This document shows positions 1 to 64,000 of a stretch of 64,000 nucleotides of DNA, piece after piece (positions within the stretch are counted from its first letter, which is position 1; every line of letters starts with the position of its first letter). Source of the stretch: a virus; IMG/VR virus record IMGVR_UViG_3300049460_000123, positions 29,509 through 93,508 of that record; one strand, given 5' to 3'. Under the pieces are notes generated by a model, which searched no databases, was not told where the DNA came from, and worked only from the letters and a program-made list of their open reading frames with translations. A program made the translations under genes and the position numbers.

Positions 1-108
1 AAGCAGCGGTTTATTCGACACCGCACCGACGCCGCCGTCTACCGGATCGATAATCTCGAGCTGGTAAATCCCCGCGTCATATACTGGCAGTTCAGGTTGA
101 TTCGCCAT
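1..108 (-). CDS. Tail fibre protein, N-terminal part (runs off window start)
   Basis: Hand translation from ATG at 108: MANQPELPVYDAGIYQLEIIDPVDGGVGAVSNKPLL. This matches the common myovirus fibre N-terminus (IYQ[IL]E..DPV.GG..G.SN). SD-like GAGGG upstream. Confidence 0.8.
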   Translation of the reverse strand, partial: MANQPELPVYDAGIYQLEIIDPVDGGVGAVSNKPLL

Positions 109-118
109 CCCTCAGTCC

Positions 119-571
119 TTAGAACGAAATCGTCCACGTACCCGAGAACGTCAGGTCCGTGTCTTTGTTGAGCGGCGCCGTCCGCGTTTTCCGCGCATAC
201 AGCGCGCCACTGGCAGTAAGCAGTCCGAATTCAGAAATAGCCTTTCCGTTCGCCTCGCCAGTGCCGAGCGAGAACGCATACTGGACTTGGTTCGTCTGCG
301 GATAGGAGTGGCCGTCTACAGCCTTGATATACGCGCTGGTGAGCACCGAGTTGCTGAACACAGGTGCAACCGCGCTCGTGCCGAACCCGATCTGCGTAAC
401 GCTCTGCCCCGTCACGTCGCCGCCGAGCAGCCTGGCGTGCGCCTGTTGCGAGCCGATTACGACCAGGTTCTTTTCTTCGAATACTTCGATGAGCTTGCCG
501 GCGCGGCGAACTTCCAGGTAGAAGTCGCCGCGCGGCTTACGCTCAAAATCATCCCGTAGGGAAAGGTTCAT
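119..571 (-). CDS. Baseplate/tail-fibre attachment protein (150 aa)
   Basis: ORF 119..721 trimmed to the ATG at 571 after GGAGG. Motif EANG..ISEFGLL...LYARK. Lies between the wedge and fibre genes. Confidence 0.7.
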   Translation of the reverse strand: MNLSLRDDFERKPRGDFYLEVRRAGKLIEVFEEKNLVVIGSQQAHARLLGGDVTGQSVTQIGFGTSAVAPVFSNSVLTSAYIKAVDGHSYPQTNQVQYAFSLGTGEANGKAISEFGLLTASGALYARKTRTAPLNKDTDLTFSGTWTISF

Positions 572-614
572 CCACGCCTCCATTCTATTAATGGAGTGTG
601 CTGTCACGACCGAA

Positions 615-1718
615 TTACAAGGACTCCACGACAGTAGTTCCGCCCACTCTGAATATCGAACCGTCGTACCGTCGAACTCCGTTGTAGCGGTAGTCGTAGA
701 CGATCGTGATCGACTCGTCATCCGAGGGAGCCGTCAGCGTATCGGCGAAAGGCGCGAGCGCCGCCGCGCCGGCGAGCGCGTCCGTCGGCGCCGTGAGCGT
801 GTCAGCGAATGCCATGCTGGCTTGCAGCAGCGTGAATGCATCCGTCGGCGGCGTCAGCGCGTCGGTCAGCGCCGAGCCCGTCAGCGACAGAGAGCGCATC
901 TGAGTGCCCGCGTCGCGCAGCTTGTTGACCAGATCCTTCACGATCTGCGTGAACGCCGCGACGTCACCGCCGTTGATCAGGTCATAGGCATATGTGACGT
1001 CAAACAGACCGTACAGAGGCTTGGCCGAGGCGCTATATGTGTGCGAGCCGTCGCGCGTGATAACGCCGTTGTAAAGCGGAAACGTCGGCCCGTACAGAGT
1101 CACGTCTGTCACGGTCGAGACCTGGCCGGTATATGCCTGGATCGCCAGCTCGATCGCGACGTTGTTTCCGCGTGGCCGCAGCACTTCGGCGATGATGCGC
1201 GGCCCGTAGCTCGCATCCAGCTCGCCCGGCAAGCGCGGCACGCCATAGTAGGAGCCCAGCAAGTCGAGCCACTCGTTGGACGCCGTAGTCGTGCTCATCT
1301 GCTTGAGCATCTCGCCGATCTGCGTTTGCGCCTGCTCGAGCTCGTTCGACTGCGAATCCATGTACGACCACAGCACGTTCGTGTAGCCGTACAGGTGATC
1401 GCCGTTCGACGTGTTGATGTCGTTCGAACCGTCCATCAGGACGAGCGCCTTCAGCGTCGACAATTGCGACGTGTCCGCATACACGACTGAATAGCCGTCC
1501 TGCATCGACAGGAACACGACGAGTTGACCGACCGTGTATTGCGAGAGATCGATCGTCAGGTTTTGGCCCGACCCGCCCGTGACCGTCGTACTCAGGAACC
1601 CGTCCGCGATCGCCCATGTCATGCCGCCGTCGTACTTCAGGCGAATGGCGAGGAACTCATGCGGATCCTTGTCGAATACCTTGTGCAGGTATCCGAGCAG
1701 CTTTTTAGTGAATTTCAT
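615..1718 (-). CDS. Baseplate wedge protein (gpI-like)
   Basis: WLDLLGSYYGVPRLPGELDASY..RI motif; YNG..[TR].DG repeats; follows the J-like gene. Confidence 0.7.
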   Translation of the reverse strand: MKFTKKLLGYLHKVFDKDPHEFLAIRLKYDGGMTWAIADGFLSTTVTGGSGQNLTIDLSQYTVGQLVVFLSMQDGYSVVYADTSQLSTLKALVLMDGSNDINTSNGDHLYGYTNVLWSYMDSQSNELEQAQTQIGEMLKQMSTTTASNEWLDLLGSYYGVPRLPGELDASYGPRIIAEVLRPRGNNVAIELAIQAYTGQVSTVTDVTLYGPTFPLYNGVITRDGSHTYSASAKPLYGLFDVTYAYDLINGGDVAAFTQIVKDLVNKLRDAGTQMRSLSLTGSALTDALTPPTDAFTLLQASMAFADTLTAPTDALAGAAALAPFADTLTAPSDDESITIVYDYRYNGVRRYDGSIFRVGGTTVVESL

Positions 1719-3160
1719 CAGGCGATCGCCACCGTGCCGGGCATCAGTTTTTGAGTTTTCGACGTCGTCACGTCCGCGAGGCGCGCGGTCGACACCGCCG
1801 GCGGCACTTCGCCAGCGACAAGTCCAGACACCGGCTCGACATATCCGCTACCGATACCCAGCAGCGCGGAATTCTGCTTTTGCAGATTTGCCGGCGTCGT
1901 GCCGACATAGACATTCCATCCGGACACGCCCGCGAGCACCGGCGGAGACGCAACCGTGAGGACGTTGTTCGCCAGCACGGCGAGAGACTGCACCGAAGAC
2001 GGCAGCGTCTCGCCGGCGGCCGTGATGTACGTCGTCTGTACGTAATAGGTCTGTGCGGCAAGCGAGCCGCTCACGATCTGGCCGAGCACCGGCGCCACCG
2101 GCACCGATACGTCGGCAGGCACGAAATTGTCCACGCCCGTGATCGACTTGATAATTGCAATCAGATCCGCAACCTGGAACGGTTGACCGATACCAATGCC
2201 GACGATATAGGCCGCCGCCGCCGCATTCGCCGCAGTGTCGAGCGTAGCCAGGTCGAAGCCCGGTAGCGGCGTAATGGCGCCCGCGATGTTGAGCGGGATC
2301 TCCGTCGCGGCGAAAATGTCCACGTGCACGCCGGCCGCTTTCCATCCCGGCACCTTGTTGCCGTTTGCGTCGGTATAGCCATAGACGACTTTTTGCGCCT
2401 GCGTTACCAGTGCGCTCGAGGTGTTGCCTACACCGTTGTGGATGTAGCACTGCACCAGGCCGACCGGCTGAGTGTTGTCCGTCTCGTATGGTTCGACCAC
2501 CGAAGCCGATACGACTTTCTCCGTCACGTTGCCGAGCGCATCAACAATCTGCGTCGTCGTCAGTCCGTACTGGATCGCGAGCGGCGTGCCGCGCGGCAGG
2601 GACGCAATAAACGCATTGAACCGGATCTGACGTGCTGCGGGCGTCTCCGCGTCGAGACCATTGATAAACGGCGAAAGGTTTGCAGCCGATACAAAGCCAT
2701 TCGGCGCCGGCACGGGCGTGAAGGCAACGACCGATGCGAGATTACCCACCGAGCCCGCGACGTTGGCCGCGACAAGGACGTCCCCGAACGTGCTACCGGC
2801 CGGGATCGTCACGTCGGACTGCGACGTGTAGGAAACGGATCCACCAGGAAACGAAAACGTCGTCCCGGCCGCGATCACCTGCGGAGACGGACTGCTCGTG
2901 ATCACGACACGCACCAGGCCGCCCGCATCGTTTGCCGGCAGAGCGGCGAACTGGAACGAGTTGTAGGTCGCGACTTGCACCGCCTCGATCAGACCGTTGA
3001 GCATCTGCTGATAGAGCTCGTCGAGCTCCATCGCCGGCGCCTCGACGATTGTCCGCCCGATCGCACCCTCGTTGAAGTCCGTAATCGTCGACTGCGTCCC
3101 CTTCATCCAATTGATCATTGAGATGACGATCGACGCGAAGTCCTTGACCTGAAATGCCAT
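1718..3160 (-). CDS. Baseplate J-like wedge protein with extra C-terminal beta domain
   Basis: DFNEGAIGRTIVEA, IPAG, GSVGN and G.DAET motifs of the baseplate J family. Confidence 0.85.
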   Translation of the reverse strand: MAFQVKDFASIVISMINWMKGTQSTITDFNEGAIGRTIVEAPAMELDELYQQMLNGLIEAVQVATYNSFQFAALPANDAGGLVRVVITSSPSPQVIAAGTTFSFPGGSVSYTSQSDVTIPAGSTFGDVLVAANVAGSVGNLASVVAFTPVPAPNGFVSAANLSPFINGLDAETPAARQIRFNAFIASLPRGTPLAIQYGLTTTQIVDALGNVTEKVVSASVVEPYETDNTQPVGLVQCYIHNGVGNTSSALVTQAQKVVYGYTDANGNKVPGWKAAGVHVDIFAATEIPLNIAGAITPLPGFDLATLDTAANAAAAAYIVGIGIGQPFQVADLIAIIKSITGVDNFVPADVSVPVAPVLGQIVSGSLAAQTYYVQTTYITAAGETLPSSVQSLAVLANNVLTVASPPVLAGVSGWNVYVGTTPANLQKQNSALLGIGSGYVEPVSGLVAGEVPPAVSTARLADVTTSKTQKLMPGTVAIA

Positions 3161-3168
3161 TTTTATCC

Positions 3169-3786
3169 CTACGAACTTGCAACTACCTGGATTGATTGAC
3201 CGGCGACAGGAATCGCCTCGACGCTCACCTCGAGCACATCACCGTTCACAGTCGCGACCGCCTGCGAGACACTCGCGATGCGCGGATCCGCCAGCACAGC
3301 GCCCTTAGCGGTCGACGCGGCGAGCAGTCGCGATGCCGAGGTGCTAACCCGGCCGATCAGCGTCTTGAGGAGCGATCCATAGCGAGGGTGAAACATGAGA
3401 TCGCCCTGCTGAGTCTCGATGCGATTCTTCAGCGCTTGGCGCAGATTCGCGCGCCCCGTCACTGATGCGAAGTCGCCATTCGAATTCGCGGCGAGCAGTC
3501 CATTGGTGAGCGCGATGTCGGTCCCGAAAACCTGGCTTGGATCCGTCGTCGACGCGACCGCCGTCGGCGCCGGAATGAGGATCTGTGCGCCCGTGAGAAG
3601 CACGCCCGGCCCAGCCTGATTCGGATCATCCGTGAGGTACGGATAAACCAGGTTGTTCGGGTAAATGAGCAGCGTCCACTTCGACGCGTCGCCCATCGCG
3701 CGCGCCGCGACCTTTTGCAGTGTGTCGCCGCGCTGCGTCAGAACGAACGTGAATCCGTTCAGCGGGGTATCGAATGGCGTCGTCAT
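3169..3786 (-). CDS. LysM + gp25/GPW-like baseplate wedge protein
   Basis: N-terminal QRGDTLQKVA..MGDASKW (LysM-like); C-terminal NLRQAL..RIET..G.L.FHPRYGS...DPRI. Confidence 0.8.
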   Translation of the reverse strand: MTTPFDTPLNGFTFVLTQRGDTLQKVAARAMGDASKWTLLIYPNNLVYPYLTDDPNQAGPGVLLTGAQILIPAPTAVASTTDPSQVFGTDIALTNGLLAANSNGDFASVTGRANLRQALKNRIETQQGDLMFHPRYGSLLKTLIGRVSTSASRLLAASTAKGAVLADPRIASVSQAVATVNGDVLEVSVEAIPVAGQSIQVVASS

Positions 3787-4943
3787 ACGTTCACCGTCAT
3801 GCCGTCATTGGCCGCCTTGACCATCGCCGCGAGCTGAGCGGGCGTGTATGGCGCAAGCACAGGATCCATATGCGCCAGTGCCGACAGGGACACCTGCGCG
3901 CCCGCCGTCAGCGCGACCGGACCCGGCGCCGCTGCGCTCATCGGTGCGATCGACTCGAATGCATTCTTGTTCGCGAAGGCAGAGATCGGCGAACCGCCCG
4001 CCGTGCTCGAGCAATTTGAGGAGCCGAACAGCGGCGTATAGTCCTGATACGTGTTCTGTCCAGTCAGCGCGTTTTTCAGCAGACAGCCGATGTTCGTGAA
4101 TGCGCTCGCGATCCCCATGATCTGACCCATGAGTTGGCCCGGCAGGTTCATCACCGCCGCGATCGTCTGGAAGACCTTCGTCGCGCACTGGACGAGCGTC
4201 GTCGCCACACTCATGAGCGCCTTGCCGATGCCAAGCACCGAATTCACCGCGCCCATGACCGCGTTACAGACCTTCGTCACAGCGCCGACGAACGCCTTTA
4301 CCGGCGCGAGAATGTTAGACGTGATCCACGACGAGATGCCGTTCATGAACGTCGTGATCGAGGTGATCGAGTCGATCAGCGATGTCAGGCCGAGCGCGCC
4401 GAGCACTTCGGATGCGATCGACGACGCCGGCGTGCTGTAGGCTCCGAGCTGGTCACTAATGACCGTCATCGGGATTTGATACTGAGCGAGCAGCGGCCGC
4501 GAGCGCGAGCGCCGCAGCACGAATTGCCCCGGAATAACCTGGCTCGTAAACTGGTCGAGCGCGTCGACGTACATGAGCTGGACGAAATCCGGATTGCCGC
4601 CGCTCTGATAGGCCGCCAGGCGCCGCGCGTGCCACTGGTCGAACACCGTCGACTTGAGATCGATAAGGCGCTGGATACCGTCCTTGGCCGACGAGTCGGA
4701 CCGCCATCCGGTATTGCCCGAGATGTTGATCGTCGCTATGCCCGCCCCGAACTCATCGCCCCAGGCGCCCCCGAGTGTTTGCTGAACCGTCGTGCGCGAT
4801 GGATCCGTGCGCGTCATCTCCTCCGGACGCACATACAGCTTCACCTCTGTCGGCGCATCGCTGGCGTTCAGATCGAACAAAAGGAAACTGATCGGCGTGT
4901 CGCCGGCCTTCTGGGACGAGGGAGGAGTAGCGGATAAGCTCAT
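3783..4943 (-). CDS. Baseplate/tail tube initiator-like protein
   Basis: RTTVQQTLGGAWGDEFGAGIATINISG motif; position in baseplate cluster; own late promoter. Confidence 0.6.
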   Translation of the reverse strand: MSLSATPPSSQKAGDTPISFLLFDLNASDAPTEVKLYVRPEEMTRTDPSRTTVQQTLGGAWGDEFGAGIATINISGNTGWRSDSSAKDGIQRLIDLKSTVFDQWHARRLAAYQSGGNPDFVQLMYVDALDQFTSQVIPGQFVLRRSRSRPLLAQYQIPMTVISDQLGAYSTPASSIASEVLGALGLTSLIDSITSITTFMNGISSWITSNILAPVKAFVGAVTKVCNAVMGAVNSVLGIGKALMSVATTLVQCATKVFQTIAAVMNLPGQLMGQIMGIASAFTNIGCLLKNALTGQNTYQDYTPLFGSSNCSSTAGGSPISAFANKNAFESIAPMSAAAPGPVALTAGAQVSLSALAHMDPVLAPYTPAQLAAMVKAANDGMTVNV

Positions 4944-4988
4944 TACACCATCGTAGTGTCACGACGCTGAGCCTATTCGCTCTCCTTA

Positions 4989-5864
4989 TTACGCCTGCGC
5001 GTCCGTTGTCGGAGCGTTGGCACCCTGCGCGGTATGGTGATGCGACTTGACGCCAATGCCGTCGACCGTGACATCGCCGCCGAGCACGTTCACGCTACCC
5101 GTGAGCTGCATCGTCGCGCCGGATCCGCCCGAGCCATTCATACCGCCCTTGAACGTCAGCGCACCGTCGACCGTCATCGCGCCCGTGACGTGCGTCATCG
5201 GCGAATCGATCGTCACGCTAGGCGATTTGATCGTCGCCGCGCCCGTGACCGTCACGTTCGCCGCGCCCGTCGTGTTGACCGAGAGATTGCCGTTATGCGT
5301 GAGCGTCACATTGCCGGACGGATCGATATCGAACGTCGCCACCACCGCGCCGGCGTTCGCAACCTGCAGGTGAGCGTGCACGGCCGCGCCCGTGTTTTTC
5401 TTGATCGCCCACTGCTTATCGAAGTCGCGCCCCGTCAGATCCTCGTGTGCCGGCGAGGTGCCGACGCGGAAATACGTGCCACTCGGATGCGCGAACTCGA
5501 AATTCCCGGCGCCGTCCGTCGTCGTGTAGACATCGCTCGGAGTGCGGTTCACGACGCGATCGAGATCCGCGAAAAGCATCTGGCAGATCTGCGGAAAACG
5601 GAAGCCGATCACGACGCTCGAATTGCCGAACGTGAGCACGGCCGCCGTCACGTCACGGTCCGTTTGCTGCGTCAGATCCCACTTGTTTCCGCTCGCCGGC
5701 AGAGCCGGATTCGGCAATTGCGCCGACCCGGTATTCGTGCTCGCGTGCGGCGTAAGCACCTGCACACCGACCATCTGCTCACCGTTGTCGACCATTACGA
5801 GATCGACGCTATAGTCTTCCGGATGGACTGCCGCCACCCGCCCCCAACGGATGCTGTTACCCAT
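4989..5864 (-). CDS. Baseplate central spike (gpV-like)
   Basis: OB-fold-like N-terminus (GRVAAVHPEDYSVD), beta-helix repeats, C-terminal HxH apex motif (KSHHHTAQG). Start trimmed to MGNSIRW. Confidence 0.85.
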   Translation of the reverse strand: MGNSIRWGRVAAVHPEDYSVDLVMVDNGEQMVGVQVLTPHASTNTGSAQLPNPALPASGNKWDLTQQTDRDVTAAVLTFGNSSVVIGFRFPQICQMLFADLDRVVNRTPSDVYTTTDGAGNFEFAHPSGTYFRVGTSPAHEDLTGRDFDKQWAIKKNTGAAVHAHLQVANAGAVVATFDIDPSGNVTLTHNGNLSVNTTGAANVTVTGAATIKSPSVTIDSPMTHVTGAMTVDGALTFKGGMNGSGGSGATMQLTGSVNVLGGDVTVDGIGVKSHHHTAQGANAPTTDAQA

Positions 5865-7335
5865 TCGCAAGCCCCGACAATTCAGCGTTATAGGGACTCT
5901 GCACGCCGGCGCCCGCCGTGACACGCTTCACAAAGCCGTTTCCGCGCTCGAGCTTAAGCGTCTGGAAAAGACCTTGATACGGTACATAGTCAGTATCGAC
6001 ACTCACAACATAGAACGTCGACTCGAACGAACCGCGCACAATGCGCACGTACTTGCCGGGCCGAATCAGTTCGTTCGCGCGAATCCGCGCCATGCCGCTT
6101 TCGAACAGGACATTGTCCTTGTTCTGCGCGACCAGGATCGCACGCCGATCGTTGATCCAATTCGCCATGCTGGTGTCGCGCGTCCCCTGTTGATCCGCCG
6201 GCAAGCCGCTATTCATCGTTGTGACGTCGTCGCCGCCCATCTGCGTTTCGGACTCCATCATCCGCAGACCGTAGAACTGTTCGGCGGAATTGACGTAGTT
6301 GCCGAGATCGACCGTTTGCGCCGTCGCGCCCTGGATCGCGTACTGCTGGCGATAGATATCGCTCACGAGCTCGAATCGCGGCGCGCGCACCCAGTAATAG
6401 TTCGAAACGCCCGCGTCACTGCGCGAAACGCTCAGACTGATCACATCCTTGTCGAGCACATCGATCGTTTCGACGTCCGGCGCGTCTTCCTGAATCAGGC
6501 CGCCATTGATGTCCTTGAACGGCGTAGGCCGGTAGACGACATACTCGCCGTCCTCGCGCGACTCCGTATAGAGCTCGTTGAACGCGCCCACGTCACCAAA
6601 GTACGAGAGTAGGTAATAAATAGTGCCCTGCTGGTTTTGCGCACCGCCCACGTCCACGACGCCATGCACGACCGTGTTATCGATCTTGAACGCCGTCGGG
6701 TTCGATGTGTTCGCCGGCATCAGCGACGTCAGGAACGGATTGACGATTTTGTTCACCACTTCCGACAGGAACGTCGGAGCCGTCATCGACGTATCAAAGC
6801 CAACGCCGAAGCGCTCGAACAGCTTGAAACTCGAGAGGTAGTTTTCGCCGATCACGTAGCCTGGCAGATACTTGATCTGCATCATTTGCCAGATCTTGCC
6901 GAAGTCCTGCCCGGCGACCGTGATCGTGCGCTGCGGCTTGCCGTCTGGACTCATCGACTCCGTGCGCGAGATCTCCGACACGAACCCGCGCATCAGGATA
7001 GGAGGCTTCGGCAGCAGATCCGTCGCGCTGCGCTGATTGTGGCGCATACGGATCTCGATCATATCCATCGGCTCGATCAGTCCGTAAAGCGATTCGCGAG
7101 AGCCCTTTACAACGTATGGCTTGTCCGGCAGCGTGAGAGAAAATCCGCCGGCCGCCGACCGAACCGACTTCGTCACGCGCAGACTGCCCGACTCGCCGAT
7201 GAACGGCGTCAGGTCGATCGTCTGGTTCGTGTCGAGCACGCGCTGCGATACAGGCGTCTTACCATCGACCGTTTGCCGGCCGATGGTTTTGTATAGCGTC
7301 AGAGTGAGCGCCGGCGTGTAGATGGAGATGTTCAT
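5857..7335 (-). CDS. Baseplate hub protein
   Basis: 492 aa between tape measure and spike; C-terminal IRPGKYVRI...FYVVSV..DY hub-like motif. Confidence 0.7.
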   Translation of the reverse strand: MNISIYTPALTLTLYKTIGRQTVDGKTPVSQRVLDTNQTIDLTPFIGESGSLRVTKSVRSAAGGFSLTLPDKPYVVKGSRESLYGLIEPMDMIEIRMRHNQRSATDLLPKPPILMRGFVSEISRTESMSPDGKPQRTITVAGQDFGKIWQMMQIKYLPGYVIGENYLSSFKLFERFGVGFDTSMTAPTFLSEVVNKIVNPFLTSLMPANTSNPTAFKIDNTVVHGVVDVGGAQNQQGTIYYLLSYFGDVGAFNELYTESREDGEYVVYRPTPFKDINGGLIQEDAPDVETIDVLDKDVISLSVSRSDAGVSNYYWVRAPRFELVSDIYRQQYAIQGATAQTVDLGNYVNSAEQFYGLRMMESETQMGGDDVTTMNSGLPADQQGTRDTSMANWINDRRAILVAQNKDNVLFESGMARIRANELIRPGKYVRIVRGSFESTFYVVSVDTDYVPYQGLFQTLKLERGNGFVKRVTAGAGVQSPYNAELSGLANG

Positions 7336-7361
7336 GACGACAGAATGCCGTCACGACATAC

Positions 7362-10145
7362 TCACCCGCGCGCGCCCGCCGGCTTAGGTGCGCTGTACGT
7401 CGTCGACACCGTGTTAACATTCGGCGCGGCGCCGCCCGGCATGCTGAACGTGTGATGGTTGTCGACCGCCACATGCACCTGCACCGGATTGCCGCCGCCA
7501 CTGGCCGCCTCCGCAGCGGCCGCTTTTGTGTCTGCATCGCTCGGCACCGGGTTGCCCGCGAACTCACTCGCACGCCCCATGATCGCCGGCGCGTAGGCGC
7601 GCGTCTCCGAGTTGTTCCACTTACTCTTATCCCACCCCTTGTTATAGCCGCTCAGCGAATCCGCGATGTTCCCGAAATGCCCCTTGTTCTCGCGCATCAC
7701 CTCGCGCTGCATAAGAACAGCGTCGTGCGGATCATACGGATTCAGCTTCCGACCAAGCCGCTTCTCGAGCGACTTGAGCGTGTCCGGCATGATCTGAGCA
7801 AGTCCCATCGCACCCGCATCGCTGGTGGCTGCAGGATCAAACTTACTCTCCTGATAGAGCTGAGACATCGACGTGCCGGGATCGGCGCCGATCATCTTGT
7901 CCGTCTGTGCCTCGTAGTCCTTCAGCCATTGCTGATCCCTAAGACTCTGCGTGCCCGGCGAACCGTACTTGTTTTTCGCAGCGAGGCGCTCGTCCTGATA
8001 CTCCGTCGCGGCCTTCTGATCCGCGTCGACGCCCGACGTGTCCGCCGCCGCTTTCAGCCGGTCGTATTCCTTCTGTGCGGCCGCACGCTCCGCCGGCGAC
8101 AGGCGCATGTCGGTCGTCTTGTTGTAGAGCTCCGCGCCCTTGGCGTTGAATTCCTGCTTAGCCTGGCGGGCCGCTTTGCGCTTCTCGTCGGCCGCCGCGT
8201 TGATCTGATCGACGGCGTCGTTCCGCTCCGCCTTGTTGTTCGCGTCCGCAATCTGGCGTTGCGACTTCGTGCCGCCGCCGGCCATATACACCACGGAATT
8301 CATGATCGTCGTCGTCAGCGGGACCATCTTGTCCGCCATGTCCGTGATCACCTTCTGCACGCCCGACAGTCCGTCCCGAACTTCAGTCCCCTCCGTCTTC
8401 TCCTGATTCTTCTGATAGGCGTCCCTGAACTGGCGATCCTTCTCCTCACTGCTCAGCGACTTGTCGGCCTCGATGCTGGTCAGCCGTTGGATCCCGGTCG
8501 CATTCACCTTCGACATATCGAGACCGAGGCGCGAGAGGCGCGACACGGATCCGCCGATGCTGGCCGGGTTGTCTTTCTGTGCAGCCGCAAGCGCAGCCGA
8601 CTGATTGATGCTGGTCCCGAACAGGTTCGACATCGCCGAGAGCATGAGCTCCGGATTGTTCCGGTACTGACGCTGAAGGCTGTCCATGAGAGACGCGAAA
8701 TTGGTCTGCCCGGATCCAGCTCCCATCGTCGGCATGCGCACGCCATACGCACGGCCAAAGCGCGCCATAGCGGACTTTTCGCCGAATGCCCCCTCCGCCG
8801 TGCCGAACATGCCCTGCTCCTGCAGAGCAGTCGTCATGATCGGGTCCAGTCCGTTGCGCCGGCCCAGCGCCGCGAACATGAAATTCTTTCCTGCCTCGCC
8901 CGCGTTGCCGCCGCGCTGGATCGAGCCGCTCACAGTGCCGAGCAGGTTTGCGATCGACTGCGCGTCAGTGCCGGGCGTGCCCGTGTTGGCAAGCGTCGCA
9001 AACTCACTGAGGTAGCCGCCGACATTGGCAGTCGCCATGCCCATGCGCGACTGTTGCTGCGTGAAGCCCGCTATCGCCGCGAGCACTTCATCCATCTTTG
9101 CGGATGCGCCCGACTTTGTAACCGTCTCGCCGATCAACAGCGCGAGCCGCTTGGATCCGTTTTCATCGGTCGTCACGCCGGTTTGACGCATCTGGCCGAA
9201 GAACGCACCGGCGCGCGATGGATCGATGCCGTAAGAGCGGGCAAAGCCGCCAGCGATCGCTACCTCGTTCGCGAGCGTCTTCGCATCCTTGCCGAACGTG
9301 CCGGCGGCCTGCGAGAAAGCGGACGCTACTTTTTGCGTCTCCTCATAGGTCGCACCGAAACTCCACGACGCGTTTTCGAGGGACGTCTTGAGCTCGCGGA
9401 AACCCACGCCGACGTCGCCGAGCTGGCGCTTGAGCGTGTCGTAGCCGACGTCGAGCTGCTGCGCGGCGCCGATCTTTGCTTTCACAGCGCCCACGACTGC
9501 ACTCACCCCTTGCGCGACGAGGTTCGCCAGGATCATCGGGCCACCGATCCCAGCCATGCCACCCTCGAGCGCACCCGCCGCAGCGCCGCCGGCGCCGCCA
9601 GTCGCACGGAGACCCGAGCTAAGGATCCGGCGCCCAGCGCTACCCCACGACGAAGCCGGCGTTCCATTGCCCCCATCGCCGTTACCGCCACCGCCCGCCC
9701 CGGCACGCTGGCGCCGCTCCCACTCGCGTTTGCCAGCAATGTCGTCCCAGCCGATACGCTCGTCGAAGCCCGGCGCCGGATGCGCCGTGAACCCGGCGCC
9801 CGTGCCGGCCGTCACGTAGTCGTACGCCTTTCGCATCTGACGCGAACGACTATTCTGGTCCGGATACATCTTGGCCCAGTCGATATTGAAGAAGTCCGTC
9901 CCGTTTTGGCCGGTATCCTTCATCCGCTTCCGGAAGTCGCCCGAGATTTTGAGGAGGCTGTCGAATTGCGCCTGCACGCGCTGCAGGTCCGCCATCGTCG
10001 ACTTGTCGACCGGGTTGAATTTGACCTTATTCGCGCCCGCGACAGTGTTGCCGAGCCGGTTGATCTCCTGCGTCAACTGGCTCAGAACCTTGTCGATGTC
10101 GCCGGTATTAAAGTCGGCACTGATCGGAATCGTTACGCCTGCCAT
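7362..10145 (-). CDS. Tape measure protein with C-terminal lytic transglycosylase (SLT) domain
   Basis: Long Ala/Gly-rich helical protein after the chaperone gene. SLT motifs QESKFDPAATSDAGAMGLAQIMP and YNKG. ATG at 10145 overlaps the upstream TGA. Confidence 0.9.
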   Translation of the reverse strand: MAGVTIPISADFNTGDIDKVLSQLTQEINRLGNTVAGANKVKFNPVDKSTMADLQRVQAQFDSLLKISGDFRKRMKDTGQNGTDFFNIDWAKMYPDQNSRSRQMRKAYDYVTAGTGAGFTAHPAPGFDERIGWDDIAGKREWERRQRAGAGGGGNGDGGNGTPASSWGSAGRRILSSGLRATGGAGGAAAGALEGGMAGIGGPMILANLVAQGVSAVVGAVKAKIGAAQQLDVGYDTLKRQLGDVGVGFRELKTSLENASWSFGATYEETQKVASAFSQAAGTFGKDAKTLANEVAIAGGFARSYGIDPSRAGAFFGQMRQTGVTTDENGSKRLALLIGETVTKSGASAKMDEVLAAIAGFTQQQSRMGMATANVGGYLSEFATLANTGTPGTDAQSIANLLGTVSGSIQRGGNAGEAGKNFMFAALGRRNGLDPIMTTALQEQGMFGTAEGAFGEKSAMARFGRAYGVRMPTMGAGSGQTNFASLMDSLQRQYRNNPELMLSAMSNLFGTSINQSAALAAAQKDNPASIGGSVSRLSRLGLDMSKVNATGIQRLTSIEADKSLSSEEKDRQFRDAYQKNQEKTEGTEVRDGLSGVQKVITDMADKMVPLTTTIMNSVVYMAGGGTKSQRQIADANNKAERNDAVDQINAAADEKRKAARQAKQEFNAKGAELYNKTTDMRLSPAERAAAQKEYDRLKAAADTSGVDADQKAATEYQDERLAAKNKYGSPGTQSLRDQQWLKDYEAQTDKMIGADPGTSMSQLYQESKFDPAATSDAGAMGLAQIMPDTLKSLEKRLGRKLNPYDPHDAVLMQREVMRENKGHFGNIADSLSGYNKGWDKSKWNNSETRAYAPAIMGRASEFAGNPVPSDADTKAAAAEAASGGGNPVQVHVAVDNHHTFSMPGGAAPNVNTVSTTYSAPKPAGARG

Positions 10146-10423
10146 CAAATTTCTTCCCAATCGTTAGGGTCAGGACGCGCGACTATCGCGTTAGCGTCTC
10201 TCAATTCAGCTTCCAGATCGAAATCGTCGTCTTCAGCTTCTTCCTTCGCCGGGTTTTCATAATAGAAGTGCGCCCAGTAGTCAGCACTCATATCCTCGAT
10301 CGTCGCCTCGAGGTAGCGCGGATCAGTCGGCGGAAGGTTGTATTTCCGGCGAAACCAGAACTCGATCGTTTTCGCCGCTTCGCGCCCGTTTATCTTCGAG
10401 TCCCGTTCCAGGTACTCGACGAA
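10145..10423 (-). CDS. Tail assembly chaperone second segment, reached by predicted +1 frameshift
   Basis: Open frame FVEYLERDSK...FWFRRKYNLPPTDPRYLE...WEEI* ending in TGATG with the tape measure start; no good start of its own. Confidence 0.7.
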   Translation of the reverse strand, partial: FVEYLERDSKINGREAAKTIEFWFRRKYNLPPTDPRYLEATIEDMSADYWAHFYYENPAKEEAEDDDFDLEAELRDANAIVARPDPNDWEEI

Positions 10424-10727
10424 AAGAGTCCTCCTTAGCGCGGAGCGCAGCGTGCACGTTCATCAGGTGCGCGTAACTCGCGTCGTCCAGCGGATCGAGC
10501 TCGTCGAGATCCCATCCGTCCGGCGCTTTCAGCGTCAGCACCTTCAGCGTCGCGATCCAGCCGCCGACCGTCTCGAGGAATGCAGTCGGCGATGCGATAC
10601 CCTCGCTCAGCCGCGAGAACTCAGCGGCGATCGCCAGCTCAGTGCGCATGTTGCGACGCGCGAACGTGAAGACTCCGACGCCATCGACGTCGACCACAAA
10701 TTGTTTCGAACCAGGTGCGTTTGACAT
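10323..10727 (-). CDS. Tail assembly chaperone
   Basis: 134 aa between tube and tape measure genes; GGAGAG SD. Confidence 0.75.
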   Translation of the reverse strand: MSNAPGSKQFVVDVDGVGVFTFARRNMRTELAIAAEFSRLSEGIASPTAFLETVGGWIATLKVLTLKAPDGWDLDELDPLDDASYAHLMNVHAALRAKEDSFRRVPGTGLEDKRARSGENDRVLVSPEIQPSAD

Positions 10728-10743
10728 GCTCTCTCCGGATTTT

Positions 10744-10774
10744 AAAAAAGGCCGCCGGTTTAGGGCGGCCTTTT
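10744..10774. terminator. Intrinsic terminator after the tail tube gene
   Basis: AAAAAAAGGCCGCC-loop-GGCGGCCTTTT. Confidence 0.8.
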
Positions 10775-10790
10775 ACTTACTGCGCGGCTC

Positions 10791-11216
10791 TTAGATCTGC
10801 GTGCCCGAGGTGTCGAGTGCATTGAACTGGCCGCTCGATACCACGACCGCATTCGCGCTCACTTCAACGTCGCCGGACGCATACGACACGCCCATGTACT
10901 TCTTCAGCAGCGTGCCGTCGTCCTTGTCGAACACTTCGACGTCGAACACCAGGCCCTGCAGGACGGCGTCGCCGTTCTCCGCAGTGATGCCGGCCGAGCG
11001 CATCGATCCGCTTTTCAGCACGACTTGCTGGCACGTGAGCGTGTGACGCGCGACTGTCGGCACGTACTCGATCACGTGAATGTCGCCGATACCGCTCACC
11101 GGCTCCGGCGCATAATCGTCGTTCATGCGAACGCTGCGCATTGCGCCGATCACGTTGCCGTCGTACGTGATCACGATCCGGTTACCACTCCGGGCTTTGA
11201 CGTTTTTGGTTGCCAT
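10791..11216 (-). CDS. Tail tube protein
   Basis: 141 aa directly after the sheath; VSGIGDIHVIEYVP motif. Confidence 0.85.
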   Translation of the reverse strand: MATKNVKARSGNRIVITYDGNVIGAMRSVRMNDDYAPEPVSGIGDIHVIEYVPTVARHTLTCQQVVLKSGSMRSAGITAENGDAVLQGLVFDVEVFDKDDGTLLKKYMGVSYASGDVEVSANAVVVSSGQFNALDTSGTQI

Positions 11217-11229
11217 TTATCGGGCCTCC

Positions 11230-12942
11230 TTATGCCGACGCCGAGCCGCTGAACGGCACAGCGAACACGGACACGGGGATGTAGTTGATCGGCAGAACCG
11301 GCGAGCACTGGAACTGGACGCCAATCACGTCACCCTCCAGGGTTGCCTGAATGTTCTTGAACGCCGGGTTTTTTGCATCGCCCACGAGCACGCCAGGGCC
11401 GACCGGTTCAGCAACCGCCAGTGCGCGCAAAGCCGTATCCGCGATCGACACAGCGCGAGCCATGTTTTGCGGCGTTGCCTTTGCACCGCGCAGCACGTCG
11501 AGCGCATTGCGGACGTTGCGCACCGTGAAGTCGAGCGCCACGCCGACCGACTGCTCGACGCGGTTGTAGTTCGCATTCACGAGCCACGTGCTGATCGACT
11601 TGACGATCATGAAGCCCGTCGATTCGTTGTCCACGCACAGCACACCGCCCTTGATCAGCGCATCCGTATCGGTCGGGTTGATCAGGTTCCGCTCGAGCCC
11701 CTGCACCGAAACGCTCTTGTTCGTCAGCGGAGTGCCCGGGTTCACACCCGAGAACGCGCCGGCGATCATTGCCGCCATCAGGTACGGAGGGAACAGTACG
11801 AGCGCGCCGGTCGCGTCGAAGTCGTAATACCCGAGGTGCGTCAGCGAGGTGCGATCGCTATTGATCGACTTCGCGGCCGCGATCGCCTGGATATCGGTCG
11901 TGCCGAGCGCGGTACCGCAGATTGCGCGGCGCTCCTTGCGGCCGGTCGTGCTCATGAACTGCACGTGCGCGTCGGTCATCGCGTGAATCGACGGATCCGA
12001 GGTGATCGGCGTGATCCACTGCACGTCAGCCGATTGCAGCGCCGTGAACGCGGCCGACCATTGCGCATTGGTCGTCACGCCATCCGAGCCACCCGTCAGG
12101 AACGTGAACGGGATCGCAGCCGGAATTGCGCCGGCGTTCGTCGCGCGCGTCGCCACGACATAGCCTTGTGCCGTGCTGTTGAACCAGTCGACCAGCGCTT
12201 GCAGGTTTGCCGCCGCCGTGACTACCGCAGTCTTGACGTCGACGCTCGTCACGTAGTCCAGACCATTCAACGCCGCCTGCTGGCCGTTGCCGTCGAGCAC
12301 AGTCGCGAGGAAGCCCGGCACCACGTCGATTGCGTCGACGAGTTGCTGGATCGTCTTCATCTGCGTCAGATCGATCGTTGCCACCGGCGAGCCGCCAGCT
12401 TGCAGAACGACGGTCGTGCCCGTGATGGACATCGTTGCGCTTGCGGCCGCGCCCGTGTACTGGATCGAGAACGCATTGCGCGCGATGTTGTCCTGGGTGT
12501 AAAAGCTCGTGCCGAACTGCGTAGTTGCCTGCAGGCCCGTCACGCTACCCGGCTGAACCTTGACCTTGATCTGGTTCGTCCATGCGCCCCAGTCTGCGGA
12601 CAGCAGATTGATCGCCGGCGCGCTGGCAGCGTCGAGCAGCGTCAATGCCGACTGAAGTGCCGGGTTCACGCGGATCACGACCACCGACGCGGCGCCGCCA
12701 ACTTCGGTCGACGGAGCGAACGCGTTTTGAACTGCCGTCAGCAGCTCGCCACTTTGCAGCACAGCCGCAGCCGTCGACGGATCGCCGAACGTCAGGGGCA
12801 CATTCGGTTGACCACCAACCGATTGACCAATCAGCGCAACGACGTTGCCAACCGACAGGTTTTGATTCGCCATCGCGGAATCGTCGACCGCCGACATGGT
12901 CGCGGGCGAAATCCAAAGGCGGCCGTTGAAAAATACGGGCAT
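11230..12942 (-). CDS. Contractile tail sheath protein
   Basis: LTGGSDG, AAMIAG...PLTNK, LIKGGV and C-terminal PINYIPV motifs. Confidence 0.92.
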   Translation of the reverse strand: MPVFFNGRLWISPATMSAVDDSAMANQNLSVGNVVALIGQSVGGQPNVPLTFGDPSTAAAVLQSGELLTAVQNAFAPSTEVGGAASVVVIRVNPALQSALTLLDAASAPAINLLSADWGAWTNQIKVKVQPGSVTGLQATTQFGTSFYTQDNIARNAFSIQYTGAAASATMSITGTTVVLQAGGSPVATIDLTQMKTIQQLVDAIDVVPGFLATVLDGNGQQAALNGLDYVTSVDVKTAVVTAAANLQALVDWFNSTAQGYVVATRATNAGAIPAAIPFTFLTGGSDGVTTNAQWSAAFTALQSADVQWITPITSDPSIHAMTDAHVQFMSTTGRKERRAICGTALGTTDIQAIAAAKSINSDRTSLTHLGYYDFDATGALVLFPPYLMAAMIAGAFSGVNPGTPLTNKSVSVQGLERNLINPTDTDALIKGGVLCVDNESTGFMIVKSISTWLVNANYNRVEQSVGVALDFTVRNVRNALDVLRGAKATPQNMARAVSIADTALRALAVAEPVGPGVLVGDAKNPAFKNIQATLEGDVIGVQFQCSPVLPINYIPVSVFAVPFSGSASA

Positions 12943-12951
12943 GTTTTTTCC

Positions 12952-13179
12952 TTAAACGACAGGCTTGTTGAGGAAAGCCGTGTATCGAGCCTGATAGTTC
13001 GATTCGGCATCTTTCTGGCGCCCGGCCTGGCTTTCCGTGAAGTGGAAAGCGCTAATGAGCTCGACGCGGCGATCGGTCATCGACAGCCGCGTGCAAAACT
13101 CGTTAAGCGCTACCAGCGGCACCGCCGTGACAGCGGGAGCCCCGCCACCGACGATCGCTACGTCTTGATCCATACTCAT
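12952..13179 (-). CDS. Small virion morphogenesis protein
   Basis: 75 aa with AGGA SD, in the late operon. Confidence 0.6.
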   Translation of the reverse strand: MSMDQDVAIVGGGAPAVTAVPLVALNEFCTRLSMTDRRVELISAFHFTESQAGRQKDAESNYQARYTAFLNKPVV

Positions 13180-13184
13180 TTCCT

Positions 13185-14018
13185 TTAGTTAGGATATACA
13201 ACGGTTACATCAACATCGACGATCGGATCGACTTGATCGCCAACCAAGACGGGCGCCATGCACGTGAAAGTGCCCGCAGCCTGGTAGACCGGCGCCGGAT
13301 ATTCCCCGCTCACCGCGTCAACGTCCTGAATTGAAAATTCGGGCTGCACAATGCCGTTGTCGTCGAACACCGGCAGGTTTCCGATCACGATCCGGCGGAT
13401 TGCTTTGCGCAGCGAGATCCGCTCGTCCGGATTCATCGACCAGCCGATAACGGCGATCTGAACGTTTGCGAGCCACCCCTCCGCCTCAGTCCATTGATTC
13501 GCCGTCTCGTCGAACGAGTCGGCGAGGAACTGCTCGCCGATCGCGCGCTCAGCAGGCGACTCGGACGTCAGGTGAACGCTCACCATCGGCCAGCGCGTGT
13601 CTTCGTACTGAGGCGGCGCAGTCAGCACCGGGATCGCACCGCTCGACGGCTTCAACGTGCCGCGCGTCACCTCGACGGCGAGTCCGGCTGCGATGCGATC
13701 GCGAATGAGAGACAGGGAGTCGACGCTGTAATCGACATACGTCGCATTGGGAGTCGCCGAGACGACATTGCTTGCCGTCCACGTGGCGCCATTCCAATAG
13801 AATGCGCAGTAGTACGTCTGAATGCCGTTCTGCAAGAACTGCACGTCGACGAGATAGTTGTCGGTCCCCTCGTATGCCACGAACGACGCCGGATCTGTTT
13901 CGCCAGGAAACACGCCCGTGCCATTGCGCAGGATTCGCCAGTTAAGGGCGTCCGAAGGCGGCGCAAGGAAAACCTTTAGCGCGTTGCCGATCGGGAGAGG
14001 GACGACGAATGAAATCAT
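13185..14018 (-). CDS. Tail terminator/neck protein (putative)
   Basis: 277 aa before the sheath; leaderless late promoter. Confidence 0.55.
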   Translation of the reverse strand: MISFVVPLPIGNALKVFLAPPSDALNWRILRNGTGVFPGETDPASFVAYEGTDNYLVDVQFLQNGIQTYYCAFYWNGATWTASNVVSATPNATYVDYSVDSLSLIRDRIAAGLAVEVTRGTLKPSSGAIPVLTAPPQYEDTRWPMVSVHLTSESPAERAIGEQFLADSFDETANQWTEAEGWLANVQIAVIGWSMNPDERISLRKAIRRIVIGNLPVFDDNGIVQPEFSIQDVDAVSGEYPAPVYQAAGTFTCMAPVLVGDQVDPIVDVDVTVVYPN

Positions 14019-14086
14019 GAGAGTAGTGTGCTGTCACGACCACCCGCGAGACGTGACACTACACTCGAGTAAAGGAGGTGTTTCGC

Positions 14087-14941
14087 ATGGCTGAATTTCG
14101 AATCGCGGTAGATCTCTCGCAAGTGATGAACGCCGTGCCGATCATTACCCGGCAGGTTTTCCCACTGGTGAATCAGGCTGTGCGCGCGATCGCACAGCAG
14201 ACGCAAGCGAACTGGATGGAGTCCGTCTACCGCGCGCACCTATGGAGTGGCGAGAAAGACGCCTATGCGAAGTCGATCGCCTGGGAAATGACCGGCGACT
14301 TTTCCGCCGTCGTGAAGTCCGACTACAAGAACGCCGAGGAGATCGATCAGGGCCGCCCGCCGTACGACCTGAAACAGATGCTCAATACGTCGCCGAAGGT
14401 GCGGCGCACGAAGGACGGCCGGCGCTTCATGATCATTCCGTTTCGGCAGAACACCACCGGACAGGACGCGCTCACGCAAGGCATGCCGGAGGACGTCTAC
14501 ACCGCCGCATCCGCGCTCAGCGCGAGCAAGATCGTCGCGCAGTCGAAACGCGCATCGGGGGAATTAACCTCGATCCATCCGAAATGGGGGACGCAAGTCC
14601 TAAAGAAGCAGACGCCGTTCGCCTCGAACATCAAGACGCGCGGTCCGATGCTCGTCAACAAAAACATCTACAAGTGGGGAGGAAAGCTCGACACCAGCGG
14701 AATGGCGGGCCTCACCGACGCACAGAAGAAGCGCTATAACGGCATGGTGCGAATGACAGGCACCACGCCCGGAGGCGGGCGCTACAGTCAATTCATGACG
14801 TTCCGCGTAATGATGGAAGGCAGCGCCGGCTGGATAATTCCGGCGCGCCCCGGCTTGAACCTGGCCCGCAACGTCGCCGCGAAGATTCAACCGCTCGCCG
14901 AGCGCGTGATCAACGAGGCGGTCGCACAGTCGTTCAAGTAG
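14087..14941 (+). CDS. Tail completion/neck protein, encoded on the opposite strand
   Basis: AAGGAGG SD; own late promoter; EEIDQGRPPYDLK...IIPF...FRVM..GS.GWIIP motif. Confidence 0.65.
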   Translation: MAEFRIAVDLSQVMNAVPIITRQVFPLVNQAVRAIAQQTQANWMESVYRAHLWSGEKDAYAKSIAWEMTGDFSAVVKSDYKNAEEIDQGRPPYDLKQMLNTSPKVRRTKDGRRFMIIPFRQNTTGQDALTQGMPEDVYTAASALSASKIVAQSKRASGELTSIHPKWGTQVLKKQTPFASNIKTRGPMLVNKNIYKWGGKLDTSGMAGLTDAQKKRYNGMVRMTGTTPGGGRYSQFMTFRVMMEGSAGWIIPARPGLNLARNVAAKIQPLAERVINEAVAQSFK

Positions 14942-15584
14942 TCGACGTCATATCCCGTCCGAACAGATCGAAGGAGCGCAGGACGACGCGCTTCGGCAGG
15001 CGGGCGCCTTGGTGCTCGCCGCGCATGCCCGGGAATTGACCGAAACAGAAATACTCCGAATAGCGCTTTCCCGACACGCTGTACTGCACGCCGAGAGGCG
15101 GAGCTCCGGACGTCCACGAGAGCGAGCCATCAGCCGCGACCGTCGGAATCGCGCCCTGCACGACGTTTTTATTTGCGTCGAGCCAGAACACCCGAAAAAT
15201 ACTGTTCACGTTGAAGAACAGTTTCTCCACCGGCGCGCCGCGCACCAGCACGAGCGAGAAGTCTTCGGTCGCATTCAGCATCGTCACGCGATCGAACTGG
15301 CCCATCTCGTAGAGCGGAGTGTTTTCCGGGATGGACAGGACCGTGTCGCCGTCTTGCCACATGCCGAACTGTGCCCACGCTTGTTGCACCTTCTGGCTTG
15401 CGACGCCCGCGACGCCCTGCACCGGCGGATCCCACAGGCGCCCTTTTCCGCCGCATTGCGGACAGCCGGGCGTGGCCGCACCGGAGTACGGATCCACGCA
15501 CGGGCAATGGAACGCCTTGCGCCACGAGTAGCGCTGGCCGATGAAAGCCAAATGGCCGTTGAATGCTGCAGGGTTCAGTCTCAT
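14934..15584 (-). CDS. Head closure/neck protein
   Basis: W.KAFHCPC...CPQCGGKG Zn motif; position after the adaptor. Confidence 0.6.
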   Translation of the reverse strand: MRLNPAAFNGHLAFIGQRYSWRKAFHCPCVDPYSGAATPGCPQCGGKGRLWDPPVQGVAGVASQKVQQAWAQFGMWQDGDTVLSIPENTPLYEMGQFDRVTMLNATEDFSLVLVRGAPVEKLFFNVNSIFRVFWLDANKNVVQGAIPTVAADGSLSWTSGAPPLGVQYSVSGKRYSEYFCFGQFPGMRGEHQGARLPKRVVLRSFDLFGRDMTSTT

Positions 15585-16690
15585 CCGAGCACCGTAGAGC
15601 GGATACCGTGAATCGCCGTCATCAGCCCACCATTCGAGCCCTTCGGACCATTCAGGATGTAGTCGATTGTGTCGCGGTACTTGTCCATGTCGACCGACAT
15701 CGACTGCGACAGACCGTCCGCGCTGATCGAGCCGGACTGAGGCAGGAACCCGTCCTCGATCGACTTGAGCACCGCCAGCTTTTTGATTGCGTCAATGAGC
15801 TCCGGATACTCCGCGCGCGCGTTCGCGATGCCGGCGACGTACTTTAGGTTCAGCATGAACGGGATCGTGCGACCGGCCGCGACCGCCTGCATAATGAACG
15901 ACGACAGCGGCACGGCGACGGCATACGTCGACGGTACGAGGCGGATCACGCCGTAATGCTGATCGAGGCGGATCCAGTCTTGCGGGATCTCGAACACCAT
16001 CGCCGCCGGATCCGGATAGGCGAACTTCATCATCTGGATCGACTGGACAGGCTTTTGACGCGTCGCGATGTAGCCCCACGAATCGCCCTCAAAGAAGGCC
16101 GGGCCATAGTCGTAAGGCGGATCGATCGCCCACGGCATGCCGGGCGGAAGGCTCGCGAGATCGTCGGCAGTCGGATCGGACGGAAAGAACTGCGTCGGCA
16201 CGAGCGGCACGCGCAGCGTATGCGCGATCGACGACTCAGCCGCGAGCAGCTTTCCCCACAGGTAGTCATCCGAGAGCACCTGGCCGGCGAAGAAGTTGGC
16301 CGATGCCATGAACAGGCTATCCGCGCGCAGCTCCTCGATCACAATGTCCTTGATGAACAATTGCGAGCGCGTTGCCGAACCGGCCGACTCGACATGGATC
16401 AGGAAGCGCTTTGCGAGCGCCGGCGCCGAGCTCGTGACGACCAGCATACAGTCGCCCACCGGGACGACATCCATCGCCGCAGCGTCGAACGACACCACGA
16501 CGACGCCCGCCGACCAGTCCGCGCCCGGATCTGCAGCCGCAGACGTCGTCGCCGGACACAGCGCCGTATGGCCGTCCATCGCGACGAGTTGGGCCTGCAC
16601 CGTCGAAGTGTCGGCGATCGCCACCGGCGCACCGTTGACTTGGACGGTAACGGGAAATTGTGCTGCAATCCCAGTGAGAATCGTTGTCAC
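15581..16690 (-). CDS. Head-tail adaptor protein
   Basis: C-terminal SISADGLSQSMS motif; follows the capsid genes; GTG start. Confidence 0.6.
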   Translation of the reverse strand: MTTILTGIAAQFPVTVQVNGAPVAIADTSTVQAQLVAMDGHTALCPATTSAAADPGADWSAGVVVVSFDAAAMDVVPVGDCMLVVTSSAPALAKRFLIHVESAGSATRSQLFIKDIVIEELRADSLFMASANFFAGQVLSDDYLWGKLLAAESSIAHTLRVPLVPTQFFPSDPTADDLASLPPGMPWAIDPPYDYGPAFFEGDSWGYIATRQKPVQSIQMMKFAYPDPAAMVFEIPQDWIRLDQHYGVIRLVPSTYAVAVPLSSFIMQAVAAGRTIPFMLNLKYVAGIANARAEYPELIDAIKKLAVLKSIEDGFLPQSGSISADGLSQSMSVDMDKYRDTIDYILNGPKGSNGGLMTAIHGIRSTVLG

Positions 16691-16759
16691 GTTTATTCCA
16701 AAGAAAAAGGCCGCCGGCGGATCAGTCCGACGACGGCCTCGTGGCAGAAAGCGGCCGGG

Positions 16760-16957
16760 TTACTGACGCGCAGCCAGCGTCTTGACCGCACTCACAGTCG
16801 TCAGGTTCAGGCCGGCGAGCGCCGCCGCCGTCAGCGCTGCGAGCAGTGCGTTGTGCTGCGTGATCAGATCCTCGAGCACCGAACCGAGCTGCACGTCGGC
16901 AGCAGCCGGCGCGAGCTTGTTCAAGCGTGCAACGAGGGTTTTTTCAGTCAGAGCCAT
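16760..16957 (-). CDS. Small head decoration/fibre-like protein
   Basis: 65 aa, LITQHNALLAAL.AA motif, downstream of the capsid gene. Confidence 0.5.
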   Translation of the reverse strand: MALTEKTLVARLNKLAPAAADVQLGSVLEDLITQHNALLAALTAAALAGLNLTTVSAVKTLAARQ

Positions 16958-16973
16958 GAATTACCCTTTTGGG

Positions 16974-17252
16974 TTATGCCGTCGGCTCAGTCGCATCAGC
17001 GGCAGGCTTCTGCGCGGGCGCAGCAGGTGCAGCAGGTGCGGCCGGGACTTCGGCCGGGATCAGCGGAGCTTGAGCAGCAGCGGCGTCCTTCGCCGCATTC
17101 TTGCCATGCAACACGTAGCCCTTGATTGTCAGAAGTACCGCAGCGACATCGTCCTCGATCTCCTCCGAGATCATGCCGAGTTTGTGCGAGACGAACTTGA
17201 TGCCGTTGACCAGCTCAGAACCGTTTTCGAGCGTCCAAATAACCTTTGCCAT
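16974..17252 (-). CDS. Small capsid-associated protein
   Basis: 92 aa, GGAGG SD, Ala/Pro-rich tail. Confidence 0.6.
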   Translation of the reverse strand: MAKVIWTLENGSELVNGIKFVSHKLGMISEEIEDDVAAVLLTIKGYVLHGKNAAKDAAAAQAPLIPAEVPAAPAAPAAPAQKPAADATEPTA

Positions 17253-17324
17253 ACCACCTCCGAGAATTTTTTCAGAAGGCCGCGCACCTCACGATACGCG
17301 GCCCGCCCTACTACCTACGAACGA

Positions 17325-18830
17325 TTACTCGTTCGCGAACGGCCGCCACACGGCATTGCTGGCGAGCACGTTCTTGATGTAGCCGTGATGCTTCGGCTTC
17401 GTCATCCGCAGATACCCGAACAGGAACTGGAACCACGAGATAACCGGAACGCCACCCACGCCGAACGGCAGCGGGATCTTGGTCATCGGCTGGAACTGGC
17501 GCCAGCCGATCGCGTCCGCCGATTGCTGCATGTTCAGCAGCGGCACGGTCGACGTACCCGGGATGTCGCGGTTCAGATCGGTGTACGTGGTCGACGCACC
17601 GGTCTTCTTGACGATCTTCACGAGGCGCAGATCGGCGATACCGTTCGTACCGTTCTGACGGCTGCGATAGATCGCGTAGCCGGATTCCAGACCCGATGCC
17701 GACTGGGTGATCGTGATCACCGGAGCGGCGCCAGTCGCGACTGCTTGCTGCGTGCTGATCACTGCCTGGGTCATACCTTCACCGTTCGCGCCGATCGCCG
17801 CGACTGCCCAGTAGTAGTTGCCGGCACGCGTCGAGCTGAACTGCGAGGACGCGCTCGTCGGCGCCGGGTTGACGGCGATTGCGGCCGGCTTGAACGCGAC
17901 GTTGGCGGCAGCGATCGCCGGATAGTTCACTTCAAACGGCGAGATCATGGGGTTGTTCTCGTCGTGCAGGAACGTGTCCATGTTCGTGCGCAGCACGCCG
18001 TTGGTCAGGCGGATGCCCTCAACGTGTCCGCCGATCTGCGGAGTGTTGCTACCCGTCGGCATCCAGCGATACGCCGGATCGAGGCCGCTGTTCAAGTCGT
18101 TCTGCAGCGAGACCGGCAGGAACACGTCGGTCGAACGGCCCCACGAACCATAACGGCTCACGGCGACGTTGATCTGCGAGAACGGCGTCACGCTGTCGAG
18201 CTTTGCGCCTTGCATGTCGATCACGTTGTCGCCGCTCATCGTGCCAGCCGCGATTTCCTTGTCGATCTGCGCGAAAATGCCGTCGAACTGCGTCGGCGAT
18301 GCGTCAGCGTTGCCGTGGAACAGCAGGTATTCAGCGTCGGTCAGGAGCTGAAGCGCGCCGTTGCGTTCCTCGACTGCGGTCGATTCGACGATGTTCTTGC
18401 CGATGTTCAGCACGTAGCCGACTTGACGCAGCGACATCAGGAACTTGACGAGACCCACTTCACGCGAGTAGTCGCCCTGCGCAGCGCGGACCGTGCCCAT
18501 CTGCGAGTTGGTCGAGCCACCGAGGAAGCCGCCCACGCTATTCTGACGCGTGTATTCGTCGACGATGTTCGTCGCGTTCGTGCGAGCCAGGCGATTGAAC
18601 AGCGTGAAGTGTTCGTTTTCCTGAATGGTCGACTTCATCGCCGTGTCGAGCGACTGCACGCCCAACGCACCGCCGCCCGTCAGGGTTGCGACGTCGGTCT
18701 GATAGTTGCTCGCCTGAAGCGCCTTTTGCAGGTCATCAAATGCGCTCAACGAGCCACCCGACGAGCCACCCAGCGACGGAACTGCTCCGCCGGGCGCAAC
18801 GCCGGAAAATTGGTTCAAAATGTTGCTCAT
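17325..18830 (-). CDS. Major capsid protein
   Basis: 501 aa after scaffold and protease. KALQAS...LTGGGALGVQSLD N-terminus and EYLLFHGNA...FDGI resemble SPO1/A511-type capsids. Confidence 0.9.
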   Translation of the reverse strand: MSNILNQFSGVAPGGAVPSLGGSSGGSLSAFDDLQKALQASNYQTDVATLTGGGALGVQSLDTAMKSTIQENEHFTLFNRLARTNATNIVDEYTRQNSVGGFLGGSTNSQMGTVRAAQGDYSREVGLVKFLMSLRQVGYVLNIGKNIVESTAVEERNGALQLLTDAEYLLFHGNADASPTQFDGIFAQIDKEIAAGTMSGDNVIDMQGAKLDSVTPFSQINVAVSRYGSWGRSTDVFLPVSLQNDLNSGLDPAYRWMPTGSNTPQIGGHVEGIRLTNGVLRTNMDTFLHDENNPMISPFEVNYPAIAAANVAFKPAAIAVNPAPTSASSQFSSTRAGNYYWAVAAIGANGEGMTQAVISTQQAVATGAAPVITITQSASGLESGYAIYRSRQNGTNGIADLRLVKIVKKTGASTTYTDLNRDIPGTSTVPLLNMQQSADAIGWRQFQPMTKIPLPFGVGGVPVISWFQFLFGYLRMTKPKHHGYIKNVLASNAVWRPFANE

Positions 18831-18854
18831 ATTTACCTCGAGTTGCGCCTGAAA

Positions 18855-19511
18855 TTAGGCAAGTACTTTGGAAACCAGCGCCGTGTCGATCGCGACGTTG
18901 GAACGCAGGGAGACGTCGATGGTCGTGAATTCGAGACCAGTGATACGGCCAGCGCTAAATGCCGCATCGGACTTCGCCAGGAACTCTTGCGCAGTCAAAC
19001 CTTCTTCGGCTTGCGACTTCGCGAGCGGAGCAGCGCCGGCGGCGACCTTCTCACTCACGGCGAGCACCGTCTTGCGACCGCGACCCTTGCCGGCGAGCTC
19101 GTCGACACGTGCGGTCAACGACTTGATCAGCGCGGTCTGCGTCTTCACGAGGCCCAGCGTCGATTCGAGCGCCTTAGCCATCGTGCTTTCGTGCTCACCG
19201 ACTTTGCCCTTGAGCGCGCCGATGTCTTCCATCAGGGACTTGACGAGCTCGGTACCGTCGATTGCATCGACCGCGTTACCTTCTGCGTCCGTCAGCGACA
19301 GCGACTTGCCGAACGGCGTTGCGTCTTCGCCCTCGCCTTCGCCTTCGCCTTCTTCGCCTTCGCCTTCACCCTCGCCATCACCTTCGCCGCCGCCTTCACC
19401 AGCGGCAGCTTGGATTTTTTTGTCATCCTTGCTGTCGTCCGCCGGGAGAGCCTTGGTCAATGCTTCGTTCTCGGCCTGCAGCTCGCCGAGCAACTGTTCA
19501 AACTGACTCAT
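18855..19511 (-). CDS. Capsid scaffolding protein
   Basis: Acidic (GE)n tract, coiled coil, multiple K-[AS] sites; between protease and capsid genes. Confidence 0.7.
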   Translation of the reverse strand: MSQFEQLLGELQAENEALTKALPADDSKDDKKIQAAAGEGGGEGDGEGEGEGEEGEGEGEGEDATPFGKSLSLTDAEGNAVDAIDGTELVKSLMEDIGALKGKVGEHESTMAKALESTLGLVKTQTALIKSLTARVDELAGKGRGRKTVLAVSEKVAAGAAPLAKSQAEEGLTAQEFLAKSDAAFSAGRITGLEFTTIDVSLRSNVAIDTALVSKVLA

Positions 19512-20416
19512 GACTTACTCCGTTTGTTGAGTCCTACTTTCAAATCGCGCATAAAGCGCTCCGTGTATTCAGCCGCCTCGTCGAGAGAGAGGCCGAAATG
19601 TCTTGCGCAGTGCTTGACGATGTCGCGCGCGTTCGGCTTGGCTAGAAGCCCGCTGCGCATATCACCGGCGAGCCTGTCGCGGAAGTCGAAATAGTTGGCG
19701 GGCTTGCCCATGTCGAGCGATTGCTTACCGAGTGCGGCGCCGCCAGTGAGCGATGCGCTATCGGTGCCGTAGCCGGCCTCGAGCGCCTTCGCGAAATCCA
19801 GTCCGCTCGCGCCCCAGCACTTCGCCAGCGCGTCGAAAGGGATCGTCTGAGCCGTCGGCAGGTTCTGATTCACGGGCGTGCGACTCAGCGCGACGTTCGT
19901 CCAGCGGACCTTTTCAACGACTCCAATCTTGTTTTTCGTCTCCGGATCGATCTGCACGCTCTTTGCCAGCACGGCGCCGCCAACGGACGGATACCAGCGC
20001 GCCGGCGGATTGAGATTCGTCATCGAGTCCCAAACCATATTTGCGTTCTTAGCCAGATCCGTATCGCCGCTATAGAGCTGCGACTTGACGAACGTGCGGC
20101 GCCCCTCGATCCGAACCTGCGTCGGGCGGCCGATCTCGTACAACTCGTGATTCGGGAGTCCGACGTAACCCGTGCGCGGGTTCGGTTTGCCGAGCAGGCT
20201 GTAGTGATCCAGATCGACGTTGCCGAACTTGAGGTAGTGGTCAGCGCTATCCTCGAGCGCTTTAGCCATTACCCGTTCGTTCTGCTGATCGACCTTTTCA
20301 TTGCTCGCCTCGAAATAGATGAAGCGATCTCCGCCTTCTTCGGCAGGGATTGCTTTGAACATCGACTCGATCTTTAGAAAATCGGGGATGTCTGCGAGGA
20401 GTTGTGTGTCGTCCAT
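19508..20416 (-). CDS. Prohead protease
   Basis: FEASNEKVDQQNE, NVDLDH, PSVGG and VALSRTPVN motifs. Confidence 0.85.
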   Translation of the reverse strand: MDDTQLLADIPDFLKIESMFKAIPAEEGGDRFIYFEASNEKVDQQNERVMAKALEDSADHYLKFGNVDLDHYSLLGKPNPRTGYVGLPNHELYEIGRPTQVRIEGRRTFVKSQLYSGDTDLAKNANMVWDSMTNLNPPARWYPSVGGAVLAKSVQIDPETKNKIGVVEKVRWTNVALSRTPVNQNLPTAQTIPFDALAKCWGASGLDFAKALEAGYGTDSASLTGGAALGKQSLDMGKPANYFDFRDRLAGDMRSGLLAKPNARDIVKHCARHFGLSLDEAAEYTERFMRDLKVGLNKRSKS

Positions 20417-20486
20417 GAGATAAATTCTCGTGTCACGACTTCAACCCACCGCATCACTTGATCGAAAAAAAGCAAGTCGGAAAAAG

Positions 20487-20510
20487 AAAAAGGCACCCGA
20501 AGGTGCCTTT
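20487..20510. terminator. Intrinsic terminator
   Basis: AAAAGGCACC-CGAA-GGTGCCTTT. Confidence 0.75.
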
Positions 20511-20528
20511 CATTGGAGAGGATGCTAG

Positions 20529-20789
20529 TTAGGATTGCCCGAGGTTCTCTTTTGCCTTGGCGATTACCTGGTGCAGCGTGCCGCGCTCATTGATCAAATC
20601 CTGATACTTCGCGACCTCCTTCTCGTCGCCGGCGAGCGCCGCCGTGCGCGCGGGTTCGAGCTGGGCCTCGACGGCCTCGAGCCGATCCGTCGCCATCTTC
20701 AGAATTTTCCGCTCCATCGCATCGGTTTGATTCGCCATCGCGGCGAGCTCGCCCAAGTCGCCACGGACTTTATCGGGATTCGGTTTCAT
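20529..20789 (-). CDS. Small coiled-coil protein under an operator-controlled promoter
   Basis: 86 aa, GAGGAG SD; CTGACA-18-TATACT promoter overlapping the operator at 20828. Confidence 0.7.
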   Translation of the reverse strand: MKPNPDKVRGDLGELAAMANQTDAMERKILKMATDRLEAVEAQLEPARTAALAGDEKEVAKYQDLINERGTLHQVIAKAKENLGQS

Positions 20790-20830
20790 TGCGCTCCTCC
20801 GCGCGGTCTAGGTTATGGCGGACAGTATAA

Positions 20831-23800
20831 TCAAAAAAGATCATGTGTGTCAGATTGTTGCGCCGCTTGCCGCTGCTTCAGGAAGTACGCGACGCCCGTG
20901 TCGTCGAGACCCTCGAGCGACGAGCTCATGAGATCCCGCATCCCGTATTTCTTTTCGAGGCGATCGCGCGCCCGCGTCTCCTCCGGATGGTTTGCCTGCA
21001 TGTCGATCAGCTCGACATTGCGGGTTTGCCCGAGGCGATGGATCCGCGCATTACGCTGCGCATGCGTCTTCGCCGTCGCCGGGATGTCGTGCTGGATCAG
21101 GTACTCGCCTGATTGCAGGTTCATGCCGACGGCGCCGGCGTCCGACGCGATCAGGATGTCCGCTTGCGCTTCGCCCTTCTCAGGGTTGAACATCGAACGC
21201 TTGCGATCCTTTTCCTTGGCGGTATCGCTACCCGTGATCGTCACCACGCGCTTACCCTGCTTTTCCAGCCGCTCACGGATAGCCTCGACCGCTGCGCGAT
21301 TCCGCGCAAACACGACGCCCTGCTTGTTGCCGCGCGCCTGCACGAGATCCGCGATCCGGTTCACCTTGGCGTTATCCGGATGCGTATCAATGATTCGCTG
21401 CATCGCGGACGACTTCATGATGCCGATGCTTTTTTGCAACGCCTCAGCGATTTTCTCGTGATCCGCCTCCGGCACGCCCTCGAACGACGACGGAGAGATA
21501 GCCTTGATCGCCGCGACGTCCACCTTGCCACGCATGCGCGCGATACGAGCGGCCGCCAGGTTCGACGACAGCGTGTCCATAGCCGTGCGCTGAGCCGGCG
21601 TCAGATCGACCGTCTCGCGCTTGCGCGACGCCTCGACGTCCGGCGTGATCTGTGCCGGAAACGTGTAGCGCGCCATCTCGCGTTTCAGGGCGTCTTTCGA
21701 TGCCATCGTGTCAGCGCCATACCGGCGCATGAACGCGGCCCGGTCCTGATAGCGCTTAGGATCGAGCTTTTGCAGCATCGAATACACCTCCGACGTGTCG
21801 TTCTTAAACCCCGACTCGCCCGACGCATAGGTGTAATACGGCGTGTGCGCGGACAGCGCGTCCGTCACGTTCGCCAACGTCGAATTCTCCTTGCCGGCGC
21901 GGTTGAGCGTGTCATGCGCCTCGTCGATGAACGACGCGTCGAAGTTGATCCCCTCCTTGTCCATGACGCCCTTGATCCACGCCTGGCGATCGTCCGGCGT
22001 CATCTTGCCGAGCTGCTCCGTCATCGCATTCTCATCGATGCCGGCGTGCGTGGCGCCGAGGTGCACCATGTCGCCCCGGAATGACTGGTGTGTCATCACG
22101 CAGATATGCGTGTCCGGATCCTTGTACGCCGCAATGCGCGACTCCTGCGACGCACCCGGCTCGATATGCCACTTGAATTTGCCGGGCTCGAGCAGGCGCA
22201 ATGCCTCGCCGCTGAACTGCCCTTGCACGACGCTGGGCACCAGCATGACGCTGCGCTTGACCTTGCCGAGACCGTGCAGGTGCGCGAACCCGCCGAGCAT
22301 GACGTTGGTCTTGCCGGATCCGGCGCCGAATGCCAGGCCGAGGCGCTTGTTCTCCGCCAGCATCTTGATCGCGCGCTGCTGATTCGCGTACTTGCCGTTC
22401 ATCGACACGTTCCACATCTTTGTCGGCTTGCCGGGCTTGAAATTCTTTCCGACGATTCCCATCATGCCGGCGAGCTGGCGTTCCGCCTCGTGCCCGATCG
22501 TGTGCCGCTCGTCGCCGGCGAGCGCGCGCTCTTTCGGCTCCTCAGCGCCGCCGAACATATCCGGCTCGTCGCCCGCGAAGAATCCCATCTGGCTTTGTTC
22601 GAACGCCTCGCGCTGATCGCGCGCCGCGTCGAGCTTGTCGGAAACACTGCCCGACGCATACCGGCCGCCGGAGCGCTCGCGCAGACTATCCGTGAGCTCG
22701 CGCTCGCGTGCGCGGCGCGCGTCGCGCGCGGCATGGTCCGTCGCGTCCAGATGATTCAGATTGTTGCGCACGACTGCGCGGCCGATCTTGAGCGGGTTGC
22801 CCGGATTCAACTTGTTGTGCGCCTCCGCGAACGAGCGCGACACCTTCGACTTGATCAGATCCTGGACGGCCTCGTATGCCTTGGCATTGCCGCCCATCGT
22901 CTCGAGGTACTTGCCCCACGTCAGCGACGACGCATTGATCTTGCCCGCGAGCTCGTCGCGCTGCGACTTCCAATCCGTCCACTCAGGATTCTCCGTCGAG
23001 TCGCCGAACATATCGGTCGTCTCTTTCTCCGGCTCGTTCGCCGTCAGCCGCTCGAGATCCTGGCGCATCGCGCCGGCCTCCGGGCTTTCCTTGGCGACGT
23101 TCTTGTAGAAGTGCTCACGCAGCGCGGCCTGATCCTGATTCGTCAGATCGCCGATCTGCTTGTACGCCGCCGTCCCCTCCGGCGTCTCCGCCAGCGCGCG
23201 ATGCAGCGCCTCGACGGACTTCTGGTCGACCGTGAACTTCTGCCGGTTCATCGGCGATCGCGTCGCGCCGTGCCGCGCCTCGACGAACTCGTCGGCATAC
23301 TTGTCGAACGAGTCGCCCAGCTCCTCAGCGCGGCGCATGTTGCCGTCTTCGCCCTTGAGCGGCGCGACCGCGTCGAGCGCCGTGCGGTATTGCTCCGCGC
23401 TGGCCGCGCCGACCTGCTGGAAGAAGTCGCCCGACTGGATGTCCGCGACGATATCGCCCGGCGCATCGCCGTCAGCCGTGCGGCCGCCGATGTAGTCACG
23501 CAGCGATTGCTCGAGATCCTCGCCCGGCGCGAACGGTTCCGCAATGCGCGGCGCGACGCCCGGCTGAACGTTCATCGCGAGATCCGGCCGGTTTGCGACG
23601 CCCAGCGGGAGCCAGTCGTCCTCGTCCTGGCCGCCGGCGATGATGTCGAGGTTTCGCTTAACCTGCTCGATGTCCGCTCGATCGATCGGCTTTGCCAGCC
23701 GGTCCATGCCGGCGCCGTGCACCGTCAGGAACGTGTCGCCGCCGACATTCTCGATCTGGTAATCGCCGCGCTGCAGGCCAATGGCGCGCGCCTGGCGGAT

Positions 23801-25381
23801 CGCATCCTCGACGCCAGTCTTGCCGAGCGACACCTCGAGCTTGTCCTTTTTGCCCTGCTTCAGCGCGACCGACAGCGCCGCGTTCGCCTCCATCTCGCCG
23901 AGCGCCTGCCCGAGAATCTTTTGCGCCTCGCCGATCGCCTCGCGCCGCGTGCCGTTGAGCGCCTGCGCAGTTTGCATGTCCGCGCCGCTCGCCGCATCGC
24001 TGAGCTCGATCTCCTTCGCCGACTTCATCAGATCGCGCGCGCGGCCCATCGCGTCAGCGCTCGCCGTCATGTAGTGGTGCATGTGGAAATCCTGCACGCC
24101 CGCCTGAATCCGCTCGACGTCGTCCGGCATGTCGGTGTGGATCCGGCGCGCGAGCACCTGCGCAGCGCCGGCGATGCCGAGCACGTCGACGACACTGCGA
24201 TCGACCAACGCGGATCCGCTCACGGCCAGCGCCAGCGAATTCACGCTGTTGTACGCTCCCACGCCGATATGCTTGCCGAGCGTCTCGGACGGATCGCCGC
24301 CGGCGACCTTGCCGACTTCGGACAGGAACGTCAGGGTTTGCGCCGTGCGCAAGTCCTGCTCGATATCCTTCGCGATTTTCTCGTCAGCGTCCGGATCTGC
24401 CGTGTACTCGAGCACGTAGGCTTTGGGCTCGACGGTCGACTTGTCGATCTCCGCCTTTGCCTGCTTCGCCTGCTCCTGGACCTTTTTGAGCGCCTTTTGC
24501 GCGCGCAGCAACTCGACCGCCTTTTGAGCGCTCGTCAGGGTTGCGTCCGGCACTGGCGCGACCGGCTCGCGAATGTTTTTGAGCTCCTCTCGCACCATGC
24601 GCGCAGTGTCGCCGCGCTTGATCGCCGCCTCGCGCTGGCTATCCGTCATCGTCGACAGTTTCGCCGCGCGCGCCTGATCTACCTCCGTGCGCAGTTCCTT
24701 TTCCGTCAGACCGGCTTTCTCGGCGCGGCCCTTGTAATCCTTCGCGTAGCCGAGTCCGTCGGACACCTGCGGCACCGGGTTCAAATCCTGAACCGTGAGT
24801 GTGTCCGGATCATCCGTGTGCACCGGAATCTCGCCGATGCCGGCGTCCATGCGCGCCGCGCTATCCGTCACCAGCCGTTCACGCTGTAGCCCAACGGCGT
24901 CAGTCGCGCGTTTCAGGATCTCGCGATGATGCTGTGCCTCGAGCTTCTTGCGGGCCGCCGGAGACAGATCCTTATGCGCCTCCGCATCGAACTCCGTTTC
25001 CTTCTTGTCCCAGCCGAGCGTGCTCGCGACCGTGTCGACGAACTCCTTCTCCGCTTTCTTCCGCTGCACCTGGATCGCCTCATGAGCCTTTTGCTTCGAC
25101 TCATGGATCCCGGCCTCCTTGTCGGCCTTGACCTTGTCTTTGCGCGCCTTGGCCGCGTCAGCCTTCTTCGCCGCCGCTTCGGCCTTGTATTCCGACTCGT
25201 GCTTGACCGCGCGCAGGCGCAGGTGATTCATCGAGCCGCCAGCGCCGCCGATCACCGTCGAGCTTCCATCTGGATTCGGCTGGATCAGGATAGGCTGGCC
25301 CGTGCCGTCGCCGTGCGAGTGCACCGTGATCCATCTCGCGCCAGCGGGAATGGATGCTTTGAGGAGGAGAATTTTGCGCAT
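20831..25381 (-). CDS. Large SNF2-family helicase (DarB-like, probably virion-packaged)
   Basis: Walker A AFGAGSGKT, DEAH, ASDAGAVGMNLQ, QRNARIHRLGQ; late promoter. Confidence 0.85.
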   Translation of the reverse strand: MRKILLLKASIPAGARWITVHSHGDGTGQPILIQPNPDGSSTVIGGAGGSMNHLRLRAVKHESEYKAEAAAKKADAAKARKDKVKADKEAGIHESKQKAHEAIQVQRKKAEKEFVDTVASTLGWDKKETEFDAEAHKDLSPAARKKLEAQHHREILKRATDAVGLQRERLVTDSAARMDAGIGEIPVHTDDPDTLTVQDLNPVPQVSDGLGYAKDYKGRAEKAGLTEKELRTEVDQARAAKLSTMTDSQREAAIKRGDTARMVREELKNIREPVAPVPDATLTSAQKAVELLRAQKALKKVQEQAKQAKAEIDKSTVEPKAYVLEYTADPDADEKIAKDIEQDLRTAQTLTFLSEVGKVAGGDPSETLGKHIGVGAYNSVNSLALAVSGSALVDRSVVDVLGIAGAAQVLARRIHTDMPDDVERIQAGVQDFHMHHYMTASADAMGRARDLMKSAKEIELSDAASGADMQTAQALNGTRREAIGEAQKILGQALGEMEANAALSVALKQGKKDKLEVSLGKTGVEDAIRQARAIGLQRGDYQIENVGGDTFLTVHGAGMDRLAKPIDRADIEQVKRNLDIIAGGQDEDDWLPLGVANRPDLAMNVQPGVAPRIAEPFAPGEDLEQSLRDYIGGRTADGDAPGDIVADIQSGDFFQQVGAASAEQYRTALDAVAPLKGEDGNMRRAEELGDSFDKYADEFVEARHGATRSPMNRQKFTVDQKSVEALHRALAETPEGTAAYKQIGDLTNQDQAALREHFYKNVAKESPEAGAMRQDLERLTANEPEKETTDMFGDSTENPEWTDWKSQRDELAGKINASSLTWGKYLETMGGNAKAYEAVQDLIKSKVSRSFAEAHNKLNPGNPLKIGRAVVRNNLNHLDATDHAARDARRARERELTDSLRERSGGRYASGSVSDKLDAARDQREAFEQSQMGFFAGDEPDMFGGAEEPKERALAGDERHTIGHEAERQLAGMMGIVGKNFKPGKPTKMWNVSMNGKYANQQRAIKMLAENKRLGLAFGAGSGKTNVMLGGFAHLHGLGKVKRSVMLVPSVVQGQFSGEALRLLEPGKFKWHIEPGASQESRIAAYKDPDTHICVMTHQSFRGDMVHLGATHAGIDENAMTEQLGKMTPDDRQAWIKGVMDKEGINFDASFIDEAHDTLNRAGKENSTLANVTDALSAHTPYYTYASGESGFKNDTSEVYSMLQKLDPKRYQDRAAFMRRYGADTMASKDALKREMARYTFPAQITPDVEASRKRETVDLTPAQRTAMDTLSSNLAAARIARMRGKVDVAAIKAISPSSFEGVPEADHEKIAEALQKSIGIMKSSAMQRIIDTHPDNAKVNRIADLVQARGNKQGVVFARNRAAVEAIRERLEKQGKRVVTITGSDTAKEKDRKRSMFNPEKGEAQADILIASDAGAVGMNLQSGEYLIQHDIPATAKTHAQRNARIHRLGQTRNVELIDMQANHPEETRARDRLEKKYGMRDLMSSSLEGLDDTGVAYFLKQRQAAQQSDTHDLF

Positions 25382-25421
25382 GACCATAATTTTCTGGTCA
25401 CGACTTCCGGCCCGGCGCAGT

Positions 25422-25750
25422 GATACCTAGATACCACGCCGATACCATGCATGGTATCGGCTGGAATCCTTGCCTGATAAGGCTTTCAGCCCCCTAGATA
25501 CTAAAATACCTATTTTTTAAGATAGATATATAGATAGAGAGGGGGGGATGTATAGGGGGGGATATGTGTATATATATCTGTATATGTCTTGCCGCAGGAA
25601 TGGTATCTTGGTAAATTTGGTATCTTGCCTTTAGAATCAATTACTTAGCCGATACCACCGATACCATATGGTAACCATAGGCGTAAAAAAAACGCCCGGA
25701 GGCGCCTTTTAGGGGGGGTACCCCCCCCCACTTTGACAGGGGGGGAGGGG
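25422..25750. repeat. GATACC-repeat region around an AT-rich core (candidate lytic origin or pac site)
   Basis: Multiple GATACC/GGTATC units; 24-bp perfect palindrome GCCGATACCATGCATGGTATCGGC; IHF consensus AATCAATTACTTA; G7-TA-C9 tract. Confidence 0.6.
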
Positions 25751-28700
25751 TCAGACTAGCTCGAGTGCCTTGGCGAGGGTGTCCGCCTTCTTCACCGCCG
25801 CCACGAACCGATCAAATGCCGCATTGATCTTTACCCGCTCGTCACCCTCCGGGTAAGGTTTCCACTGCACACCCGTCAGCGGATCGACATGGAATCGATT
25901 ATCGGCGAGCGACGAAAGGTAGTCGTTCCGGCGGCCCTTGTCGGATAGACGATCCTCGACCCAGGACTGAAACGCGCGCGCGGCCATCTCGTGCGTAAGT
26001 TGCCAGTACTCTTTCGAACCCGTGTCGAGCTTGCTGGCCTCGAACGCGAACGACGACATGCCTTTGCCCTGCTTCACCTCGACGGCGCCGCCTTCCGGGT
26101 TGCCGCCGAAGTGCGCCGCCGCGATCAGGCGCCAGATCTCGCGCGTGCTCTTGCGCTTCTTCGTCAGCGTCTTATCGTCCGGATAGACGGCGTCGATCGC
26201 CTTGAACGCGTCGTGCACCGTGCCGGCGTCGCGGATCGAGCGCGCGACCGCGTTCGGATACGTGCCGTTGAGGTTGCGCTGTGCCATTTTCACATCCGAT
26301 GCCGTGTACGAGATCAGCTCCGTGTGTTGGTGCGTCCCGTCGAGCATCGCGCTACGCAGTGCGATCGTTGCGTCACGCAGCTCGCCCGGCGGCAGAAGGT
26401 GCGGATTCTCCGTGATGAAGTCGTCTTGCCCGGCCGCGCCCATCCCCTCCGCTTCCTTCGCCATGTTGTCGAGCGCATGGAACCATTCGTGAGCCAGCGA
26501 TCCGCCGCCGCCCATCTTGGTAAGGTTGATAACGCGCTGGATCGGCTCGTAGTGGGCTTTGGCCGCCCCACCTCCTGCCGCGCCATTGCCGCGCGCACCG
26601 AACGCCATAGCGAGGCGCCCATTGAGCGACACGTGCGCATCGTCGGCGCCCATCAGATCCGCCAGGTCAGCGAACGCGCCGGCCGTATGCTCCGTGTGGA
26701 ACTTGGCCGACGCCACGTCGCGCAGCACCCAGTTACCCGACTGGACGTCGCGCAGGCCGAACATGTCTTTGAGCGCCATCGTCGAATCAGGCACGACGGA
26801 CCGGCCGCCGACGCGCTCGAACGAGTCCGCGACCTTGAGCTGGAACCGTGCCGACTCTTTCGAGATGCGCGGCGCCCGCTTCTGCTCTTTCTCCATCCAG
26901 TCCCAACCGATTTTGCCGACCTTCGCCGCCGCGACGTGATTGGCGAACGCGTCCGAGCCCTTGTACGACCGGTACTTGATCACGCCGACGAAACGATCGC
27001 CCATCAGGTTCCACGCGCGATGCAGCGGATTTTCGGTCTGATTGCGGACCTTCGCCATCAACTTGAGCACCTCGCGCTTGCGGCCGAGCTCGCTGCGCGC
27101 GTCGTCGATCTCGTCACGGCGCGGTTTGTTGCCCTGAAGCGTGTCGCCCCAAAGTTTCGTTGCGGCCGCATCGACTTTCTCGAGATCGGCGAGCTTCTCG
27201 TCCAACTCCGGCTTTGGCGCCCACCCGCGACGCTTGCGATTCTCGACCGCTTCCCGCGCGCGATACAACTCGACGCGGGTTTTCTGCATCTCGTTATAGA
27301 GCGCAGTGTTGCCGGCATCGATCTCCCGGCTTTCATTCGCCAACGCCAGCGATGCATTGCCGTGCACCTGGTATTGCTCCGACTCCTCAGCCGTCAGAAT
27401 GGCGCCCTCGAACTCCTCTCGCAGATTGTCGAGCACGCCCGTCACTTCGGCCGGCGTCTTGCATCCCTCGAGGCGATCGCGTAACGATTGCAGGCCGATC
27501 GCGTAATCCTGGCGAGCGCTCGGATTGTCAGCGCTGGGCTCTTGCCCGATAGCCGCATAGATGCGATCGACGAGGAACCCGGCGCCCGGCTCCATGCCGC
27601 CGGCGCGCAGCGCATCCCAATCGACGGTGCCGAACAGGTTCGACTTCGTGATCAGGCTTTTCGCCTCGCGCGGGTTCTGCTCGAGCGCGTCCCAGTCGAT
27701 CGCCGTCGCGAACACCCGGGCGCCCTCTTTCTTGGCCCGCGTGATCACCTCGAGCGCCGCGCGTTCCTTACGGGATCCGCCAATGTGCCCGGTATCAGCA
27801 TAGCGATAATTTTCACTGGACGGACGGTCGACCTCGACCGGCTCCTCGCGCGCCGCGACGCGTTCGGCGATCTTCGAGACTAGATCCTTCGCTTTCTCGC
27901 TATGCGGATCGCGCGCCAGCTCGTCGGCGAGATCCTCGCGGTCTTCGGCGAGCTCGACGTCGGGATTGGCCTGCGTAGCTTCGGCGGCCGGCGCGGGCGC
28001 CACGTCCACCGGATTCCCGTGCGACGACTTCGCCGGATCCTTTACGATCTCAACCGGAACCATCTGGCCGCCATGCATCACTACACGGCCGTCCGGATAG
28101 TTGCCCTTGTAATCTCGATGGACCTTTTTCCATTCGTCCATCGTCATCCGGATCACCTTCTTAGGTGCCTTCGCAGCTTCGTCGGCAGCGCGCCGTGCAT
28201 CATCGGCAGCTTGCGCCTGCTTACGCATGCGATCCGCCGTCAACCGATCCTGGAACTGACGATCAACCTCGACGATCTTTTGACGCAACCGATCGACGGC
28301 AGATGCGTATTGCATCAGCTTGAAGTGATTGACCTGCTTTTCGATATCCTCCAGTAACCGACTTGCGTCGATGCCGTTGCCAGCGTCGAGACGCTCCTCA
28401 AGCGTAGCAATACCCTTCTCGATATCCGCACGCGGCGCCGCGTATTCGTCGTAAGCCTGCTTGTAGATATAGCCGAAGTCATACCAGACGCCGTCGACCT
28501 TGGCCTCGCGCTTGTCGTGCGAGATACCATCGATCTTGCCGGCGCGCATCGGGAAAGTGCCGGCCACCTTGACCGACTCGCCGCGCTCGAATTTCACAGG
28601 CGACAGCTTGTCGTCTATCACACGCTGCACAGTGAATGCATTCCGCGAGTTGTCATCCTCCTCGTTCGCACGATGCCAACGACCGTCGCGCAGCACATAC

Positions 28701-30733
28701 TCGACGCCGTGCTCCGTCTTCGTATCGCCGTCTTTCGGCCCTTGCTCGACCGGCGCGGCCACAGCCTCCGCCGGTTTCGTTACCACCAGCAAGCGCGCGT
28801 TGGCGCCGGTTTGTGACGGCAGATCCGAACCCTTGAACGTGTTTTCCGGCAGCTTCTCGACGTCGGCGCCGTGCTCATCGAGCCACGAACGGAACGCCGT
28901 CGCGCGCTGATCGGATCCGAAGAAAACACCCTCGCCGGCGATCGCGACCAGCTTGCCGCCCGGCTTGAGCATGTCGTATGCGCGCATGATATGCGCCGCG
29001 TCCTTGCGATCGGAGAACGGCGGATTCATGATCACCGCGTCGTACTGCTTGCCCGGCTCGAACGTGTCGAAGTCGTGCGCCGCGATGTTGTGCCCCTTCG
29101 CGCTCAGCACATTGCGCAGCGTGTCGGATATCTCGATCGCGTCGACCGTTGCGCCCGCATCGCGCGCCGCGTCCGCGAGGTGCCCATTGCCGGCTGACGG
29201 CTCGAGCACAGACATACCCGGCTTGACGCCCGCCATCTCCGCCATCTTGGCCGCGAGCGGCTTCGGAGTCGGGAAGAAATCGATGCCGACCTTTTTGCCG
29301 ACCAGCGCGCGTTCAGCCGCCTTGATCGGATCCTCTTTTTTCACGCCGTCACGGAACACCAGGTATTCGGCGAGCGCGAGGCGCAACTCGTGATCATTCG
29401 TGATACCGATGCGCGCCAGGCGGTCGACCTTCTTGATCTGCTCGTCATTCCACCAGCCGAGACCCGATCGAATGTCTTTCTCATCAAGGTATTTTTTAAG
29501 ATCTTTGACCATCGCGCCATCCGGGCCGCTCGACGCGCGCAGGCGTTCGATCAGCGGCTTGGCCCCGCGCTTGCCCTGCAGCTTCTCGATCAGACGCGGC
29601 TTGTCGGCGCCACCAGTGCCCCACGACGGCCGGTAGATTTTCGCGTTGCGGATATCGTCCGGCGTCGGCGCGCGGCCCTTGGCTCGTTGCTGATCGACAT
29701 AGGACAGGTCACGATCCGTCGCATACATTGCATTGCGCACGGACTCATCAAGCGATTCGACAGCCGCGCGCGTGCTGATGCCCTTCAGATGCTTCGCCTC
29801 GCCCGCCTCGATCGCGTCCGCAAGATTGATCATCGTGCCGGCGATCGCGAGCCGCTTGCTTGCATCCGCCTCCGCCCCGGCCGCCATGCGTGCACGGCGC
29901 GCGGTATTGGCGAGGCGATCGCGGCCGAGATTCTCGTTAGCCTGATCTGCCAACTTCGCACCAGCCGCGCGCAGCTTGGCCGCCTGCTCTTTCGACTTGT
30001 CGACGACGGGCGCCGGCGCCACTTCATCAGTCTTCTCAGCCGGCTTGGTGAACATGACGCGCGGAGCGGCCGCCGGCGTGGCGCCGTCGAGATGCTTCTC
30101 GCGAATGAACCAGCCGCCGTCCTTTTTGAACGTGTACGCGTCGATCGCCTTCGCCTGGTCGTGCGTCAGATCCGTGCGCACGACGCCGCGCAGGACTTTG
30201 CCCTTGCCGGTCGTGTGCTCGACGATATCGTGCGCGGACGGAGCCGGCTTTTCCTCCGCCACCTGCGTCTCCGCCTCGACCGGCTCTTTCTCTGCCGGCG
30301 CGGCCGCTTCCTTCGCAGCTTCGATTACCGGCTCCGCTTCTTTCGCCGGCATGGGTTCCGGTTCTGGCGTGCGCAGATCGCCGACATGCATGCCCAGCCG
30401 CTCGACGACGGACGCCGCTGTAATGTCATCGATATGCGCCATCGCGTCGATCAGCTTCGCGCGCTGCTCCGGCCGCATCTCCATCAGCGTCGAGCGCATG
30501 CGTGCCGGGCCGCCGTGCTTGGCGAGGAACTTGTCCAGCTTGGGAGACTGCTTAGCGGCCTTTGGCGCTTCAGGAGCGGGGCCGAACAAGTGCCCCTGCT
30601 CGTGAGGCTTCATCGCAACGTGCGCAGTGCGCATGTGCGGTTTGACGTACGTGCCGTCCTTCCGGTACGAGCCGGCGACGTGCACCGGCATACCGAACAG
30701 CGGGAGCTGCGACTTGCGAAGAATGAAGATCAT
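25751..30733 (-). CDS. Polyvalent protein: N6-adenine MTase + HExxH zincin-like + LPD1 domain
   Basis: DFFPTP, VLEPSAGNG and MNPPF MTase motifs; AHEWFHALD; C-terminal YW...EMAARAFQSWV...NDYL...PYPEGDER..INAAF. Confidence 0.85.
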   Translation of the reverse strand: MIFILRKSQLPLFGMPVHVAGSYRKDGTYVKPHMRTAHVAMKPHEQGHLFGPAPEAPKAAKQSPKLDKFLAKHGGPARMRSTLMEMRPEQRAKLIDAMAHIDDITAASVVERLGMHVGDLRTPEPEPMPAKEAEPVIEAAKEAAAPAEKEPVEAETQVAEEKPAPSAHDIVEHTTGKGKVLRGVVRTDLTHDQAKAIDAYTFKKDGGWFIREKHLDGATPAAAPRVMFTKPAEKTDEVAPAPVVDKSKEQAAKLRAAGAKLADQANENLGRDRLANTARRARMAAGAEADASKRLAIAGTMINLADAIEAGEAKHLKGISTRAAVESLDESVRNAMYATDRDLSYVDQQRAKGRAPTPDDIRNAKIYRPSWGTGGADKPRLIEKLQGKRGAKPLIERLRASSGPDGAMVKDLKKYLDEKDIRSGLGWWNDEQIKKVDRLARIGITNDHELRLALAEYLVFRDGVKKEDPIKAAERALVGKKVGIDFFPTPKPLAAKMAEMAGVKPGMSVLEPSAGNGHLADAARDAGATVDAIEISDTLRNVLSAKGHNIAAHDFDTFEPGKQYDAVIMNPPFSDRKDAAHIMRAYDMLKPGGKLVAIAGEGVFFGSDQRATAFRSWLDEHGADVEKLPENTFKGSDLPSQTGANARLLVVTKPAEAVAAPVEQGPKDGDTKTEHGVEYVLRDGRWHRANEEDDNSRNAFTVQRVIDDKLSPVKFERGESVKVAGTFPMRAGKIDGISHDKREAKVDGVWYDFGYIYKQAYDEYAAPRADIEKGIATLEERLDAGNGIDASRLLEDIEKQVNHFKLMQYASAVDRLRQKIVEVDRQFQDRLTADRMRKQAQAADDARRAADEAAKAPKKVIRMTMDEWKKVHRDYKGNYPDGRVVMHGGQMVPVEIVKDPAKSSHGNPVDVAPAPAAEATQANPDVELAEDREDLADELARDPHSEKAKDLVSKIAERVAAREEPVEVDRPSSENYRYADTGHIGGSRKERAALEVITRAKKEGARVFATAIDWDALEQNPREAKSLITKSNLFGTVDWDALRAGGMEPGAGFLVDRIYAAIGQEPSADNPSARQDYAIGLQSLRDRLEGCKTPAEVTGVLDNLREEFEGAILTAEESEQYQVHGNASLALANESREIDAGNTALYNEMQKTRVELYRAREAVENRKRRGWAPKPELDEKLADLEKVDAAATKLWGDTLQGNKPRRDEIDDARSELGRKREVLKLMAKVRNQTENPLHRAWNLMGDRFVGVIKYRSYKGSDAFANHVAAAKVGKIGWDWMEKEQKRAPRISKESARFQLKVADSFERVGGRSVVPDSTMALKDMFGLRDVQSGNWVLRDVASAKFHTEHTAGAFADLADLMGADDAHVSLNGRLAMAFGARGNGAAGGGAAKAHYEPIQRVINLTKMGGGGSLAHEWFHALDNMAKEAEGMGAAGQDDFITENPHLLPPGELRDATIALRSAMLDGTHQHTELISYTASDVKMAQRNLNGTYPNAVARSIRDAGTVHDAFKAIDAVYPDDKTLTKKRKSTREIWRLIAAAHFGGNPEGGAVEVKQGKGMSSFAFEASKLDTGSKEYWQLTHEMAARAFQSWVEDRLSDKGRRNDYLSSLADNRFHVDPLTGVQWKPYPEGDERVKINAAFDRFVAAVKKADTLAKALELV

Positions 30734-30763
30734 GGGGAGCCTATAAGGAGCATCCCCATATGA

Positions 30764-31543
30764 TCAAGTCACGACCAAAGCCTTATAGAATAGGACGCGC
30801 AGCGATTTGATCATCGCCGGCTTTTCCTTAGTAGCCCGAGCTTTTTTTATGAATTCCGCGACCGGCATTGCAACGATGCCACCGAAGAATCGCGGATCGT
30901 CGTAATGCGCGAGGTATGCCTTTTTTGCCGCTTCCATCGAGGCAAATCCGAGGAAACACTTGTCCTCGTCGTACTTGCTCCAATCCTTTCGCGTCATCTG
31001 GCGAACGATGTAGACCTCCGGCGCCGACTCGTCCGGACCCATGTAGACGTCGACCGGATCCCCATCGACGCCCTCAGTGCCGGCGATCTCGCCATAGGCG
31101 TACTCGAACACGGTCCGCCACTTCGCGCCGGTCTCGTCGACGCCCTCGCGTACGGTTCCCGCCGGATTCTCGATATTGATGTCGAGCCCGTTCCACTTCA
31201 TGCGCAGTTTTTTGTAGTTGCCGGCCGCCGCCTGCGCGGGAGTCGGTTTTTTCCAGCCGTCAGCGCGCTCAGACTTGACCATCCATAAATCGCCGTCCTG
31301 GCGTGCAGTGCCGCGCAGATCATCCCATGAGAACGACTGCTGGCTGTCGGCAAACTGCACCGTGATATAGGCACCGTCGACCGTCGCCTTGACGTTCGAT
31401 ATCTTGCCCGTCGCCGGACCTTTGTCCGTATGGCGATCGCTCTCGAATTCGATCCGTTGGCCGATATCGGGCCATCCATCCGGCGCACGCCGTTTTCGCA
31501 GCGCCTCGAGGCGCTTCGCGTAATCAGCTTTAATCAGCAGCAT
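30764..31543 (-). CDS. Inorganic pyrophosphatase-like (InPase) domain protein of polyvalent systems
   Basis: PTPAQ..AGNYKK...IENP.G.VREG...YG.I.GT.G.DGDPVDV...DEDK.FLGF. Start trimmed to MLLIKAD. Confidence 0.85.
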   Translation of the reverse strand: MLLIKADYAKRLEALRKRRAPDGWPDIGQRIEFESDRHTDKGPATGKISNVKATVDGAYITVQFADSQQSFSWDDLRGTARQDGDLWMVKSERADGWKKPTPAQAAAGNYKKLRMKWNGLDINIENPAGTVREGVDETGAKWRTVFEYAYGEIAGTEGVDGDPVDVYMGPDESAPEVYIVRQMTRKDWSKYDEDKCFLGFASMEAAKKAYLAHYDDPRFFGGIVAMPVAEFIKKARATKEKPAMIKSLRVLFYKALVVT

Positions 31544-32690
31544 TCGAATTTCCCAGTACGCTACGTAGGTAATCGCCGAACGCCTTGTCATCGCCCGGCT
31601 CGTCTTGAATGGTCGGAACCCATCGGCCCCGGCAATGCGGATGCTGCGCGCCGGCGGCAATCCAGTACATCTCCTCCGGCTCGCGATGCACGAGGATGGT
31701 CCCGACGCGCTTACGCGGCGCATTGGATCGCCCCATGTTCGTTTTGCCCGGCCAAATCTGCGTCATGCCGTCCTTGTCAGGCGCATCCGGCGAGACAACC
31801 TCGACGATCGTGCCATCGATCTTTCGGCACCACGAACACGCATTGCGGTATTGCTCGACGCGCCTCAGCTTGGATCCGACTGGCATGCTCGAGACATAGC
31901 CCTGATTCTGGTTCTCAGTCGTCTCCGTCTCAGCGATGCGCCGCCAGTCGCGATTGAGCGTCGCAAACTCGTCGTGCAACGTCGTTTGTAACGAGTGGCG
32001 CGGGCCGGGCGTGCCGAGGAACGTCTGTCCCGTGTGCTCGAGCACCACCTGGCGCATGCGATGCCGCGCGTTATCGGCGAGGCGCTGGACGTTCTCCACG
32101 CCGCGCACGCGTGCATAGTCGAGAATGATCGACTGCACCGGCGACATGGTGAACGCCGCGCGCGCCGCGCTCACGGTCGACGGCAGCGCCTCGAGCAGCG
32201 TATCAGCCTGCTTGGCCGTCAGGCTTTCCATGTTCGCCTGCACGCGCCCCATGAACGTCGAGCGCACGGCGAGCCATTCCGCTTCGGTGCGCATGTCACT
32301 GGCGGGCAAATAGCGTTGCGCCAGGTAGTCGACGACCATCATCCAGTCGTCGAGCGTGAATTCCGCCGGCGGAAGCGATTCGAGGTAGAGCTTGACGAGC
32401 GACAGCTCGGACGCCGACCAGCGCTGCATGTACCCATCCGGCCGCGCCACGCGCGAGCCTGCGTGATGCTTCTCGCCGGCGAGCCACTGCTCGAGCTCCT
32501 TGCGGAACCCGTCGAGGCGCATCAGTCCGCGACGCGTGAACAACTCCACTAGGCGGCGCACGAACGGATTTTCGTGCTCCGACCAGATCGAATCGTCATC
32601 GTCATGGCTGTGGATCGCCTTGTAGATGGTGTTTAGGGCGCGGTCTGACTGTTGCTCCGTCAATTCGCCGATATCGAGTAGTAGGGTCAT
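31530..32690 (-). CDS. MuF-like minor head protein
   Basis: RRIAETE, ACSWC and HPHCRGRW motifs; near the portal. Confidence 0.8.
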   Translation of the reverse strand: MTLLLDIGELTEQQSDRALNTIYKAIHSHDDDDSIWSEHENPFVRRLVELFTRRGLMRLDGFRKELEQWLAGEKHHAGSRVARPDGYMQRWSASELSLVKLYLESLPPAEFTLDDWMMVVDYLAQRYLPASDMRTEAEWLAVRSTFMGRVQANMESLTAKQADTLLEALPSTVSAARAAFTMSPVQSIILDYARVRGVENVQRLADNARHRMRQVVLEHTGQTFLGTPGPRHSLQTTLHDEFATLNRDWRRIAETETTENQNQGYVSSMPVGSKLRRVEQYRNACSWCRKIDGTIVEVVSPDAPDKDGMTQIWPGKTNMGRSNAPRKRVGTILVHREPEEMYWIAAGAQHPHCRGRWVPTIQDEPGDDKAFGDYLRSVLGNSNAAD

Positions 32691-32782
32691 TTCATCATCC
32701 TGCCGTCACGACAAAATCACGCACAGACTTACTCATTTTTGATACACTCCGCTTTCTCGAAATTTCTCAAATACCGACGGTC

Positions 32783-33238
32783 ATGCAGAAAACGCCAGTG
32801 CCCCGCGCGAAGAAAGTCACGAACGCCATGCAGCTAGCCGGAGCCCGTCCGGCATTGCGCGCGATCGAATCAATCATGGCGACATGGAATAGCCCGAGCG
32901 GCCCGGAGGCGGATCCGCAGGACATCGTCGGTCTGCAAGGGTTCTTTCTCGGATATGATCGAGTGTGCAAAAACTCCGGCGTGCCGTTTGACGCGTCGAT
33001 CGCCGACGAGATCCTCGATCGGATGCACCATGACAAGCCCGTATCGCGCGCCGACATTCACACGCTGCACGTCGAGGCGCACAAGCTACTGCGCGCCGCT
33101 CGATCGGTACGCAGCATCGACATCTGGCTTGAAAGCCTGCAGGACATGGAGATCTACTGTCACGTGCACGGCTGGCAATGGAAGGGAATCGGGAGAGCTC
33201 CGGCAGGTTTCTCCGCCGGAGTGCAGATCGCCGCGTAG
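32783..33238 (+). CDS. Hypothetical protein, inverted within the head cluster
   Basis: 151-aa ORF with operator and TACACT -10 at 32730-32748. Confidence 0.6.
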   Translation: MQKTPVPRAKKVTNAMQLAGARPALRAIESIMATWNSPSGPEADPQDIVGLQGFFLGYDRVCKNSGVPFDASIADEILDRMHHDKPVSRADIHTLHVEAHKLLRAARSVRSIDIWLESLQDMEIYCHVHGWQWKGIGRAPAGFSAGVQIAA

Positions 33239-33356
33239 CGTGCGGATACGGTCAGATCATCGCGGGAGATACGCTCACTCTGACTGCGGGTCGTTTTAGG
33301 CCGACGGTCCCGCGCACGGCGTCGCCCTCTCGCCAAGGAACACTTTCAGTATGCAA

Positions 33357-33938
33357 TCACGACTCGTCTTTATGGCCGCCCTTTTCGTGCTTCGTGATCT
33401 CCGCCCAGTGAATTTGATGCACCCGCCCGCATGAGTCTTTCACGTGCGCGCCGGTTTTCCCCGTCTCGCCGACCACCTCGCCGGATCCAGTAAAGTCGCC
33501 CGCCTCAAAGTGCAGGCGATCGCCGGCCGCGACGTTGTGCGATCCGAATTCGCCCTTGGGTTCCTCCGGCTCGTCGCCCTTGGCCGCTTTGGCAAATAGC
33601 ACGAGGCGATTGCCGCCGAACGCCTTTACGATCATCTTGTCCTCGCGCGCGTCCGGCGCCACAGTGATATAGCGCCGCATGCCGGCCGCGTCCTCGACGA
33701 TCATCCCGTCTTCGCCCTGGTCGATCACGTTGTAATGCTGCGTCGCGCGCTTCTTGGCGCCCAGCACGTGTTTCCAGCCGACCTTATGCCGCTCGCCGTC
33801 ACAATCCACCGTCGCACCGTGCTCGCCGTGCGCGACCACGCGGCCCGCGCGCGGCCCCTTCGCATGGTTGATGTAGACCTCGTCGCCAACGTCCACGCCC
33901 GGGTTCGTTACCGGCTTGTCCTTCTGCTTCGGTTCCAT
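33357..33938 (-). CDS. Hypothetical protein with SH3-like repeats
   Basis: Two VGD.V....G..G.VV..G..GA.V repeats; coupled to the portal stop. Confidence 0.7.
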   Translation of the reverse strand: MEPKQKDKPVTNPGVDVGDEVYINHAKGPRAGRVVAHGEHGATVDCDGERHKVGWKHVLGAKKRATQHYNVIDQGEDGMIVEDAAGMRRYITVAPDAREDKMIVKAFGGNRLVLFAKAAKGDEPEEPKGEFGSHNVAAGDRLHFEAGDFTGSGEVVGETGKTGAHVKDSCGRVHQIHWAEITKHEKGGHKDES

Positions 33939-35707
33939 CATGGCTCGATCGTGAAGATTGGAAGGCCGAACGACTTGGTGATCTGGTCCGCGTCGTCACC
34001 CTCAGCGCCGCCGCCGACCGCGTCCGGATCCGCCGCTGCATCGCCCGGCTTGCCGAAGTCGCCGCCCGCGTCGTTCTGTGCGTCCGGCTTGCCGAACGGC
34101 GCCGGCTTGCCGTCCTCGCCATCCTTCGGCGCCGCGCCCGGTTGCTCCTGGCCGGGTTGCCCGAAGTCCCCGTCAGGCTGTTGCTGCTGCTGGTTCTCCG
34201 CTTGCCACACCGGCAGGAGCGAAGGATTCAGCGGCGCCGCGCCGATGCCGCCCGGCACCTTCGGCAGATCGTCCTCCGCGCGCATCTCGTCCCACGTCAG
34301 GATCAGCTTTTTGCGCTCGAACGCAATCTGCGGATCCTCCTCGTCGAGCCCGGTCCAGCGGAAAACGTACTTGTCGCCGAACTCCTGCACGATAAAGTCC
34401 GTGAACAGGTTTTCGAAGTACGCCAGAAGCGGCCGCAGACCCTTGTCTTTCGAGTTGGCGAGCTTTTCCTCCGTGTCGTTGCCGGCGAGCGACGACGACG
34501 TGCCCGAGCTGAACGACTCGAAATTGATCTCGTCCGGCCCGATGCCGTAGATCGCGCAGATGATCGAGGTGAGGAACGACATCCACTTGGCGAACATCAT
34601 CTCGTTCACCTCGACGCCGAAGTTTTCGAACGCCGCGCGCGACTCCTGATCCTTGGACACCATGACCGGCAGCGACCACTGATTGTTCACTCCCTTGACC
34701 ATCGCATTCCACATGCGTTTGAACGCGGCGACGTCCGCCTCGTTGAAATTGCCGGTCAGGTGCAGCAAGCCTTTCGGGATCTGATTCGAGTCGAAATACT
34801 TGGTGTTGTAGGTGAACGCGTTCAGGAACCCGGTCACGACGCGCACGAGGAGCTCCGTCTCAGACAGGCCATAGCCGCCGATCATCACGTCCGTGCGCGG
34901 GTTGCGCGGCACGTAGATCAGATCGTCATAGGTGTAGAGCGATCGGATATTGCCCTGCACCACCTGCAGCGCAAAAATCTCGTCATCACCCTGATAGCCC
35001 TGCTCCGTGCACAGGCGCAGCGTCGCGCCATCGACCGCGTACAGACCGTCGAGGCCCAGCGACTTATCGCGCTTCCATTCCGTTTCGATGCCTGCGGAGT
35101 CGAGCGTCAGACTGTCGCGCACCAGTTTCGCCATGAACGACGACAGATCGTCACGCTTCAGGCGCAGGCGTGTGCGCGGACGCGACTCCCAACCGGAATT
35201 GAGGAAGAAGTTTTCGAGCAGCGCGATCGATTTTTTGTCGTCCGTGCCGATATGCCCATCGGTATCCTTCAGCGTGATCTTGAATCCCGGCCCCTTTCCG
35301 CCAGTCTGAACCCGGCAGAAGCGCTGCACCTGGCGGATCCGCGTCATGATCACCGCGTTGAGGATCGGCGTGTTGTCGACCATGCTGCGCATCGAGTCGA
35401 AACTGAACGTGCTCTGCTTCTCGTACCAGTCGCCCATCACGCTAACCTGCATGTCATCGAGGAACACCGACTGCATGCCTGGCTGCTTCTTTTGCGCCGC
35501 CAGCGAAGGGTATGGAATCCGACCGGACGCGCTAAGCGCCTTGTTCATCTCCGACGATTCGTATTGCTCCTGCACGAACTTAATCAGCGGGATCATCTGT
35601 TCCGGCGTGGCCGAGGCGAGCGAATTCTGCTGCAGCTCAGCCTGTGCGGCCGCGCGCTCATCCGCAGGAGCGGATCCGGAGAAAGCAATGTGGGCGAGAT
35701 TGTTCAT
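33938..35707 (-). CDS. Portal protein
   Basis: RDSLTLD, YAVDGATLR, GYGLSETE, FDSNQIPKGLL, SKDKGLRPLL. Confidence 0.92.
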   Translation of the reverse strand: MNNLAHIAFSGSAPADERAAAQAELQQNSLASATPEQMIPLIKFVQEQYESSEMNKALSASGRIPYPSLAAQKKQPGMQSVFLDDMQVSVMGDWYEKQSTFSFDSMRSMVDNTPILNAVIMTRIRQVQRFCRVQTGGKGPGFKITLKDTDGHIGTDDKKSIALLENFFLNSGWESRPRTRLRLKRDDLSSFMAKLVRDSLTLDSAGIETEWKRDKSLGLDGLYAVDGATLRLCTEQGYQGDDEIFALQVVQGNIRSLYTYDDLIYVPRNPRTDVMIGGYGLSETELLVRVVTGFLNAFTYNTKYFDSNQIPKGLLHLTGNFNEADVAAFKRMWNAMVKGVNNQWSLPVMVSKDQESRAAFENFGVEVNEMMFAKWMSFLTSIICAIYGIGPDEINFESFSSGTSSSLAGNDTEEKLANSKDKGLRPLLAYFENLFTDFIVQEFGDKYVFRWTGLDEEDPQIAFERKKLILTWDEMRAEDDLPKVPGGIGAAPLNPSLLPVWQAENQQQQQPDGDFGQPGQEQPGAAPKDGEDGKPAPFGKPDAQNDAGGDFGKPGDAAADPDAVGGGAEGDDADQITKSFGLPIFTIEP

Positions 35708-35765
35708 GAAGAAAGCGTAACGTCACGACTCCCGCACACTTGCTCAATTTCGATCATCGAGACTA

Positions 35766-35794
35766 TTGCTCTTTTTTGATTAAGTTGCTACAGT
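35766..35794 (+). promoter_or_regulatory. Early sigma70 promoter with two operators (35741, 35767)
   Basis: TTGCTC-17-TACAGT. Confidence 0.65.
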
Positions 35795-35942
35795 CTGTCC
35801 GTCCACAAAGACAACTGTTCAGCAGTGCATTGCGCAAAACACCCGCGCACGACTTGAGTGTCCGATAAATCTCACTGGTATCCCGCGCCAGCGTTTGAAG
35901 CGGGACGAATCGCATCAGTACTCCTAACACTTTGCGAGGACC

Positions 35943-36077
35943 ATGCCACTTATTTTGTATCTGTTATCGCTGATCTGGATCCCAGCGATGCAGCTTGAGA
36001 GGCCGAGACCCGTTGCGATGACGAAGCACGGCAGGCCATTAGATCGTAATCCGGCAATCCCTATGGAATATGGCTAG
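35943..36077 (+). CDS. 44-aa peptide with hydrophobic N-terminus
   Basis: GAGGA SD; MPLILYLLSLIWIPAMQLERPR...; below the ORF-track size cutoff. Confidence 0.4.
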   Translation: MPLILYLLSLIWIPAMQLERPRPVAMTKHGRPLDRNPAIPMEYG

Positions 36078-36160
36078 TGCAGCGGAGCTCAGTCGAAGGA
36101 TCCAGATATTCCGAAGCGCCCGCGCCCTAACCCGGCGCGGTTTTCCAACAGAAGGATTTG

Positions 36161-36352
36161 ATGTCCGAGCAGCTCCCGCACCGCCCGAGGATCGAGGTTG
36201 ATCTGGCCGAGTCGGTTATCAGAATTTTTGATCTGGCAGCCGCCAGGGGTTACGACGTCGTCGGCGCGATCGTCGAAAAACTTGCGTTCACGCCGAACCC
36301 ACAGATTGCAAACCTAGCCGCCAATTTGGCGCACCGGAGAAAACCATGCTGA
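36161..36352 (+). CDS. Hypothetical protein
   Basis: AAGGA SD; overlaps the next start. Confidence 0.5.
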   Translation: MSEQLPHRPRIEVDLAESVIRIFDLAAARGYDVVGAIVEKLAFTPNPQIANLAANLAHRRKPC

Positions 36353-36633
36353 ATAGCACCATCAAAGCACAGAATTCCACACTGAGCGAGCTCCCGCTGC
36401 CGGCGGCAGTTACGGATCTGTTCAGCGTCCTTGTCGAAATCGAATCGAATCAGACCGTGCTGGCCGGCCGTCTCTATCCGATCCTCGAGCCCGTCGAAGT
36501 TGACGCTACTGAAAAGGCAGATGGAGCCCGCGCTCCGGATTCGCGACTCGTCGACACACTGCGCACCATCGAGTACCGATTGCGTGCCGTTCGACGTCAC
36601 CAGGCCGATCTGATCGACCGACTCCACGTTTAA
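36346..36633 (+). CDS. Hypothetical protein
   Basis: GGAG SD, 95 aa. Confidence 0.6.
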   Translation: MLNSTIKAQNSTLSELPLPAAVTDLFSVLVEIESNQTVLAGRLYPILEPVEVDATEKADGARAPDSRLVDTLRTIEYRLRAVRRHQADLIDRLHV

Positions 36634-36675
36634 CCGCGCACCACGCAAAACCCCATTCCGCACGAGAGAAAGACC

Positions 36676-36942
36676 ATGAACGCCAAGAAAGCCAAAGCCC
36701 TCCGCAAAGCCGTCCGCGTCGCATTCGAGAAGGATCCGACTGAAGTCGAGACCGACAAGCGTTTTCATCGCCGCAACTTTGCGAAGTTCGGCCCGCTCAC
36801 GTTCGAGGAGCGTCACCTGCACAAGCACTGCGGCCGCGCGATCTACCAGCGCCTCAAAAAGGCGATCCGCACCGGCGTGCTCGTGCGTGATGAGCTCGCA
36901 TTCCCGCGCGCCGTGCGCAGCGCTGAATTAGCCGTAGCGTAA
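36676..36942 (+). CDS. Basic hypothetical protein
   Basis: MNAKKAKALRK...RAIYQRLKK; terminator hairpin follows at about 36968-36989. Confidence 0.65.
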   Translation: MNAKKAKALRKAVRVAFEKDPTEVETDKRFHRRNFAKFGPLTFEERHLHKHCGRAIYQRLKKAIRTGVLVRDELAFPRAVRSAELAVA

Positions 36943-37001
36943 GCAACACCGCCCCCGATCAGACACACCCGGCTCCGGCCGGGTTTTTTACGAGACCAAC
37001 A

Positions 37002-37610
37002 ATGTCAGCTCCCGAAAACACTCACCTTAGCCAGTCGGCGATCGTCGGCTCGCTGTCCAATCAGATCGTCGCGCTGCAGGACGAAAACAAACGCCTGCGC
37101 GCGGCACTCGCCGATTGCGGTACCGCCGTTGGTGGAATTGTCGCGCCGCAGTGCTCACTCGACTTCCTCGAGTGCGTCTCGCAGGAGGTGCGGCTCGTCA
37201 CCGAGCGCCTGCGCCGTGAGCGCGCCGATGCACTGCTTGCCACCGAACGTGCTCGCGAGGAACGCAACCGCGTTGGCCTCGACGTCCGCCGCGAGTGGGT
37301 TGGCAAGTGCATTGAAGCGATCAGGGAGCGCGACCACTGGAAATCGAACCACGACTCCCAGGTGTCGCGCGCCCGGCTCCTGATCGAGCGCGGCGACATC
37401 CCGATCGAGCGCGTGCGCGCATACGAGGAGATGGGGGCACTTCGCACGAATGCTCAGCGATTCGAATGGGCAAGCGCAAGTATAGAAAACGCCGATTCGT
37501 TTATGAACTTGATGATGCAACACGAACTGTGCAGCCGCGACGGCCTGCTGGCGGACATCGACGCCGCCCGCACGCCCAAAGAAAGCGACAATAACGCGTT
37601 GCGCGCTTAA
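37002..37610 (+). CDS. Hypothetical coiled-coil protein
   Basis: 202 aa; RDHWKSNHD..V..AR.L.ER.D.P.ER motif. Confidence 0.65.
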   Translation: MSAPENTHLSQSAIVGSLSNQIVALQDENKRLRAALADCGTAVGGIVAPQCSLDFLECVSQEVRLVTERLRRERADALLATERAREERNRVGLDVRREWVGKCIEAIRERDHWKSNHDSQVSRARLLIERGDIPIERVRAYEEMGALRTNAQRFEWASASIENADSFMNLMMQHELCSRDGLLADIDAARTPKESDNNALRA

Positions 37611-37680
37611 TCATTTTTGAGTAATATGCTCGAACAGGTTGGGCGCGCGGTGCGCCCGCTGCGACACGAGGGACCAGCAA

Positions 37681-37938
37681 GTGAGCATCAGCCAGGAATT
37701 TCAAACCGGCGACTTCGCATTGATCAAAAAGGATGGTGAGTCAGACCCATCGAAGTTGACCGAGTGCGTGATCATCAGCGGCCCGATCGGCCCGTCACGC
37801 TTCTACAAAGTCGGCATCGCCGGCGGCAAGACCGACCACTTCGCCGAGCGCGAGATCATTCACAAGCCGCAGCAGGCCGACCGCCTCACGCCGGTCAAGT
37901 GGAAGGATTGCGCATGGATCCCGGAGATCCTGCGGTGA
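37681..37938 (+). CDS. Hypothetical SH3-like protein
   Basis: GAGGG SD, GTG start; operator at 37608. Confidence 0.55.
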   Translation: MSISQEFQTGDFALIKKDGESDPSKLTECVIISGPIGPSRFYKVGIAGGKTDHFAEREIIHKPQQADRLTPVKWKDCAWIPEILR

Positions 37939-38297
37939 GCAACTCATTTACTCAATTGAGTGGCGCCGAGCTCGATGTCGCCGTTGCAATCGCGCTTGGC
38001 GCATCGAAGGACGAAACTGCGCACCGCAACATGATCACGTGCGGAATCCCCCTGCACTACCGCGCACCGATGTTCTGCACCGTCAATGCCGCCGGCATCG
38101 CGATCCGCTGGCGTCCGACGGTCGACTGGTCGCAGGGCGGCCAGATGCTCGCCAACCTGATTGAAAACGGGTTCATTTTGATGCAGCCGCCGGAAATGCC
38201 GGTTTCGATGATCAAAGGCGCGTGGCGCATCGAAGGCACAAACGTGCTTGAGGCAGTGTGCCGCGTCGTCGTCACGATGGCCGAGGTGAAGGCGTGA
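37935..38297 (+). CDS. NinX-like (DUF2591) protein
   Basis: LSGAELDVAVA...W.PT.DWSQGG motif. Confidence 0.65.
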   Translation: MSNSFTQLSGAELDVAVAIALGASKDETAHRNMITCGIPLHYRAPMFCTVNAAGIAIRWRPTVDWSQGGQMLANLIENGFILMQPPEMPVSMIKGAWRIEGTNVLEAVCRVVVTMAEVKA

Positions 38298-38593
38298 AGA
38301 TCCTCGCCAGCATCGAAGTCGAGCGTATCCAGCGCAGCGCGAGCACATATACGTTTCGCGCGGAGGTGATGGAGGTAGAAGTGATCCGAGTCATGCGTAG
38401 GCGCGCCGACAGCTATCGAAACCGCTACTACTATGAGGCCGACGTGAAGCGACCCGCGCGTATGCACCCCGATGCGCGCAGCTACGGCCGCGACGAAAGC
38501 GTCGTGCGCGTCAACATCGTGCGGAAGGCGAATCCGACATGGAAACCGCCAGTCTTCCCGGAAGGCCGCAACGTGCTTGAGGTGCCGGCGTAA
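38294..38593 (+). CDS. Hypothetical protein
   Basis: GTGA overlap, GAGG SD. Confidence 0.5.
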   Translation: MKILASIEVERIQRSASTYTFRAEVMEVEVIRVMRRRADSYRNRYYYEADVKRPARMHPDARSYGRDESVVRVNIVRKANPTWKPPVFPEGRNVLEVPA

Positions 38594-38814
38594 TGCAGAC
38601 CCGCACGCAATCCCTGCTCGAGACCGTGCTGAATACGGCAATCGGCTATCTGATCAGCCTGGCCACGCAGCTCGCCATATTCCCGCTGTTTGGGATTCAC
38701 GTCCCGTTCCATAGCAACCTGGCGATCGGCGCCGCGTTCACGGTCGTTTCGATCGTGCGCGGCTTCTACGTTCGCCGCTTCTTCAACTGGTTTCACACAG
38801 GTAGAACCCTATGA
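38593..38814 (+). CDS. Small conserved phage membrane protein
   Basis: MQTRTQSLLE..LNTAIGY...FT.VS.VRG..VRR.FN; two TM segments. Confidence 0.75.
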   Translation: MQTRTQSLLETVLNTAIGYLISLATQLAIFPLFGIHVPFHSNLAIGAAFTVVSIVRGFYVRRFFNWFHTGRTL

Positions 38815-39224
38815 CGACTATGACCGCCGAGCAGAAGCTCAAATGGATGATCTTGGTGCTGCACACCAAGTGGAACAAAACGACTCTGCCCGAAGTGACG
38901 GCCGACAACATAGACGATCTGTACGACGCGACCGACGGAGACGGCTATGAACTGCAGGACGCACGCAACGAAGTGCGATGCAGCGGCGCCGAAACCGGCC
39001 TACGCTCTCCCATCTCACGCAACTATGAGTCCGACGCAGTCGCCGCACAGGCGCCGGATGGTACGTGGGTAGGCTGGACCTACTGGTACGGCGGAGGCAA
39101 GCACAGCGAGCCGGAGGCGATCGACTGGATTGATGAAGCGTACGACGTGACGGTCACCGAGGAGCCGAAGACGATCATTCACCGCACGTTCACGAAGGTA
39201 GAGGTGACGAATGAAGCCGTTTAA
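38811..39224 (+). CDS. Conserved phage hypothetical protein
   Basis: SRNYESDAVA...DGTWVGWTYWYGGGKHSEPEAIDW. Confidence 0.75.
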   Translation: MTTMTAEQKLKWMILVLHTKWNKTTLPEVTADNIDDLYDATDGDGYELQDARNEVRCSGAETGLRSPISRNYESDAVAAQAPDGTWVGWTYWYGGGKHSEPEAIDWIDEAYDVTVTEEPKTIIHRTFTKVEVTNEAV

Positions 39225-39579
39225 CCTCGAGGCAGCAAAGCGCGGCGAACCGATCATCACACGTAACGGCGGCATGGTCACAGAGTTTCACCACTTCAAG
39301 ACTGAAGGGTCGAAAAAGCCGTGCATCGCGATCATCGACGGAATGCCGCACTGGTTCGGAAAGGACGGCGTATGGATCGATGATGAGGATTCCGCAGAAG
39401 ATCTTTTCATGGCGCCCAAGAAGCGCACCGTCCATGTGCAGGTGTACGGTAAGGAAGGCGACTCGGACTTTCCAGGCCTGAAGGCGTACGCGTTCGAAAA
39501 CGCAGAGGACGCAAAGGAAAACATCAGGATGACAGGCTGGCCGGTGCTGGGTACGTTCGCCATCGAGATCGCCGAATAA
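39211..39579 (+). CDS. Conserved phage hypothetical protein
   Basis: MKPFNLEAAKRGEPIITRNG...DLFMAP; its stop overlaps element copy 1. Confidence 0.75.
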   Translation: MKPFNLEAAKRGEPIITRNGGMVTEFHHFKTEGSKKPCIAIIDGMPHWFGKDGVWIDDEDSAEDLFMAPKKRTVHVQVYGKEGDSDFPGLKAYAFENAEDAKENIRMTGWPVLGTFAIEIAE

Positions 39580-39672
39580 CAGACTAACAATGTTTTGAGA
39601 ACACCGCCGCCCGGCCCGCCCGGCGCGGCATCTGAAACGGTCCTGCCACGCGCGGGCGCACATAGGGCGCAA
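39578..39672 (+). repeat. Bipartite module-boundary element, copy 1
   Basis: AACAGAC-taaca-ATGTTTT; GGGCGC-acata-GGGCGCAA at offset 76. Confidence 0.8.
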
Positions 39673-39679
39673 TAGAGAC

Positions 39680-40105
39680 ATGCTGTTCGAGATCATCAAC
39701 CCAAGCGACAAATACACCATCGAGGCACCTGACCTCGAGATAGCCGCCCTCGCCGTTTGCGTACTGGGCGAAGGCAAGTATGCCCTGCAGGGAATCGACA
39801 ACACAAACGAGGTGCCTATTTTCCTGTTCGGCGGCCATGATGATTGGTTCAAGAAGAAATTTGGCCGATCGTTCGGCTACTCGCTCGAGCTCAGCGACAA
39901 GGCAAAGCTCGCGGACTGCCTGGATTCGACGCTGATCGGCGACGCCAATGACCGCAAGCAGTTCAACGCCGCGCGCACGGCCGTCTCGCCGGAAGTATTC
40001 GAGGGATGGCGCGCCGGATGGACTGGCGCACGCTGTAGCTCGCTTAACAACATCGGTCGCCGCGCCTACGCCTACGCCGAGGCACTTCGGGATCAACTCG
40101 CATGA
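39680..40105 (+). CDS. Hypothetical protein
   Basis: MLFEIINPSD.YT...SSLNNIG motif. Confidence 0.7.
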   Translation: MLFEIINPSDKYTIEAPDLEIAALAVCVLGEGKYALQGIDNTNEVPIFLFGGHDDWFKKKFGRSFGYSLELSDKAKLADCLDSTLIGDANDRKQFNAARTAVSPEVFEGWRAGWTGARCSSLNNIGRRAYAYAEALRDQLA

Positions 40106-40458
40106 GCAGATCCCTTTCCACCCAGGCACAACGCCAGCTTGGCAACTGGTTTCTGAACGGCGACACCGGCGTCTCGTCGGAGACGATGGCCGCGCTCGCA
40201 CTTGGCGCAACGAAGCGCGGCAACGGCCGCATGGATGCGCCGCACGATCCCGCCGACTTCGGCCGCTGCTACCGCCTGGTGAAAGCCGTTCCGGAGATCC
40301 GCGCACACTTCCCGCGCATCGGCCGCAAGTGCAAGACGTTCACCGGAATCCTGCACCACTGGGATGCGCTGGTGAAGATCTACGAGCGGGACAAGCCGAC
40401 AGGCGAGAGCCACGAGCTCTATCACCGCATCAAGGAACTGCGAGGCGATAAGGCATGA
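40102..40458 (+). CDS. Hypothetical protein
   Basis: W..NGDTGVSS...PHDPADFGRC motif. Confidence 0.7.
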   Translation: MSRSLSTQAQRQLGNWFLNGDTGVSSETMAALALGATKRGNGRMDAPHDPADFGRCYRLVKAVPEIRAHFPRIGRKCKTFTGILHHWDALVKIYERDKPTGESHELYHRIKELRGDKA

Positions 40459-40838
40459 AGACAGCAGAACTCGACGGCGTCCTGCTCGACTACTGGACGG
40501 CGCGCGCCGACGGTCGCACGGCCAAGATCGTACGGCCCGGCGAAAAGATCAATCGCATGATGGTCGACTGCGATACGTGCATCGCCCTCACACCGGGTTA
40601 TGCCAAATGGTGGCAACCGTTTCACGTGTACTGGGGCAGCGCCGGCCCGATCATCGAGCGCGAGAAAATCAGCATCGAGCGCATTGGCGACGACGCGACC
40701 GGCGATCGGACTGCATACGCATATACCATTGATGCGCCGCTTGACGGCCAACATGCAGACACTGCGCTGATCGCCGCGATGCGCGCATTCGTCAGCTCGA
40801 AATTCGGCGACGAAGTACCCGACGAGGTGCAATCGTGA
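40455..40838 (+). CDS. NinX-like (DUF2591) protein
   Basis: ELDG..LDYW.A.A...W..AGPIIERE.I...LIAAMRAFV.SK.GDEV. Confidence 0.75.
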   Translation: MKTAELDGVLLDYWTARADGRTAKIVRPGEKINRMMVDCDTCIALTPGYAKWWQPFHVYWGSAGPIIEREKISIERIGDDATGDRTAYAYTIDAPLDGQHADTALIAAMRAFVSSKFGDEVPDEVQS

Positions 40839-41017
40839 GCACGACCGTTTCAAAAATCGAATGGACAGACGTCGCGCTCGACGACGTCCTGCACCACTTC
40901 GCGAAAGACTTCACGTTCAAGGACGGCGCTAAACTCGTCCGCCATGAGGCATTCGTCGACACCGTCAAAGGACGTGTCGTGTTCAAACTGACGTCGCAGC
41001 CGCCGGAGGGAACGTAA
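40835..41017 (+). CDS. Hypothetical protein
   Basis: 60 aa, coupled overlaps on both sides. Confidence 0.55.
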   Translation: MSTTVSKIEWTDVALDDVLHHFAKDFTFKDGAKLVRHEAFVDTVKGRVVFKLTSQPPEGT

Positions 41018-41364
41018 TGCTGATGCCACCGGGCTTTGAACGCCTTCTGACCATCGATCCACATCCGGACTATGCCGCGCGCCGCGCCGAAGTAGGCACG
41101 CGCAATCTGTTCGCCGAGTTAGAGACCGTCCTTAACGCACGGTGCGTCGGGCACCCCATGACGCCGGAGATGATCGCCGACATGCAGGCGATCGTCGATC
41201 GAGCGCTCCTCGATGTGCGCAGTCTCGGCGAGACGCTCGTCAACGAAGACGGACGCGAGATCGTTGGCGTTCGGTTCTTCAAAGAGCCGGGATTCGGTCG
41301 TGTCGTCCTGGTGCCGCTGATTGGCGAGAGAGTCGGATTCTGGACTCCGCCAACACATACATAA
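41017..41364 (+). CDS. Hypothetical protein
   Basis: GGAGG SD; ends inside element copy 2. Confidence 0.55.
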   Translation: MLMPPGFERLLTIDPHPDYAARRAEVGTRNLFAELETVLNARCVGHPMTPEMIADMQAIVDRALLDVRSLGETLVNEDGREIVGVRFFKEPGFGRVVLVPLIGERVGFWTPPTHT

Positions 41365-41444
41365 TCTGATCGCAGTTTCCGCATCTCCATACGCCGCAGG
41401 GGTTTCCGACCTGCGGCGTTTTTCATGGGCGCTACTCGGACGCA
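41352..41444 (+). repeat. Bipartite module-boundary element, copy 2 (spacer contains a terminator)
   Basis: AACACAT-acata-ATCTGAT; GGGCGC-tactc-GGACGCA at offset 75. Confidence 0.7.
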
Positions 41445-41453
41445 CGCGAAATT

Positions 41454-41491
41454 TGCTCAAATTTGAGTTGTTTTTTAATCATTTTTGAGTA
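41454..41491. promoter_or_regulatory. Tandem early operators
   Basis: TGCTCA-aatt-TGAGTT and TAATCA-tttt-TGAGTA, starts 22 bp apart. Confidence 0.7.
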
Positions 41492-41527
41492 ATACTGCGT
41501 GCGCGTAACTTAACCCGAGAGAGAACC

Positions 41528-41896
41528 ATGAACATTGACCTAAATGACCTGAAACGGCGCCTGAAAGCCGTGCAGGATCGCGTAAAGGAGCTTGCAGGCG
41601 TGCCAGGTGTAGAGTCCATCTCCTTCTCGACAACGCCCGAGCTCGTGCTCGAGCTGATCGCGCGCCTCGAGCGCGCAGAAGAAGTAACCAAGTCCACCCG
41701 GTACGTGAACGTGGAATCAGGCGGACTCTACGACGTCAAGCAGATCGCGACACTCGAGGCAGATGGCGCGAACCGGCTTGTCGTCTATCGCAGCGTGGCG
41801 ACCGGACATGTATGGGCGCGACCGGAGTCGGAATTCTTCGCCAAGTTCGTCGAAGTGATCGCGATTGAGACGGTCAAGGAGACCAGCCATGTCTGA
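41528..41896 (+). CDS. DUF1653-domain protein
   Basis: GGLYDV...VVYRS...VWARP..EF..KF. Confidence 0.7.
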   Translation: MNIDLNDLKRRLKAVQDRVKELAGVPGVESISFSTTPELVLELIARLERAEEVTKSTRYVNVESGGLYDVKQIATLEADGANRLVVYRSVATGHVWARPESEFFAKFVEVIAIETVKETSHV

Positions 41897-42431
41897 CCTC
41901 GTCCCGAACACCCTCGCCGGATTCAAAGCGGCATTCTTCGACGCCAGCAAGCGGCCGCTCACTGAGCAGGACATTTTCGATGCCGGCGTGCGATCGGGAA
42001 TGGCGCGCGCCGGCGTCTCAACGGCATCTGCGCCGACGACGGATCCTGCTCGCTTGAGTAAGGCCGATATCAACACGCTGGTCGACAGCATGCCGGGCGG
42101 CCTTAAAGGGTTTCTCAAGGGCTGGGGATGGCTCAATTTCGCTCGTGCCGTTGAGGATGAAAGCATTCTTCTGAACTCGAAGGTGATGCGCGCGGAGGGT
42201 GTGCCGCAGATCAAGCCGCGACTATTGAACCAGCTTCGCCGCTTCAATGAGTGCTGCGGCGACTCCGAGGCAGACGGCCACGACGTTGACAGAGAGGACA
42301 TGCACTCGCTCGCGGAACTTGGTGCAGTACGTCCGGCACCCGGTGGCCGTCACTACATGACCGACTTCGGTCACTACCTTCTCGCCGCTCCCGCCCCCAT
42401 CCGCGCAGCGCGCGAAGCAATCGAACTATAG
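41889..42431 (+). CDS. Hypothetical mosaic protein
   Basis: AAGGAG SD; LRRFNECC.D...DV....M..LAELG.V module. Confidence 0.6.
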   Translation: MSDLVPNTLAGFKAAFFDASKRPLTEQDIFDAGVRSGMARAGVSTASAPTTDPARLSKADINTLVDSMPGGLKGFLKGWGWLNFARAVEDESILLNSKVMRAEGVPQIKPRLLNQLRRFNECCGDSEADGHDVDREDMHSLAELGAVRPAPGGRHYMTDFGHYLLAAPAPIRAAREAIEL

Positions 42432-42440
42432 GGAGTAGAG

Positions 42441-44024
42441 ATGACCACGAATACAGACGCAGTGCCGACTCAAACCCTCGACGAGCAGGCCGGAACGCTT
42501 CAGCGCGTCTATGACCTAGTCGGAATGGGCGCCCTTGCGCGCACGCCAGGCATTCTGTTGGCGAACCTCGAAAACATGAAACGTCGAGCGGACTGCCTGT
42601 CCGGCATCGAGCAGCTTTTCACGTACCAAGTCCCCGATGAGCAGAACGAATGGGAGGCGGTCGACGAGTGCGATCTCAACTGGGGCCACGACCGCGATGA
42701 TTACTTGGAGGCGTTCAAGGCTGCCATGCCGGCATTCGTTGCGCGCCACCCGGAACTTGCCACCCCATCTGTACAGGTGCAGGCGGTGCGCTACTTCGTC
42801 TACGACAACGAGGGCGGCTACAACGAGTTCAAGACCGACGCAGAGCGTGAGCAGGGACATCAAGCTGCAATCGACGCCCATCTCGACACCGGCTGCGATG
42901 GATGGAGCGAAGAAGTTACCAACGTCGTGTCCGGCATCGTCACGCACAAGACGGTAAAGACCGATGTCCAGAAGAAGCCCGCGCCGTGCGCCGCGCACCC
43001 CGACCACGACTACGGCGACAACGATTGCGAGGCCTGCATAGCTTGGGATGAATACCCCAACCATGAATTTGACGAGGTTTGCAACTACGAACCTGTCGCC
43101 CTGCTATCTGCAAGCAAGCCTGCCACTATCGACCAAGGGTATGTGGCAGCGCTTATCAAGCGGATGCAGGATTACTGCGACTCGCTCGCGCCACCGATGG
43201 CGCGGGGGCTAATGGCGGAAGCAGTTCGCGTTCTGCTCGCCGCCGCTCCTGCCGCGCCATCACCTGCGCAGGATGAGCGCGAGACGCTTACCGTATCGGG
43301 AAAGCCATTCACCGCAGTGTTTATGAACCTGACGCGCGAGGAAGTTGCCGCCATCTCCGAACATCCGAAATGGTCGGCTGGATCATGGAGCCATGCGCTT
43401 GATGACCGGGACGCTGCCCGCGCCGCACTGCAAGCCGCCCCAGCGGCATCGGGGGAGCCGATCAGTGACGACCACGCCAGGACGCTTTGGAGTCTGGCAC
43501 GCATGGTCTCGTCTACCGATTGGATCAAAGAATTTCGCAAGTCGCTCTACGCCGCCCCGCAGCCATCCCCGACTGCCGTGGCGCTGGACGATGAGTGGGC
43601 GGCGTTTGAGTGGCCGCCTCTGCCCGCTTTCCCTAAGCCATTTCTCGATTCCGACAAATCAGGATCCGTGTTCACCGAGCATCAGATGCAGGGATACGCG
43701 AATGCCTATGGCGAAGTGGTCCGCGCCGCATCCCCGCAACCAGTGGAGCAGACGCGGGCGCTGACGGCTTTGGATGCCGACATGGTTTGGCCGGATGACG
43801 ACGGCGAAACGTTCTTCCATACGATCGACGATGCCGTCGAAAATGAGGTCAATAACGCGTGGCCCATCGACGTAGATCCGCCAGCCAATGGCGAACTCGA
43901 ATTGACGCTGCAACTGGCAAAGCGCATCCCCACCGCGAAGGTCCGTATTTTCAACATCACCGAGAACGGCCATGAGTGGGAGATCGTGACCGCCGCGCGT
44001 CCGGCAAGTGGAGAGACAGAGTGA
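42441..44024 (+). CDS. Mosaic early protein (Ead/Ea22-type patchwork)
   Basis: 527 aa of short modules joined by AAP/ASPQP linkers. Confidence 0.65.
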   Translation: MTTNTDAVPTQTLDEQAGTLQRVYDLVGMGALARTPGILLANLENMKRRADCLSGIEQLFTYQVPDEQNEWEAVDECDLNWGHDRDDYLEAFKAAMPAFVARHPELATPSVQVQAVRYFVYDNEGGYNEFKTDAEREQGHQAAIDAHLDTGCDGWSEEVTNVVSGIVTHKTVKTDVQKKPAPCAAHPDHDYGDNDCEACIAWDEYPNHEFDEVCNYEPVALLSASKPATIDQGYVAALIKRMQDYCDSLAPPMARGLMAEAVRVLLAAAPAAPSPAQDERETLTVSGKPFTAVFMNLTREEVAAISEHPKWSAGSWSHALDDRDAARAALQAAPAASGEPISDDHARTLWSLARMVSSTDWIKEFRKSLYAAPQPSPTAVALDDEWAAFEWPPLPAFPKPFLDSDKSGSVFTEHQMQGYANAYGEVVRAASPQPVEQTRALTALDADMVWPDDDGETFFHTIDDAVENEVNNAWPIDVDPPANGELELTLQLAKRIPTAKVRIFNITENGHEWEIVTAARPASGETE

Positions 44025-44341
44025 CTGAGCGAGAACAGTTTGAGGCGCACTGGTGCCGTGATGTTCCGTCGATGTATCGCAACGCGGCACTCGCCGAAGC
44101 CAAGGCCAACCGTGACGGGGATCGGTACAAGCGCGATGAGGTTCAATGGGCATGGGAGGCATGGCAAGCCCGCGCCGCATTCCCGCAACCAGTGGCACAG
44201 ACGGAGCGGGCGCTGACGGATCAAATGCTTGAGAAACTCTACTGGACGGCGATGGACAATGCTGCGGACATCCTCAGATATATGGAAGACGCGCGCGCCC
44301 TCCTGACCACCGCGCAGCCAGCAAGCGGAGATCACGCATGA
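44021..44341 (+). CDS. Hypothetical protein
   Basis: EREQFEA...AWEAWQARA motif. Confidence 0.6.
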   Translation: MTEREQFEAHWCRDVPSMYRNAALAEAKANRDGDRYKRDEVQWAWEAWQARAAFPQPVAQTERALTDQMLEKLYWTAMDNAADILRYMEDARALLTTAQPASGDHA

Positions 44342-44904
44342 AAAGCGCCGCCGAACTGCTTCACATCATCACGCTGCTATGCGAGGAAAACGGCGAGCCG
44401 TGCGACGGCTTTCGTTTTCGCGAGCTCGTGCTCGAGGCGCGCGCGGTGCTGGCCGCCGCGCCGCTGCCGGTCGTGCCTCTAGCCGAACCCGTCGACATGC
44501 TGAAGGCGATCCGCGCCGGGCGCCGCGCCGAGGTTTGGCTCGAGAGTGGCGTGGGGCCGAGGGCGATGGTTGCGCTCGTGAATGTCGGCCTCACCCCGTG
44601 GACGTTCGACGAGCCGCGCGCGAGCGACTTTGCAAATGGCTTCAATCGCGGTGCCGACTTGGTATGCAAAGCGTATTCACAGCAGATCGAGTCGCGTGGC
44701 ACCGGATGCTTCTATGTCGCGGCCAACGACAACAATCCGGGCTTTCTCATATACGGCACGGGCATCAATGACGGCAAGCCTGAATTCTGCCCTTCACTTC
44801 GCCATGCGACGCCGTTCGCGACATATGCGGACGCAGACACCGCTGCCAATCGCGCGGGCTTGGTCTGCTACACGATCGTTCAACCGGCTATTGGAAGCAA
44901 CTGA
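44338..44904 (+). CDS. Hypothetical protein
   Basis: GGAG SD, ATGA overlap. Confidence 0.55.
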   Translation: MKSAAELLHIITLLCEENGEPCDGFRFRELVLEARAVLAAAPLPVVPLAEPVDMLKAIRAGRRAEVWLESGVGPRAMVALVNVGLTPWTFDEPRASDFANGFNRGADLVCKAYSQQIESRGTGCFYVAANDNNPGFLIYGTGINDGKPEFCPSLRHATPFATYADADTAANRAGLVCYTIVQPAIGSN

Positions 44905-44905
44905 T

Positions 44906-45466
44906 ATGAGCACCCTACCCTCCCACAAGCACCACCTGAGCGCACACGATCAGGCGTTTTACATCGATCAAGCGACAATCGCGGCCGCACATCCGATGCA
45001 GATGAACCGCACCGACCTGAAGGAAACGGCTTACACGGCGTGGAATGTAGCGTTGATTCTCGTCGGCGAGCGGCATGCGAAGCATGACCTCACGGATCTG
45101 GTCGGCTATCTGCTGCACGCGAACATGCGCCTGAACGAGACGATTCGCCGACAGGCGGCCGCCGCGCGCGCGGGCATGGACGCCACGACGCGCGCCAGTT
45201 CGATCCGCCTCGACCTTGCCGAGAAGGCCCGCGCCGAATCGTCGCCGGACGTACTGGCATCCGAGCGGGCGGCCAATGCGATTTTGACCGAGGAAAATGC
45301 CGCACTCGCAGCGGACGCGGGGCGTTACCGATTCCTGCGCGATGACGAGTACTGGCACCAGAACGACCGCTACTGGGAAGCACTCAGCGCCGGCGGCGAG
45401 AAGCTCGACAAGACGGTCGACGACGGCATCAAATCACGTAAGGAATCGGAGGCAGAGGATGAGTAA
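44906..45466 (+). CDS. Hypothetical protein
   Basis: SSPDVLASERAANAILT.E and DAGRYRFLR modules; start trimmed. Confidence 0.6.
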   Translation: MSTLPSHKHHLSAHDQAFYIDQATIAAAHPMQMNRTDLKETAYTAWNVALILVGERHAKHDLTDLVGYLLHANMRLNETIRRQAAAARAGMDATTRASSIRLDLAEKARAESSPDVLASERAANAILTEENAALAADAGRYRFLRDDEYWHQNDRYWEALSAGGEKLDKTVDDGIKSRKESEAEDE

Positions 45467-45755
45467 TGCACAACTCGATATAGCCGAGTTCGGCGAACTG
45501 ATCGACGCCTACCAATGCGCGCAGAAAGACGGATCGCACGACGATCGAGCGAAGGCCCGTATCGCCCTGATGAACGCCTATCGCGCCGCTCTCGCCGCAT
45601 CCTGGCAAGCCACGGTTGAGCAGATCGAGCAGCGCGCAGACGAGGCATCCTGCGCGAACGGCTACGGCGTCGAGGATGGAACCGGCATCGCGCACAGCCA
45701 TTGGTGGACGTTCGACCGTGATGGCCTGCTGAAATTCGCCCGCACCCTGTTATGA
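45459..45755 (+). CDS. Hypothetical protein
   Basis: GGAGG SD; C-terminal LLKFARTLL. Confidence 0.55.
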   Translation: MSNAQLDIAEFGELIDAYQCAQKDGSHDDRAKARIALMNAYRAALAASWQATVEQIEQRADEASCANGYGVEDGTGIAHSHWWTFDRDGLLKFARTLL

Positions 45756-46009
45756 GGATCCATATCAGCTACGGCTCGGCGCGCAAGAAGCCGCACGTCG
45801 GCGATCGCCGGACCACGAAGAAGCACGGCGAGCAGATCCGAGTTTTCAGGATGGCCCGCGACACGCGCGGCAACATCATCGGTTACGACTGCACTGGCGG
45901 TAATCAGCGATATGACTGGGTGCCACTCGCCGACGCGGCGAAGCACCGCGCCGCGCACCATCTGACCGCTGAAGAACGCGCCGCGATAGACGGCAAGGAG
46001 GGGTCGTGA
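45752..46009 (+). CDS. Hypothetical protein
   Basis: ATGA coupling. Confidence 0.55.
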   Translation: MRIHISYGSARKKPHVGDRRTTKKHGEQIRVFRMARDTRGNIIGYDCTGGNQRYDWVPLADAAKHRAAHHLTAEERAAIDGKEGS

Positions 46010-46386
46010 CCGTCTACGTCGACGACATGAACGCCGCGTACGGCCGCATGAAGATGTGCCACATGCTTGCCGATTCCGACGAGGAGCTGCACGCGATGGC
46101 CGATCGGATCGGCGTCGCGCGGAAGTGGTGGCAAAGCCCTGCAAAAACGAGCGGCAGTCACTACGACATCGCGCTGAGCAAGAAGGCGCTCGCGATCGCC
46201 GCCGGCGCCGTCGAGATCACCTGGCGCCAGGCCGGCGCGATGAACACCCGGCGCCGCGTTACTGGCGAGCTTGGAGATCCGGCAGACGCGTGCGAATGGT
46301 CGCTCGCATTTTGGGCGAGGCGCCGGCGCGAGCGTGCGGAGGAGGCGGCGCGAGTCAACGGCCTATTCGTCGCGCCAACAGATTGA
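46006..46386 (+). CDS. DUF4031 protein
   Basis: MTVYVDD...MCHMLADS.EELH.MA..IG...W.Q...HYDI. Confidence 0.85.
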   Translation: MTVYVDDMNAAYGRMKMCHMLADSDEELHAMADRIGVARKWWQSPAKTSGSHYDIALSKKALAIAAGAVEITWRQAGAMNTRRRVTGELGDPADACEWSLAFWARRRRERAEEAARVNGLFVAPTD

Positions 46387-46471
46387 TCATCTTTTAGCAA
46401 TTTTACGGAACGCACCGCCCGGCGTGGCATTACCAAAAAATGATCGGGCCGCCGGGCGCAGGTAGGGCGCA
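46377..46471 (+). repeat. Bipartite module-boundary element, copy 3
   Basis: AACAGAT-tgatc-ATCTTTT; GGGCGC-aggta-GGGCGCA at offset 77. Confidence 0.8.
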
Positions 46472-46489
46472 CCGTCCAAACACACGCAT

Positions 46490-46520
46490 GTACATCGGTA
46501 CATAGGCACATAGGTACATA
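46490..46520. repeat. 8-bp GTACATAG-like tandem repeats (centromere-like, cluster 1)
   Basis: gtacatcg gtacatag gcacatag gtacata. Confidence 0.55.
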
Positions 46521-47257
46521 TGAACGAACATCCAATTCTTTTCAATCGCGAGATGATCCTCGCGCTGCACGCCGGCCGCAAGACGCAGACGCGCCGAATC
46601 GTGAATCCGGCCCCGATCGCCGATGATCGTTTTATTGGAGGCTACAAGATCGCCATGCCGAAAAGTCGGTACACGGGTATGCAGACGGGAGGCGAGATAT
46701 CTGTAGAAGCGGCATATGTCCACACATGCTGTCCGTACGGCTCTCCCGGCGATCGTCTATGGGTACGCGAAGCCTGGCGCGTCAGTCACAAGCACGACTA
46801 CCTTGCGCCGCGCGACCTGCCGTTCGAGCGCGGAATGACGATCATGTATGGCGCCGGCGGATCCCGTGCTCACAACGCCGCCGGCGAGTATGTCAACGAT
46901 CCGTGCTATCCGCTCACGCTACCCGCTTGGGCCGGGAAAGGCCGCCCGTCGATCCACATGCCGCGCGCCGCGTCGCGCACCACGCTCGAAATTACCGGAG
47001 TGCGCGTCGAACGACTGCAGGATATCAGCGAGGCGGACGCAGAGAAGGAAGGCGTGAATCGACTCGCGAACGGCTCGCCCTACTGGCGTAACTACGTAAC
47101 AAGCCGGCCCGACCACGGCACGTATGACTACACCTGCCTTAGCGCGCGCGAGTCGTTCTCGACGCTTTGGGATAGCATCAACGAGGCGCGTGGGTTCGGC
47201 TGGGAAACGAACCCCTGGCTTTGGGTGGTCGACTTCAGCTCGTACCGAGGTACATAG
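46520..47257 (+). CDS. ASCH/PUA-like phage protein
   Basis: PILFN..MI.AL..GRKTQTRR...GDRLWVRE...PSIHMPR.ASR..LEIT.VRVERLQDIS. Confidence 0.8.
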   Translation: MNEHPILFNREMILALHAGRKTQTRRIVNPAPIADDRFIGGYKIAMPKSRYTGMQTGGEISVEAAYVHTCCPYGSPGDRLWVREAWRVSHKHDYLAPRDLPFERGMTIMYGAGGSRAHNAAGEYVNDPCYPLTLPAWAGKGRPSIHMPRAASRTTLEITGVRVERLQDISEADAEKEGVNRLANGSPYWRNYVTSRPDHGTYDYTCLSARESFSTLWDSINEARGFGWETNPWLWVVDFSSYRGT

Positions 47258-47410
47258 GTACACAGGTACATAGGCACGCTCGTACATACCTGCACACACA
47301 CGTCCGTACCTGCACACACACGTGCATCCATAGGTGCGGACGTTTCTACGTGCGCGCGCACACACCTGCACACCCACAAACCGATGTATGATCCGACGCA
47401 CCTACATACG
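47242..47410. repeat. Centromere-like (parS/parH) repeats upstream of parA
   Basis: GTACATAG/GTACACAG tandems and ACCTGCACAC repeats, as expected for a type Ib partition site. Confidence 0.6.
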
Positions 47411-47419
47411 GAGGTGTCA

Positions 47420-48136
47420 ATGTCACGGATCATAACAATCGGCATGAAGAAAGGCGGACCCGGCAAGACGACGATCGCGACGAACATCGCGGCAATGTGC
47501 GTCACCGCCGGCATGAGGACGTTGCTGGTCGACACGGACGGGCAGCGCACGGCGGCGAGCTGGGCCGGATCCCGGCGAGAGCAGGGCGTCGAGCCGCCGA
47601 TTACCTGCGTCGAAAAGACGGGTAAATGCGGCCGCGATATCGCCGAGCTCGCCGACAATTACGACGTCGTCATCGTCGACGCCGGCGGCCACGACAGCAT
47701 AGAGCTCCGCCAGGCGTTCGCCGTCGCGGACCTATGCATCATGCCGCTTCGGCCATGCCAGCCGGACGTCTGGACTCTGCCGGACATGATCGAGCTGATC
47801 AACGAGATCGAGGAAAAATCCGGCACGCGCCCGCGCGCATCCGTGCTGATCAATGGCAAGGAAGCGCCGCGCAAGGTGAGGGGAGGGTACCGCGAGACCC
47901 AGGACACGCGCGACACCGTCGACTCGATCCGCGAGACATTCGGCGACGCCGTTCCCGTCCTTGGATCGATGGTTTCCTATCGCCCGGCATTCTGGCGCGC
48001 GTTCCCCGCCGGAATGAGCGTCGTCGAGTTGCCCGATTCGGCCCGCGCCGAGAGCGCCAAGGAAGAACTGATGAACCTTTTCAAGGAGATTTTCGATGTC
48101 GAATACTCGACCGTCGATCAGCGTCGCGCAGCCTAA
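47420..48136 (+). CDS. parA: ParA partition ATPase (type Ib)
   Basis: Deviant Walker A KGGPGKTT, LVDTDGQ, YDVVIVDAGG; GGAGG SD before ATG 47420. Confidence 0.92.
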   Translation: MSRIITIGMKKGGPGKTTIATNIAAMCVTAGMRTLLVDTDGQRTAASWAGSRREQGVEPPITCVEKTGKCGRDIAELADNYDVVIVDAGGHDSIELRQAFAVADLCIMPLRPCQPDVWTLPDMIELINEIEEKSGTRPRASVLINGKEAPRKVRGGYRETQDTRDTVDSIRETFGDAVPVLGSMVSYRPAFWRAFPAGMSVVELPDSARAESAKEELMNLFKEIFDVEYSTVDQRRAA

Positions 48137-48461
48137 GACACTTTCCGCCGAGGAGCGCGCGGCCCGCCTCGATAAGGTATCAGCATGGAGTGAAGCGCCG
48201 GCACGCGAGGCACTGGGCGAGAGTAGGGCGCCCGCCGATCAGAAACCGCCGCCAGCGCCCGCGCGCGAGGAGCATAGGCACATGGTAGCCGCGCCGGCCG
48301 CGACGCCGCCAAAATCGATGCACGTGCGTATGCCGATCGATACCTACGAGATGCTCCGCGATATCGCGCACGTGACGCGTGAGCACATGAACGACATCAT
48401 CGCTCGAGCGACGCTGAAGGAATGCCGCCGGATCCGCGAGGCGCTCGAGAAAGGGAAGTAG
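48096..48461 (+). CDS. Ribbon-helix-helix centromere-binding protein (ParG-like)
   Basis: Disordered N-terminus plus KSMHVRMPIDTYEMLRDIA...MNDII; AAGGAG SD. Confidence 0.75.
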   Translation: MSNTRPSISVAQPKTLSAEERAARLDKVSAWSEAPAREALGESRAPADQKPPPAPAREEHRHMVAAPAATPPKSMHVRMPIDTYEMLRDIAHVTREHMNDIIARATLKECRRIREALEKGK

Positions 48462-48490
48462 GGCGGGCAGACCGCCACCTTGCAAAACCG

Positions 48491-48819
48491 AATTGGGAGG
48501 ATTCCCGGGTTGATCTGCGCGAGGGTTTTCCACAAGACTCTCGCGCGTAGTTTGTAGACGTTTGTTAACCGTTTGTATACGTCTCAGACCCTTACCAGGC
48601 GTGGCTTTGCGGGACGCTATTGGGAGGAAAGCCGGGTCAATTGGGAGGCGGACCGGGCCAATTGGGAGGGCGGCCGGGTTCCAATTGGGAGAAAAGCCGG
48701 TTCATCTCGTGTTGTCCACAGCTCGCACCCGGAAATCCTCCCAGTGACACCGATCGACAGGGGATGATAAATTGTTCCCTCCCAGTCGGCCCGCGTTTAA
48801 CCCGGAAATCCTCCCATAT
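48491..48819. repeat. Plasmid origin: iterons, DnaA-like boxes, AT-rich repeats
   Basis: Direct iterons WATTGGGAGR-N4/5-CCGG at 48491, 48618, 48639, 48660, 48683; inverted copies at 48727 and 48799; TTTTCCACA 48526, TTGTCCACA 48712; GTTTGT x3. Confidence 0.88.
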
Positions 48820-49558
48820 GAAACTCAAATATGCGCAGACAGGCTTGAACCTGGTCGACCGGCACGTGACGATGCACAACGACTTGCTTGTGGCGTCGCA
48901 CGGACTGAAGACGCTCGCCGAGCAACGCATCGTGAAGTCGTGCGCAGCAAAGATCGATTCGGTGCGCCTAGACGGCAACCGGTACCGCGTCCGACTGACT
49001 GCACAGGAATACGCCGAGACTTTCAACCTCGACACGACGACGGCATACGAGCAACTGAAGTCCGGTTGCGAGTCGTTGGCCGAGCGCTGGATTGTCTGGT
49101 CCGAGCCAGTGCAGCGCGGCGCCGTAGCCGTCCACCGCGACCGCTGGGTGAGCGGCGCAACGTATGTCGACAAAGCCGGCTGGATCGAGCTCAGATTCTC
49201 GCCGGAGGCGACACCGTATCTCATGGTCCTGCGCGGCAACCACACGACCTACCTGCTACGCCAGGCGGCCGAGCTGCGATCGATCTACTCATGGCGGATG
49301 CTCGAGCTCCTGATGCAGTTCAAAGACACTGGATGGCGCCAGATGCAGATCAAGGACTTCCTGCATGCGATGGACGCGAAACCGAGCCACCTGCAGAACT
49401 TCAAAGACGCCCGCCGGCAGATTATCGAAGTTGCCGTGAAGGAATTGCAGGACAAAGACGGATGGATCATCACGTGGACGCCGATCAAGACCGGCCGGAA
49501 GGTTACTGATATCCGGTTTGAATTCAGCCGGAACCCGCAAGGCACGCTCGCGCTATGA
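48818..49558 (+). CDS. repA: Plasmid replication initiator (Rep_3 family)
   Basis: N.L..ASH.L.TLAEQRI...AY..LK...LRSIYSWRMLELLMQFK..G..AV.EL...K.GRKV..I.F. Confidence 0.9.
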   Translation: MKLKYAQTGLNLVDRHVTMHNDLLVASHGLKTLAEQRIVKSCAAKIDSVRLDGNRYRVRLTAQEYAETFNLDTTTAYEQLKSGCESLAERWIVWSEPVQRGAVAVHRDRWVSGATYVDKAGWIELRFSPEATPYLMVLRGNHTTYLLRQAAELRSIYSWRMLELLMQFKDTGWRQMQIKDFLHAMDAKPSHLQNFKDARRQIIEVAVKELQDKDGWIITWTPIKTGRKVTDIRFEFSRNPQGTLAL

Positions 49559-49620
49559 GAAACGCAACTACCCGTCCAATTCGCCACCGCGCCGCAGGCT
49601 GATAGTTAGTTGCGTTTTCG

Positions 49621-49648
49621 AGGGGTGATAACTTTTATTATGTCAAAT
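49621..49648 (+). other. Xer (dif-like) dimer resolution site
   Basis: AGGGGTGATAA-CTTTTA-TTATGTCAAAT, 11-6-11 layout with a good XerD arm. Confidence 0.8.
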
Positions 49649-49659
49649 CTGGAATTCAG

Positions 49660-49708
49660 TGTTGGCATAGTTGACAACGCGCGCTGCATGTTGGCATAAT
49701 TGCCAGCA
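49660..49708 (+). promoter_or_regulatory. TA promoter with two palindromic operators
   Basis: TTGACA(49671)-18-CATAAT; GTTGGCATAGTTGACAAC and TGTTGGCATAATTGCCAGCA; ATG 7 nt after the -10. Confidence 0.75.
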
Positions 49709-49995
49709 TGAAAGCCATCCTCATCGACAAGTCACGCAGCGCAATCGACGCAGTGTCGTTCGCGAACACTGTGATCTGGCAGGTGCCAGAGCCCGTGCTG
49801 GGCAGCGCACACCACTTCAAATATAGCCTTTCGTACATCGTTCGCGGCGACTGCGTTCTGCGATACGACAACGAGCGCGGCAAAGGTGATCATCGGCACT
49901 GGCTCGACGAGGAAACCGCCTACAACTTCGCTTCGCTTGAGCAACTGCTCCGCGACTTTTATTCGGATATCAGTACCTGGAGGGCATCAAAATGA
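49708..49995 (+). CDS. DUF6516-family putative toxin
   Basis: IWQVPEPV.GS.H.FKYSL...LRYDNERGKGDHRH. Confidence 0.85.
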   Translation: MKAILIDKSRSAIDAVSFANTVIWQVPEPVLGSAHHFKYSLSYIVRGDCVLRYDNERGKGDHRHWLDEETAYNFASLEQLLRDFYSDISTWRASK

Positions 49996-50348
49996 ACAAG
50001 GTGACAATCAGCGTTGAGTCACGCGATGCAGCGATCGCGCGCATCGTGGCCGCCGCCAACAGCGGCAAGGAGGCGCAGACCGCACACATCACGTTTGACA
50101 CGCCGGAGGCACTGTTTGGCACGTTCACGCAGATGCGCATTCAGATCGTCCGCGAGATGACAGGCAGCGGCCCGATGTCGATCCGCGAGTTGGCCCGGCG
50201 AGTCGGGCGCGATGTGAAGCGTGTGCACGAGGACGTACACGCCCTTTTGAATGTCGGCGTGCTCGATCGCACGGAAAGCGGCGCGATCGAATTCCCGTAT
50301 GACGCGGTGCACTTCGATTTTTCCTTTGACGGCCAAAAGGCAGCGTGA
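49992..50348 (+). CDS. HTH antitoxin/regulator (HVO_A0114-like)
   Basis: SIRELARRVGRDVKRVHEDV..L...G...FPYD. Confidence 0.85.
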   Translation: MNKVTISVESRDAAIARIVAAANSGKEAQTAHITFDTPEALFGTFTQMRIQIVREMTGSGPMSIRELARRVGRDVKRVHEDVHALLNVGVLDRTESGAIEFPYDAVHFDFSFDGQKAA

Positions 50349-50350
50349 TC

Positions 50351-50524
50351 ATGAGCGACTTTCACACCTGGGCAGCGGCAGTGTCGCGTGAACTGGCGAA
50401 TCTCGGCACCCCACTTCTCGACGCCAAACAGGTGCCGTACGACAACGAGGACTGGTTTCGCCGGGAGTTTGACGCCGGCGAAAGCCCCGTACTGACAGCG
50501 GCAGACTGGCACGCCGCGCAGTGA
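50351..50524 (+). CDS. 57-aa hypothetical protein
   Basis: MSDFHTWAAAVSREL...WFRREFDAGESP...; hand-translated. Confidence 0.55.
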   Translation: MSDFHTWAAAVSRELANLGTPLLDAKQVPYDNEDWFRREFDAGESPVLTAADWHAAQ

Positions 50525-50532
50525 GCGTCGCC

Positions 50533-50627
50533 AACAGATCATAGATCTGTCGCGTCTATCGCCAAAAGCAAAGCCCGGCAAGCGTCTCCGCTGTCGGGCT
50601 TTTTTCATGGGCGCGCATAGGGCGCAA
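50533..50627 (+). repeat. Bipartite module-boundary element, copy 4 (spacer contains a terminator)
   Basis: AACAGAT-catag-ATCTGTC; GGGCGC-gcata-GGGCGCAA at offset 76. Confidence 0.8.
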
Positions 50628-50787
50628 ATCTCAACGTGGGCGAATGTCGATCATTTCATGGTGTCCTCCGGACTGGTTGTAGTTCGGACGAGTTGGCGCT
50701 CGACCGTGTAGGTGGCTTATCCGCCGACTTACTTTGCTTCTCAAGAACCCTCATGATCCCGTCACGACCATCCGCCGTCGATGGACG

Positions 50788-50838
50788 TAATTATTTTTGA
50801 TCAATGCGTTGATCTTTTTTGATCAAGTGCGGTATGAT
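50788..50838 (+). promoter_or_regulatory. Promoter of the ncRNA locus with two operators
   Basis: TTGATC-18-TATGAT; operators at 50788 and 50810. Confidence 0.7.
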
Positions 50839-50844
50839 TCGTTC

Positions 50845-51350
50845 ATCGGTTCAGCGCTCTTTCTGGCTGAAGCGATCGAGGGGAGCGACTTCGAAATACG
50901 CCCAACGAATTGCAGCAGAGACGAGCCGGTGCGATGACGACTGCATCCTCAATTGGCGAGACAAAAGTACGTCCGAATGCCACATCGTTAAAGTGCCCCC
51001 GCCAGGGTGACGGCGTGTTATGTGTCAAATGCGCAGAGATGCGCCGATTCGCCGCCGTAAGCGGCCAGATTTATTGCTGGTGATGCGACCGCTGTCGACG
51101 CGGCCCGAAAGGGATAGTCGGATGAGGATTAGCAGGAGTGCCTCATGTTAGAAAACCACTGCAGCACAGTACGGCTTTAGATTCCGGCCGGGACTGTTCG
51201 TGAAGTGGATGAGACTGGTGCAGATGGGGTCGCGAGCCGAAAGGCCCACGCTTTGACGCCCGAAGGTGCGAGCATTCACAGATCGTTAGCCGATTGACTG
51301 GCGTAAGCAGTCGTTTTCAAAGCGCGTTCCTCGAGCGTTCTTCGAAAACC
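50845..51350 (+). ncRNA. Putative large structured ncRNA
   Basis: No credible ORF; many short stems capped by GAGA/GAAA/GTAA loops. Confidence 0.6.
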
Positions 51351-51356
51351 CCGCGC

Positions 51357-51575
51357 TACGGCGCACCAAACCGGCCACAAGATAGGGTGGACGCTGGAAC
51401 TCGTAACCAGCACCGTCATAACGGAGCCTGTGCCAATGTCGTGCGCACGAATATTTTGGCGTCGATTCGGGTTCCGTTGTGAGGGTTAAAGCGCGGGCTG
51501 GGATATACCGGCCGCCCTCGAAGTGGAAAGCCCCGGTACACAAGCCGGCGAGCTGGTGCAGAGCCAGCACCTTCA
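51357..51575 (+). ncRNA. Two degenerate tRNA-like units
   Basis: Both end in GCTGG-loop-CCAGC-ACC[GT]TCA, a T-arm-like stem plus acceptor strand. Confidence 0.45.
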
Positions 51576-51650
51576 AGTGTGTCGACTCGGAGAACCGTCA
51601 CGTAGCGCTGCGCGCGCCTGCGAGACATACGTCAGTCTGAGTCGACACGC

Positions 51651-51782
51651 TTGAAGGTGACGAAATTGGTAGACGTAGGTGGTTAGGGCAATGCGACGCA
51701 TTGGGCAAACGAGGCGCCAGAGCTCGGAGCCATAAAACCTAAAGCCGCCGGCCATTGCGGGTTCGAGTCCCGCCCTTCTCCG
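51651..51782 (+). ncRNA. tRNA-Leu-like element with a 62-nt anticodon loop
   Basis: D arm GACGAAATTGGTAGACGT; T arm GCGGG-TTCGAGT-CCCGC; GGTGG/CCGCC stem; only 5-bp acceptor stem. Confidence 0.65.
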
Positions 51783-51816
51783 AAAGGTCTCTCGCATACT
51801 CCCCGTATTGCGATTC

Positions 51817-51844
51817 AGGGCGCCCTAACCGGCGCCCTTTTTTT
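51817..51844 (+). terminator. Intrinsic terminator of the RNA locus
   Basis: AGGGCGCC-ctaacc-GGCGCCCT-TTTTTT. Confidence 0.85.
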
Positions 51845-51846
51845 CG

Positions 51847-52185
51847 TCAAGCGATCACGCCGGCGGCGATAGCCGACCACAGTACTTTGCACGCGAAGTG
51901 GATCGCCTGATCCGTCCGCAGACCGATCCGATTGTCACACTTGAGAAAGTCCGTCACCGCATGGACGATCGCCTCCGCCACGCCGAGCACGATCGAGCCC
52001 GTGAACAGCGCGACGAACCCGGCATGCACCATCGAATGCGCGAACAGCGCGTGAGGCCAAAAGATCTTTCCGAGTGGCGTGTTTCGGTTCTTACCATTGG
52101 CGAGAAAATCGCCCTGAAGCGGGTAGTCGGCGAGCGAATGGCCGACAACGAGCCAGAACAGGATCGTGAGGAACGCGACGGTCAT
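51847..52185 (-). CDS. DUF3307 membrane protein
   Basis: GHSLADYPLQ...HS.VH...HAVTD..K...DQAIH. Confidence 0.85.
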   Translation of the reverse strand: MTVAFLTILFWLVVGHSLADYPLQGDFLANGKNRNTPLGKIFWPHALFAHSMVHAGFVALFTGSIVLGVAEAIVHAVTDFLKCDNRIGLRTDQAIHFACKVLWSAIAAGVIA

Positions 52186-52382
52186 AGCGCGATCGCCTCG
52201 CGGATCCGCGTGCACACAGTCGCCGGACCATCCAGGATGATGTCGTGCACATCCTCGCGCGTGGCAGAGTCGAGCTCGTTGAATGCTAAAGCCTCCTCAT
52301 CGCCGAGGACAAGCGGGCCATTGGTGCGGAGCACCAGGAAGGAATTGACCGCGCCCTCGAGCGCGTATCGGTGAAAACGCAT
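52182..52382 (-). CDS. Hypothetical protein
   Basis: GGAG SD; late promoter variant at 52417. Confidence 0.55.
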   Translation of the reverse strand: MRFHRYALEGAVNSFLVLRTNGPLVLGDEEALAFNELDSATREDVHDIILDGPATVCTRIREAIAL

Positions 52383-52417
52383 GATGGAGTCTCCATTAAG
52401 ATGGCTCCATCATGTCG

Positions 52418-52771
52418 TCACGATTCCGCGCACGGCTCCCAAACTTTCACGCCCGCGTTGCGCGCCTGCGCGATCATGTCGGCCGTGCCGGATCCGCCAG
52501 GAAAAGCTGCGACGCCATCGGGTTTCCACTCCTCGAGCATGCGCATGTTGCGCAGCGGCCCGGCGCGCTTGCCGTGCTTCTTCCATTCGGCCGGCACAGC
52601 CAGGCACGGCACCTCGTTCAGCCGCGCCCACGCGCCGGCCAGTGTATCGGCACCGGTTGCGCCCCCGTGAATGACGAGCATGATCGGCCGCTTGGCGTGC
52701 GCGCGATCGAGCGCTGCATACACCGCGTCGACGTCGCGATAGTCGCGGCCGCCGCAGACGAGTAGCTTCAC
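52418..52771 (-). CDS. YspA/SLOG-family protein (DUF2493)
   Basis: LLVCGGRDY...IHGGATGAD...W..HGKRAGPLRN..ML...AFPGGSGT. Confidence 0.88.
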   Translation of the reverse strand: MKLLVCGGRDYRDVDAVYAALDRAHAKRPIMLVIHGGATGADTLAGAWARLNEVPCLAVPAEWKKHGKRAGPLRNMRMLEEWKPDGVAAFPGGSGTADMIAQARNAGVKVWEPCAES

Positions 52772-53133
52772 GCGCGGCGACGCTTATCTATGGCGTTGAG
52801 CACGGACTCGCGGTTGCACGTCGAGCAGGCGCCTGGCCCGCTACACCTCATTCGAGCACCATCGGCGCGCGGTCGCACATGCCCGTGTCCGTTCTCCCAG
52901 TCGTAATTATCCTCGAAGCCCTCGAACAGATCGCCCGTCGACTTGACCGGATCCAGACCCTTGAACGGGTTCGGCGCGATCGGCTTCTTCGCCGGAGCCG
53001 GAAACAGCACCATCTGGTGATCGTTCAGTTTCGCGCGCTTGACGCGGTTGTCCGAGTGCGGTTTGACTACGACGCCGTCCTTGCGCGTGTAGCCCTGAAC
53101 CATCGACTTGAGGAGGAGGAAAATTTTCGTCAT
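52768..53133 (-). CDS. Small late protein, probably capsid-internal
   Basis: MTKIFLLLKS, GYTRKDG.VVKPH; leaderless late promoter. Confidence 0.7.
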   Translation of the reverse strand: MTKIFLLLKSMVQGYTRKDGVVVKPHSDNRVKRAKLNDHQMVLFPAPAKKPIAPNPFKGLDPVKSTGDLFEGFEDNYDWENGHGHVRPRADGARMRCSGPGACSTCNRESVLNAIDKRRRA

Positions 53134-53176
53134 GCGCTCATTTTCGCGTCACGACGCGCGGCGCCAGAATGCCGCT

Positions 53177-53272
53177 AACAGACTCGAAGTGTGTTGCAGG
53201 CACGCCGCAAACCAGCGCCCAGCATAACGGCGCCGTGCTGGCCGCCGCGCGCCGGGCGCTGATCGGGCGCAA
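53177..53272 (+). repeat. Bipartite module-boundary element, copy 5
   Basis: AACAGAC-tcgaa-GTGTGTT; GGGCGC-tgatc-GGGCGCAA at offset 77. Confidence 0.85.
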
Positions 53273-55387
53273 TTAGTTGTAGTAAAGCGGAACGAGCGCC
53301 ACCGCATCCGCGACGACATACCCAGTCGTCCCCGTGTTGCCCACAACCACCTTATTGTTCGCCGGATCGTTCGCCGTGAATGCATAGGTTCCGATCAGCT
53401 TCCATGCGCCGGAGTTGATCTGGTTGACGTTCACCGCCGCCTGCGCGACGCCGGCCGCCGTCACCGTATGCGGAACTGCACCCGAGCGCGTCGAGCTCTC
53501 CGGAAAGAACGCATAGGCGCCATACGTGCCGGCCTTGGCGAGCGCGAAACGAAACTCTACCGAGCACGTCCCTTTGTTCGTCGCATTGTCCGACAGGTAA
53601 GTCGGCCCGTAGATCGACGACTCTGCAAACGTGCTGAGTGTCTGCACCTCTTGCCATGCGCCCGCGACGACTATCTGTCCATTGCCGGCGGCATCGACAT
53701 ACGTGCCTACAACGTTGCCGCCCGGCGGAATGTCGAGCACGGCCGCGCCAGGCGGGAAATAACCCATGCTTTCCCGGATCTTGTACGGATCGACCGCCTG
53801 CACCGTCGACGCGAGATCGATCGCGCGGGCAGCGGCGAAGCCTGCAATCTCGCCGAGCTGCATGGCGATCGGCTCGACGCGGATCGATGCGAACGCGGCA
53901 TGCGACGCCGACACCGCGAAAGTGACGAGCAGGTTCGTGCACTCAGTCACTTTCGGGCACAGCGCCCTATAGCTGATCCAGTACCGACCATCCTGGCCGC
54001 CGCTCGCTGTCTTCTGGAAGAACCCGCCCTCGAGCGCGATGAATCCGTTGTAGACGACCGTTTGGCAATGGTGCGAGTCCATCGCATAGAAGCCGATCGC
54101 GACGCCGTCCGTTACCGGATCGATGCGCTGGCAATGACGATCGGTCATGACAAAATCGCCGATCATGCGGCGTCCCTCTCGCACGTAGAGCTGCTTGGGC
54201 AGTCCGTGCCGAGTCTGCATCTGCAGATATGGCGGAAGGCCGAACCCGGCAAGCGTCGTCTTGATCGCGGCCGGCACGCGCGAGTCTTCGCGCAGGAACT
54301 TGAACAGGCCCAGCGTCCAGTCGACGTGCTGCTGATAAATCGCCTCGCGTTCAGCATACGTCGCAGTCGGCCATGCGTCGGCGCCGCCGATAAAGTCGAG
54401 CTGCTGCAGCGCTGAGCCCGCATTCAGATCGGTCACGCCGTCTTTGCACAGGTGATCGTTAAACAGGCCCGGCGGATTGGAGTTGTCACTCCATGCCGTG
54501 ATCTGACCCGCCGCGAACTGACGACCCAGGATCTCGTAATTGAGCGCGCTATAGTGCGTCGGCTCCGGGAATCGGCGGAAGGTGCCCGGGCCGCCGCTCG
54601 TCGAAACCACGTTGACGCGGAACCCGTACGCCTGGACGCGATCGTCGCCGGTTCCGACGGCCGCGACCGTTGCATTCACACCCGGCAGCAGGCCGGACGA
54701 CGGAACGGCCGCCGTGATATACGGATCCACCTGCCACGCGCCGGCCTTGTTGTAGGGAGTGACGACGCCGTTATAGGTCTCGTTGTACTGACTGTTCGGC
54801 TCGCGTCCGACCGCGAACGAGCAGCCGGCGGCCGCCATAAGATCGCCCTCATAGCTTGCATCGATGTACACCTTCGCCGTCACCGTCAATTGCGGCGCGA
54901 CCAGCGGCGTCAATGAATCCTCGAACGTCACCGCGCTAATCTCCGCGCCGGATTTCTTCACGGCAGACGGGATAACGCGGTAGTTATTGCGGACCGTGAT
55001 CCGGTTCGTCGACAGCAGTGCCGTGAGCTGGGCAACCATCGCTTTAGGCGACGCGTTCAGACTTTGCCCCCAAAACGTCGGGTAGTCCGTCACGCTGGCG
55101 GAATAGTTCGAGCTCCATATCGCCCGGTAGAGCGCATTGGCGAGCCCCTTCACGACGTTGCAGTCGCCGCCAGCTCGATCGGTGTAACTCAGGCCGCCTT
55201 GTGCCGGCATGCCGCCGAAAATCGTATCCGGATTGATCAGCTCGACCGTCTTTCCGTTCTGCGCGGCCGATATCGCCGCCAGTATCCCGCTGCACGTCGC
55301 GCCATAGACGCAGACGTCAACATTGCTCGTCGCATAGAGCGAATCGGCCTGGTGCCGAGCCAATCCCGGCGCGTCAAGAATTCCCAT
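53273..55387 (-). CDS. FAD-dependent oxidoreductase with C-terminal golvesin/xanthan-lyase-CBM-like domain
   Basis: DVCVYGATCSG..AA..AA..G, YIDASYEGDLMAAAG...GRE, YVREGRRMIG, MDSH, SASHAAFASIRVEP; C-terminal W..IGTY.F...VVADAV. Start trimmed to MGILDAPG. Confidence 0.85.
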   Translation of the reverse strand: MGILDAPGLARHQADSLYATSNVDVCVYGATCSGILAAISAAQNGKTVELINPDTIFGGMPAQGGLSYTDRAGGDCNVVKGLANALYRAIWSSNYSASVTDYPTFWGQSLNASPKAMVAQLTALLSTNRITVRNNYRVIPSAVKKSGAEISAVTFEDSLTPLVAPQLTVTAKVYIDASYEGDLMAAAGCSFAVGREPNSQYNETYNGVVTPYNKAGAWQVDPYITAAVPSSGLLPGVNATVAAVGTGDDRVQAYGFRVNVVSTSGGPGTFRRFPEPTHYSALNYEILGRQFAAGQITAWSDNSNPPGLFNDHLCKDGVTDLNAGSALQQLDFIGGADAWPTATYAEREAIYQQHVDWTLGLFKFLREDSRVPAAIKTTLAGFGLPPYLQMQTRHGLPKQLYVREGRRMIGDFVMTDRHCQRIDPVTDGVAIGFYAMDSHHCQTVVYNGFIALEGGFFQKTASGGQDGRYWISYRALCPKVTECTNLLVTFAVSASHAAFASIRVEPIAMQLGEIAGFAAARAIDLASTVQAVDPYKIRESMGYFPPGAAVLDIPPGGNVVGTYVDAAGNGQIVVAGAWQEVQTLSTFAESSIYGPTYLSDNATNKGTCSVEFRFALAKAGTYGAYAFFPESSTRSGAVPHTVTAAGVAQAAVNVNQINSGAWKLIGTYAFTANDPANNKVVVGNTGTTGYVVADAVALVPLYYN

Positions 55388-55395
55388 TTTGTTCC

Positions 55396-55782
55396 TTATA
55401 CGATGGTGATAGCGGGCTGCGCAGTCACCGCGCCGTTGACGTCGCGCGTAACCGCGAGTTGCGTGAGAGTTTTTGCGGGCGGCCCGGCATACGTCGCATG
55501 CCATGCGTTGATCGCACCGCTCGCAGGGTCTTGCGCATCCGTGACGTAGGTGCCGGGCGTCCCATCCGGCCAAACGATGCTTGCGGACAAAAGCACGCCG
55601 TTCGCGTCGCGCGTGCCCGAAACGAGTTGCCCGAAGTTGCCGGCGTACGCCCAGCCGAGAAGCGCCTGAACGATGTTCCCGACCGGCGAGAATTTGCGGA
55701 TCTCATCGAGCGCTTCGTTAGCCCTTGCGGCCGCCGCGAACGCTTGAGCTAACGAGCTCTGACTGATATCAAGTGTGGTCAT
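55396..55782 (-). CDS. Putative virion adaptor protein
   Basis: TRDANG....A.IVWPDG.PG.Y...TQ.AVTRD.NGAV motif; late promoter. Confidence 0.6.
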   Translation of the reverse strand: MTTLDISQSSLAQAFAAAARANEALDEIRKFSPVGNIVQALLGWAYAGNFGQLVSGTRDANGVLLSASIVWPDGTPGTYVTDAQDPASGAINAWHATYAGPPAKTLTQLAVTRDVNGAVTAQPAITIV

Positions 55783-55826
55783 GCGCAACCTTTCGTAGTG
55801 GTTACTGAATGGTCACGTCACGACTC

Positions 55827-55920
55827 AACAGACAAGAAGTCTGTTAGCAGAATGTCCGAATAGCCCTAGATATAAGGCTGCGCACGACACAGCGGAATGT
55901 GCCGGGCGCAGCTTGGGCGC
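55827..55920 (+). repeat. Bipartite module-boundary element, copy 6
   Basis: Perfect arms AACAGAC-aagaa-GTCTGTT; GGGCGC-agctt-GGGCGC at offset 77. Confidence 0.85.
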
Positions 55921-57962
55921 TAGTAAGACCGCTCGACGAACAAGATGCAGCCGGGCGATGCCGCGCGCGTGAGCATGCCGCGCTCCTCGCAGTTGCCCGT
56001 GTCTGCATCGAACGACACACAGCGGCCGCACCGCTCGCCATCCGGCAGCGCCTCGAATATCTGCGCGACCGCCGGCGGCATGCCGACCTGTTTCGCCACC
56101 TCGACGAGATCCTTGTGCGGGTTTGCTTCCGGCATGATGAATGTGCTTGTCCCGTGAGCGCGCGACCAGGCCACGTCGCAAAGCATGTTTGCATACGAAA
56201 AGTGCGGATCGATACCGACCTTCTTGACCGACCGCTTGTACGCGTTGGTCTCCTCGTCTTTCTCCGCAACCAGCGCCGTCTTCGTGAAGTGGTGGAACGC
56301 GCGCGGCAGCACGGCGGCCGTCTTCATCACGCCCTTGTCCATCACCTCCTGAATGAGCCCCTGCGGATCCGGAAACAGGCACGTCGCCGAGGTAATGCGC
56401 GCCATCGACACCTGCATGCACTTGTACTGATCCATGCGCAGCGTGTAGCGATCGCGCGCCTCCTCGTCGGTCCGCCGCTCCGACACGTCGAGCTTGGGCG
56501 CGTCGCCCCACTGGATCATCCCCTCCTTGACCGAGCCGAAGCTATCGCAGATGAACACCCGGCCCGGATGCCGCGTCGCGAATTTCTTCGCGTCGTTGTA
56601 GTTCGGGTTGATTTCAACCACGCATACGTCGACGCCGTACAGATCCATGAGCTCAGACGAGCGCGCGAACGGATCCGCGCCATAGGTCTCCTCGACGTGA
56701 ATCGTCGCCTGACGGCCGTCCGGCATACGCTCCTTGATCACGTGCACGTTGAAGTTACCCATTTGGTCAATACCCATGTAGGTATGACGCGCGCGCGACT
56801 TCCATACGACGCCGGCTTTTTTGCCCTCCTCGACGCAGTTCGCGCAGTGCTCGAGCGTCACCGGCACCTGCGATGGATCGAGGTATGGCTTGCCGAGCTT
56901 CCGGTTGAAAAAGTTTTTCATGTCCGTCGCCGAGTTGAACGCGTCCATGATTTCGCCGGCCGCGATCGTTGGCGAGAGGAATTGGGGAAAGTGAATCGAG
57001 CGGATCCGCAGCGGCCGCTCCTTCTTCTCGATCGTGTAGTCGATCGGCTTGTCGGCCGCCGGGTTGTCCGCGATCCACTCGCCGCGCTGCGTATCGGTGA
57101 TCCAGTGCCCATTGCGGCACACGTACCGATAGCGCTCCTTCTCCGAGTCCCACTTGATGCAGTTCGGCCAGTACGAGTCGAGCGGCGCGCGATCGGCGCA
57201 CGTCGGGCATTCCGTATGGAACTGGTATTGCGATCCGCGTTTGTACCAGTAATGGATGTCAGCATCCGGCCAGTTCGCCGTCGAGCCCATCAGCGTGAAA
57301 CGCACTGGCGACGCAGACAGACGCTCGATCGTCTTTTCCATCTGCTCGAGCGTCATCTCCTGTACCTCGTCGAACGACAAAATGTCCATTGGGACAGATT
57401 CAGTCGTCGCGCGTCCGGACGTCCACGAAAAGATGAACAGCGCCTCAGCAATCCGGCGCCGGTTGACGTTGCCCTCGCCCGTCTTACGGCCAGAGCCGTC
57501 GGCCGCGTCCTGCGTCATGAGCTCGTGCACGGACGGCACCGAGCGCACGATCGGCATGAATCGTTCTGTCGACTTCAGACCGGCCAGGTTCATATCCGGC
57601 AGGAACATGCCGACCGTCGCCGGGCCGAAGCGGATCCCGAGATAGATCGTCGCCAACATCTCCATCACCGTGAAACCCACCTGCGCGCACTTCATCAGGA
57701 CGAGCACCAAGCGATAGGCCTCGTCTTCCGTGCTGGGCACCTGGTCATAGATCCATGCCATCGCCGGACGGTCGTCGAGCTGGAACGGTTTGCCGTCGAC
57801 CTTCAGGCCATCGCGCCCGAGCTGCAGGCACCATTCCTTGAACGTCACGCCTTCGGCGATCTTGGTTTTCTCGATCCGGAATCCAGTCTTCGCCTCGAGG
57901 CGCGCGATCAGGCCCGCCAGCGAAGGGAGCCCATCCCGCTTTGACATTCTCGATCGCGCCAT
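55920..57962 (-). CDS. terL: Terminase large subunit (GpA-like)
   Basis: MKCAQVGFT, ILSFDEVQEM, MGST, YMGIDQMG, DPHFSYAN. Confidence 0.9.
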   Translation of the reverse strand: MARSRMSKRDGLPSLAGLIARLEAKTGFRIEKTKIAEGVTFKEWCLQLGRDGLKVDGKPFQLDDRPAMAWIYDQVPSTEDEAYRLVLVLMKCAQVGFTVMEMLATIYLGIRFGPATVGMFLPDMNLAGLKSTERFMPIVRSVPSVHELMTQDAADGSGRKTGEGNVNRRRIAEALFIFSWTSGRATTESVPMDILSFDEVQEMTLEQMEKTIERLSASPVRFTLMGSTANWPDADIHYWYKRGSQYQFHTECPTCADRAPLDSYWPNCIKWDSEKERYRYVCRNGHWITDTQRGEWIADNPAADKPIDYTIEKKERPLRIRSIHFPQFLSPTIAAGEIMDAFNSATDMKNFFNRKLGKPYLDPSQVPVTLEHCANCVEEGKKAGVVWKSRARHTYMGIDQMGNFNVHVIKERMPDGRQATIHVEETYGADPFARSSELMDLYGVDVCVVEINPNYNDAKKFATRHPGRVFICDSFGSVKEGMIQWGDAPKLDVSERRTDEEARDRYTLRMDQYKCMQVSMARITSATCLFPDPQGLIQEVMDKGVMKTAAVLPRAFHHFTKTALVAEKDEETNAYKRSVKKVGIDPHFSYANMLCDVAWSRAHGTSTFIMPEANPHKDLVEVAKQVGMPPAVAQIFEALPDGERCGRCVSFDADTGNCEERGMLTRAASPGCILFVERSY

Positions 57963-58621
57963 CAGCCGATCCGCGCGTTGACGTTGAAACCGATCGCGTC
58001 GTTCGCATTGCGCATGCGGACCAGAATCGACTGCTGCACTTCAGGACTGACCTTGCCGATCTCCTCGACGACGACCCGGAACAGCTCCTCCATCTGCTCG
58101 AGACCGAACAGGAATTCCTGCGACCGGATGTAGGTGTCCATCATGTCGCGCTTTTTGCCGACGACCTTGTCCAGCAACATCGGGTTGACGAGGCGCTCCT
58201 TTCCGTCCGCGTCAGCCTTGACCGCCGCCGAGCGCAGCAAAGCGATGTCCGCCAGGATCTCGTAGAAAAACGCAATGAAGTTGAAAGTCTGCTGCACGGC
58301 GCCCGGCGGCAGCGCGGCGATGATCGCCGGAGACGGCGCTACAGGAAGTTGTGCCTTGAGCTTTTTTTCCGTCACCTCCGGCGACAGCTCGACGCTCGAG
58401 CGGATCCGCTTCTGTGCGAGTTGCAGCGCGAGCGTGCCGTGCTCGGATGCGACATCCTCGAATCCGTCCTTGGCTTCTTTGATCCAGCGGAAGAACGTCG
58501 CGCGGGAGACCGCCGGAAACTTGGCGAACAGTTCGGCGTAATTCGAGGTGCCGTGAATGCTGAGGTGCTCAGCGATCGCCCGCATTACTTCGGGCTTTTG
58601 GTCTTCTTTCGGTCGTGCCAT
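57962..58621 (-). CDS. Terminase small subunit (putative)
   Basis: N-terminal HTH (VSRATFFRWI); TGATG-coupled to terL; late promoter. Confidence 0.65.
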   Translation of the reverse strand: MARPKEDQKPEVMRAIAEHLSIHGTSNYAELFAKFPAVSRATFFRWIKEAKDGFEDVASEHGTLALQLAQKRIRSSVELSPEVTEKKLKAQLPVAPSPAIIAALPPGAVQQTFNFIAFFYEILADIALLRSAAVKADADGKERLVNPMLLDKVVGKKRDMMDTYIRSQEFLFGLEQMEELFRVVVEEIGKVSPEVQQSILVRMRNANDAIGFNVNARIG

Positions 58622-58697
58622 TGACGATGCTCAGAGTGCGATAAGGTATCAGTGTGGTATCACGACTGATACCGAGTATCGACACTCAGTCTCACCA

Positions 58698-58779
58698 TGC
58701 GCCCGAGTAGCGCCCTATGGCGGAAAACTGACGCGGAACCCTTGTCAGGCTTGGTCCCGCATCAGATCCCTAATCTGTT
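58698..58779 (-). repeat. Bipartite module-boundary element, copy 7 (short spacer)
   Basis: Minus strand AACAGAT-taggg-ATCTGAT; GGGCGC-tactc-GGGCGCA at offset 64. Confidence 0.75.
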
Positions 58780-58981
58780 AGACCAAAAGATGCGCCTTGA
58801 CCACTTCGGCCGCATGCATCGGATTGATGCTGCACGACACGACACGCTGTGCGCCGAGGATTACGTTTTCCGCCTGCTTCAGAACCATCTGCGCCTCGCC
58901 GACCGTCAGGCCGTCCAGCACATTGATCACGTCCACCGCATGCGCGGCGATCTTTCCGACTTCGTCAGTCTTGAACATCAC
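58778..58981 (-). CDS. Hypothetical protein
   Basis: GGAG SD; TAA overlaps element copy 7. Confidence 0.55.
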   Translation of the reverse strand: MMFKTDEVGKIAAHAVDVINVLDGLTVGEAQMVLKQAENVILGAQRVVSCSINPMHAAEVVKAHLLV

Positions 58982-59021
58982 ATCTCCAAAGATTTGCCGG
59001 CAACCGGCCGGCGCGGAATTC

Positions 59022-59135
59022 TCAACAGCGCAACGCGTAGCAGATCAGCGCAACCATCGCTAAGAGCGCCGGCCATGCGGAGCCGAACGCCAGCGACGCA
59101 ACGGCCGCCAAATTCAGAATGAGATACCAGAACAT
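59022..59135 (-). CDS. 37-aa membrane peptide
   Basis: MFWYLILNLAAVASLAFGSAWPALLAMVALICYALRC; TGATG coupling. Confidence 0.45.
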   Translation of the reverse strand: MFWYLILNLAAVASLAFGSAWPALLAMVALICYALRC

Positions 59136-59253
59136 CAGCGCATCCGGCCGGGCGTATAGACGGCCCAGCCTGCGGCCGATCGGTGCCCGCGCTCCTCAAC
59201 CGGACGCGGATCGTAGACCATCGCAACCATATGCAGCCAGAACAGGAACGGCA

Positions 59254-59445
59254 TCAGAAGCCCCCGCCGAGCAGCGGCCCGCCGCCCGGGAATGCCTTGA
59301 CAAGATCCGCCGGCGCCTCCGTCGAGTCGTAGCCCTCGAGCCACCAGCGACCGCGATCACCATCCCACGGGCATGAACTGCGCGGACGCCCGTGCGCCTT
59401 TGCCATTGCGCCGACGCGGCGCGTTAGATCCTGGTCTTCTGTCAT
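59254..59445 (-). CDS. Rmf/CrpP-fold small protein
   Basis: G..AKAHG.P..SCPW.....WWLEGYD. Confidence 0.55.
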   Translation of the reverse strand: MTEDQDLTRRVGAMAKAHGRPRSSCPWDGDRGRWWLEGYDSTEAPADLVKAFPGGGPLLGGGF

Positions 59446-59732
59446 GGAGAAATCCTCACGCTGCAGGAAACGCCGCCGAGGCCCGTCGGGCACTGAGCCT
59501 GCGCACACGAATAGCTCATGATTGGCGAAAGCGCGATACCGCACTTTGGGCAGCGCTGCTCGCCGATGCTCGGTAGCGGAAAGCCGGGCGTCATTGGTGG
59601 GAACTGCCAGTCGACCGGCAAAGGTTGAGTCGCAGGCTTAGCTTCGATGGGACCAATCGCGCGGCGCGCATTGCGCTCGCGCTCCAGCTCAGCGACGCGT
59701 CGCTCGAGATCTGCAATACGGTCCTCGCTCAC
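59442..59732 (-). CDS. Hypothetical Zn-ribbon protein
   Basis: CPKCG....MSYSC....CP. Confidence 0.55.
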   Translation of the reverse strand: MSEDRIADLERRVAELERERNARRAIGPIEAKPATQPLPVDWQFPPMTPGFPLPSIGEQRCPKCGIALSPIMSYSCAQAQCPTGLGGVSCSVRISP

Positions 59733-60022
59733 GGCGCCACCGATGCGGCGAGATCGTAGGCCGAGCCGATCGGCGCAACCAGCAGCGCGCCATCCTCGCC
59801 GAGCAGCGGCGCGGGCACCGGGCGGACTGCGTCGCCGTAAAGGCCCCCGGGCGGGATCAGCGTGTTGCCCTTGATCTCGAAATCGACCGTCATGCCGGCC
59901 CGGTTCGTCGGGTGGATGTAGAAACGCACGCTGCCGTCGGAAACGGACGCGCGCAGCGAAAAGTCGATTGCGCCGCTATTCGCGAGCTCGTCGCGCAGGT
60001 ATTGCTCGAGGGTTTGACTCAT
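59729..60022 (-). CDS. Hypothetical protein
   Basis: IDFSLRA...FYIHP....G.T.DF...GN.L; GGAG SD. Confidence 0.65.
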   Translation of the reverse strand: MSQTLEQYLRDELANSGAIDFSLRASVSDGSVRFYIHPTNRAGMTVDFEIKGNTLIPPGGLYGDAVRPVPAPLLGEDGALLVAPIGSAYDLAASVAP

Positions 60023-60558
60023 GGGTTCTCCGTTGCCGGCCGATCGTTGGCCGCCTTGACCATCTGCTTTAAACTCCCGTGCCAAGCGCCATAGCGCTCG
60101 ACTTCGGAAACGAATGCGACGACGTCGTGCTCGACCAGGCCATAGACCGGCAGACCGTCGCGATCGAACTTCGGTGCGTCATACGCGTCTTTCTCTTGCT
60201 TGATATGCGCCAGCTCGTGCCACAGCAGCGCCTCGCGCTCGTGCTCGCTGGCGCCTTTCCAGAACTCGTGATCCAGGGTGATGATGAAACGCGGCATTGC
60301 GCCGAAGAACGACCGGAGGAGCATCTCGAACAGGTCTTTCAGGTGCCCTTGCACCTTTGGCTCGTGCACCATGCCGAGGATCTGCTTGCCGCCCTTGAGC
60401 TTGACCTCAGTCTTGAACAGGTACTCGATATGCACCTCGTTCTCTTTCAGGTGCTTGTGCTCGTCCTGCAGCATGTGCCGCTCAGCGATGATCGCCGGAT
60501 GCAACTCCCCTTCCGGGACGAGGTACGGCTCGAAATATTCGATGTCGCTCATCGGCAC
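60019..60558 (-). CDS. Putative phage metallopeptidase
   Basis: ALLWHELAH...HDV..F...V.RYG.W; start could be 60552. Confidence 0.8.
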   Translation of the reverse strand: MPMSDIEYFEPYLVPEGELHPAIIAERHMLQDEHKHLKENEVHIEYLFKTEVKLKGGKQILGMVHEPKVQGHLKDLFEMLLRSFFGAMPRFIITLDHEFWKGASEHEREALLWHELAHIKQEKDAYDAPKFDRDGLPVYGLVEHDVVAFVSEVERYGAWHGSLKQMVKAANDRPATENP

Positions 60559-60653
60559 GCCATCCGGCCGTATGCGTAGATCGCGCCGAGCACGAACGAG
60601 ACAACGGCGGCCGCTTGGACCGCAGCGATCAACCAGTCGAATAATTTGCCCAT
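60549..60653 (-). CDS. 34-aa membrane peptide
   Basis: GGAGG SD after the late promoter at 60687. Confidence 0.45.
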   Translation of the reverse strand: MGKLFDWLIAAVQAAAVVSFVLGAIYAYGRMACR

Positions 60654-60687
60654 TGCCTGCACCTCCGCTATGCAGGCAATGATCACG

Positions 60688-61050
60688 TCACGACCGCATG
60701 CCGACATCCCAATCTGTCGCCGCCTCGAGATCCTCGAGGGAGGCTTGCCGCAGTGAGACGACCGGCGACTTGCCGTAGACCGCTTTCCACGCGAGCTCGA
60801 ACGCATCCAGATCGCCCGGCGCATTCGCCACCATCGGCGCGACAATGGGCCGCCGGTTCCGTATGCACTCGCGCACCTCCGACAGGCCGCGATAGTGCCG
60901 GCCGCTTGCGAAAGCCTCGAGGTGATCGAGCGCCGTGCATACATCCGGAAACTCCGCCATCCAGCGCCGGACTTGTCTGCACTCGACACGCCAGCGCTCG
61001 AGCTCCGCCACCTCGCGCCCGGCCACGAGACGCCGCAGCCAGCCGATCAT
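60688..61050 (-). CDS. Hypothetical protein
   Basis: WLRRLVAGRE..EL.RW...WMAEF. Confidence 0.55.
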   Translation of the reverse strand: MIGWLRRLVAGREVAELERWRVECRQVRRWMAEFPDVCTALDHLEAFASGRHYRGLSEVRECIRNRRPIVAPMVANAPGDLDAFELAWKAVYGKSPVVSLRQASLEDLEAATDWDVGMRS

Positions 61051-61177
61051 GCCGGCCGCCGCTTGACGTACACCTCGACCGGCCCGAGCTCGATCACAGC
61101 CTGCCCGCGCGGCGCGCGCCAGATCCCGAAGCGCCAGCACGACAGGTCGCACCAGACGAGTTTGAGAGTGCGGCCCT

Positions 61178-61558
61178 TCATGCCGGCACCGCCGCGCTAC
61201 TGACTGACAGGCAGTCCGCCTTGATCCGCACCGTTCCGTCGGTCAAGATCATCACCTCCGCGCCGGTTGCGGCGATCGTCGGCGCCGACGCGGCGCGCAG
61301 GTGATCGATTTCCATCTTGAGCGCGCCCTGCGTCATCTGGAGGATTTGGATCTCGAAGGATTTGCGCGCTAACTCAGCCTCGAGCGCGGCCGCGCGTTGC
61401 GCCGGCTCGCTTGCCCGCCCTTCTGCACAGCGCAGGAGTTCGCGCACAGTGTCTGCCTCCGCGACTGCCTCACGCAGCACATCGCGGCGGACGATCAACA
61501 TCGTATGCAACGGCTCATTGTCGAGGTGCGCGCGGATATGCTCGATTGCTTGACCCAT
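61178..61558 (-). CDS. Hypothetical coiled-coil protein
   Basis: AAGGGAG SD directly after element copy 8. Confidence 0.6.
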   Translation of the reverse strand: MGQAIEHIRAHLDNEPLHTMLIVRRDVLREAVAEADTVRELLRCAEGRASEPAQRAAALEAELARKSFEIQILQMTQGALKMEIDHLRAASAPTIAATGAEVMILTDGTVRIKADCLSVSSAAVPA

Positions 61559-61575
61559 CTGAAATCTCCCTTACA

Positions 61576-61669
61576 TGCGCCCGATCAGCGCCCGGCGACG
61601 GCGTGAAACTCAGGAAACCCGCTCCACGTATGGGCGCGCGGGGAATGTGAAACAGATCTACTGTCTGTT
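61576..61669 (-). repeat. Bipartite module-boundary element, copy 8
   Basis: Minus strand AACAGAC-agtag-ATCTGTT; GGGCGC-tgatc-GGGCGCA at offset 76. Confidence 0.85.
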
Positions 61670-61991
61670 AGTCTGGACGACGGCTAAACCAGACCGTCTC
61701 ATCGGGCGCCATGATCGAGAACGAATGCTGGCAGCAGCGCTCCATGATCTTTTCGCCCAGCTCGCGCGCCTTCAAAAAGATCTCCTCCGGCGACGCAGGG
61801 AAGCGCGGATAGTTGATCAGCCCCACGACGGCGCCGGCCTCCTCACCGCCCGTGTAGACGTACGTAGTCGGATCCACCGTGACGCACAGGCCAACGGCCA
61901 TGCAATGCTCACGGCAAACCTGCTTGATCGTCGCCAGATCGCCGGCGATGTAGATGCGTGCCCAGTACGTAGGCGCTTGTTCGATTTTCAT
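61668..61991 (-). CDS. Conserved phage hypothetical protein
   Basis: CVTV.PT.YVYTGGEE.G..VGLINYPRFP. Confidence 0.7.
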   Translation of the reverse strand: MKIEQAPTYWARIYIAGDLATIKQVCREHCMAVGLCVTVDPTTYVYTGGEEAGAVVGLINYPRFPASPEEIFLKARELGEKIMERCCQHSFSIMAPDETVWFSRRPD

Positions 61992-62962
61992 TCGCAGAGT
62001 CCATAAATTGAGGTGCAAAGCGCAGCGCCTTCCTGCTCGCCATCCACGCGGAAAATGTCGTACTGACGGCCGCCGCGCCCGGTCTTTGCCCATTCGATCG
62101 CCTGCCAGGCGCCGTGGGTCGCGAGCGATATGTCGGCGCTGTCTGATGTCTGCTGCGGGCCGGCCAACTGCGCCGTCGCGAAGAAAGTCGCCATGTCGCG
62201 CTTGCTAGCCTCGCCGACGATAAATTCCCACTCGGCCACGCGGTCGATCTCTTCAGGGAAGCGCATGCCGATCTCAAGTAGTTCATCTTTGCGCGCGTGA
62301 ATACACGGCATGCAACCGACGCGGCCCATTCCCAATTTGTAAAGCGGGTTCGGCTCGATGCCGTGTTTGCGATGCATGGCGAACACTTCGTCAACTGTCC
62401 ATTGCAAGATCGGTCGGTAATTCCACAGTTCCGCCCCGGTGTTGGCGTCAATCTCTTTGCACTCGTTTTCCGGCAGATAGCGGCGATTCTCACTCTCATC
62501 GGCCCGCACTCCCTGCCAGCTAATGACGTCGTCCCCAGCGTCGAGAAGCGGACGCTGCACTTGGGCAATGATCGGGTTTCGCTTTAGTTCTTCAGAGCAG
62601 AAACGGGCTTTCGTCGACGGGAATCGACCTTTCCAGATGCACAGGTCGAGAAACGGATTGCCGGTCGGCTTCATAACCGCCAGTGCGCGCAACACCTTCT
62701 CTTCCGCGATGCCCTGCTCACGCCACTTTTCGGCAATGAACGTGGCCTTGTTAGCGATGCGTTCGGCAAAGTCGGCCTTAATCGTGCGGATCGGGAATAC
62801 GTTGTCGTTCAGGTATTGGACGTATTTGATCGTCGCCGGGTGCTCATGCCCGGTATCCGCGAACACGGCCGACAGGTTTTCAGCGCCGCGCTCGATCGCC
62901 AGAAGCAAGAGCGCAGTCGAGTCCTTGCCGCCGGAGACCGACACGATGTTGTGATCGCTCAT
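61988..62962 (-). CDS. PAPS reductase-family protein
   Basis: SVSGGKDS, FADTGHE, RFCSEELK, GVRADES, RVGCMPC. Confidence 0.88.
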   Translation of the reverse strand: MSDHNIVSVSGGKDSTALLLLAIERGAENLSAVFADTGHEHPATIKYVQYLNDNVFPIRTIKADFAERIANKATFIAEKWREQGIAEEKVLRALAVMKPTGNPFLDLCIWKGRFPSTKARFCSEELKRNPIIAQVQRPLLDAGDDVISWQGVRADESENRRYLPENECKEIDANTGAELWNYRPILQWTVDEVFAMHRKHGIEPNPLYKLGMGRVGCMPCIHARKDELLEIGMRFPEEIDRVAEWEFIVGEASKRDMATFFATAQLAGPQQTSDSADISLATHGAWQAIEWAKTGRGGRQYDIFRVDGEQEGAALCTSIYGLCE

Positions 62963-63288
62963 GCCGGCACCGCCTCGCCATCGACGACCGTAGCCTCGAC
63001 GTCGACCGTGTGCGGATTCGCCCACGGATCGGTCCCGTCCATCCGCTTGTAACCCTCGACGAATGCCTTCATCGGCGAGTACGAGCGATAGCCGTCCGCG
63101 TACACCACAAAATAGCCGCCAGCCTGCGGCCGATGTTTCTCGACGTACTCGCGATCGACCGCAAACGGCGCGTAGCCCTCGTCGGCCGGCACGATCGTCA
63201 ACGTGTCGACGTTGATCTCTGCGATCTTGAGTGCCCACACCATCTTGCTGCAGACGTAGCGCGGCATTTCCCGCATGGCTTGGTTCAT
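62959..63288 (-). CDS. Conserved phage protein (GY.V.Y.DGY.S.SP...F..GY)
   Basis: Motif as named; AAGGAG SD. Confidence 0.7.
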   Translation of the reverse strand: MNQAMREMPRYVCSKMVWALKIAEINVDTLTIVPADEGYAPFAVDREYVEKHRPQAGGYFVVYADGYRSYSPMKAFVEGYKRMDGTDPWANPHTVDVEATVVDGEAVPA

Positions 63289-63361
63289 CGTTTCTCCTTG
63301 GATTTAGTAGTCCTACGCGGCCGGCGCGAAGGCCATCACACGCCGGGCGAAGGTTGAATGA

Positions 63362-64000
63362 TCAGATCACGACTTCATCGTCAAACAGGTGTTGTTGTGC
63401 GCGTTCCGCACGCAGCGCGGCCGCGCATGCTGGGTTGATCCAGACGGTCTCCGTGCGCGCCCGAGCACCGTCAGCCATCGTCGAACGCTCGTATTGCTCC
63501 CAATCGCCGTATAGTTCGCTGTACAGGTCGCACGAATAACCGGAAAGCACGACCATTCCGACGAGACCACGCACTGTCTCAGACATCGCGCGATGGTCGG
63601 TATCGGTCATTTCGTGCCGGTAATCCGCGCCGCGATCGCGCGTAGCAGCGACATACGGCGGATCGAGATAGAACAACGTCGACGGGCTATCCTGCTCAAC
63701 CATTAGCCCTAGCGCGTCCCGGTTTTCGATCACGACGCCACGCAGGCGTTCCACGACCAAGCGCAGCGCGTCCGGATAGTTCCGCCAGTCTGTACACGGC
63801 GATGTGCCAGAGGCGCGCGAATGCCGCCGAAATCCCGTAGGGCGGTTGTGCGAGTTACTGCCATGCCCAAGAAACGACCGGATGATCGTACGGCGAGCCT
63901 GCTCGAGCTCATCGTCAGCCATCACATACGACTGCACGAATTCGGCTCGTGCGAATGGCGTCAGCTCGAGTGCCTGCACTAACTCCTCGCCGCGCGTCCG
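63362..64000 (-). CDS. DNA adenine methyltransferase (Dam/D12 class), 5' end outside window
   Basis: V.IENRDA...DSP.TLFYLDPPY...Y.HEM...VVLSGY. Confidence 0.9.
   Translation of the reverse strand, partial: RTRGEELVQALELTPFARAEFVQSYVMADDELEQARRTIIRSFLGHGSNSHNRPTGFRRHSRASGTSPCTDWRNYPDALRLVVERLRGVVIENRDALGLMVEQDSPSTLFYLDPPYVAATRDRGADYRHEMTDTDHRAMSETVRGLVGMVVLSGYSCDLYSELYGDWEQYERSTMADGARARTETVWINPACAAALRAERAQQHLFDDEVVI

Follow-up and report, generated by a model that had tools for sequence, protein, structure and literature searches.

Dispersed two-part sites as candidate orphan attachment sites of a heterobivalent tyrosine integrase in a phage-plasmid

Introduction

What could be the role of a two-part element that recurs eight times at gene borders within a single 64,000-nucleotide stretch of viral DNA (the window)? 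Phage mosaicism is usually attributed to homologous or illegitimate recombination, and a sequence-only reading of the window had suggested something different, namely that these elements are core-plus-arm sites of a recombinase encoded elsewhere, at which functional modules are swapped. We examined the sites across the complete 93,508-bp phage-plasmid genome (G000) and its relatives. Our comparisons suggest, with a probability of roughly 0.5, that the elements are extra, or orphan, attachment-like sites for the heterobivalent tyrosine integrase that the phage itself encodes.

Results

Nine copies of the site are present in the genome, eight in the window and one outside (Table 1). Each combines a dyad, AACAGAY-N5-RTCTGTT, with a spacer in helical register and a direct repeat, GGGCGC-N5-GGGCGC(A). 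All eight copies reported from the sequence alone were confirmed in position and strand, as was their spacing (75-77 bp between dyad start and repeat in seven copies, 64 bp in the 58779 copy), and a scan of the whole replicon added the ninth. The close contacts with genes were likewise borne out: TAA stop codons overlap the dyad at 39577, 58780 and 61670, and at 53273 and 55920 the stop codons of minus-strand genes lie against the repeat. Two further genes, ending at 41364 and 46386, have their stop codons within the dyad, and ribosome-binding site (RBS) and ATG begin 4-24 nt past the repeat. With up to one mismatch allowed, the dyad pattern gave 6 matches, compared with 0.00 in shuffled sequence; the dyads at 39578 (right half ATGTTTT) and 41352 (left half AACACAT) are degenerate. 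Of the window copies, 7 have an exact repeat and the one at 41427 has a single mismatch (GGACGC); over all 93,508 bp there are 8 exact repeats and 0 matches to a reversed control pattern. The left half of the dyad is far better conserved than the right half, and its central sequence differs from site to site.

Table 1. Positions, parts and surroundings of the nine two-part sites (window coordinates unless marked; G006c20, L036, L039 and G004 are genomes used for comparison)
Site	Position	Strand	Dyad	Repeat	Surroundings and homology
1	39578..39671	+	39578-39596	39654-39670 plus A	TAA of upstream gene overlaps dyad; RBS and ATG 9 nt after repeat; site kept in G006c20, L036 and G004 despite different genes on both flanks
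2	41352..41444	+	41352-41370 (AACACAT...)	41427-41443 (one mismatch)	Intrinsic terminator within spacer; operator-like AT-rich repeat region downstream; G006c20 homology begins at left edge, 41348
3	46377..46471	+	46377-46395	46454-46470 plus A	Stop codon of DUF4031 gene inside dyad; followed by GTACATAGG iterons and ParA/Rep3 block
4	50533..50626	+	50533-50551	50609-50625 plus A	Strong terminator in spacer; local G006c20 homology limited to the site itself, 50529-50630
5	53177..53271	+	53177-53195	53254-53270 plus A	Minus-strand genes on both flanks; late promoter 53140-53155(-) just outside; G006c20 homology stops at 53196, immediately past dyad
6	55827..55920	+	55827-55845 (perfect)	55904-55920	Points into terL 3' end; terL stop overlaps final repeat base; late promoter 55809-55824(-) abuts dyad; same arrangement in at least 4 relatives, with repeat 3-15 bp from terL match end
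7	58699..58779	-	58761-58779	58699-58715	Short class (64 bp); late promoter for presumed terS downstream, 58651-58666(-); in G006c20 repeat and terS side homologous; spacer, dyad and upstream DNA replaced
8	61577..61669	-	61651-61669 (perfect)	61577-61593 plus A	L039 and G006c20 homology ends at 61671, the outer dyad edge
9	genome 568-661	-			Outside window

The two-part unit recurs across a large family of ~90-kb myophages, including Pseudomonas phage Dolphis, with 2-12 extra copies per genome that lie away from the integrase gene. In more than 100 sites the spacing takes one of two forms that differ by a helical turn, so that the dyad starts either 74-77 bp ahead of the repeat or about 11 bp closer. 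The motif is not a host intergenic repeat of the REP/BIME type: in a Paraburkholderia assembly, 7 of the 15 exact repeats lie on a 95-kb phage contig, and the remaining 8 are scattered over 8.1 Mb, where a control pattern gave 5 matches.

It appears very improbable that the unit is a transcription or RNA signal, be it a structured RNA, a promoter-terminator cassette or a sigma-54-like promoter whose activator dyad lies upstream. Read by eye, the GG-N10-GC of the repeat does fit a -24/-12 promoter, the dyad centre would then lie ~93 bp upstream, and hairpins exist in the spacers. Transcription from such a promoter would start 10 nt downstream, which, with RBS and ATG so close behind the repeat, would remove the RBS; at several sites the RBS lies within the would-be -9 to +1 stretch, and we rejected the sigma-54 promoter on this ground. 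No sigma-70 consensus was found in the promoter position of the sites (scan total at chance, 5 versus 5.7), and the late promoters lie outside them. We also dismissed a PeSL-type cassette, since the unit has no sigma-70 early promoter and the RBS follows the repeat at the distance given above. The dyad displays neither base-pair covariation nor a consensus fold, the sense strand of the sites has no folding advantage, and no site has an Rfam match. Promoter or RNA signals, sigma-54 included, are further disfavoured by related phages in which the GGGCGC repeats lie around tRNA att cores, as described below. As for lambda-type att sites, the spacers lack the DNA-bending (IHF) signal expected there between core and arm: among 59 sites, 3 match the consensus with at most one mismatch (1.6 in shuffled sequence) and 19 with at most two (16.3).

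A candidate for the recombinase that had been placed outside the window is encoded elsewhere in the same genome, by an intact arm-binding tyrosine integrase gene at genome 23631-24803. Its product contains Pfam domains Phage_integrase (5.4e-18) and Arm-DNA-bind_3 (4.1e-15) as well as the catalytic R, HxxR and Y residues. It is a heterobivalent integrase of the P4/SXT type whose N-domain is DUF4102/Arm-DNA-bind_3; a dN/dS of ~0.13 relative to G006c20 indicates purifying selection. Across 20 related genomes, which share ancestry, the co-occurrence of sites and tyrosine recombinase was perfect, with both together in 12 genomes. Among nine complete relatives chosen by terL alone, 8/9 carried neither and 1/9 both. 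The dyad, too, is absent from integrase-less relatives. States with and without interleave in the terL tree, which is poorly resolved, and require 3-4 changes. One other G000 gene, a likely endolysin, has the same presence/absence profile, and the integrase is alone in this among regulatory or DNA-handling genes. As the sites are confined to relatives with this integrase, the copies are most likely its extra docking or recombination sites, placed where swappable accessory genes meet.

No att site was found beside the G000 integrase gene. Where relatives keep a true att site beside int, GGGCGC pairs, frequently in the form of the exact 18-mer GGGCGCAGGTCGGGCGCA, lie on either side of a tRNA or a fragment of one; this applies to the att regions of Dolphis, Geminicoccus, L125, L127, L128 and L135. 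Comparison with these true att regions, at the level of sequence, shows the GGGCGC pair to be an arm-type site of the integrase. The integrase N-domain, which is 52-88% identical across these phages, mirrors the invariance of the repeat, and we consider it probable that the integrase binds it. The core-binding and catalytic parts of the protein, by comparison, form two clades with 19-25% identity between them. The arm half of the proposed core-plus-arm architecture is thus supported by the att regions, whereas the dyad is no more than a putative 'core'. Its inverted arms around a 5-7-bp centre are compatible with a core-type site, but phages of both catalytic-domain clades share one dyad core, CWGAY-N5-RTCWG, and the dyad is unlike the tRNA cores of true att sites, which makes its recognition as a core by the integrase doubtful.

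This shared dyad could instead reflect other proteins, with a phage or host regulator at the dyad, another factor at the repeat and an indirect link to the integrase. The dyad indeed resembles an ordinary dimer operator, having an AT-rich centre, no covariation and half-sites that drift together per genome. We nevertheless regard this explanation as quite improbable, because the repeat clusters around true att cores, the dyad is lost along with the integrase and, the likely endolysin aside, no other G000 gene shows a matching presence/absence profile.

The region that holds the sites is hyperplastic, with 41% of its DNA aligning to a close relative compared with 80% elsewhere. Homology breaks were expected to coincide with the sites if these are exchange points, and they are indeed enriched about five-fold near box edges (8 versus 1.6 expected), but most of the region's breaks (38/46) lie away from sites. 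None was placed in a palindrome centre, where breakpoints had been anticipated, and breaks cannot be located inside the invariant left half. Further breaks occur directly after the repeat or where the repeat meets the spacer. Since breaks are present at the repeat edge too, and for the most part away from sites, strand exchange at the dyad stays hypothetical, and we found no recombination product, hybrid site or relocated cassette. The break patterns are compatible with ordinary homologous recombination that uses short conserved boxes.

The intervals between sites had been described as coherent units. Their named contents were verified in part, with genes for ParA and for the initiator Rep3 between 46377 and 50533, an Rfam Proteo-phage-1 RNA between 50533 and 53177, a FAD oxidoreductase between 53177 and 55827, and terL between 55827 and 58779, together with a presumed terS that has no family match. 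The further claim that whole site-to-site modules are swapped did not hold: swapped units are mostly single genes that adjoin a site on one side and a conserved gene on the other. Array polarity is pronounced, since 48/50 distinct sites within 10 kb of terL point towards terL. It persists where the flanking genes are reversed, as at sites 5 and 6 here and at the Dolphis site before mazEF. Uniformly oriented sites at the borders of cassettes with variable cargo are a trait of integron arrays; an integron attC array itself was rejected, because the integrase has an arm-binding domain and is not an IntI, and the sites have no dyad covariation or consensus fold.

Discussion

How could orphan attachment-like sites work? 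Two integrase N-domains would bind the tandem GGGCGC-N5-GGGCGC(A) pair, and the helically phased spacing, of about 76 bp or a turn shorter, may allow the arm-bound complex to reach the dyad, whose centre lies 67-78 bp from the arm pair and which could be contacted by the core-binding and catalytic domains of the integrase or by a host factor. Because the central sequence is site-specific, productive pairing would occur only between identical copies of a site, which might be supplied by a sister or dimer molecule, by terminal redundancy or by the same locus of a co-infecting relative; differing centres would block site-to-site exchange by a homology-dependent recombinase. The sites would then be fixed crossover points bordering accessory-gene cassettes, which would explain the uniform array polarity. 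That they are real recombination substrates is a tentative claim, to which we give somewhat less than even odds on these comparisons.

Alternatively, the integrase might bind the sites without strand exchange. The sites might then serve in DNA architecture or insulation, or as polar roadblocks around terminators, with an effect confined to phages that carry the integrase, and mosaic junctions would arise from homologous recombination on the 17-19-bp boxes through phage recombination genes. That breaks are not confined to the dyad but fall at the two outer edges and the repeat edge as well is consistent with this, as are the mostly single site-adjoining genes that are exchanged beside a conserved neighbour. 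Terminator hairpins are frequent in spacers, nearly all sites are co-directional with neighbouring early genes, and the phage encodes a PDDEXK-like (DUF3799) protein, an SMC/RecF-type ATPase and an SSB. Regulation by integrases that use arm-type sites beside the int gene itself is also known (PMC2951348). This explanation nonetheless seems rather unlikely to us, as two sites here (5 and 6) and the one ahead of mazEF in Dolphis oppose local genes, integrase-less relatives do without any such element, and purifying selection maintains the catalytic domain in phage-plasmids devoid of an att site.

If orphan attachment-like sites do recombine, site-specific, integrase-driven exchange of accessory genes would be a new mechanism in tailed phages and would explain why phage-plasmids that no longer integrate retain an integrase. 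Even if nothing is exchanged, a heterobivalent integrase would have a new task at multiple orphan arm-site modules, and one DUF4102 subfamily gains a sequence-defined arm-type site, GGGCGC-N5-GGGCGCA. The system is directly testable, because the isolated phage Dolphis of Pseudomonas putida carries seven sites and a true attP. Taken furthest, the elements might form an integron-like platform built on an arm-binding integrase in P1-sized temperate myophages and phage-plasmids, with a mini att site at each cassette border whose dyad centre serves as its own 'address', for addressed, homology-independent cassette exchange or capture between co-infecting relatives and for dimer resolution. We consider this a speculative extension that is rather unlikely to hold.

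In integron cassette arrays, IntI acts on attC sites by structure-based recognition of folded single strands. The phage sites resemble these arrays in lying at each cassette border, in keeping their polarity despite a few reversed cassettes, in their highly variable cargo and in being tied to one tyrosine recombinase. They differ in their arm-binding integrase and in lacking a folded single-strand signature, and no cassette that moved with its site was found. Another parallel is the lambda-type attL/attP intasome, in which a heterobivalent integrase occupies core and arm-type sites (PMC9791396; for arm-binding domain classes see PMC8138268). Both involve an arm-binding integrase on the same element, tandem direct-repeat arm sites with an 11-bp period and, at a helically phased distance of ~70 bp, a dyad with short inverted arms and a 5-7-bp centre, and in relatives the same repeats flank true att cores. 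Unlike lambda-type att sites, the elements have 2-12 extra copies per genome away from int, no IHF consensus and no known partner site, and their dyad differs from tRNA cores and is common to two unrelated catalytic clades.

Two other families of phage repeats are similar in placement. PeSL of T4-type phages, which consist of sigma-70 promoters plus terminators and recombine by homology (PMC2839356, PMC4122927), are likewise short conserved intergenic cassettes with stem-loops at junctions of modular shuffling in hyperplastic regions, whereas the present element, in which no promoter was found, is linked to an integrase. The bipartite, intergenic SAS/ESAS repeats of Cluster K mycobacteriophages, whose function is unknown (PMC3203893), share the imperfect inverted repeat whose left half is the better conserved, the variable spacer, the conserved box before start codons and a nearly uniform orientation. 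Their sequences and hosts are different, ESAS has no reported link to an integrase or arm sites, and two of the sites described here oppose local genes.

For an integrase with duties beyond integration, KplE1 offers an example, in which IntS, with TorI, acts as a regulator at arm sites (PMC2951348). This sets a precedent for integrase work at arm sites other than integration. In P1, Cre/lox serves cyclisation and dimer resolution, a precedent for the need of a phage-plasmid of P1 size for a site-specific recombinase in its plasmid life. Whereas KplE1 and P1 use one locus each, the phage-plasmid described here carries nine dispersed sites, all with different central sequences.

Anatomy and distribution of the bipartite sites

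The sequence-only reading had listed eight copies of a two-part element, and all eight are present where it placed them; a ninth, with its repeat at genome 568-584(-) and its own dyad 77 bp upstream, lies just beyond the window. The dyad, allowed at most one mismatch, matches six times in the window and never in 100 shuffles. Seven window copies have an exact GGGCGC-N5-GGGCGC repeat, and the copy at 41427 has one mismatch; the whole 93,508-bp record, of which the window spans 29509-93508, holds eight exact repeats versus none of the reversed control. The distance from dyad start to repeat start takes the two values reported earlier, 75-77 bp in eight of the nine copies (the ninth included) and 64 bp in one, and stop codons of neighbouring genes do contact the element, or extend into it, at either end.

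The same geometry recurs in relatives, where the dyad generalizes to CWGAY-N5-RTCWG. Among 59 distinct sites from fetched relatives, the spacing is 74-77 bp in 53 and 64-66 bp in six, two classes that are one helical turn apart, and a scan near terL, which covered spacings of 62-68 and 73-79 bp only, added 50 sites (38 at 75-77 bp, 12 at 64-66 bp). A pattern scan of viral contigs recovered the two-part site from many unrelated-looking contigs, with constant spacer length and different spacer sequence. The Pseudomonas phage Dolphis carries seven sites between 67.5 and 83.6 kb. The most integron-like arrangement that we saw is in another viral record (IMGVR_UViG_3300044694_000083, 64782-73939), where seven sites, some of them 0.8-0.9 kb apart, fall within 9 kb on one strand throughout, beginning right at the terL stop.

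Table. Coordinates of the sites, the integrase, the Dolphis attachment site and the homology breaks at sites
Feature	Position	Remarks
Sites 1-6, dyad starts	window 39578, 41352, 46377, 50533, 53177, 55827 (+)	dyad AACAGAY-N5-RTCTGTT, spacer, repeat
Sites 7-8, dyad starts	window 58779, 61669 (-)	
Tyrosine integrase	genome 23631-24803 (L069:3631-4803)	outside window; Arm-DNA-bind_3 (DUF4102) N-domain
Dolphis attP	L009:40100-40570	unannotated, beside integrase gene gp42; five GGGCGC pairs as flanks
Dolphis att core	L009:40293-40327	tRNA 3' fragment (T-arm, acceptor, CCA); flanking pairs 40144, 40390, 40420, 40539-40551
Homology breaks, outer dyad edge	window 41348, 50529, 61671	
Homology break, directly past dyad	window 53196	
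Homology breaks, past repeat	window 39682, 50630	
Homology break, repeat/spacer boundary	window 58717	

A DNA element of a phage family

The record is a phage-plasmid of P1 size, with genes for portal, tail, terminase, ParA, a Rep3 initiator and large polyvalent proteins. Of its relatives, Dolphis and Jeremy, two Pseudomonas putida myophages, are the best characterized; a closer one, with about 77% DNA identity and an identical order of sites, is a 95-kb contig from a Paraburkholderia assembly. The 'direct terminal repeat' of the record (1-127 and 93382-93508) is exactly 127 bp long, and a relative's sequence (L039) reads straight across it. As 127 is a common maximum assembler k-mer, the repeat may have arisen where the assembly of a circular or permuted genome overlaps itself, instead of marking a physical end. 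An integrated relative was also seen in the chromosome of the alphaproteobacterium Geminicoccus harenae (L071:2740-3000, L115:730-822), with an att junction bearing GGGCGC arms, a canonical bipartite site 24 kb off and the late-promoter motif GTCGTGAC nearby.

The two-part site is a trait of this phage family and not a host repeat. Seven of the 15 exact repeats in the Paraburkholderia assembly fall on the phage contig, and the other eight are spread over 8.1 Mb versus five control matches, which rules out the host intergenic (REP-like) repeat that the sequence-only reading had itself raised against its proposal.

The site also works as DNA, not RNA. Variable dyad positions lack base-pair covariation (Y7/R13: T-A 21, C-G 11, C-A 12, T-G 11), no consensus fold was found at the sites beyond trivial GCGC pairing, spacers fold slightly better than shuffles (mean z -1.8) with the sense strand no better, and an Rfam search of the sites gave no match; a structured RNA or nut-like hairpin is rejected on these grounds. 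About one third of the spacers contain a true terminator, at varying positions. A ribosome-binding site and ATG follow within 4-24 nt of the repeat at most sites, which excludes a promoter starting downstream of the repeat; a sigma-54 promoter with an activator dyad is excluded by this position together with the att-arm context of the repeat. The late-promoter motif GTCGTGAY-N3-A-N3-T occurs in 16 copies (window 595-63373, minus strand only; 0.3 expected), and late promoters directly adjoin sites 5, 6 and 7, yet fall outside them. The IHF consensus was sought in the spacers and not found, and their A+T periodicity comprises a weak, not clean signal at about 9.5 bp and a stronger peak at 7.5 bp.

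Dispersed partition centromeres like those of N15 were considered as well and rejected: Dolphis has the sites, yet ParA and Rep are missing from its annotation, and the ParA of our record is unmatched there. Tandem GTACATAGG-type iterons at window 46480-46515, which follow site 3 upstream of a 245-aa gene and parA and recur in a relative (L036), are candidates for a partition centromere or operator. An operator-like inverted repeat of the TTTTTGAGTAA / CTCAAATTTGAG type, downstream of site 2 (window 41445-41500) and just past the integrase gene (L069:4850-4895), is probably an immunity repressor site. A match to the Rfam Proteo-phage-1 RNA (window 51089-51166, 53.8 bits) falls in a stretch of about 1.2 kb with few genes that separates sites 4 and 5.

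Site orientation shows a regular relation to terL. Of the sites within 10 kb of this gene in a set of 80 relatives, 30 lie upstream and run in its direction, 18 lie downstream and are turned back into its 3' end, and two are exceptions; five additional genomes obey the same rule, and in several relatives the repeat adjoins the terL stop codon. This polarity is kept despite opposed flanking genes, as at sites 5 and 6 between minus-strand late genes and at the Dolphis site before mazEF. An array polarity independent of gene direction is expected from insertion by site-specific recombination, more so than from a transcription signal.

The repeat as a probable integrase arm site

Judged from sequence comparison, the GGGCGC repeat is very probably an arm-type site of the subfamily to which the integrase of our record belongs, and the nine elements are very probably orphan att-like sites. 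The N-terminal domain of this enzyme, DUF4102, serves the IntSXT/P4 group for arm binding (PMC8138268). Relatives with an att site beside int have GGGCGC pairs around a tRNA-derived core, as in Dolphis (Table). In Geminicoccus, four GCGCCC boxes come after the tRNA fragment, the Dolphis 18-mer being present among them as an exact reverse complement, and an extra pair stands directly ahead of the int ATG; four further contigs, L125 (with tRNA-Leu), L127, L128 and L135, share this layout. No such pairs were found at integrases with an N-domain less than 50% identical. Across site- or att-bearing phages this domain is 52-88% identical, and the core-binding and catalytic parts form two clades that are only 19-25% identical to each other. 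The invariant repeat accompanies the conserved N-domain, which we count as a tie between integrase and sites. On these identities, the integrases of the family are domain mosaics in which N-domain similarity is independent of catalytic clade.

In our record and its relative alike, the integrase is intact and evolves under purifying selection (dN/dS about 0.13, or about 0.16 for the catalytic part), and no att site was found beside its gene in either genome, a combination which implies that the enzyme has a function. The presumed arm sequence occurs nowhere in the genome outside the nine sites; tblastn revealed no second protein with an arm-binding fold, and a PDB sequence search with the integrase gave no match. 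We predict, with a probability of about 0.75, that the integrase binds the sites. Neither a description of such orphan att-like sites nor papers on Dolphis or GGGCGC arm sites were found in the literature searched.

Co-occurrence agrees with the sequence-only reading, which had looked to a tyrosine recombinase accompanying the sites. Integrase and sites are both present in 12 genomes, and among nine complete relatives chosen by terL similarity alone, in a search that included a positive control, eight lack the two together and one carries both. The dyad disappears along with the integrase, leaving three chance matches in 371 kb of integrase-less relatives versus 5.7 expected. The two states are interleaved on the terL tree (four changes on the best tree, three to four on bootstrap trees; well-supported branches alone force only one). 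A further partner gene was sought among all genes and open frames of the record and rejected: only the integrase and an endolysin type occur in the site-bearing genomes but not in four relatives that lack the integrase. A RAYT or IS200-type transposase was likewise dismissed. The 179-aa protein at window 60019-60558(-), a 'transposase' in PHROGs (phrog_513), matches Pfam PhageMetallopep (4e-27), and its label looks wrong.

The dyad

The core-plus-arm proposal of the sequence-only reading is supported for the arms, as the repeats flank true att cores in relatives and the integrase is encoded outside the window, and is more tentative for the core. The geometry of the dyad suits a core-type site, but its sequence is unlike the tRNA cores of true att sites and does not change with the catalytic clade, of which its outer-base flavour is independent as well. 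A host factor that reads the dyad and acts only within integrase complexes would explain it equally well. A dyad-like element within true attP arms was rejected, as it occurs once, in Dolphis, at a different spacing and is not conserved in L135. At orthologous sites of our record and a close relative, the left dyad half is unchanged (0/49 bases), the right half has changed like the spacer (10/49; spacer 84/401, 21%) and the centre in 1/35 bases; in pairs further apart, the centre too has changed like the spacer. An 'address code' in the dyad centre is weakly suggested by such comparisons.

Possible gene exchange at the sites

The sites lie in a hyperplastic region, of which 41% aligns with the close relative versus 80% elsewhere, and few of its genes are common to more distant relatives. 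Several sites form homology islands between unrelated genes. The module swapping proposed earlier is supported in part, in that homology breaks are enriched at box edges (8/46 versus 1.6 expected); most breaks in the region fall away from the sites, and the swapped units are mostly single genes adjoining a site, not full site-to-site blocks. In the 416-aa gene at window 61671-62973, the C-terminal PAPS-reductase part is specific to our record, and L039 and the Paraburkholderia relative share the first 60-90 residues only. The replaced segment ends exactly at the site 8 dyad, and in comparison with L039 runs from the dyad edge to mid-gene.

That the sites recombine is a tentative proposal, for which they are candidate substrates; that they are integrase-dependent architectural elements we consider somewhat less likely. 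Two routes could account equally well for the break pattern: integrase-mediated exchange combined with a second, ordinary crossover, or homologous recombination at the conserved boxes, for which the PeSL cassettes of T4-type phages offer a parallel (PMC2839356).

Follow-up and report, generated by a model that had tools for sequence, protein, structure and literature searches.

The window, the whole 64-kb stretch of DNA that was analysed, belongs to the 93.5-kb genome (G000) of a temperate Paraburkholderia myovirus in which a ParA/Rep3 plasmid module is present. Eight boundary sites described there by an earlier note were recovered at 39579, 41353, 46378, 50534, 53178, 55828, 58762(-) and 61652(-), with the centres TAACA, ACATA, TGATC, CATAG, TCGAA, AAGAA, TAGGG and AGTAG, all different. 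Each boundary site was found to be the first half of a composite element of about 93 bp, in which an inverted repeat (IR) is followed by a spacer of about 58 bp and a direct repeat (DR). All eight are genuine and, judged from their sequences, resemble integrase docking sites in miniature, apparently placed exactly at points of gene-module swapping in this phage of a soil bacterium. The elements, and the cargo of two slots between them, are as follows.

Element A, 39579..39671, plus strand: IR ACAGAC-TAACA-ATGTTT (39579-39595), 58-nt spacer, DR GGGCGC-ACATA-GGGCGCA (39654-39671); IR base 1 is the last base of the TAA stop of gene 39211-39579, and the next ATG lies 8 nt past the DR.
Element B, 41353..41444, plus strand: IR ACACAT-ACATA-ATCTGA, containing the stop codon of gene 41017-41364; terminator hairpin with T-run; DR GGGCGC-TACTC-GGACGCA (1 mismatch).
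Element C, 46378..46471, plus strand: IR ACAGAT-TGATC-ATCTTT, whose centre contains the TGA stop of the DUF4031 gene 46006-46386; DR GGGCGC-AGGTA-GGGCGCA.
Slot C-D cargo, 46520..50524, plus strand: plasmid-maintenance module with a phrog_874 gene, ParA (47384-48136), a 121-aa gene, the Rep3 initiator (48620-49558) and three small genes.
Element D, 50534..50626, plus strand: perfect IR ACAGAT-CATAG-ATCTGT, strong terminator hairpin, DR GGGCGC-GCATA-GGGCGCA.
Element E, 53178..53271, plus strand: IR ACAGAC-TCGAA-GTGTGT, DR GGGCGC-TGATC-GGGCGCA; inverted relative to the surrounding minus-strand genes, its DR adjoining the stop of the FAD-oxidoreductase gene.
Slot E-F cargo, 53273..55573, minus strand: FAD-dependent oxidoreductase / Golvesin_C gene.
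Element F, 55828..55921, plus strand: perfect IR ACAGAC-AAGAA-GTCTGT, DR GGGCGC-AGCTT-GGGCGCT (1 mismatch); inverted relative to the genes, its DR overlapping the terminase-gene stop codon.
Element H, 58698..58778, minus strand: IR ACAGAT-TAGGG-ATCTGA (58778-58762), short 46-nt spacer with terminator hairpin, DR GGGCGC-TACTC-GGGCGCA (58715-58698); IR base 1 is the last base of the TAA stop of gene 58778-58981.
Element G, 61576..61668, minus strand: perfect IR ACAGAC-AGTAG-ATCTGT (61668-61652), DR GGGCGC-TGATC-GGGCGCA (61593-61576); IR base 1 is the last base of the TAA stop of gene 61668-62093, and the next ATG lies 17 nt past the DR.
Ninth site, genome 644-660, minus strand, outside the window: centre TCAAG.

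The IR follows the consensus AACAGAY-N5-RTCTGT and often overlaps the upstream stop codon; its pattern ACAGAY-N5-RTCTGT gave 17 matches at two or fewer mismatches against 4.5±2.2 in shuffled sequences. The DR, with the consensus YCGGGCGC-NNNTM-GGGCGCA, starts 75±1 nt from the IR start. GGGCGC-N5-GGGCGCA follows the IR at all eight window sites and at the ninth, with 74-76 nt between the two starts and one exception of 63 nt. The spacing of 75±1 nt is constant family-wide, and a strict 5-bp-stem IR was observed 72-76 nt upstream in 32 of the family's 75 DRs, compared with about none in a control window. The IR geometry of 5+7+5, a 5-bp stem with a 7-nt loop, is the layout of a tRNA anticodon-arm core site, while the two GGGCGC repeats of the DR are phased 11 bp apart. 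Elements occupy the gap from a stop codon to the next ribosome-binding site; seven of the nine run in the same direction as the upstream gene, with the stop codon on IR base 1 in four of these, and two are inverted relative to local genes.

Between orthologues, the DR arms change by 0-2.4% and the left arm of the IR by 2.4%, against 15% for the spacer. The arms had been described as conserved, which holds for the left arm, (T/C)NAACAGAY (2-5% change overall), but not for the degenerate right arm, RTSTGW, whose 16-23% is similar to that of the neutral spacer. Purifying selection clearly acts on the 75-nt spacing, the left arm and the arms of the DR, in phages ranging from those of Pseudomonas to those of Paraburkholderia. 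Partner DRs have some centres in common, TGATC and TACTC each occurring twice. A CCYT..AGGSTT spacer motif, earlier suggested as a bending-protein site, was present in only 1-2 of 9 spacers and is not sustained.

Homology blocks shared with relatives, and also metagenome contigs, break at the element edges, and eight block ends lie within a few nt (at most 16) of an IR or DR edge. The sites coincide closely with mosaic junctions, both between relatives and inside a natural population. In an 86%-identical relative (G001:C20), element A is an isolated 120-bp homology island; element D is a 102-bp island (50529-50630), and both flanks are replaced in either case. Homology with this relative begins at 41348 at element B and stops at 53196 at element E, at 61671 at element G and at 58717, the DR edge, at element H, where the relative's centre is TGCAA. 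In its slot C-D lie a second integrase, a gene resembling xis and a tRNA-Val(TAC) attachment site, and in its slot E-F a different cargo of about 6 kb. In L010, a contig 94-99% identical to the window, the module upstream of element G is replaced and homology starts exactly at TAACAGAC. Contigs of run X2 break at IR_D, IR_E and IR_F, with a start at 50531 in element D and overlaps at 53154-53183 (element E) and 55826-55854 (element F). A fourfold depth step was observed at IR_D, from about 20 over the slot C-D cargo to about 75 on its right. At IR_E one contig ends directly after the left arm, before the centre, and the next starts 30 nt earlier, which is interpreted here as branching of the assembly. 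Variants of the right arm move with the right flank in slots C and E, and the left arm and centre with the left flank.

Int1, a P4-type integrase with a separate arm-binding domain (PF13356), is encoded just outside the window (genome 23631-24803) and retains the R..HxxR..H..Y residues. By sequence comparison, the DR GGGCGC-N5-GGGCGCA behaves as an arm-type site of Int1. Identical DRs are found in Pseudomonas phage Dolphis (8 copies) and many IMG/VR relatives, and within one host assembly six perfect copies lie in a 95-kb prophage contig versus three in the remaining 8.1 Mb. Among 22 near-complete relatives, the DR and a PF13356 arm-domain integrase occur together in 8, the DR only in 1, the integrase only in 2 and neither in 11, as raw counts that ignore phylogeny. 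In Dolphis, G020 and G005 the DRs flank a tRNA fragment directly beside int, which is the classical attP layout; a DR pair lies right beside int in G016, and in G007 the DRs adjoin a complete tRNA-Leu gene, also beside int. An inverted DR just 3' of the terminase gene is common to many relatives. Two integrase subfamilies are 55-60% identical in the arm domain and only about 20% in the core-binding and catalytic domains, matching an invariant DR and phage-specific IR arms. Neither a DR nor a tRNA fragment was found next to Int1 in this genome or in the 86%-identical relative: the intact, conserved Int1 has no attP, and integration of the relative apparently proceeds via its second integrase beside the tRNA-Val attachment site. 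Among tRNA-targeting integrases, crossover sites centred on the anticodon form the most frequent class (PMC4383910). The G020 integrase is the most Int1-like apart from that of the 86%-identical relative, and its attP reads CTACGAA then TCTGG, the anticodon loop and 3' stem of tRNA-Arg(ACG). TCTGG shares 4 of 5 positions with the right half-site TCTGT of the present phage, and complementarity predicts CCAGA as the 5' stem.

With a probability of roughly 0.5, the boundary site is the core-like half of a platform of about 93 bp at which Int1, the heterobivalent P4-type tyrosine integrase that the phage itself encodes, docks. The IR, AACAGA-[Y-N5-R]-TCTGTT, would mimic a tRNA anticodon arm with two 5-bp core-type half-sites and a 7-bp overlap, the two GGGCGC repeats would serve as arm-type sites for the Int1 N-terminal domain, and the composite would be laid out as a small attL. 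Int1 would bind the IR and catalyse exchange there, so that elements between modules would be points of module exchange between related phages; that these border elements are of integrase type is likely. The centres would differ because nothing forces nine sites to be alike. Since lambda-type integrases need overlap identity, deletions or inversions between two sites of the same genome would be beyond Int1, which could nevertheless pair a slot with its counterpart in a relative.

Lambda attL, served by a heterobivalent Int, has a core-type IR enclosing a 7-bp overlap, together with an IHF site and tandem arm-type sites in P'. The present elements likewise have an IR with a 7-bp centre and then two direct repeats phased 11 bp, at about +67 and +78 from the core centre, which we take to be close to the position of lambda P'2 and P'3. 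An integrase with a separate arm-binding domain is also shared, and in relatives these repeats lie on either side of tRNA-derived cores adjacent to int. Unlike attL, the elements occur in nine copies per genome, none adjoining int and none with a tRNA fragment; they lack a P arm and any partner in the genome with an identical overlap, and their spacer is often a terminator hairpin. Several points count against an integrase platform. The core centre lies about 67 nt from the DR start, as opposed to 131-143 nt for the P' arm DR in the true attP of relatives, and the IHF consensus WATCAANNNNTTR is absent from every spacer between IR and DR. The weak right half-site evolves neutrally. Roughly every second junction is at the DR, where an integrase does not cut and which an IR-centre crossover leaves unexplained, and single-gene replacements within slot A-B have junctions at ordinary gene boundaries lacking an IR.

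An unlikely but serious alternative is a regulatory or insulating border element, a terminator between two protein-binding sites, where bound Int1 or another phage protein would block or tune inter-operon read-through without integrase-catalysed exchange. Junctions would then fall at elements only because otherwise unrelated modules have no other short sequences in common and selection keeps modules whole. A terminator-like hairpin is found in about half of the spacers, strong and with T-runs in elements B, D, H and many relatives; the filling of the intergenic gap, the co-orientation of seven of nine elements and the junctions at DRs and ordinary gene boundaries also fit. Precedent comes from prophage KplE1, where the intS promoter at attL is under IntS/TorI control and integrase arm-type and core-type sites serve transcriptional repression (PMC2951348), a role outside recombination, though at a single true attL over one promoter rather than at nine orphan sites between unrelated operons. 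PeSL cassettes of T4-type phages are likewise short conserved intergenic cassettes, with a terminator stem-loop, at indel and replacement junctions of close relatives, and such regulatory repeats serve as substrates of modular shuffling (PMC2839356). PeSLs carry a strong sigma-70 promoter and undergo general recombination between near-identical copies (PMC2839356), whereas the present copies share only about 8 and 15 conserved bases, their conserved parts resemble integrase sites, and no sigma-70 promoter was found inside the element. Against a regulatory border, terminator folding of the spacers has a mean z of only -1.4, with several near 0, two elements are inverted, and general recombination works poorly on a microhomology of 8 bp. 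A roadblock needs neither a stop codon on IR base 1 nor slot-specific conservation of centres.

Doubtful too is a true address code, in which selection would keep the 7-bp overlap of each slot different from all others in the genome but the same in exchange partners, so that Int1 would swap like-for-like modules between co-resident relatives and never delete within a genome. All evidence for Int1 sites, the tyrosine-recombinase link and the mosaic junctions included, applies equally to it, and per-slot conservation is weakly positive: across six orthologous slots the centres changed by 5%, the spacer by 15% and the right arm by 16%, with p of about 0.03-0.14, a weak statistic. With the replaced slot H excluded, one centre change in 40 nt separates the genome from its 86%-identical relative. 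Slots C, D, E and F retain their centre despite entirely different adjacent cargo; TGATC and CATAG are kept around the plasmid module and the integration module alike, TGATC is found in three phages with non-homologous spacers, and AAGAA is shared at slot F by G000, L010 and G001:C20. At slot D the left flank is different in each of four genomes, three of which have the centre CATAG and the fourth CCTAG, and the flank-wise movement of arms and centre in slots C and E also agrees. The distinctness on which the earlier note had based the code does not bear on it, as eight random 5-mers are all distinct with P = 0.93-0.97 and the mean Hamming distance among centres is 3.44 versus 3.48 expected, with no excess dissimilarity. 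At some slots other centres occur in somewhat more distant relatives (slot H, TAGGG vs TGCAA; slot E, TCGAA vs ACAAA; slot G, AGTAG, AGTAA and TCCAG; slot I, TCAAG, TAGTA and TAATA), and in distant relatives the centres at the same slot are unrelated. Some centres are coding or bear stop codons (slots B and C), X2 contigs break after the IR_E left arm ahead of the centre, junctions at DRs and plain gene boundaries require another mechanism, and selection for evolvability alone is a weak force to maintain a code. The address code is thus unproven, a plausible idea but only weakly supported.

Very improbably, the elements are inert scars, decaying attL/attR-type junctions from past integrase-mediated insertions of small cassettes with no present function. 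Elements E and F, the most similar IR pair (14/17; overlaps CTCGAAG and CAAGAAG share 5/7), flank the FAD-oxidoreductase cargo as direct repeats, and this cargo takes the element E spacer and DR along with it, both of which would suit scars; purifying selection and an intact, conserved Int1 without attP speak against decay. Equally remote is a structured RNA (IR and hairpin as a 3'-UTR element) or a GGGCGC promoter of sigma-54 or phage-RNA-polymerase type: hairpins are frequent, the DR can be read with GG-N10-GC spacing and NNNTA-GGG resembles T7-type initiation sites, but the IR_A arms cannot pair, the right arm drifts without compensation, Rfam gave no match, the genome lacks a T7-type polymerase, a sigma-70-family factor and a sigma-54 activator, the host chromosome does not use the motif, and Shine-Dalgarno sequences directly follow the DR, so that the mRNA must start upstream of them.

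Integron arrays (IntI, attI, attC) resemble the platform arrangement in having a recombinase-type site at each cassette border, an upstream ORF that often ends in or at the site, variable, partly cellular-type cargo and a tyrosine recombinase encoded elsewhere on the element. They differ in that Int1 is a P4-type enzyme with an arm-binding domain and not IntI, the sites, unlike attC, are not imperfect palindromes that fold as single strands, and the slots hold multi-gene modules including the essential terminase, with no attI or Pc platform. In the shufflon of R64, the sfx sites of Rci are many asymmetric tyrosine-recombinase sites per replicon, each with one well and one poorly conserved arm, as in the present phage. 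Shufflon sites share a 7-bp spacer and hence recombine mutually, giving inversions, whereas the spacers here all differ, which would prevent shufflon-like inversions.

The eight boundary sites listed in an earlier note on this DNA were recovered, with exactly the centres given there, by a search for the inverted repeat ACAGAY-N5-RTCTGT. With up to two mismatches this pattern matched 17 times against 4.5±2.2 in shuffled sequence, eight of the 17 being the sites of the earlier note, and a ninth site was found outside the window at genome 644-660. Each site is then followed by a direct repeat, (T/C)C-GGGCGC-NNNT(C/A)-GGGCGCA, so that the sites first noticed are half of the full object, a composite element of about 93 bp consisting of inverted repeat, spacer and direct repeat (elements A to H in the window, I outside it). 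From the start of the inverted repeat to the start of the direct repeat the distance is 74-76 nt, and 63 nt at one site. The perfect direct repeat occurs seven times in the genome, against 0 for a reversed-pattern control. In 32 of 75 distinct copies of the direct repeat in relatives, an inverted repeat with a strict 5-bp stem begins 72-76 nt upstream, at exactly 75 nt in 19, and a control window farther upstream of the same 75 copies contained essentially no such repeat.

Seven of the nine elements are oriented as the upstream gene, E and F being the two inverted relative to their genes. In four of the seven co-directional elements the first base of the inverted repeat is also the last base of a TAA stop codon (TAACAGA), two others have the stop within the repeat, and at three elements the next start codon follows 8-23 nt after the end of the direct repeat. 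The earlier description of the arms as conserved holds for the left arm, which is well kept, but not for the right arm, which is degenerate. The loose CCYT..AGGSTT motif, put forward as a possible bending-protein site, was not borne out, since it occurs in one or two of the nine spacers and the IHF consensus WATCAANNNNTTR is absent from all nine, even at one mismatch. A late-promoter core, GTCGTGAC (minus strand; window 53148-53155 and 55812-55822), abuts the inverted repeats of elements E and F. The direct repeats of E and G, both with centre TGATC, form together with 4 further bases a 22-bp perfect inverted repeat (window 53250-53271 / 61576-61597) that brackets the 8.3-kb terminase segment; no joint of an inversion between the two copies was present among those listed from four metagenome runs.

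These sites are genuine, form part of this conserved composite element and mark true module borders. In comparison with a relative represented by two prophage contigs (G001:C20 and C170), homology blocks end at window 39563, 39682, 41348, 50529, 50630, 53196, 58717 and 61671, all a few bases (16 at most) from an edge of an inverted or direct repeat, and two homology islands, 39563-39682 (120 bp) and 50529-50630 (102 bp), are elements A and D themselves. Contig L010, 94-99% identical, has a different module upstream of element G, and its identity to this phage sets in precisely at TAACAGAC. In the rhizosphere metagenome run X2, one of five runs containing this phage (X1-X5), assembled contigs start or overlap at the inverted repeats of D (50531), E (53154-53183) and F (55826-55854), and the depth rises from about 20 to about 75 across that of D, so that this population is polymorphic for the cargo between elements C and D. 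This slot (window 46520-50524) carries ParA/Rep3 in the present phage; in the relative it carries a second integrase, a xis-like gene and a tRNA-Val(TAC) attachment site (L146, the contig C170, 1341-3788; L110 4187-4706). The contrast looks like a swap of prophage lifestyle modules between two conserved borders. Of all junctions, about half lie at the direct repeat and not at the inverted repeat; in the slot between A and B, single-gene replacements end at plain gene boundaries.

The direct repeat is a phage motif and not a host motif. Its 18 bp are unchanged in the eight copies of the cultured Pseudomonas phage Dolphis, and also in many uncultured relatives whose terminase proteins are only 51-78% identical to that of this phage; six perfect copies were found in a 95-kb prophage contig versus three in the other 8.1 Mb of the same Paraburkholderia assembly. 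Its putative reader is a P4-type integrase:

Genome 23631-24803: Int1, sole tyrosine recombinase of this phage, with an Arm-DNA-bind_3 domain (PF13356) and a generic Phage_integrase domain

Among 22 near-complete relatives, eight carry both the direct repeat and a PF13356 integrase, one the repeat only, two the integrase only and 11 neither. In Dolphis and two further relatives (G020 and G005), copies of the direct repeat lie on either side of a tRNA fragment immediately beside int, the fragment being a piece of tRNA-Arg(ACG) that starts at the anticodon loop, or of tRNA-Gly(CCC); arm-type sites flanking a tRNA fragment beside int are the textbook attP layout. Direct repeats beside int were also found as a pair in G016 and adjoining a complete tRNA-Leu gene in G007. 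The integrases fall into two subfamilies with core-binding and catalytic domains about 20% identical and arm-binding domains 55-60% identical, and the inverted repeat differs between phages (ACAGA..TCTGT here, CCTGA..TCAGG in Dolphis and G004). A similar arm domain beside divergent remaining domains is expected if the former reads the invariant GGGCGC and the latter read phage-specific cores. This evidence points indirectly to the direct repeat as a tandem pair of arm-type sites bound by the N-terminal domain of the integrase, and the link of the elements to a tyrosine recombinase is, again indirectly, well supported. The int-proximal region of Dolphis (L008 40130-40600) contains the 3' half of tRNA-Arg(ACG), surrounded by at least nine GGGCGC half-sites in both orientations, far denser than its two perfect direct repeats suggest.

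Neither a direct repeat nor a tRNA fragment that could form an attP was found beside Int1, in this phage or in its closest complete relative. A search of the genome collection for close Int1 homologues returned only that of G001 (86% identical), and the present genome contains no serine recombinase. Int1 of this phage retains the catalytic R, HxxR, H and Y. The G001 relative is a prophage integrated in tRNA-Val(TAC), with a second, unrelated integrase and an excisionase-like gene right beside that tRNA; a canonical IHF site adjoins the tRNA-Val attachment core at the other prophage end. Since Int1 lacks an attP and the relative appears to integrate by a second integrase, Int1 and the nine orphan elements persist together without serving chromosomal integration, which argues for a function of their own.

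The inverted repeat can be read as 5+7+5, AACAGA-[Y-N5-R]-TCTGTT, with 5-bp half-sites around a 7-bp centre, which is the size of a tRNA anticodon arm. tRNA-targeting integrases most often have their crossover in that arm, its loop serving as overlap and its stems as core half-sites (PMC4383910, citing Williams 2002). Leaving aside the 86%-identical relative, G020 has the integrase closest to Int1; in its attP the loop CTACGAA is followed by the 3' stem TCTGG, which matches the right half-site here at four of five positions, and the 5' stem would be CCAGA by complementarity. Geometry and resemblance thus suggest that the inverted repeat may be a core-type site. The right half-site is weak and neutrally evolving, and no tRNA arm of the form ACAGA..TCTGT or CAGA-YTACGAA-TCTG was found in the incomplete host assembly of the G001 relative. 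Within the genome no element has a partner of identical overlap, all nine centres being different; in close relatives the centre at a given slot is usually identical.

On sequence grounds, the elements may be attL-type docking platforms for Int1 that define module borders, a reading to which we give a probability of about 0.5. The centres would be the overlap positions of core-like sites and would differ by chance. Lambda-type integrases require overlap identity, IntDOT being an exception (PMC2817482); under that rule nine different overlaps would give incidental protection from Int1-driven deletion, while same-slot exchange with relatives would still be possible. More doubtful is an alternative in which Int1 only binds, the elements and their terminator hairpins are regulated insulators, and general recombination makes use of them because no other sequence is shared.

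The earlier note had suggested that the different centres are an address code that would block deletions within one genome yet permit like-for-like exchange of modules. Their being all distinct is an empty argument for this, because eight distinct 5-mers are expected by chance with P=0.93-0.97, and the mean mutual distance of the centres is 3.44 versus 3.48 expected at random. The proposed comparison of orthologous sites gave a divided answer: centres are kept per slot in close relatives, but exceptions occur in slots H, E, G and I and in distant relatives. Across six slots with alignable spacers, the change per site is 2.4% in the left arm, 5.0% in the centre, 16% in the right arm and 15% in the spacer, and in the direct repeat 0-2.4% in the arms and 24% in the centre. 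The centre is kept better than its neutral neighbours, on small numbers and with p roughly 0.03-0.14 depending on treatment, and in slots B and C it contains the stop codon. Slots C, D, E and F retain their centre next to unrelated sequence on one flank or on both. In the X2 assembly a contig stops past the left arm of the inverted repeat of E and its successor starts 30 nt earlier, which we read as an assembly branch just before the centre. Among the exceptions, slot H, TAGGG here, reads TGCAA in the relative, a Caballeronia prophage carries ACAAA at slot E, and metagenome contigs add other variants at slots G and I; in distant relatives, the centres at two slots, the DUF4031 slot and the one downstream of terminase, bear no relation to those here. 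The pattern in close relatives fits the prediction of a code, yet it is not beyond the reach of descent with weak constraint, and exceptions exist. The code is thus neither refuted nor established, and it seems unlikely that selection maintains the different centres as addresses. Similarly improbable is the full proposal that a family of temperate myoviruses of ~90 kb, infecting Pseudomonas, Paraburkholderia and related bacteria, possesses an integron-like but mechanistically distinct module-exchange system, in which an orphan Int1 would recombine slot-specific mini attL-like sites at every module border, the 7-bp overlaps serving as addresses so that co-resident relatives could swap only like for like, for instance an integration module for a plasmid ParA/Rep module.

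That the elements are inert scars is unlikely given the strong conservation of arms and spacing, and an RNA or promoter reading is unlikely as well, since the right arm drifts uncompensated and no matching polymerase, sigma factor or activator is present.

Several specific candidates were rejected. The direct repeat as a sigma-54 promoter fits GG-N10-GC, but it lacks a T-rich -12 region, no sigma-54 activator is encoded by the phage, a Shine-Dalgarno sequence lies directly 3' of the repeat, and the motif is missing from the host chromosome. For the inverted repeat as an RNA hairpin, pairing is not kept, the arms in element A being unable to pair and right-arm changes being uncompensated. A scan for sigma-70 promoters and terminators gave no promoter-like site inside any element and nothing consistent, no phage RNA polymerase or sigma factor was found in the genome, and Rfam gave nothing at the elements. 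Its sole match is Proteo-phage-1 (RF03044; window 51089-51166, plus strand; 53.8 bits against a gathering score of 42), in an ORF-poor stretch of about 1.3 kb (50627-51897) directly after element D.

Among known systems, the lambda-type attL is nearest in architecture, but the element differs from a true att site in having neither an IHF site nor a partner overlap. Nearest in genomic role are integron attC sites and the PeSL cassettes of T4-type phages (PMC2839356). The latter are defined by a strong sigma-70 early promoter and a terminator stem-loop, whereas the elements have no promoter, and only about half of them contain a terminator-like hairpin. Neither IntI nor attC structure is present: Int1 is not of the IntI type, and the elements are not palindromic overall, unlike attC sites, which are R''-L''...L'-R' imperfect palindromes of 57-141 bp. 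No description of such scattered integrase-type sites was found in open-access literature text.

Clean exchange at gene borders in phage mosaics has long been debated, as random illegitimate recombination followed by selection or as the work of dedicated linker sequences. In the present case many junctions, including that of a swap between integration and plasmid-maintenance lifestyles, lie within a few bases of a conserved composite site of integrase type, and the integrase matching these sites lacks an attachment site of its own. If Int1 acts at the sites, they would represent a dedicated site-specific system for modular phage evolution and a natural set of orthogonal recombination sites; if it merely binds, a new regulatory use of an integrase. 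Both readings are directly testable in Dolphis.

The phage is temperate and contractile-tailed, with a G+C content of about 61%, and a 127-bp terminal repeat on the 93,508-bp IMG/VR record, of which the window covers bases 29509-93508, indicates a circular assembly. Paraburkholderia and Caballeronia genomes contain elements of this type, which places its host among such bacteria. At the DNA level the terminase gene of the phage shares 76-77% identity with its counterparts in the 93.5-kb Pseudomonas putida phages Dolphis and Jeremy; a search of a public phage collection gave similar DNA at the terminase gene only, and one of a public plasmid collection gave no match. The region contains small early or accessory genes, the ParA/Rep3 plasmid module, terminase, a PAPS-reductase gene and a cargo gene in whose slot the relative carries a different cargo of about 6 kb:

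Window 53273-55573, minus strand: FAD-dependent oxidoreductase with a Golvesin C-terminal domain, cellular-type cargo between two border elements

Just upstream of parA, on either side of a phrog_874 gene, arrays of an 8-bp GGTACATA-type repeat (window 46485-46549 and 47237-47377) are probably the centromere of a type-Ib partition system. Operator-like palindromes, CTCAAATTTGAG and TTACTCA-N5-TGAGTAA, adjoin a conserved promoter-like motif, TTTGAGTAATAY, at four places:

Window 41452-41500: operator-like palindromes with TTTGAGTAATAY
Genome 24850-24890: the same
L146 2070-2125: the same, in the relative
Dolphis record 79610-79650: the same

These palindromes are probably immunity repressor operators at early promoters, distinct from the composite elements.

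Follow-up and report, generated by a model that had tools for sequence, protein, structure and literature searches.

The stretch at 51313-51782 raises a simple question: what is encoded by a piece of phage DNA that carries three stem-loops, each followed by a strand resembling the 3' end of a tRNA acceptor stem, and that ties them together by long hairpins built from the same strands? A first, sequence-only reading had proposed a tandem array of tRNA mimics, or of circularly permuted tRNA-like domains, processed to give decoys or regulators. Coordinates are those of the window, by which we mean the whole 64,000-nt stretch of DNA that was analysed. Its source record is a complete virus genome of 93,508 bp with direct terminal repeats. 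The phage carries the plasmid-type genes ParA and Rep3, and its sequence is present in rhizosphere metagenomes (public runs).

A probable transcription unit

The region lies within a gap of about 1.2 kb (about 50610-51846) in which the ORF listing contains no credible ORF, and the longest + strand ORF in the gap is broken in strain variants by a 1-nt deletion at 51349. Roughly 1 kb of this sequence is flanked by a promoter-like site on one side and a terminator on the other (Table 1). For these reasons we read it as a single unit: 51313-51782 would be the 3' half of one non-coding transcription unit of about 1 kb, running from about 50840 to 51845 on the + strand. Transcription is inferred from these signals, and taken jointly with the rest of the explanation preferred below, we rate it slightly above an even chance. 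The promoter is overlapped by two copies (50787-50806 and 50809-50828) of a dispersed operator-like repeat, family D2.

Folding of a 771-nt stretch gives -329.5 kcal/mol (z -4.67) for the + strand, against -303.2 kcal/mol (z -3.74) for the - strand. Among strain variants seen in metagenome contigs, 51313-51782 differs at two places only. Upstream of it, inside the same unit, is the Proteo-phage-1 motif, the sole Rfam family found in the window, and before that a conserved 5' module, which also occurs on other metagenome contigs at higher depth. In Bordetella phage PHB04, the homologue of this module begins directly after a tRNA-Pro. With default settings ARAGORN predicts neither a tRNA nor a tmRNA, whether in the window or in the whole genome. 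No relatives were found of the neighbouring HVO_A0114-like gene, and none of 80 loci chosen via the DUF3307 neighbour has a homologue of the RNA region.

Table 1 Features of the non-coding unit and of its surroundings, in window coordinates. Related loci are designated by L and a number.
Feature	Position	Strand	Description
ParA	47384-48136		left neighbour of the RNA region
Rep3 initiator	48620-49558		left neighbour of the RNA region
Small HTH protein	49992-50348		last gene before the non-coding gap
Sigma-70-like promoter	50809-50838	+	TTGATC, 18 nt, TATGAT; from a promoter scan; probable start of the non-coding unit
Conserved 5' module, unnamed	50907-50998	+	blastn, 76% to L001 (4001-4091) and 82% to L137
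Proteo-phage-1 RNA motif (Rfam RF03044)	51089-51166	+	53.8 bits against a gathering score of 42; model positions 1-82, full length
Motif U1	51345-51411	+	alignment A2, seven loci; unit 1 of the sequence-only reading
Linker hairpin 1	51412-51486	+	51412-51434/51464-51486, 20 of 23 positions paired, 29-nt loop, MFE -38.7 kcal/mol; U1 tail with head of next module
Helix P1	51480-51520	+	head TGAGGG 51480-51485 with CCCTCG 51515-51520; encloses a 29-nt insert
Motif U2 core	51518-51572	+	model R1, 74 bits, E 3e-16 (model E-values are rough); unit 2 of the sequence-only reading
Linker hairpin 2	51568-51659	+	24-bp stem 51568-51591/51636-51659, 44-nt structured loop
Unit 3, tRNA-like	51651-51781	+	acceptor 5 bp 51654-51658/51774-51778; D-arm 51660-51676; 10-bp arm 51678-51687/51738-51749 with 55-nt insert; T-arm 51757-51773; no CCA
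Intrinsic terminator	51817-51845	+	8-bp G+C-rich stem, then T run; closes the unit
DUF3307 gene	51847-52215	-	convergent, directly past the terminator; large terminase further on

A tRNA-Leu-derived element

The three stem-loops can be read in the sequence just where they had been placed (51393-51411, 51552-51568 and 51757-51773), and among them only the third has a loop with the T-loop consensus. It consists of GCGGG, the loop TTCGAGT and CCCGC, followed by CCTTCTCC, and Rfam ties this part alone to tRNA-type models (tmRNA positions 347-363, 14.5 bits). Unit 3 is also the only one of the three with a D-arm and a T-arm able to form the tRNA elbow.

As a tRNA it is aberrant. There is no match to the Rfam tRNA model RF00005 even at E up to 10, and ARAGORN finds nothing here by default; with introns allowed it calls a 'tRNA-Pro(agg)' with a 55-nt intron at 51690-51744. 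The acceptor has 5 bp (GAAGG/CCTTC) compared to 7 in tRNA, with the first two positions mismatched and CGAAA after the 3' strand. A 7-nt anticodon loop on a 5-bp stem is obtained only if the insert 51690-51744 is removed. The anticodon is then AGG; the body around it has a D-arm of the Leu type and a variable arm that is shortened.

The 19-nt D-arm word TGACGAAATTGGTAGACGT is typical of phage tRNA-Leu genes in IMG/VR. In four other rhizosphere runs, more abundant contigs join 51675 to 51756 through 31-37 nt in place of the 80 nt of the window, and this replacement reads as a normal Leu(GAG) anticodon arm plus variable arm. Because these tRNA-Leu(GAG) contigs, from the same metagenomes, share both the D-arm and the T-arm of unit 3, the two are genuine tRNA-Leu arms. 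Judged by these comparisons, unit 3 is most readily described as tRNA-Leu-derived, and it is the only tRNA-like unit of the three. Another phage contig, of about 91 kb (L108), has a similarly aberrant tRNA-Leu-like element whose 3' flank, TTCTCCGAAA, is the same.

Two other identities for unit 3 were considered and rejected. It does not look like a prophage attachment remnant or attP core: its 3' strand differs from the real tRNA-Leu 3' end in the same samples and has no direct repeat in the genome, GGGTTCGAGTCCCGCCCTTCTC occurs nowhere else in IMG/VR, and no integrase gene was found nearby. Nor does it look like a spliced tRNA with an archaeal-type intron, since no bulge-helix-bulge is seen at the junctions by eye, the phage has no RtcB, and the anticodon would be AGG.

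Motifs U1 and U2

The first unit, here called U1, begins with a GCGC-tetraloop hairpin (51353-51364), followed by AAACCGGC, hairpin a (51376-51389) and hairpin b (51393-51411), whose loop is AACTCGTAA. Hairpin b reads GCTGG, a 9-nt loop and CCAGC, and then ACCGTCA. It is 100% paired in the seven loci, where the stem occurs as GCTGG, GCCGG, GCACG and GCCAG, each with its complement. The covariation score for the alignment is 0.476, compared to 0.128 in shuffles, and none of 500 shuffles reaches it. The loop is conserved as AACYCGTAA and is not a T-loop. Rfam has no match to U1. A loose pattern search returned mostly unpaired and apparently chance matches, and recovered none of the known U1 loci. 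U1 is thus a conserved two-hairpin motif distinct from U2, and not a tRNA mimic.

The second unit, U2, is a well-supported motif. Its core in the window has the layout GGAAAG, hairpin a (CCGGT/GCCGG with loop ACACAA) and hairpin b (51552-51568), which reads GCTGG, TGCAGAG and CCAGC and is followed by ACCTTCA. This fits the general definition (model R1), which is GG-N-A-R, then hairpin a, whose loop ACRCAA is closed by a U-G pair, and, after a spacer of 3 nt, a 5-bp hairpin b with loop KGCRGRG. In an alignment of 27 sequences (A3), 98.1% of cells are paired, eight of the ten pairs have changed on both sides, a result that none of 500 shuffles equals. Both helices therefore covary while the loops are near-invariant, that of hairpin b being conserved as KGCRGAG, which again is not a T-loop. 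There is one copy per locus, and Rfam has no match.

A 20-nt word from U2 recovered 18 IMG/VR loci, and a looser pattern in which the stems were left free added further members with altered stems. In bacterial sequences the same word gave 26 matches, seven of them with the full motif: five are labelled Burkholderia, Paraburkholderia, Pigmentiphaga, Caballeronia and Robbsia, and the remaining two, both short contigs, are identical to an IMG/VR locus. The matches outside Burkholderiales mostly have no hairpin b and look like chance in G+C-rich coding DNA. Since the U1 and U2 family was gathered with patterns from the window, its real breadth may exceed this sample. U2 is found in podoviruses, myoviruses and a P1-like phage of Burkholderiales, and the near-invariance of its loops across them suggests recognition by a conserved host or phage factor. 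An HDV-like or other self-cleaving fold was rejected for U2: the 8-nt loop of hairpin a should be unable to house the elements that an HDV-like fold needs, and no Rfam ribozyme family matches.

What remains of the array of tRNA mimics is that these are indeed tandem structured RNA modules, one of which (unit 3) is tRNA-derived; by the loops that they conserve, units 1 and 2 are not tRNA mimics. Circular permutation fails as well, as units 1 and 2 have no T-loop and the Rfam permuted-tmRNA and tRNA models do not match. It is true that each hairpin followed by a downstream-pairing strand has the topology of a permuted acceptor/T minihelix, that a permuted tmRNA is present in the homologous region of PHB04, and that unit 3, when folded alone, forms a cloverleaf which ARAGORN accepts with introns allowed. 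Nevertheless, CCA is absent throughout, U2 is also met by itself ahead of ORFs, where it lacks an acceptor-like partner, the phage has neither Ro60 nor RtcB, and in a search at E up to 10 YrlA gives only a T-arm-sized match. We therefore consider it unlikely that the region encodes three tRNA mimics or permuted domains that act as decoys or regulators after RNase P processing, in the manner of P1 C4 or P4 CI.

A head/tail connector

The modules are joined by a connector with a simple grammar. A tail resembling CACCTTCA follows each motif and pairs with the head of the next module, which resembles TGAGGGTG, to give a linker hairpin. The head can also pair with a strand just before U2, to give helix P1. 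The consensus is a tail CACCYTCA paired with a next head YGANGGTG, the head pairing alternatively with a CCNTC strand inside the module, 9 nt upstream of U2. Tails that pair in this way follow U1, U2 and a recurrent CGTAAGCGG hairpin. Features of the connector are present in the window (two linkers and one P1), L084, Burkholderia phage CSP3, L115, L135, L137 and L117.

The 24-bp stem of linker 2 is confirmed. It is 92% Watson-Crick, with the remainder G-T, and folds alone at -58.1 kcal/mol; a run of 24 pairs was reached in none of 300 dinucleotide shuffles, which had a maximum of 17. The 13-bp hairpin (51416-51428/51470-51482) is also present, as the core of the longer helix of linker 1, although an uninterrupted run of 13 is within chance when taken alone, being reached by 98 of the 300 shuffles. 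The significance of linker 1 comes instead from its conservation in relatives. Altogether the seven loci contain 13 linkers with 13 different inner arms, and their pairs are 207 Watson-Crick, 25 G-U and 6 A-C mismatches. The excess of G-U pairs over A-C mismatches, together with the better folding of the + strand, argues for an RNA made from the + strand. As a perfect helix, the 24-bp stem offers no obvious discontinuity at which RNase P might cut, and this counts against cutting by that enzyme.

The 3' strand of helix P1 lies 9 nt before GCCCC of U2. It was located by helix search in L002, L001, L115, L123, L135 and L137, and was read by eye at the same register in L084, L129 and the window. 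Covariation is seen at the middle pair: GAGGG/CCCTC is replaced by GAAGG/CCTTC in L137, GATGG/CCATC in L129 and TGATGGCG/CGCCGTCA in PHB04, so that across array-type loci its states are G-C, A-T, T-A and T-G. What P1 encloses ranges from the 29-nt loop of the window to a tRNA-like body with a D-arm and a canonical T-loop (L135 and L137), that of L135 giving 19.8 bits on tRNA-Sec.

The sequence-only reading was right that acceptor-like strands are shared between two helices. Nucleotides 51480-51485 serve both as the end of linker 1 and as the 5' strand of P1 (with 51515-51520), and 51652-51659 serve both as the 3' arm of the 24-bp hairpin and as the 5' acceptor strand of the ARAGORN cloverleaf for unit 3. 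Folded alone, unit 3 forms a cloverleaf in which the acceptor has 5 bp and the insert sits on a 10-bp arm; with upstream sequence included, the 24-bp hairpin captures its 5' strand. Because the head pairs both with the preceding tail (in the linkers) and, covarying, with the internal strand (in P1), it has two conserved partners, and the predicted competition between folds is real, with a design conserved in at least seven related loci. Covariation in homologues, to which the sequence-only reading had looked, is thus found in U1 (7 loci), U2 (27 sequences) and P1; it is not evident in a diverged copy of unit 3 (one contig, depth 3), whose deletions in the insert hairpin seem not to be compensatory.

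Relatives and module shuffling

The same modules recur in different orders. Searches with blastn find pieces of the gap in PHB04 and CSP3, and arrangements of the modules occur in these two phages, in two IMG/VR contigs, and in contigs labelled Burkholderia, Paraburkholderia, Caballeronia, Robbsia and Pigmentiphaga. The set is therefore found in phages of Burkholderia-type bacteria and in prophages of these hosts, where real tRNA genes are often close by; the arrays in L115, L135 and L117 run into such genes, and in L090/L117 U2 starts a few bases after a tRNA-type CCA end. The homologous gap in PHB04 is 2.7 kb long and has no annotated RNA gene, but three tRNAs and a permuted tmRNA were found there. 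Two phages that carry the motifs are in culture: CSP3, whose host is Burkholderia contaminans, and PHB04, whose host is Bordetella bronchiseptica.

The closest relative at the locus is L123, a 95-kb Paraburkholderia contig. Because it has a 101-aa ORF in place of linker 2 and unit 3, these two would appear to be either dispensable or recently acquired, which tells against the explanation proposed below.

Proposed explanation

On the basis of these observations, we propose that the unit is a polycistronic precursor of structured RNA, a string of independently conserved modules that is cut into small RNAs. We hold this to be somewhat more probable than its negation; its transcription, cleavage and order of folding are inferred, while the analysis establishes the modules, their covariation, the connector, the strand and the association with tRNA clusters. 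From 5' to 3', the modules are the unnamed 5' module, Proteo-phage-1, U1, P1 with U2, and the tRNA-Leu-derived element. The tail of each motif and the head of the next module pair as a long linker hairpin, and the same head can pair alternatively with the CCNTC strand of its own module, giving P1 or a tRNA-type acceptor stem. The linker hairpins would form first during transcription, because both of their arms are made before the rival strand.

The architecture suggests that host nucleases would then cut the precursor at the linkers and at the tRNA-like elements. Stems of 20-24 bp would probably be cut by RNase III, and the tRNA-like elements would probably be processed by RNase P and an enzyme that matures tRNA 3' ends. 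Cutting would free the heads to close their own modules, and would release several small stable RNAs. The precedents on which the idea of cleavage is based are tRNA-punctuated processing, the RNase III sites between the early genes of phage T7, and the precursors of permuted tmRNA.

A bolder version, which we put forward tentatively and regard as possible but well short of likely, is that the connector is a programmed folding relay. Each head would be locked with the preceding tail, and would close its own module only after cutting or strand exchange, which would order the maturation of several RNAs from one precursor. U2 would then represent a previously undescribed class of small RNA elements. 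Its members would require a defined 5' end, which either a promoter or 3' processing of the tRNA type would supply, and would bind a host factor that is itself conserved.

The alternative that the region is a decaying tRNA gene cluster, made of tRNA leftovers and recombination scars with no present function, would account for several facts. Relatives have intact tRNAs in the homologous region while this phage has none, unit 3 does not have the features of a working tRNA and is absent from L123, and the deletions in its one diverged copy (depth 3) seem non-compensatory. Against this, U1 and U2 keep near-invariant loops and show strong compensatory variation in phages that are distant from one another, the linker helices stay paired across 13 different sequences, P1 covaries, strain variants hardly differ over the whole of 51313-51782, and the helix that stands in for the anticodon arm of unit 3 has 10 bp and is well formed. 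Such decay is a tolerable explanation of unit 3, but it leaves U1, U2, P1 and the linkers unexplained, and as an account of the locus it is improbable.

A different possibility is that U2, and perhaps U1, are cis-acting leaders (a transcript-stabilising, RNA-polymerase-binding or ribosome-binding 5' element), and that the copy in the window is a leader that has lost its ORF. The position of U2 in other phages speaks for this idea. In L123 it lies 22 nt before the 101-aa ORF, elsewhere it is up to about 90 nt ahead of genes for SSB, Mom, Acb2/Tad1 and DUF1643, and in three A+T-rich loci a -10-like hexamer, read by eye, stands 3-5 nt before the GG that opens it. On the other hand, U2 has no ORF after it in PHB04, L084, L135 or the window, where it runs into another linker and RNA module instead. 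Since the downstream genes share no function, U2 is not an ordinary metabolite riboswitch. We consider a leader with a lost ORF quite unlikely as an explanation of the copy in the window. It is worth adding that the occurrence of U2 directly ahead of varied ORFs in other phages fits a 5' leader as well as it fits a released RNA.

Finally, a role at the level of DNA, as inverted repeats of a miniature-transposon type or as recombination or replication sites that shuffle cassettes, is very unlikely: the conserved linker ends do resemble terminal inverted repeats, the modules are clearly shuffled between phages, with the linker 2 and unit 3 cassette replacing an ORF, and Rep3 and ParA genes adjoin the region, yet such a role is disfavoured by the strand-specific excess of G-U pairs over A-C mismatches (25 against 6) and by the covarying pairing of heads with an internal strand in P1, which a DNA repeat does not need, and in addition the elements always have one orientation inside the promoter-terminator unit and the array is not beside replication genes in other phages.

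Comparison with known systems

Literature searches found no description of U1 or U2. The family has three useful features, namely two covarying motifs absent from Rfam, non-decoding tRNA-like scaffolds, and a conserved connector through which the precursor contains helices that are mutually exclusive. U2 both precedes anti-defence and replication genes and sits inside RNA arrays, and this placement, together with loops that are near-invariant across phage types, makes it a good candidate for a general phage RNA element acting on host machinery. As CSP3 and PHB04 can be cultured with their hosts, the question is open to bench work.

The antisense RNA C4 of phage P1, encoded in the immI operon, is thought to be matured by RNase P, and the Rfam library holds a C4 family. 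The comparison with C4 that had been drawn earlier is not borne out. There is a resemblance in the P1-like lifestyle of the phage and in the repressor-type operator at the promoter, but the Rfam scan gives no C4 match, and there are no icd/ant-type genes or target repeats downstream, where a terminator closes the unit and a convergent gene comes next.

GOLLD and ROOL are long, highly structured phage non-coding RNAs, often beside tRNA genes. The Rfam scan found no match to either and, unlike them, the modules described here recur separately and in varied order, which argues for an array rather than one fold.

YrlA (RF02553) has a non-decoding tRNA-like domain, with a T-arm and a D-arm, within a longer structured RNA (PMC4201824). 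The window likewise has a non-decoding tRNA-like domain in a longer structured RNA, but its match to YrlA is only T-arm-sized (15.3 bits against a gathering score of 69), and no Ro-binding stem was identified. The complete phage genome has no match to Ro60/TROVE (PF05731) and no RtcB gene, and on the low YrlA score and the missing Ro60 gene a Ro60/Y RNA system was rejected.

Permuted tmRNA (RF04321 and RF01850) is closer in design, in that the T-arm and 3' acceptor come first, then a hairpin and then the 5' acceptor, so that in the precursor the acceptor stem takes the form of a long hairpin. Neither of the two models matches the window (the permuted tmRNA of PHB04, at 104.5 bits, served as positive control for the tmRNA search), and the window differs in having no tag reading frame, no CCA, and no T-loop in the hairpins before the linkers.

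The TMERs of murine gammaherpesvirus 68 begin with a viral tRNA-like element that does not decode; one or two hairpins come directly after it and are separated from it by tRNA 3' processing. In L135, L137 and L090/L117 there is similarly a tRNA-like body, then a few bases, and then the two hairpins of U2. TMERs belong to a eukaryotic virus, with transcription by Pol III and microRNA as output, and the analogy is one of architecture only.

Phage tRNA clusters have long been known to contain extra stable RNAs. Species 1 and species 2 of phage T4 are small structured, stable RNAs within tRNA clusters, co-transcribed with them and released by host tRNA-processing enzymes. No likeness of sequence is expected, the phage of the window has no true tRNA, and the head/tail connector is not a known feature of T4. 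What the present family shares with them is its position in or beside clusters of tRNA and tmRNA genes, and it is both sizeable and testable.

A possible alternative pairing at the third unit

The third unit of the array, a tRNA-Leu-derived tRNA-like element, may have a further pairing partner. The heptamer CGGAGAA (window 51588-51594), located at the apical end of the second linker's 24-bp hairpin, is perfectly complementary to TTCTCCG (51776-51782), which lies just 3' of the T-arm of the unit, and this perfect complementarity makes a pseudoknot or a third alternative pairing possible.

A related element, aberrant and tRNA-Leu-like, is found in L108, another phage contig. Its real 5' acceptor strand is GGAGAG, and it shares the flank TTCTCCGAAA with the third unit of the window. 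Directly before the aberrant element in L108 there is an acceptor/T-arm "minihelix", which has neither a D-arm nor an anticodon arm.

Features located in the window and at related loci
Feature	Location	Strand	Details
Minihelix	L108 1683-1712		7/8 acceptor pairs; T-loop TTCGATC
tRNA-Met, tRNA-Asn, tRNA-Pro, permuted (two-piece) tmRNA	PHB04 (L001, NC_047861) 3540-4854		ARAGORN and Rfam
Hairpin	Window 51051-51065; L001 3897-3913; L084 about 5230-5250; also L123		GCCGCCGTAAGCGGC type
Heads	Window 51480-51487, 51652-51659		GAGGGTGA, GAAGGTGA
Tail	Window 51568-51575		CACCTTCA
Iteron-like cluster 1	Window 46474-46536		Five 8-nt copies, GTACATAG type
Iteron-like cluster 2	Window 47234-47296		Five 8-nt copies, GTACATAG type
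Operator-like dispersed repeat	Window 37607-37626, 41475-41494, 50787-50806, 50809-50828		TTAATCATTTTTGAGTAATA type
766-aa protein	Window 53273-55573	-	FAD-dependent oxidoreductase domain, Golvesin C-terminal domain

Repeats and neighbouring genes

The two iteron-like clusters bracket an ORF (46520-47257; PHROG 874, function unknown), the whole lying immediately upstream of ParA and Rep3. The clusters are possibly a plasmid-type origin or partition site. The non-coding unit's promoter overlaps with two copies of the operator-like repeat. The oxidoreductase/Golvesin protein is an unusual cargo for a phage.

RNA genes and modules at related loci

The deposited record of Bordetella phage PHB04 has zero RNA genes annotated in the 2.7-kb gap after RtcB. 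ARAGORN and Rfam detect there the tRNAs and tmRNA listed above, the permuted tmRNA having the tag ANDDYIRAAA. Downstream of the Caballeronia array in L135, the poplar-1 RNA motif gives a weak match at 1248-1346 (21.6 bits, gathering score 110.5), which is probably not significant.

The GCCGCCGTAAGCGGC-type hairpin is probably an additional small module of the array family. It stands ahead of tRNA-Pro in PHB04, and ahead of a tail in L084, another array locus. The heads that open the modules (GAGGGTGA, GAAGGTGA) look like Shine-Dalgarno sequences, and the tails that pair with them (CACCTTCA) look like the 16S rRNA end that carries the anti-Shine-Dalgarno.
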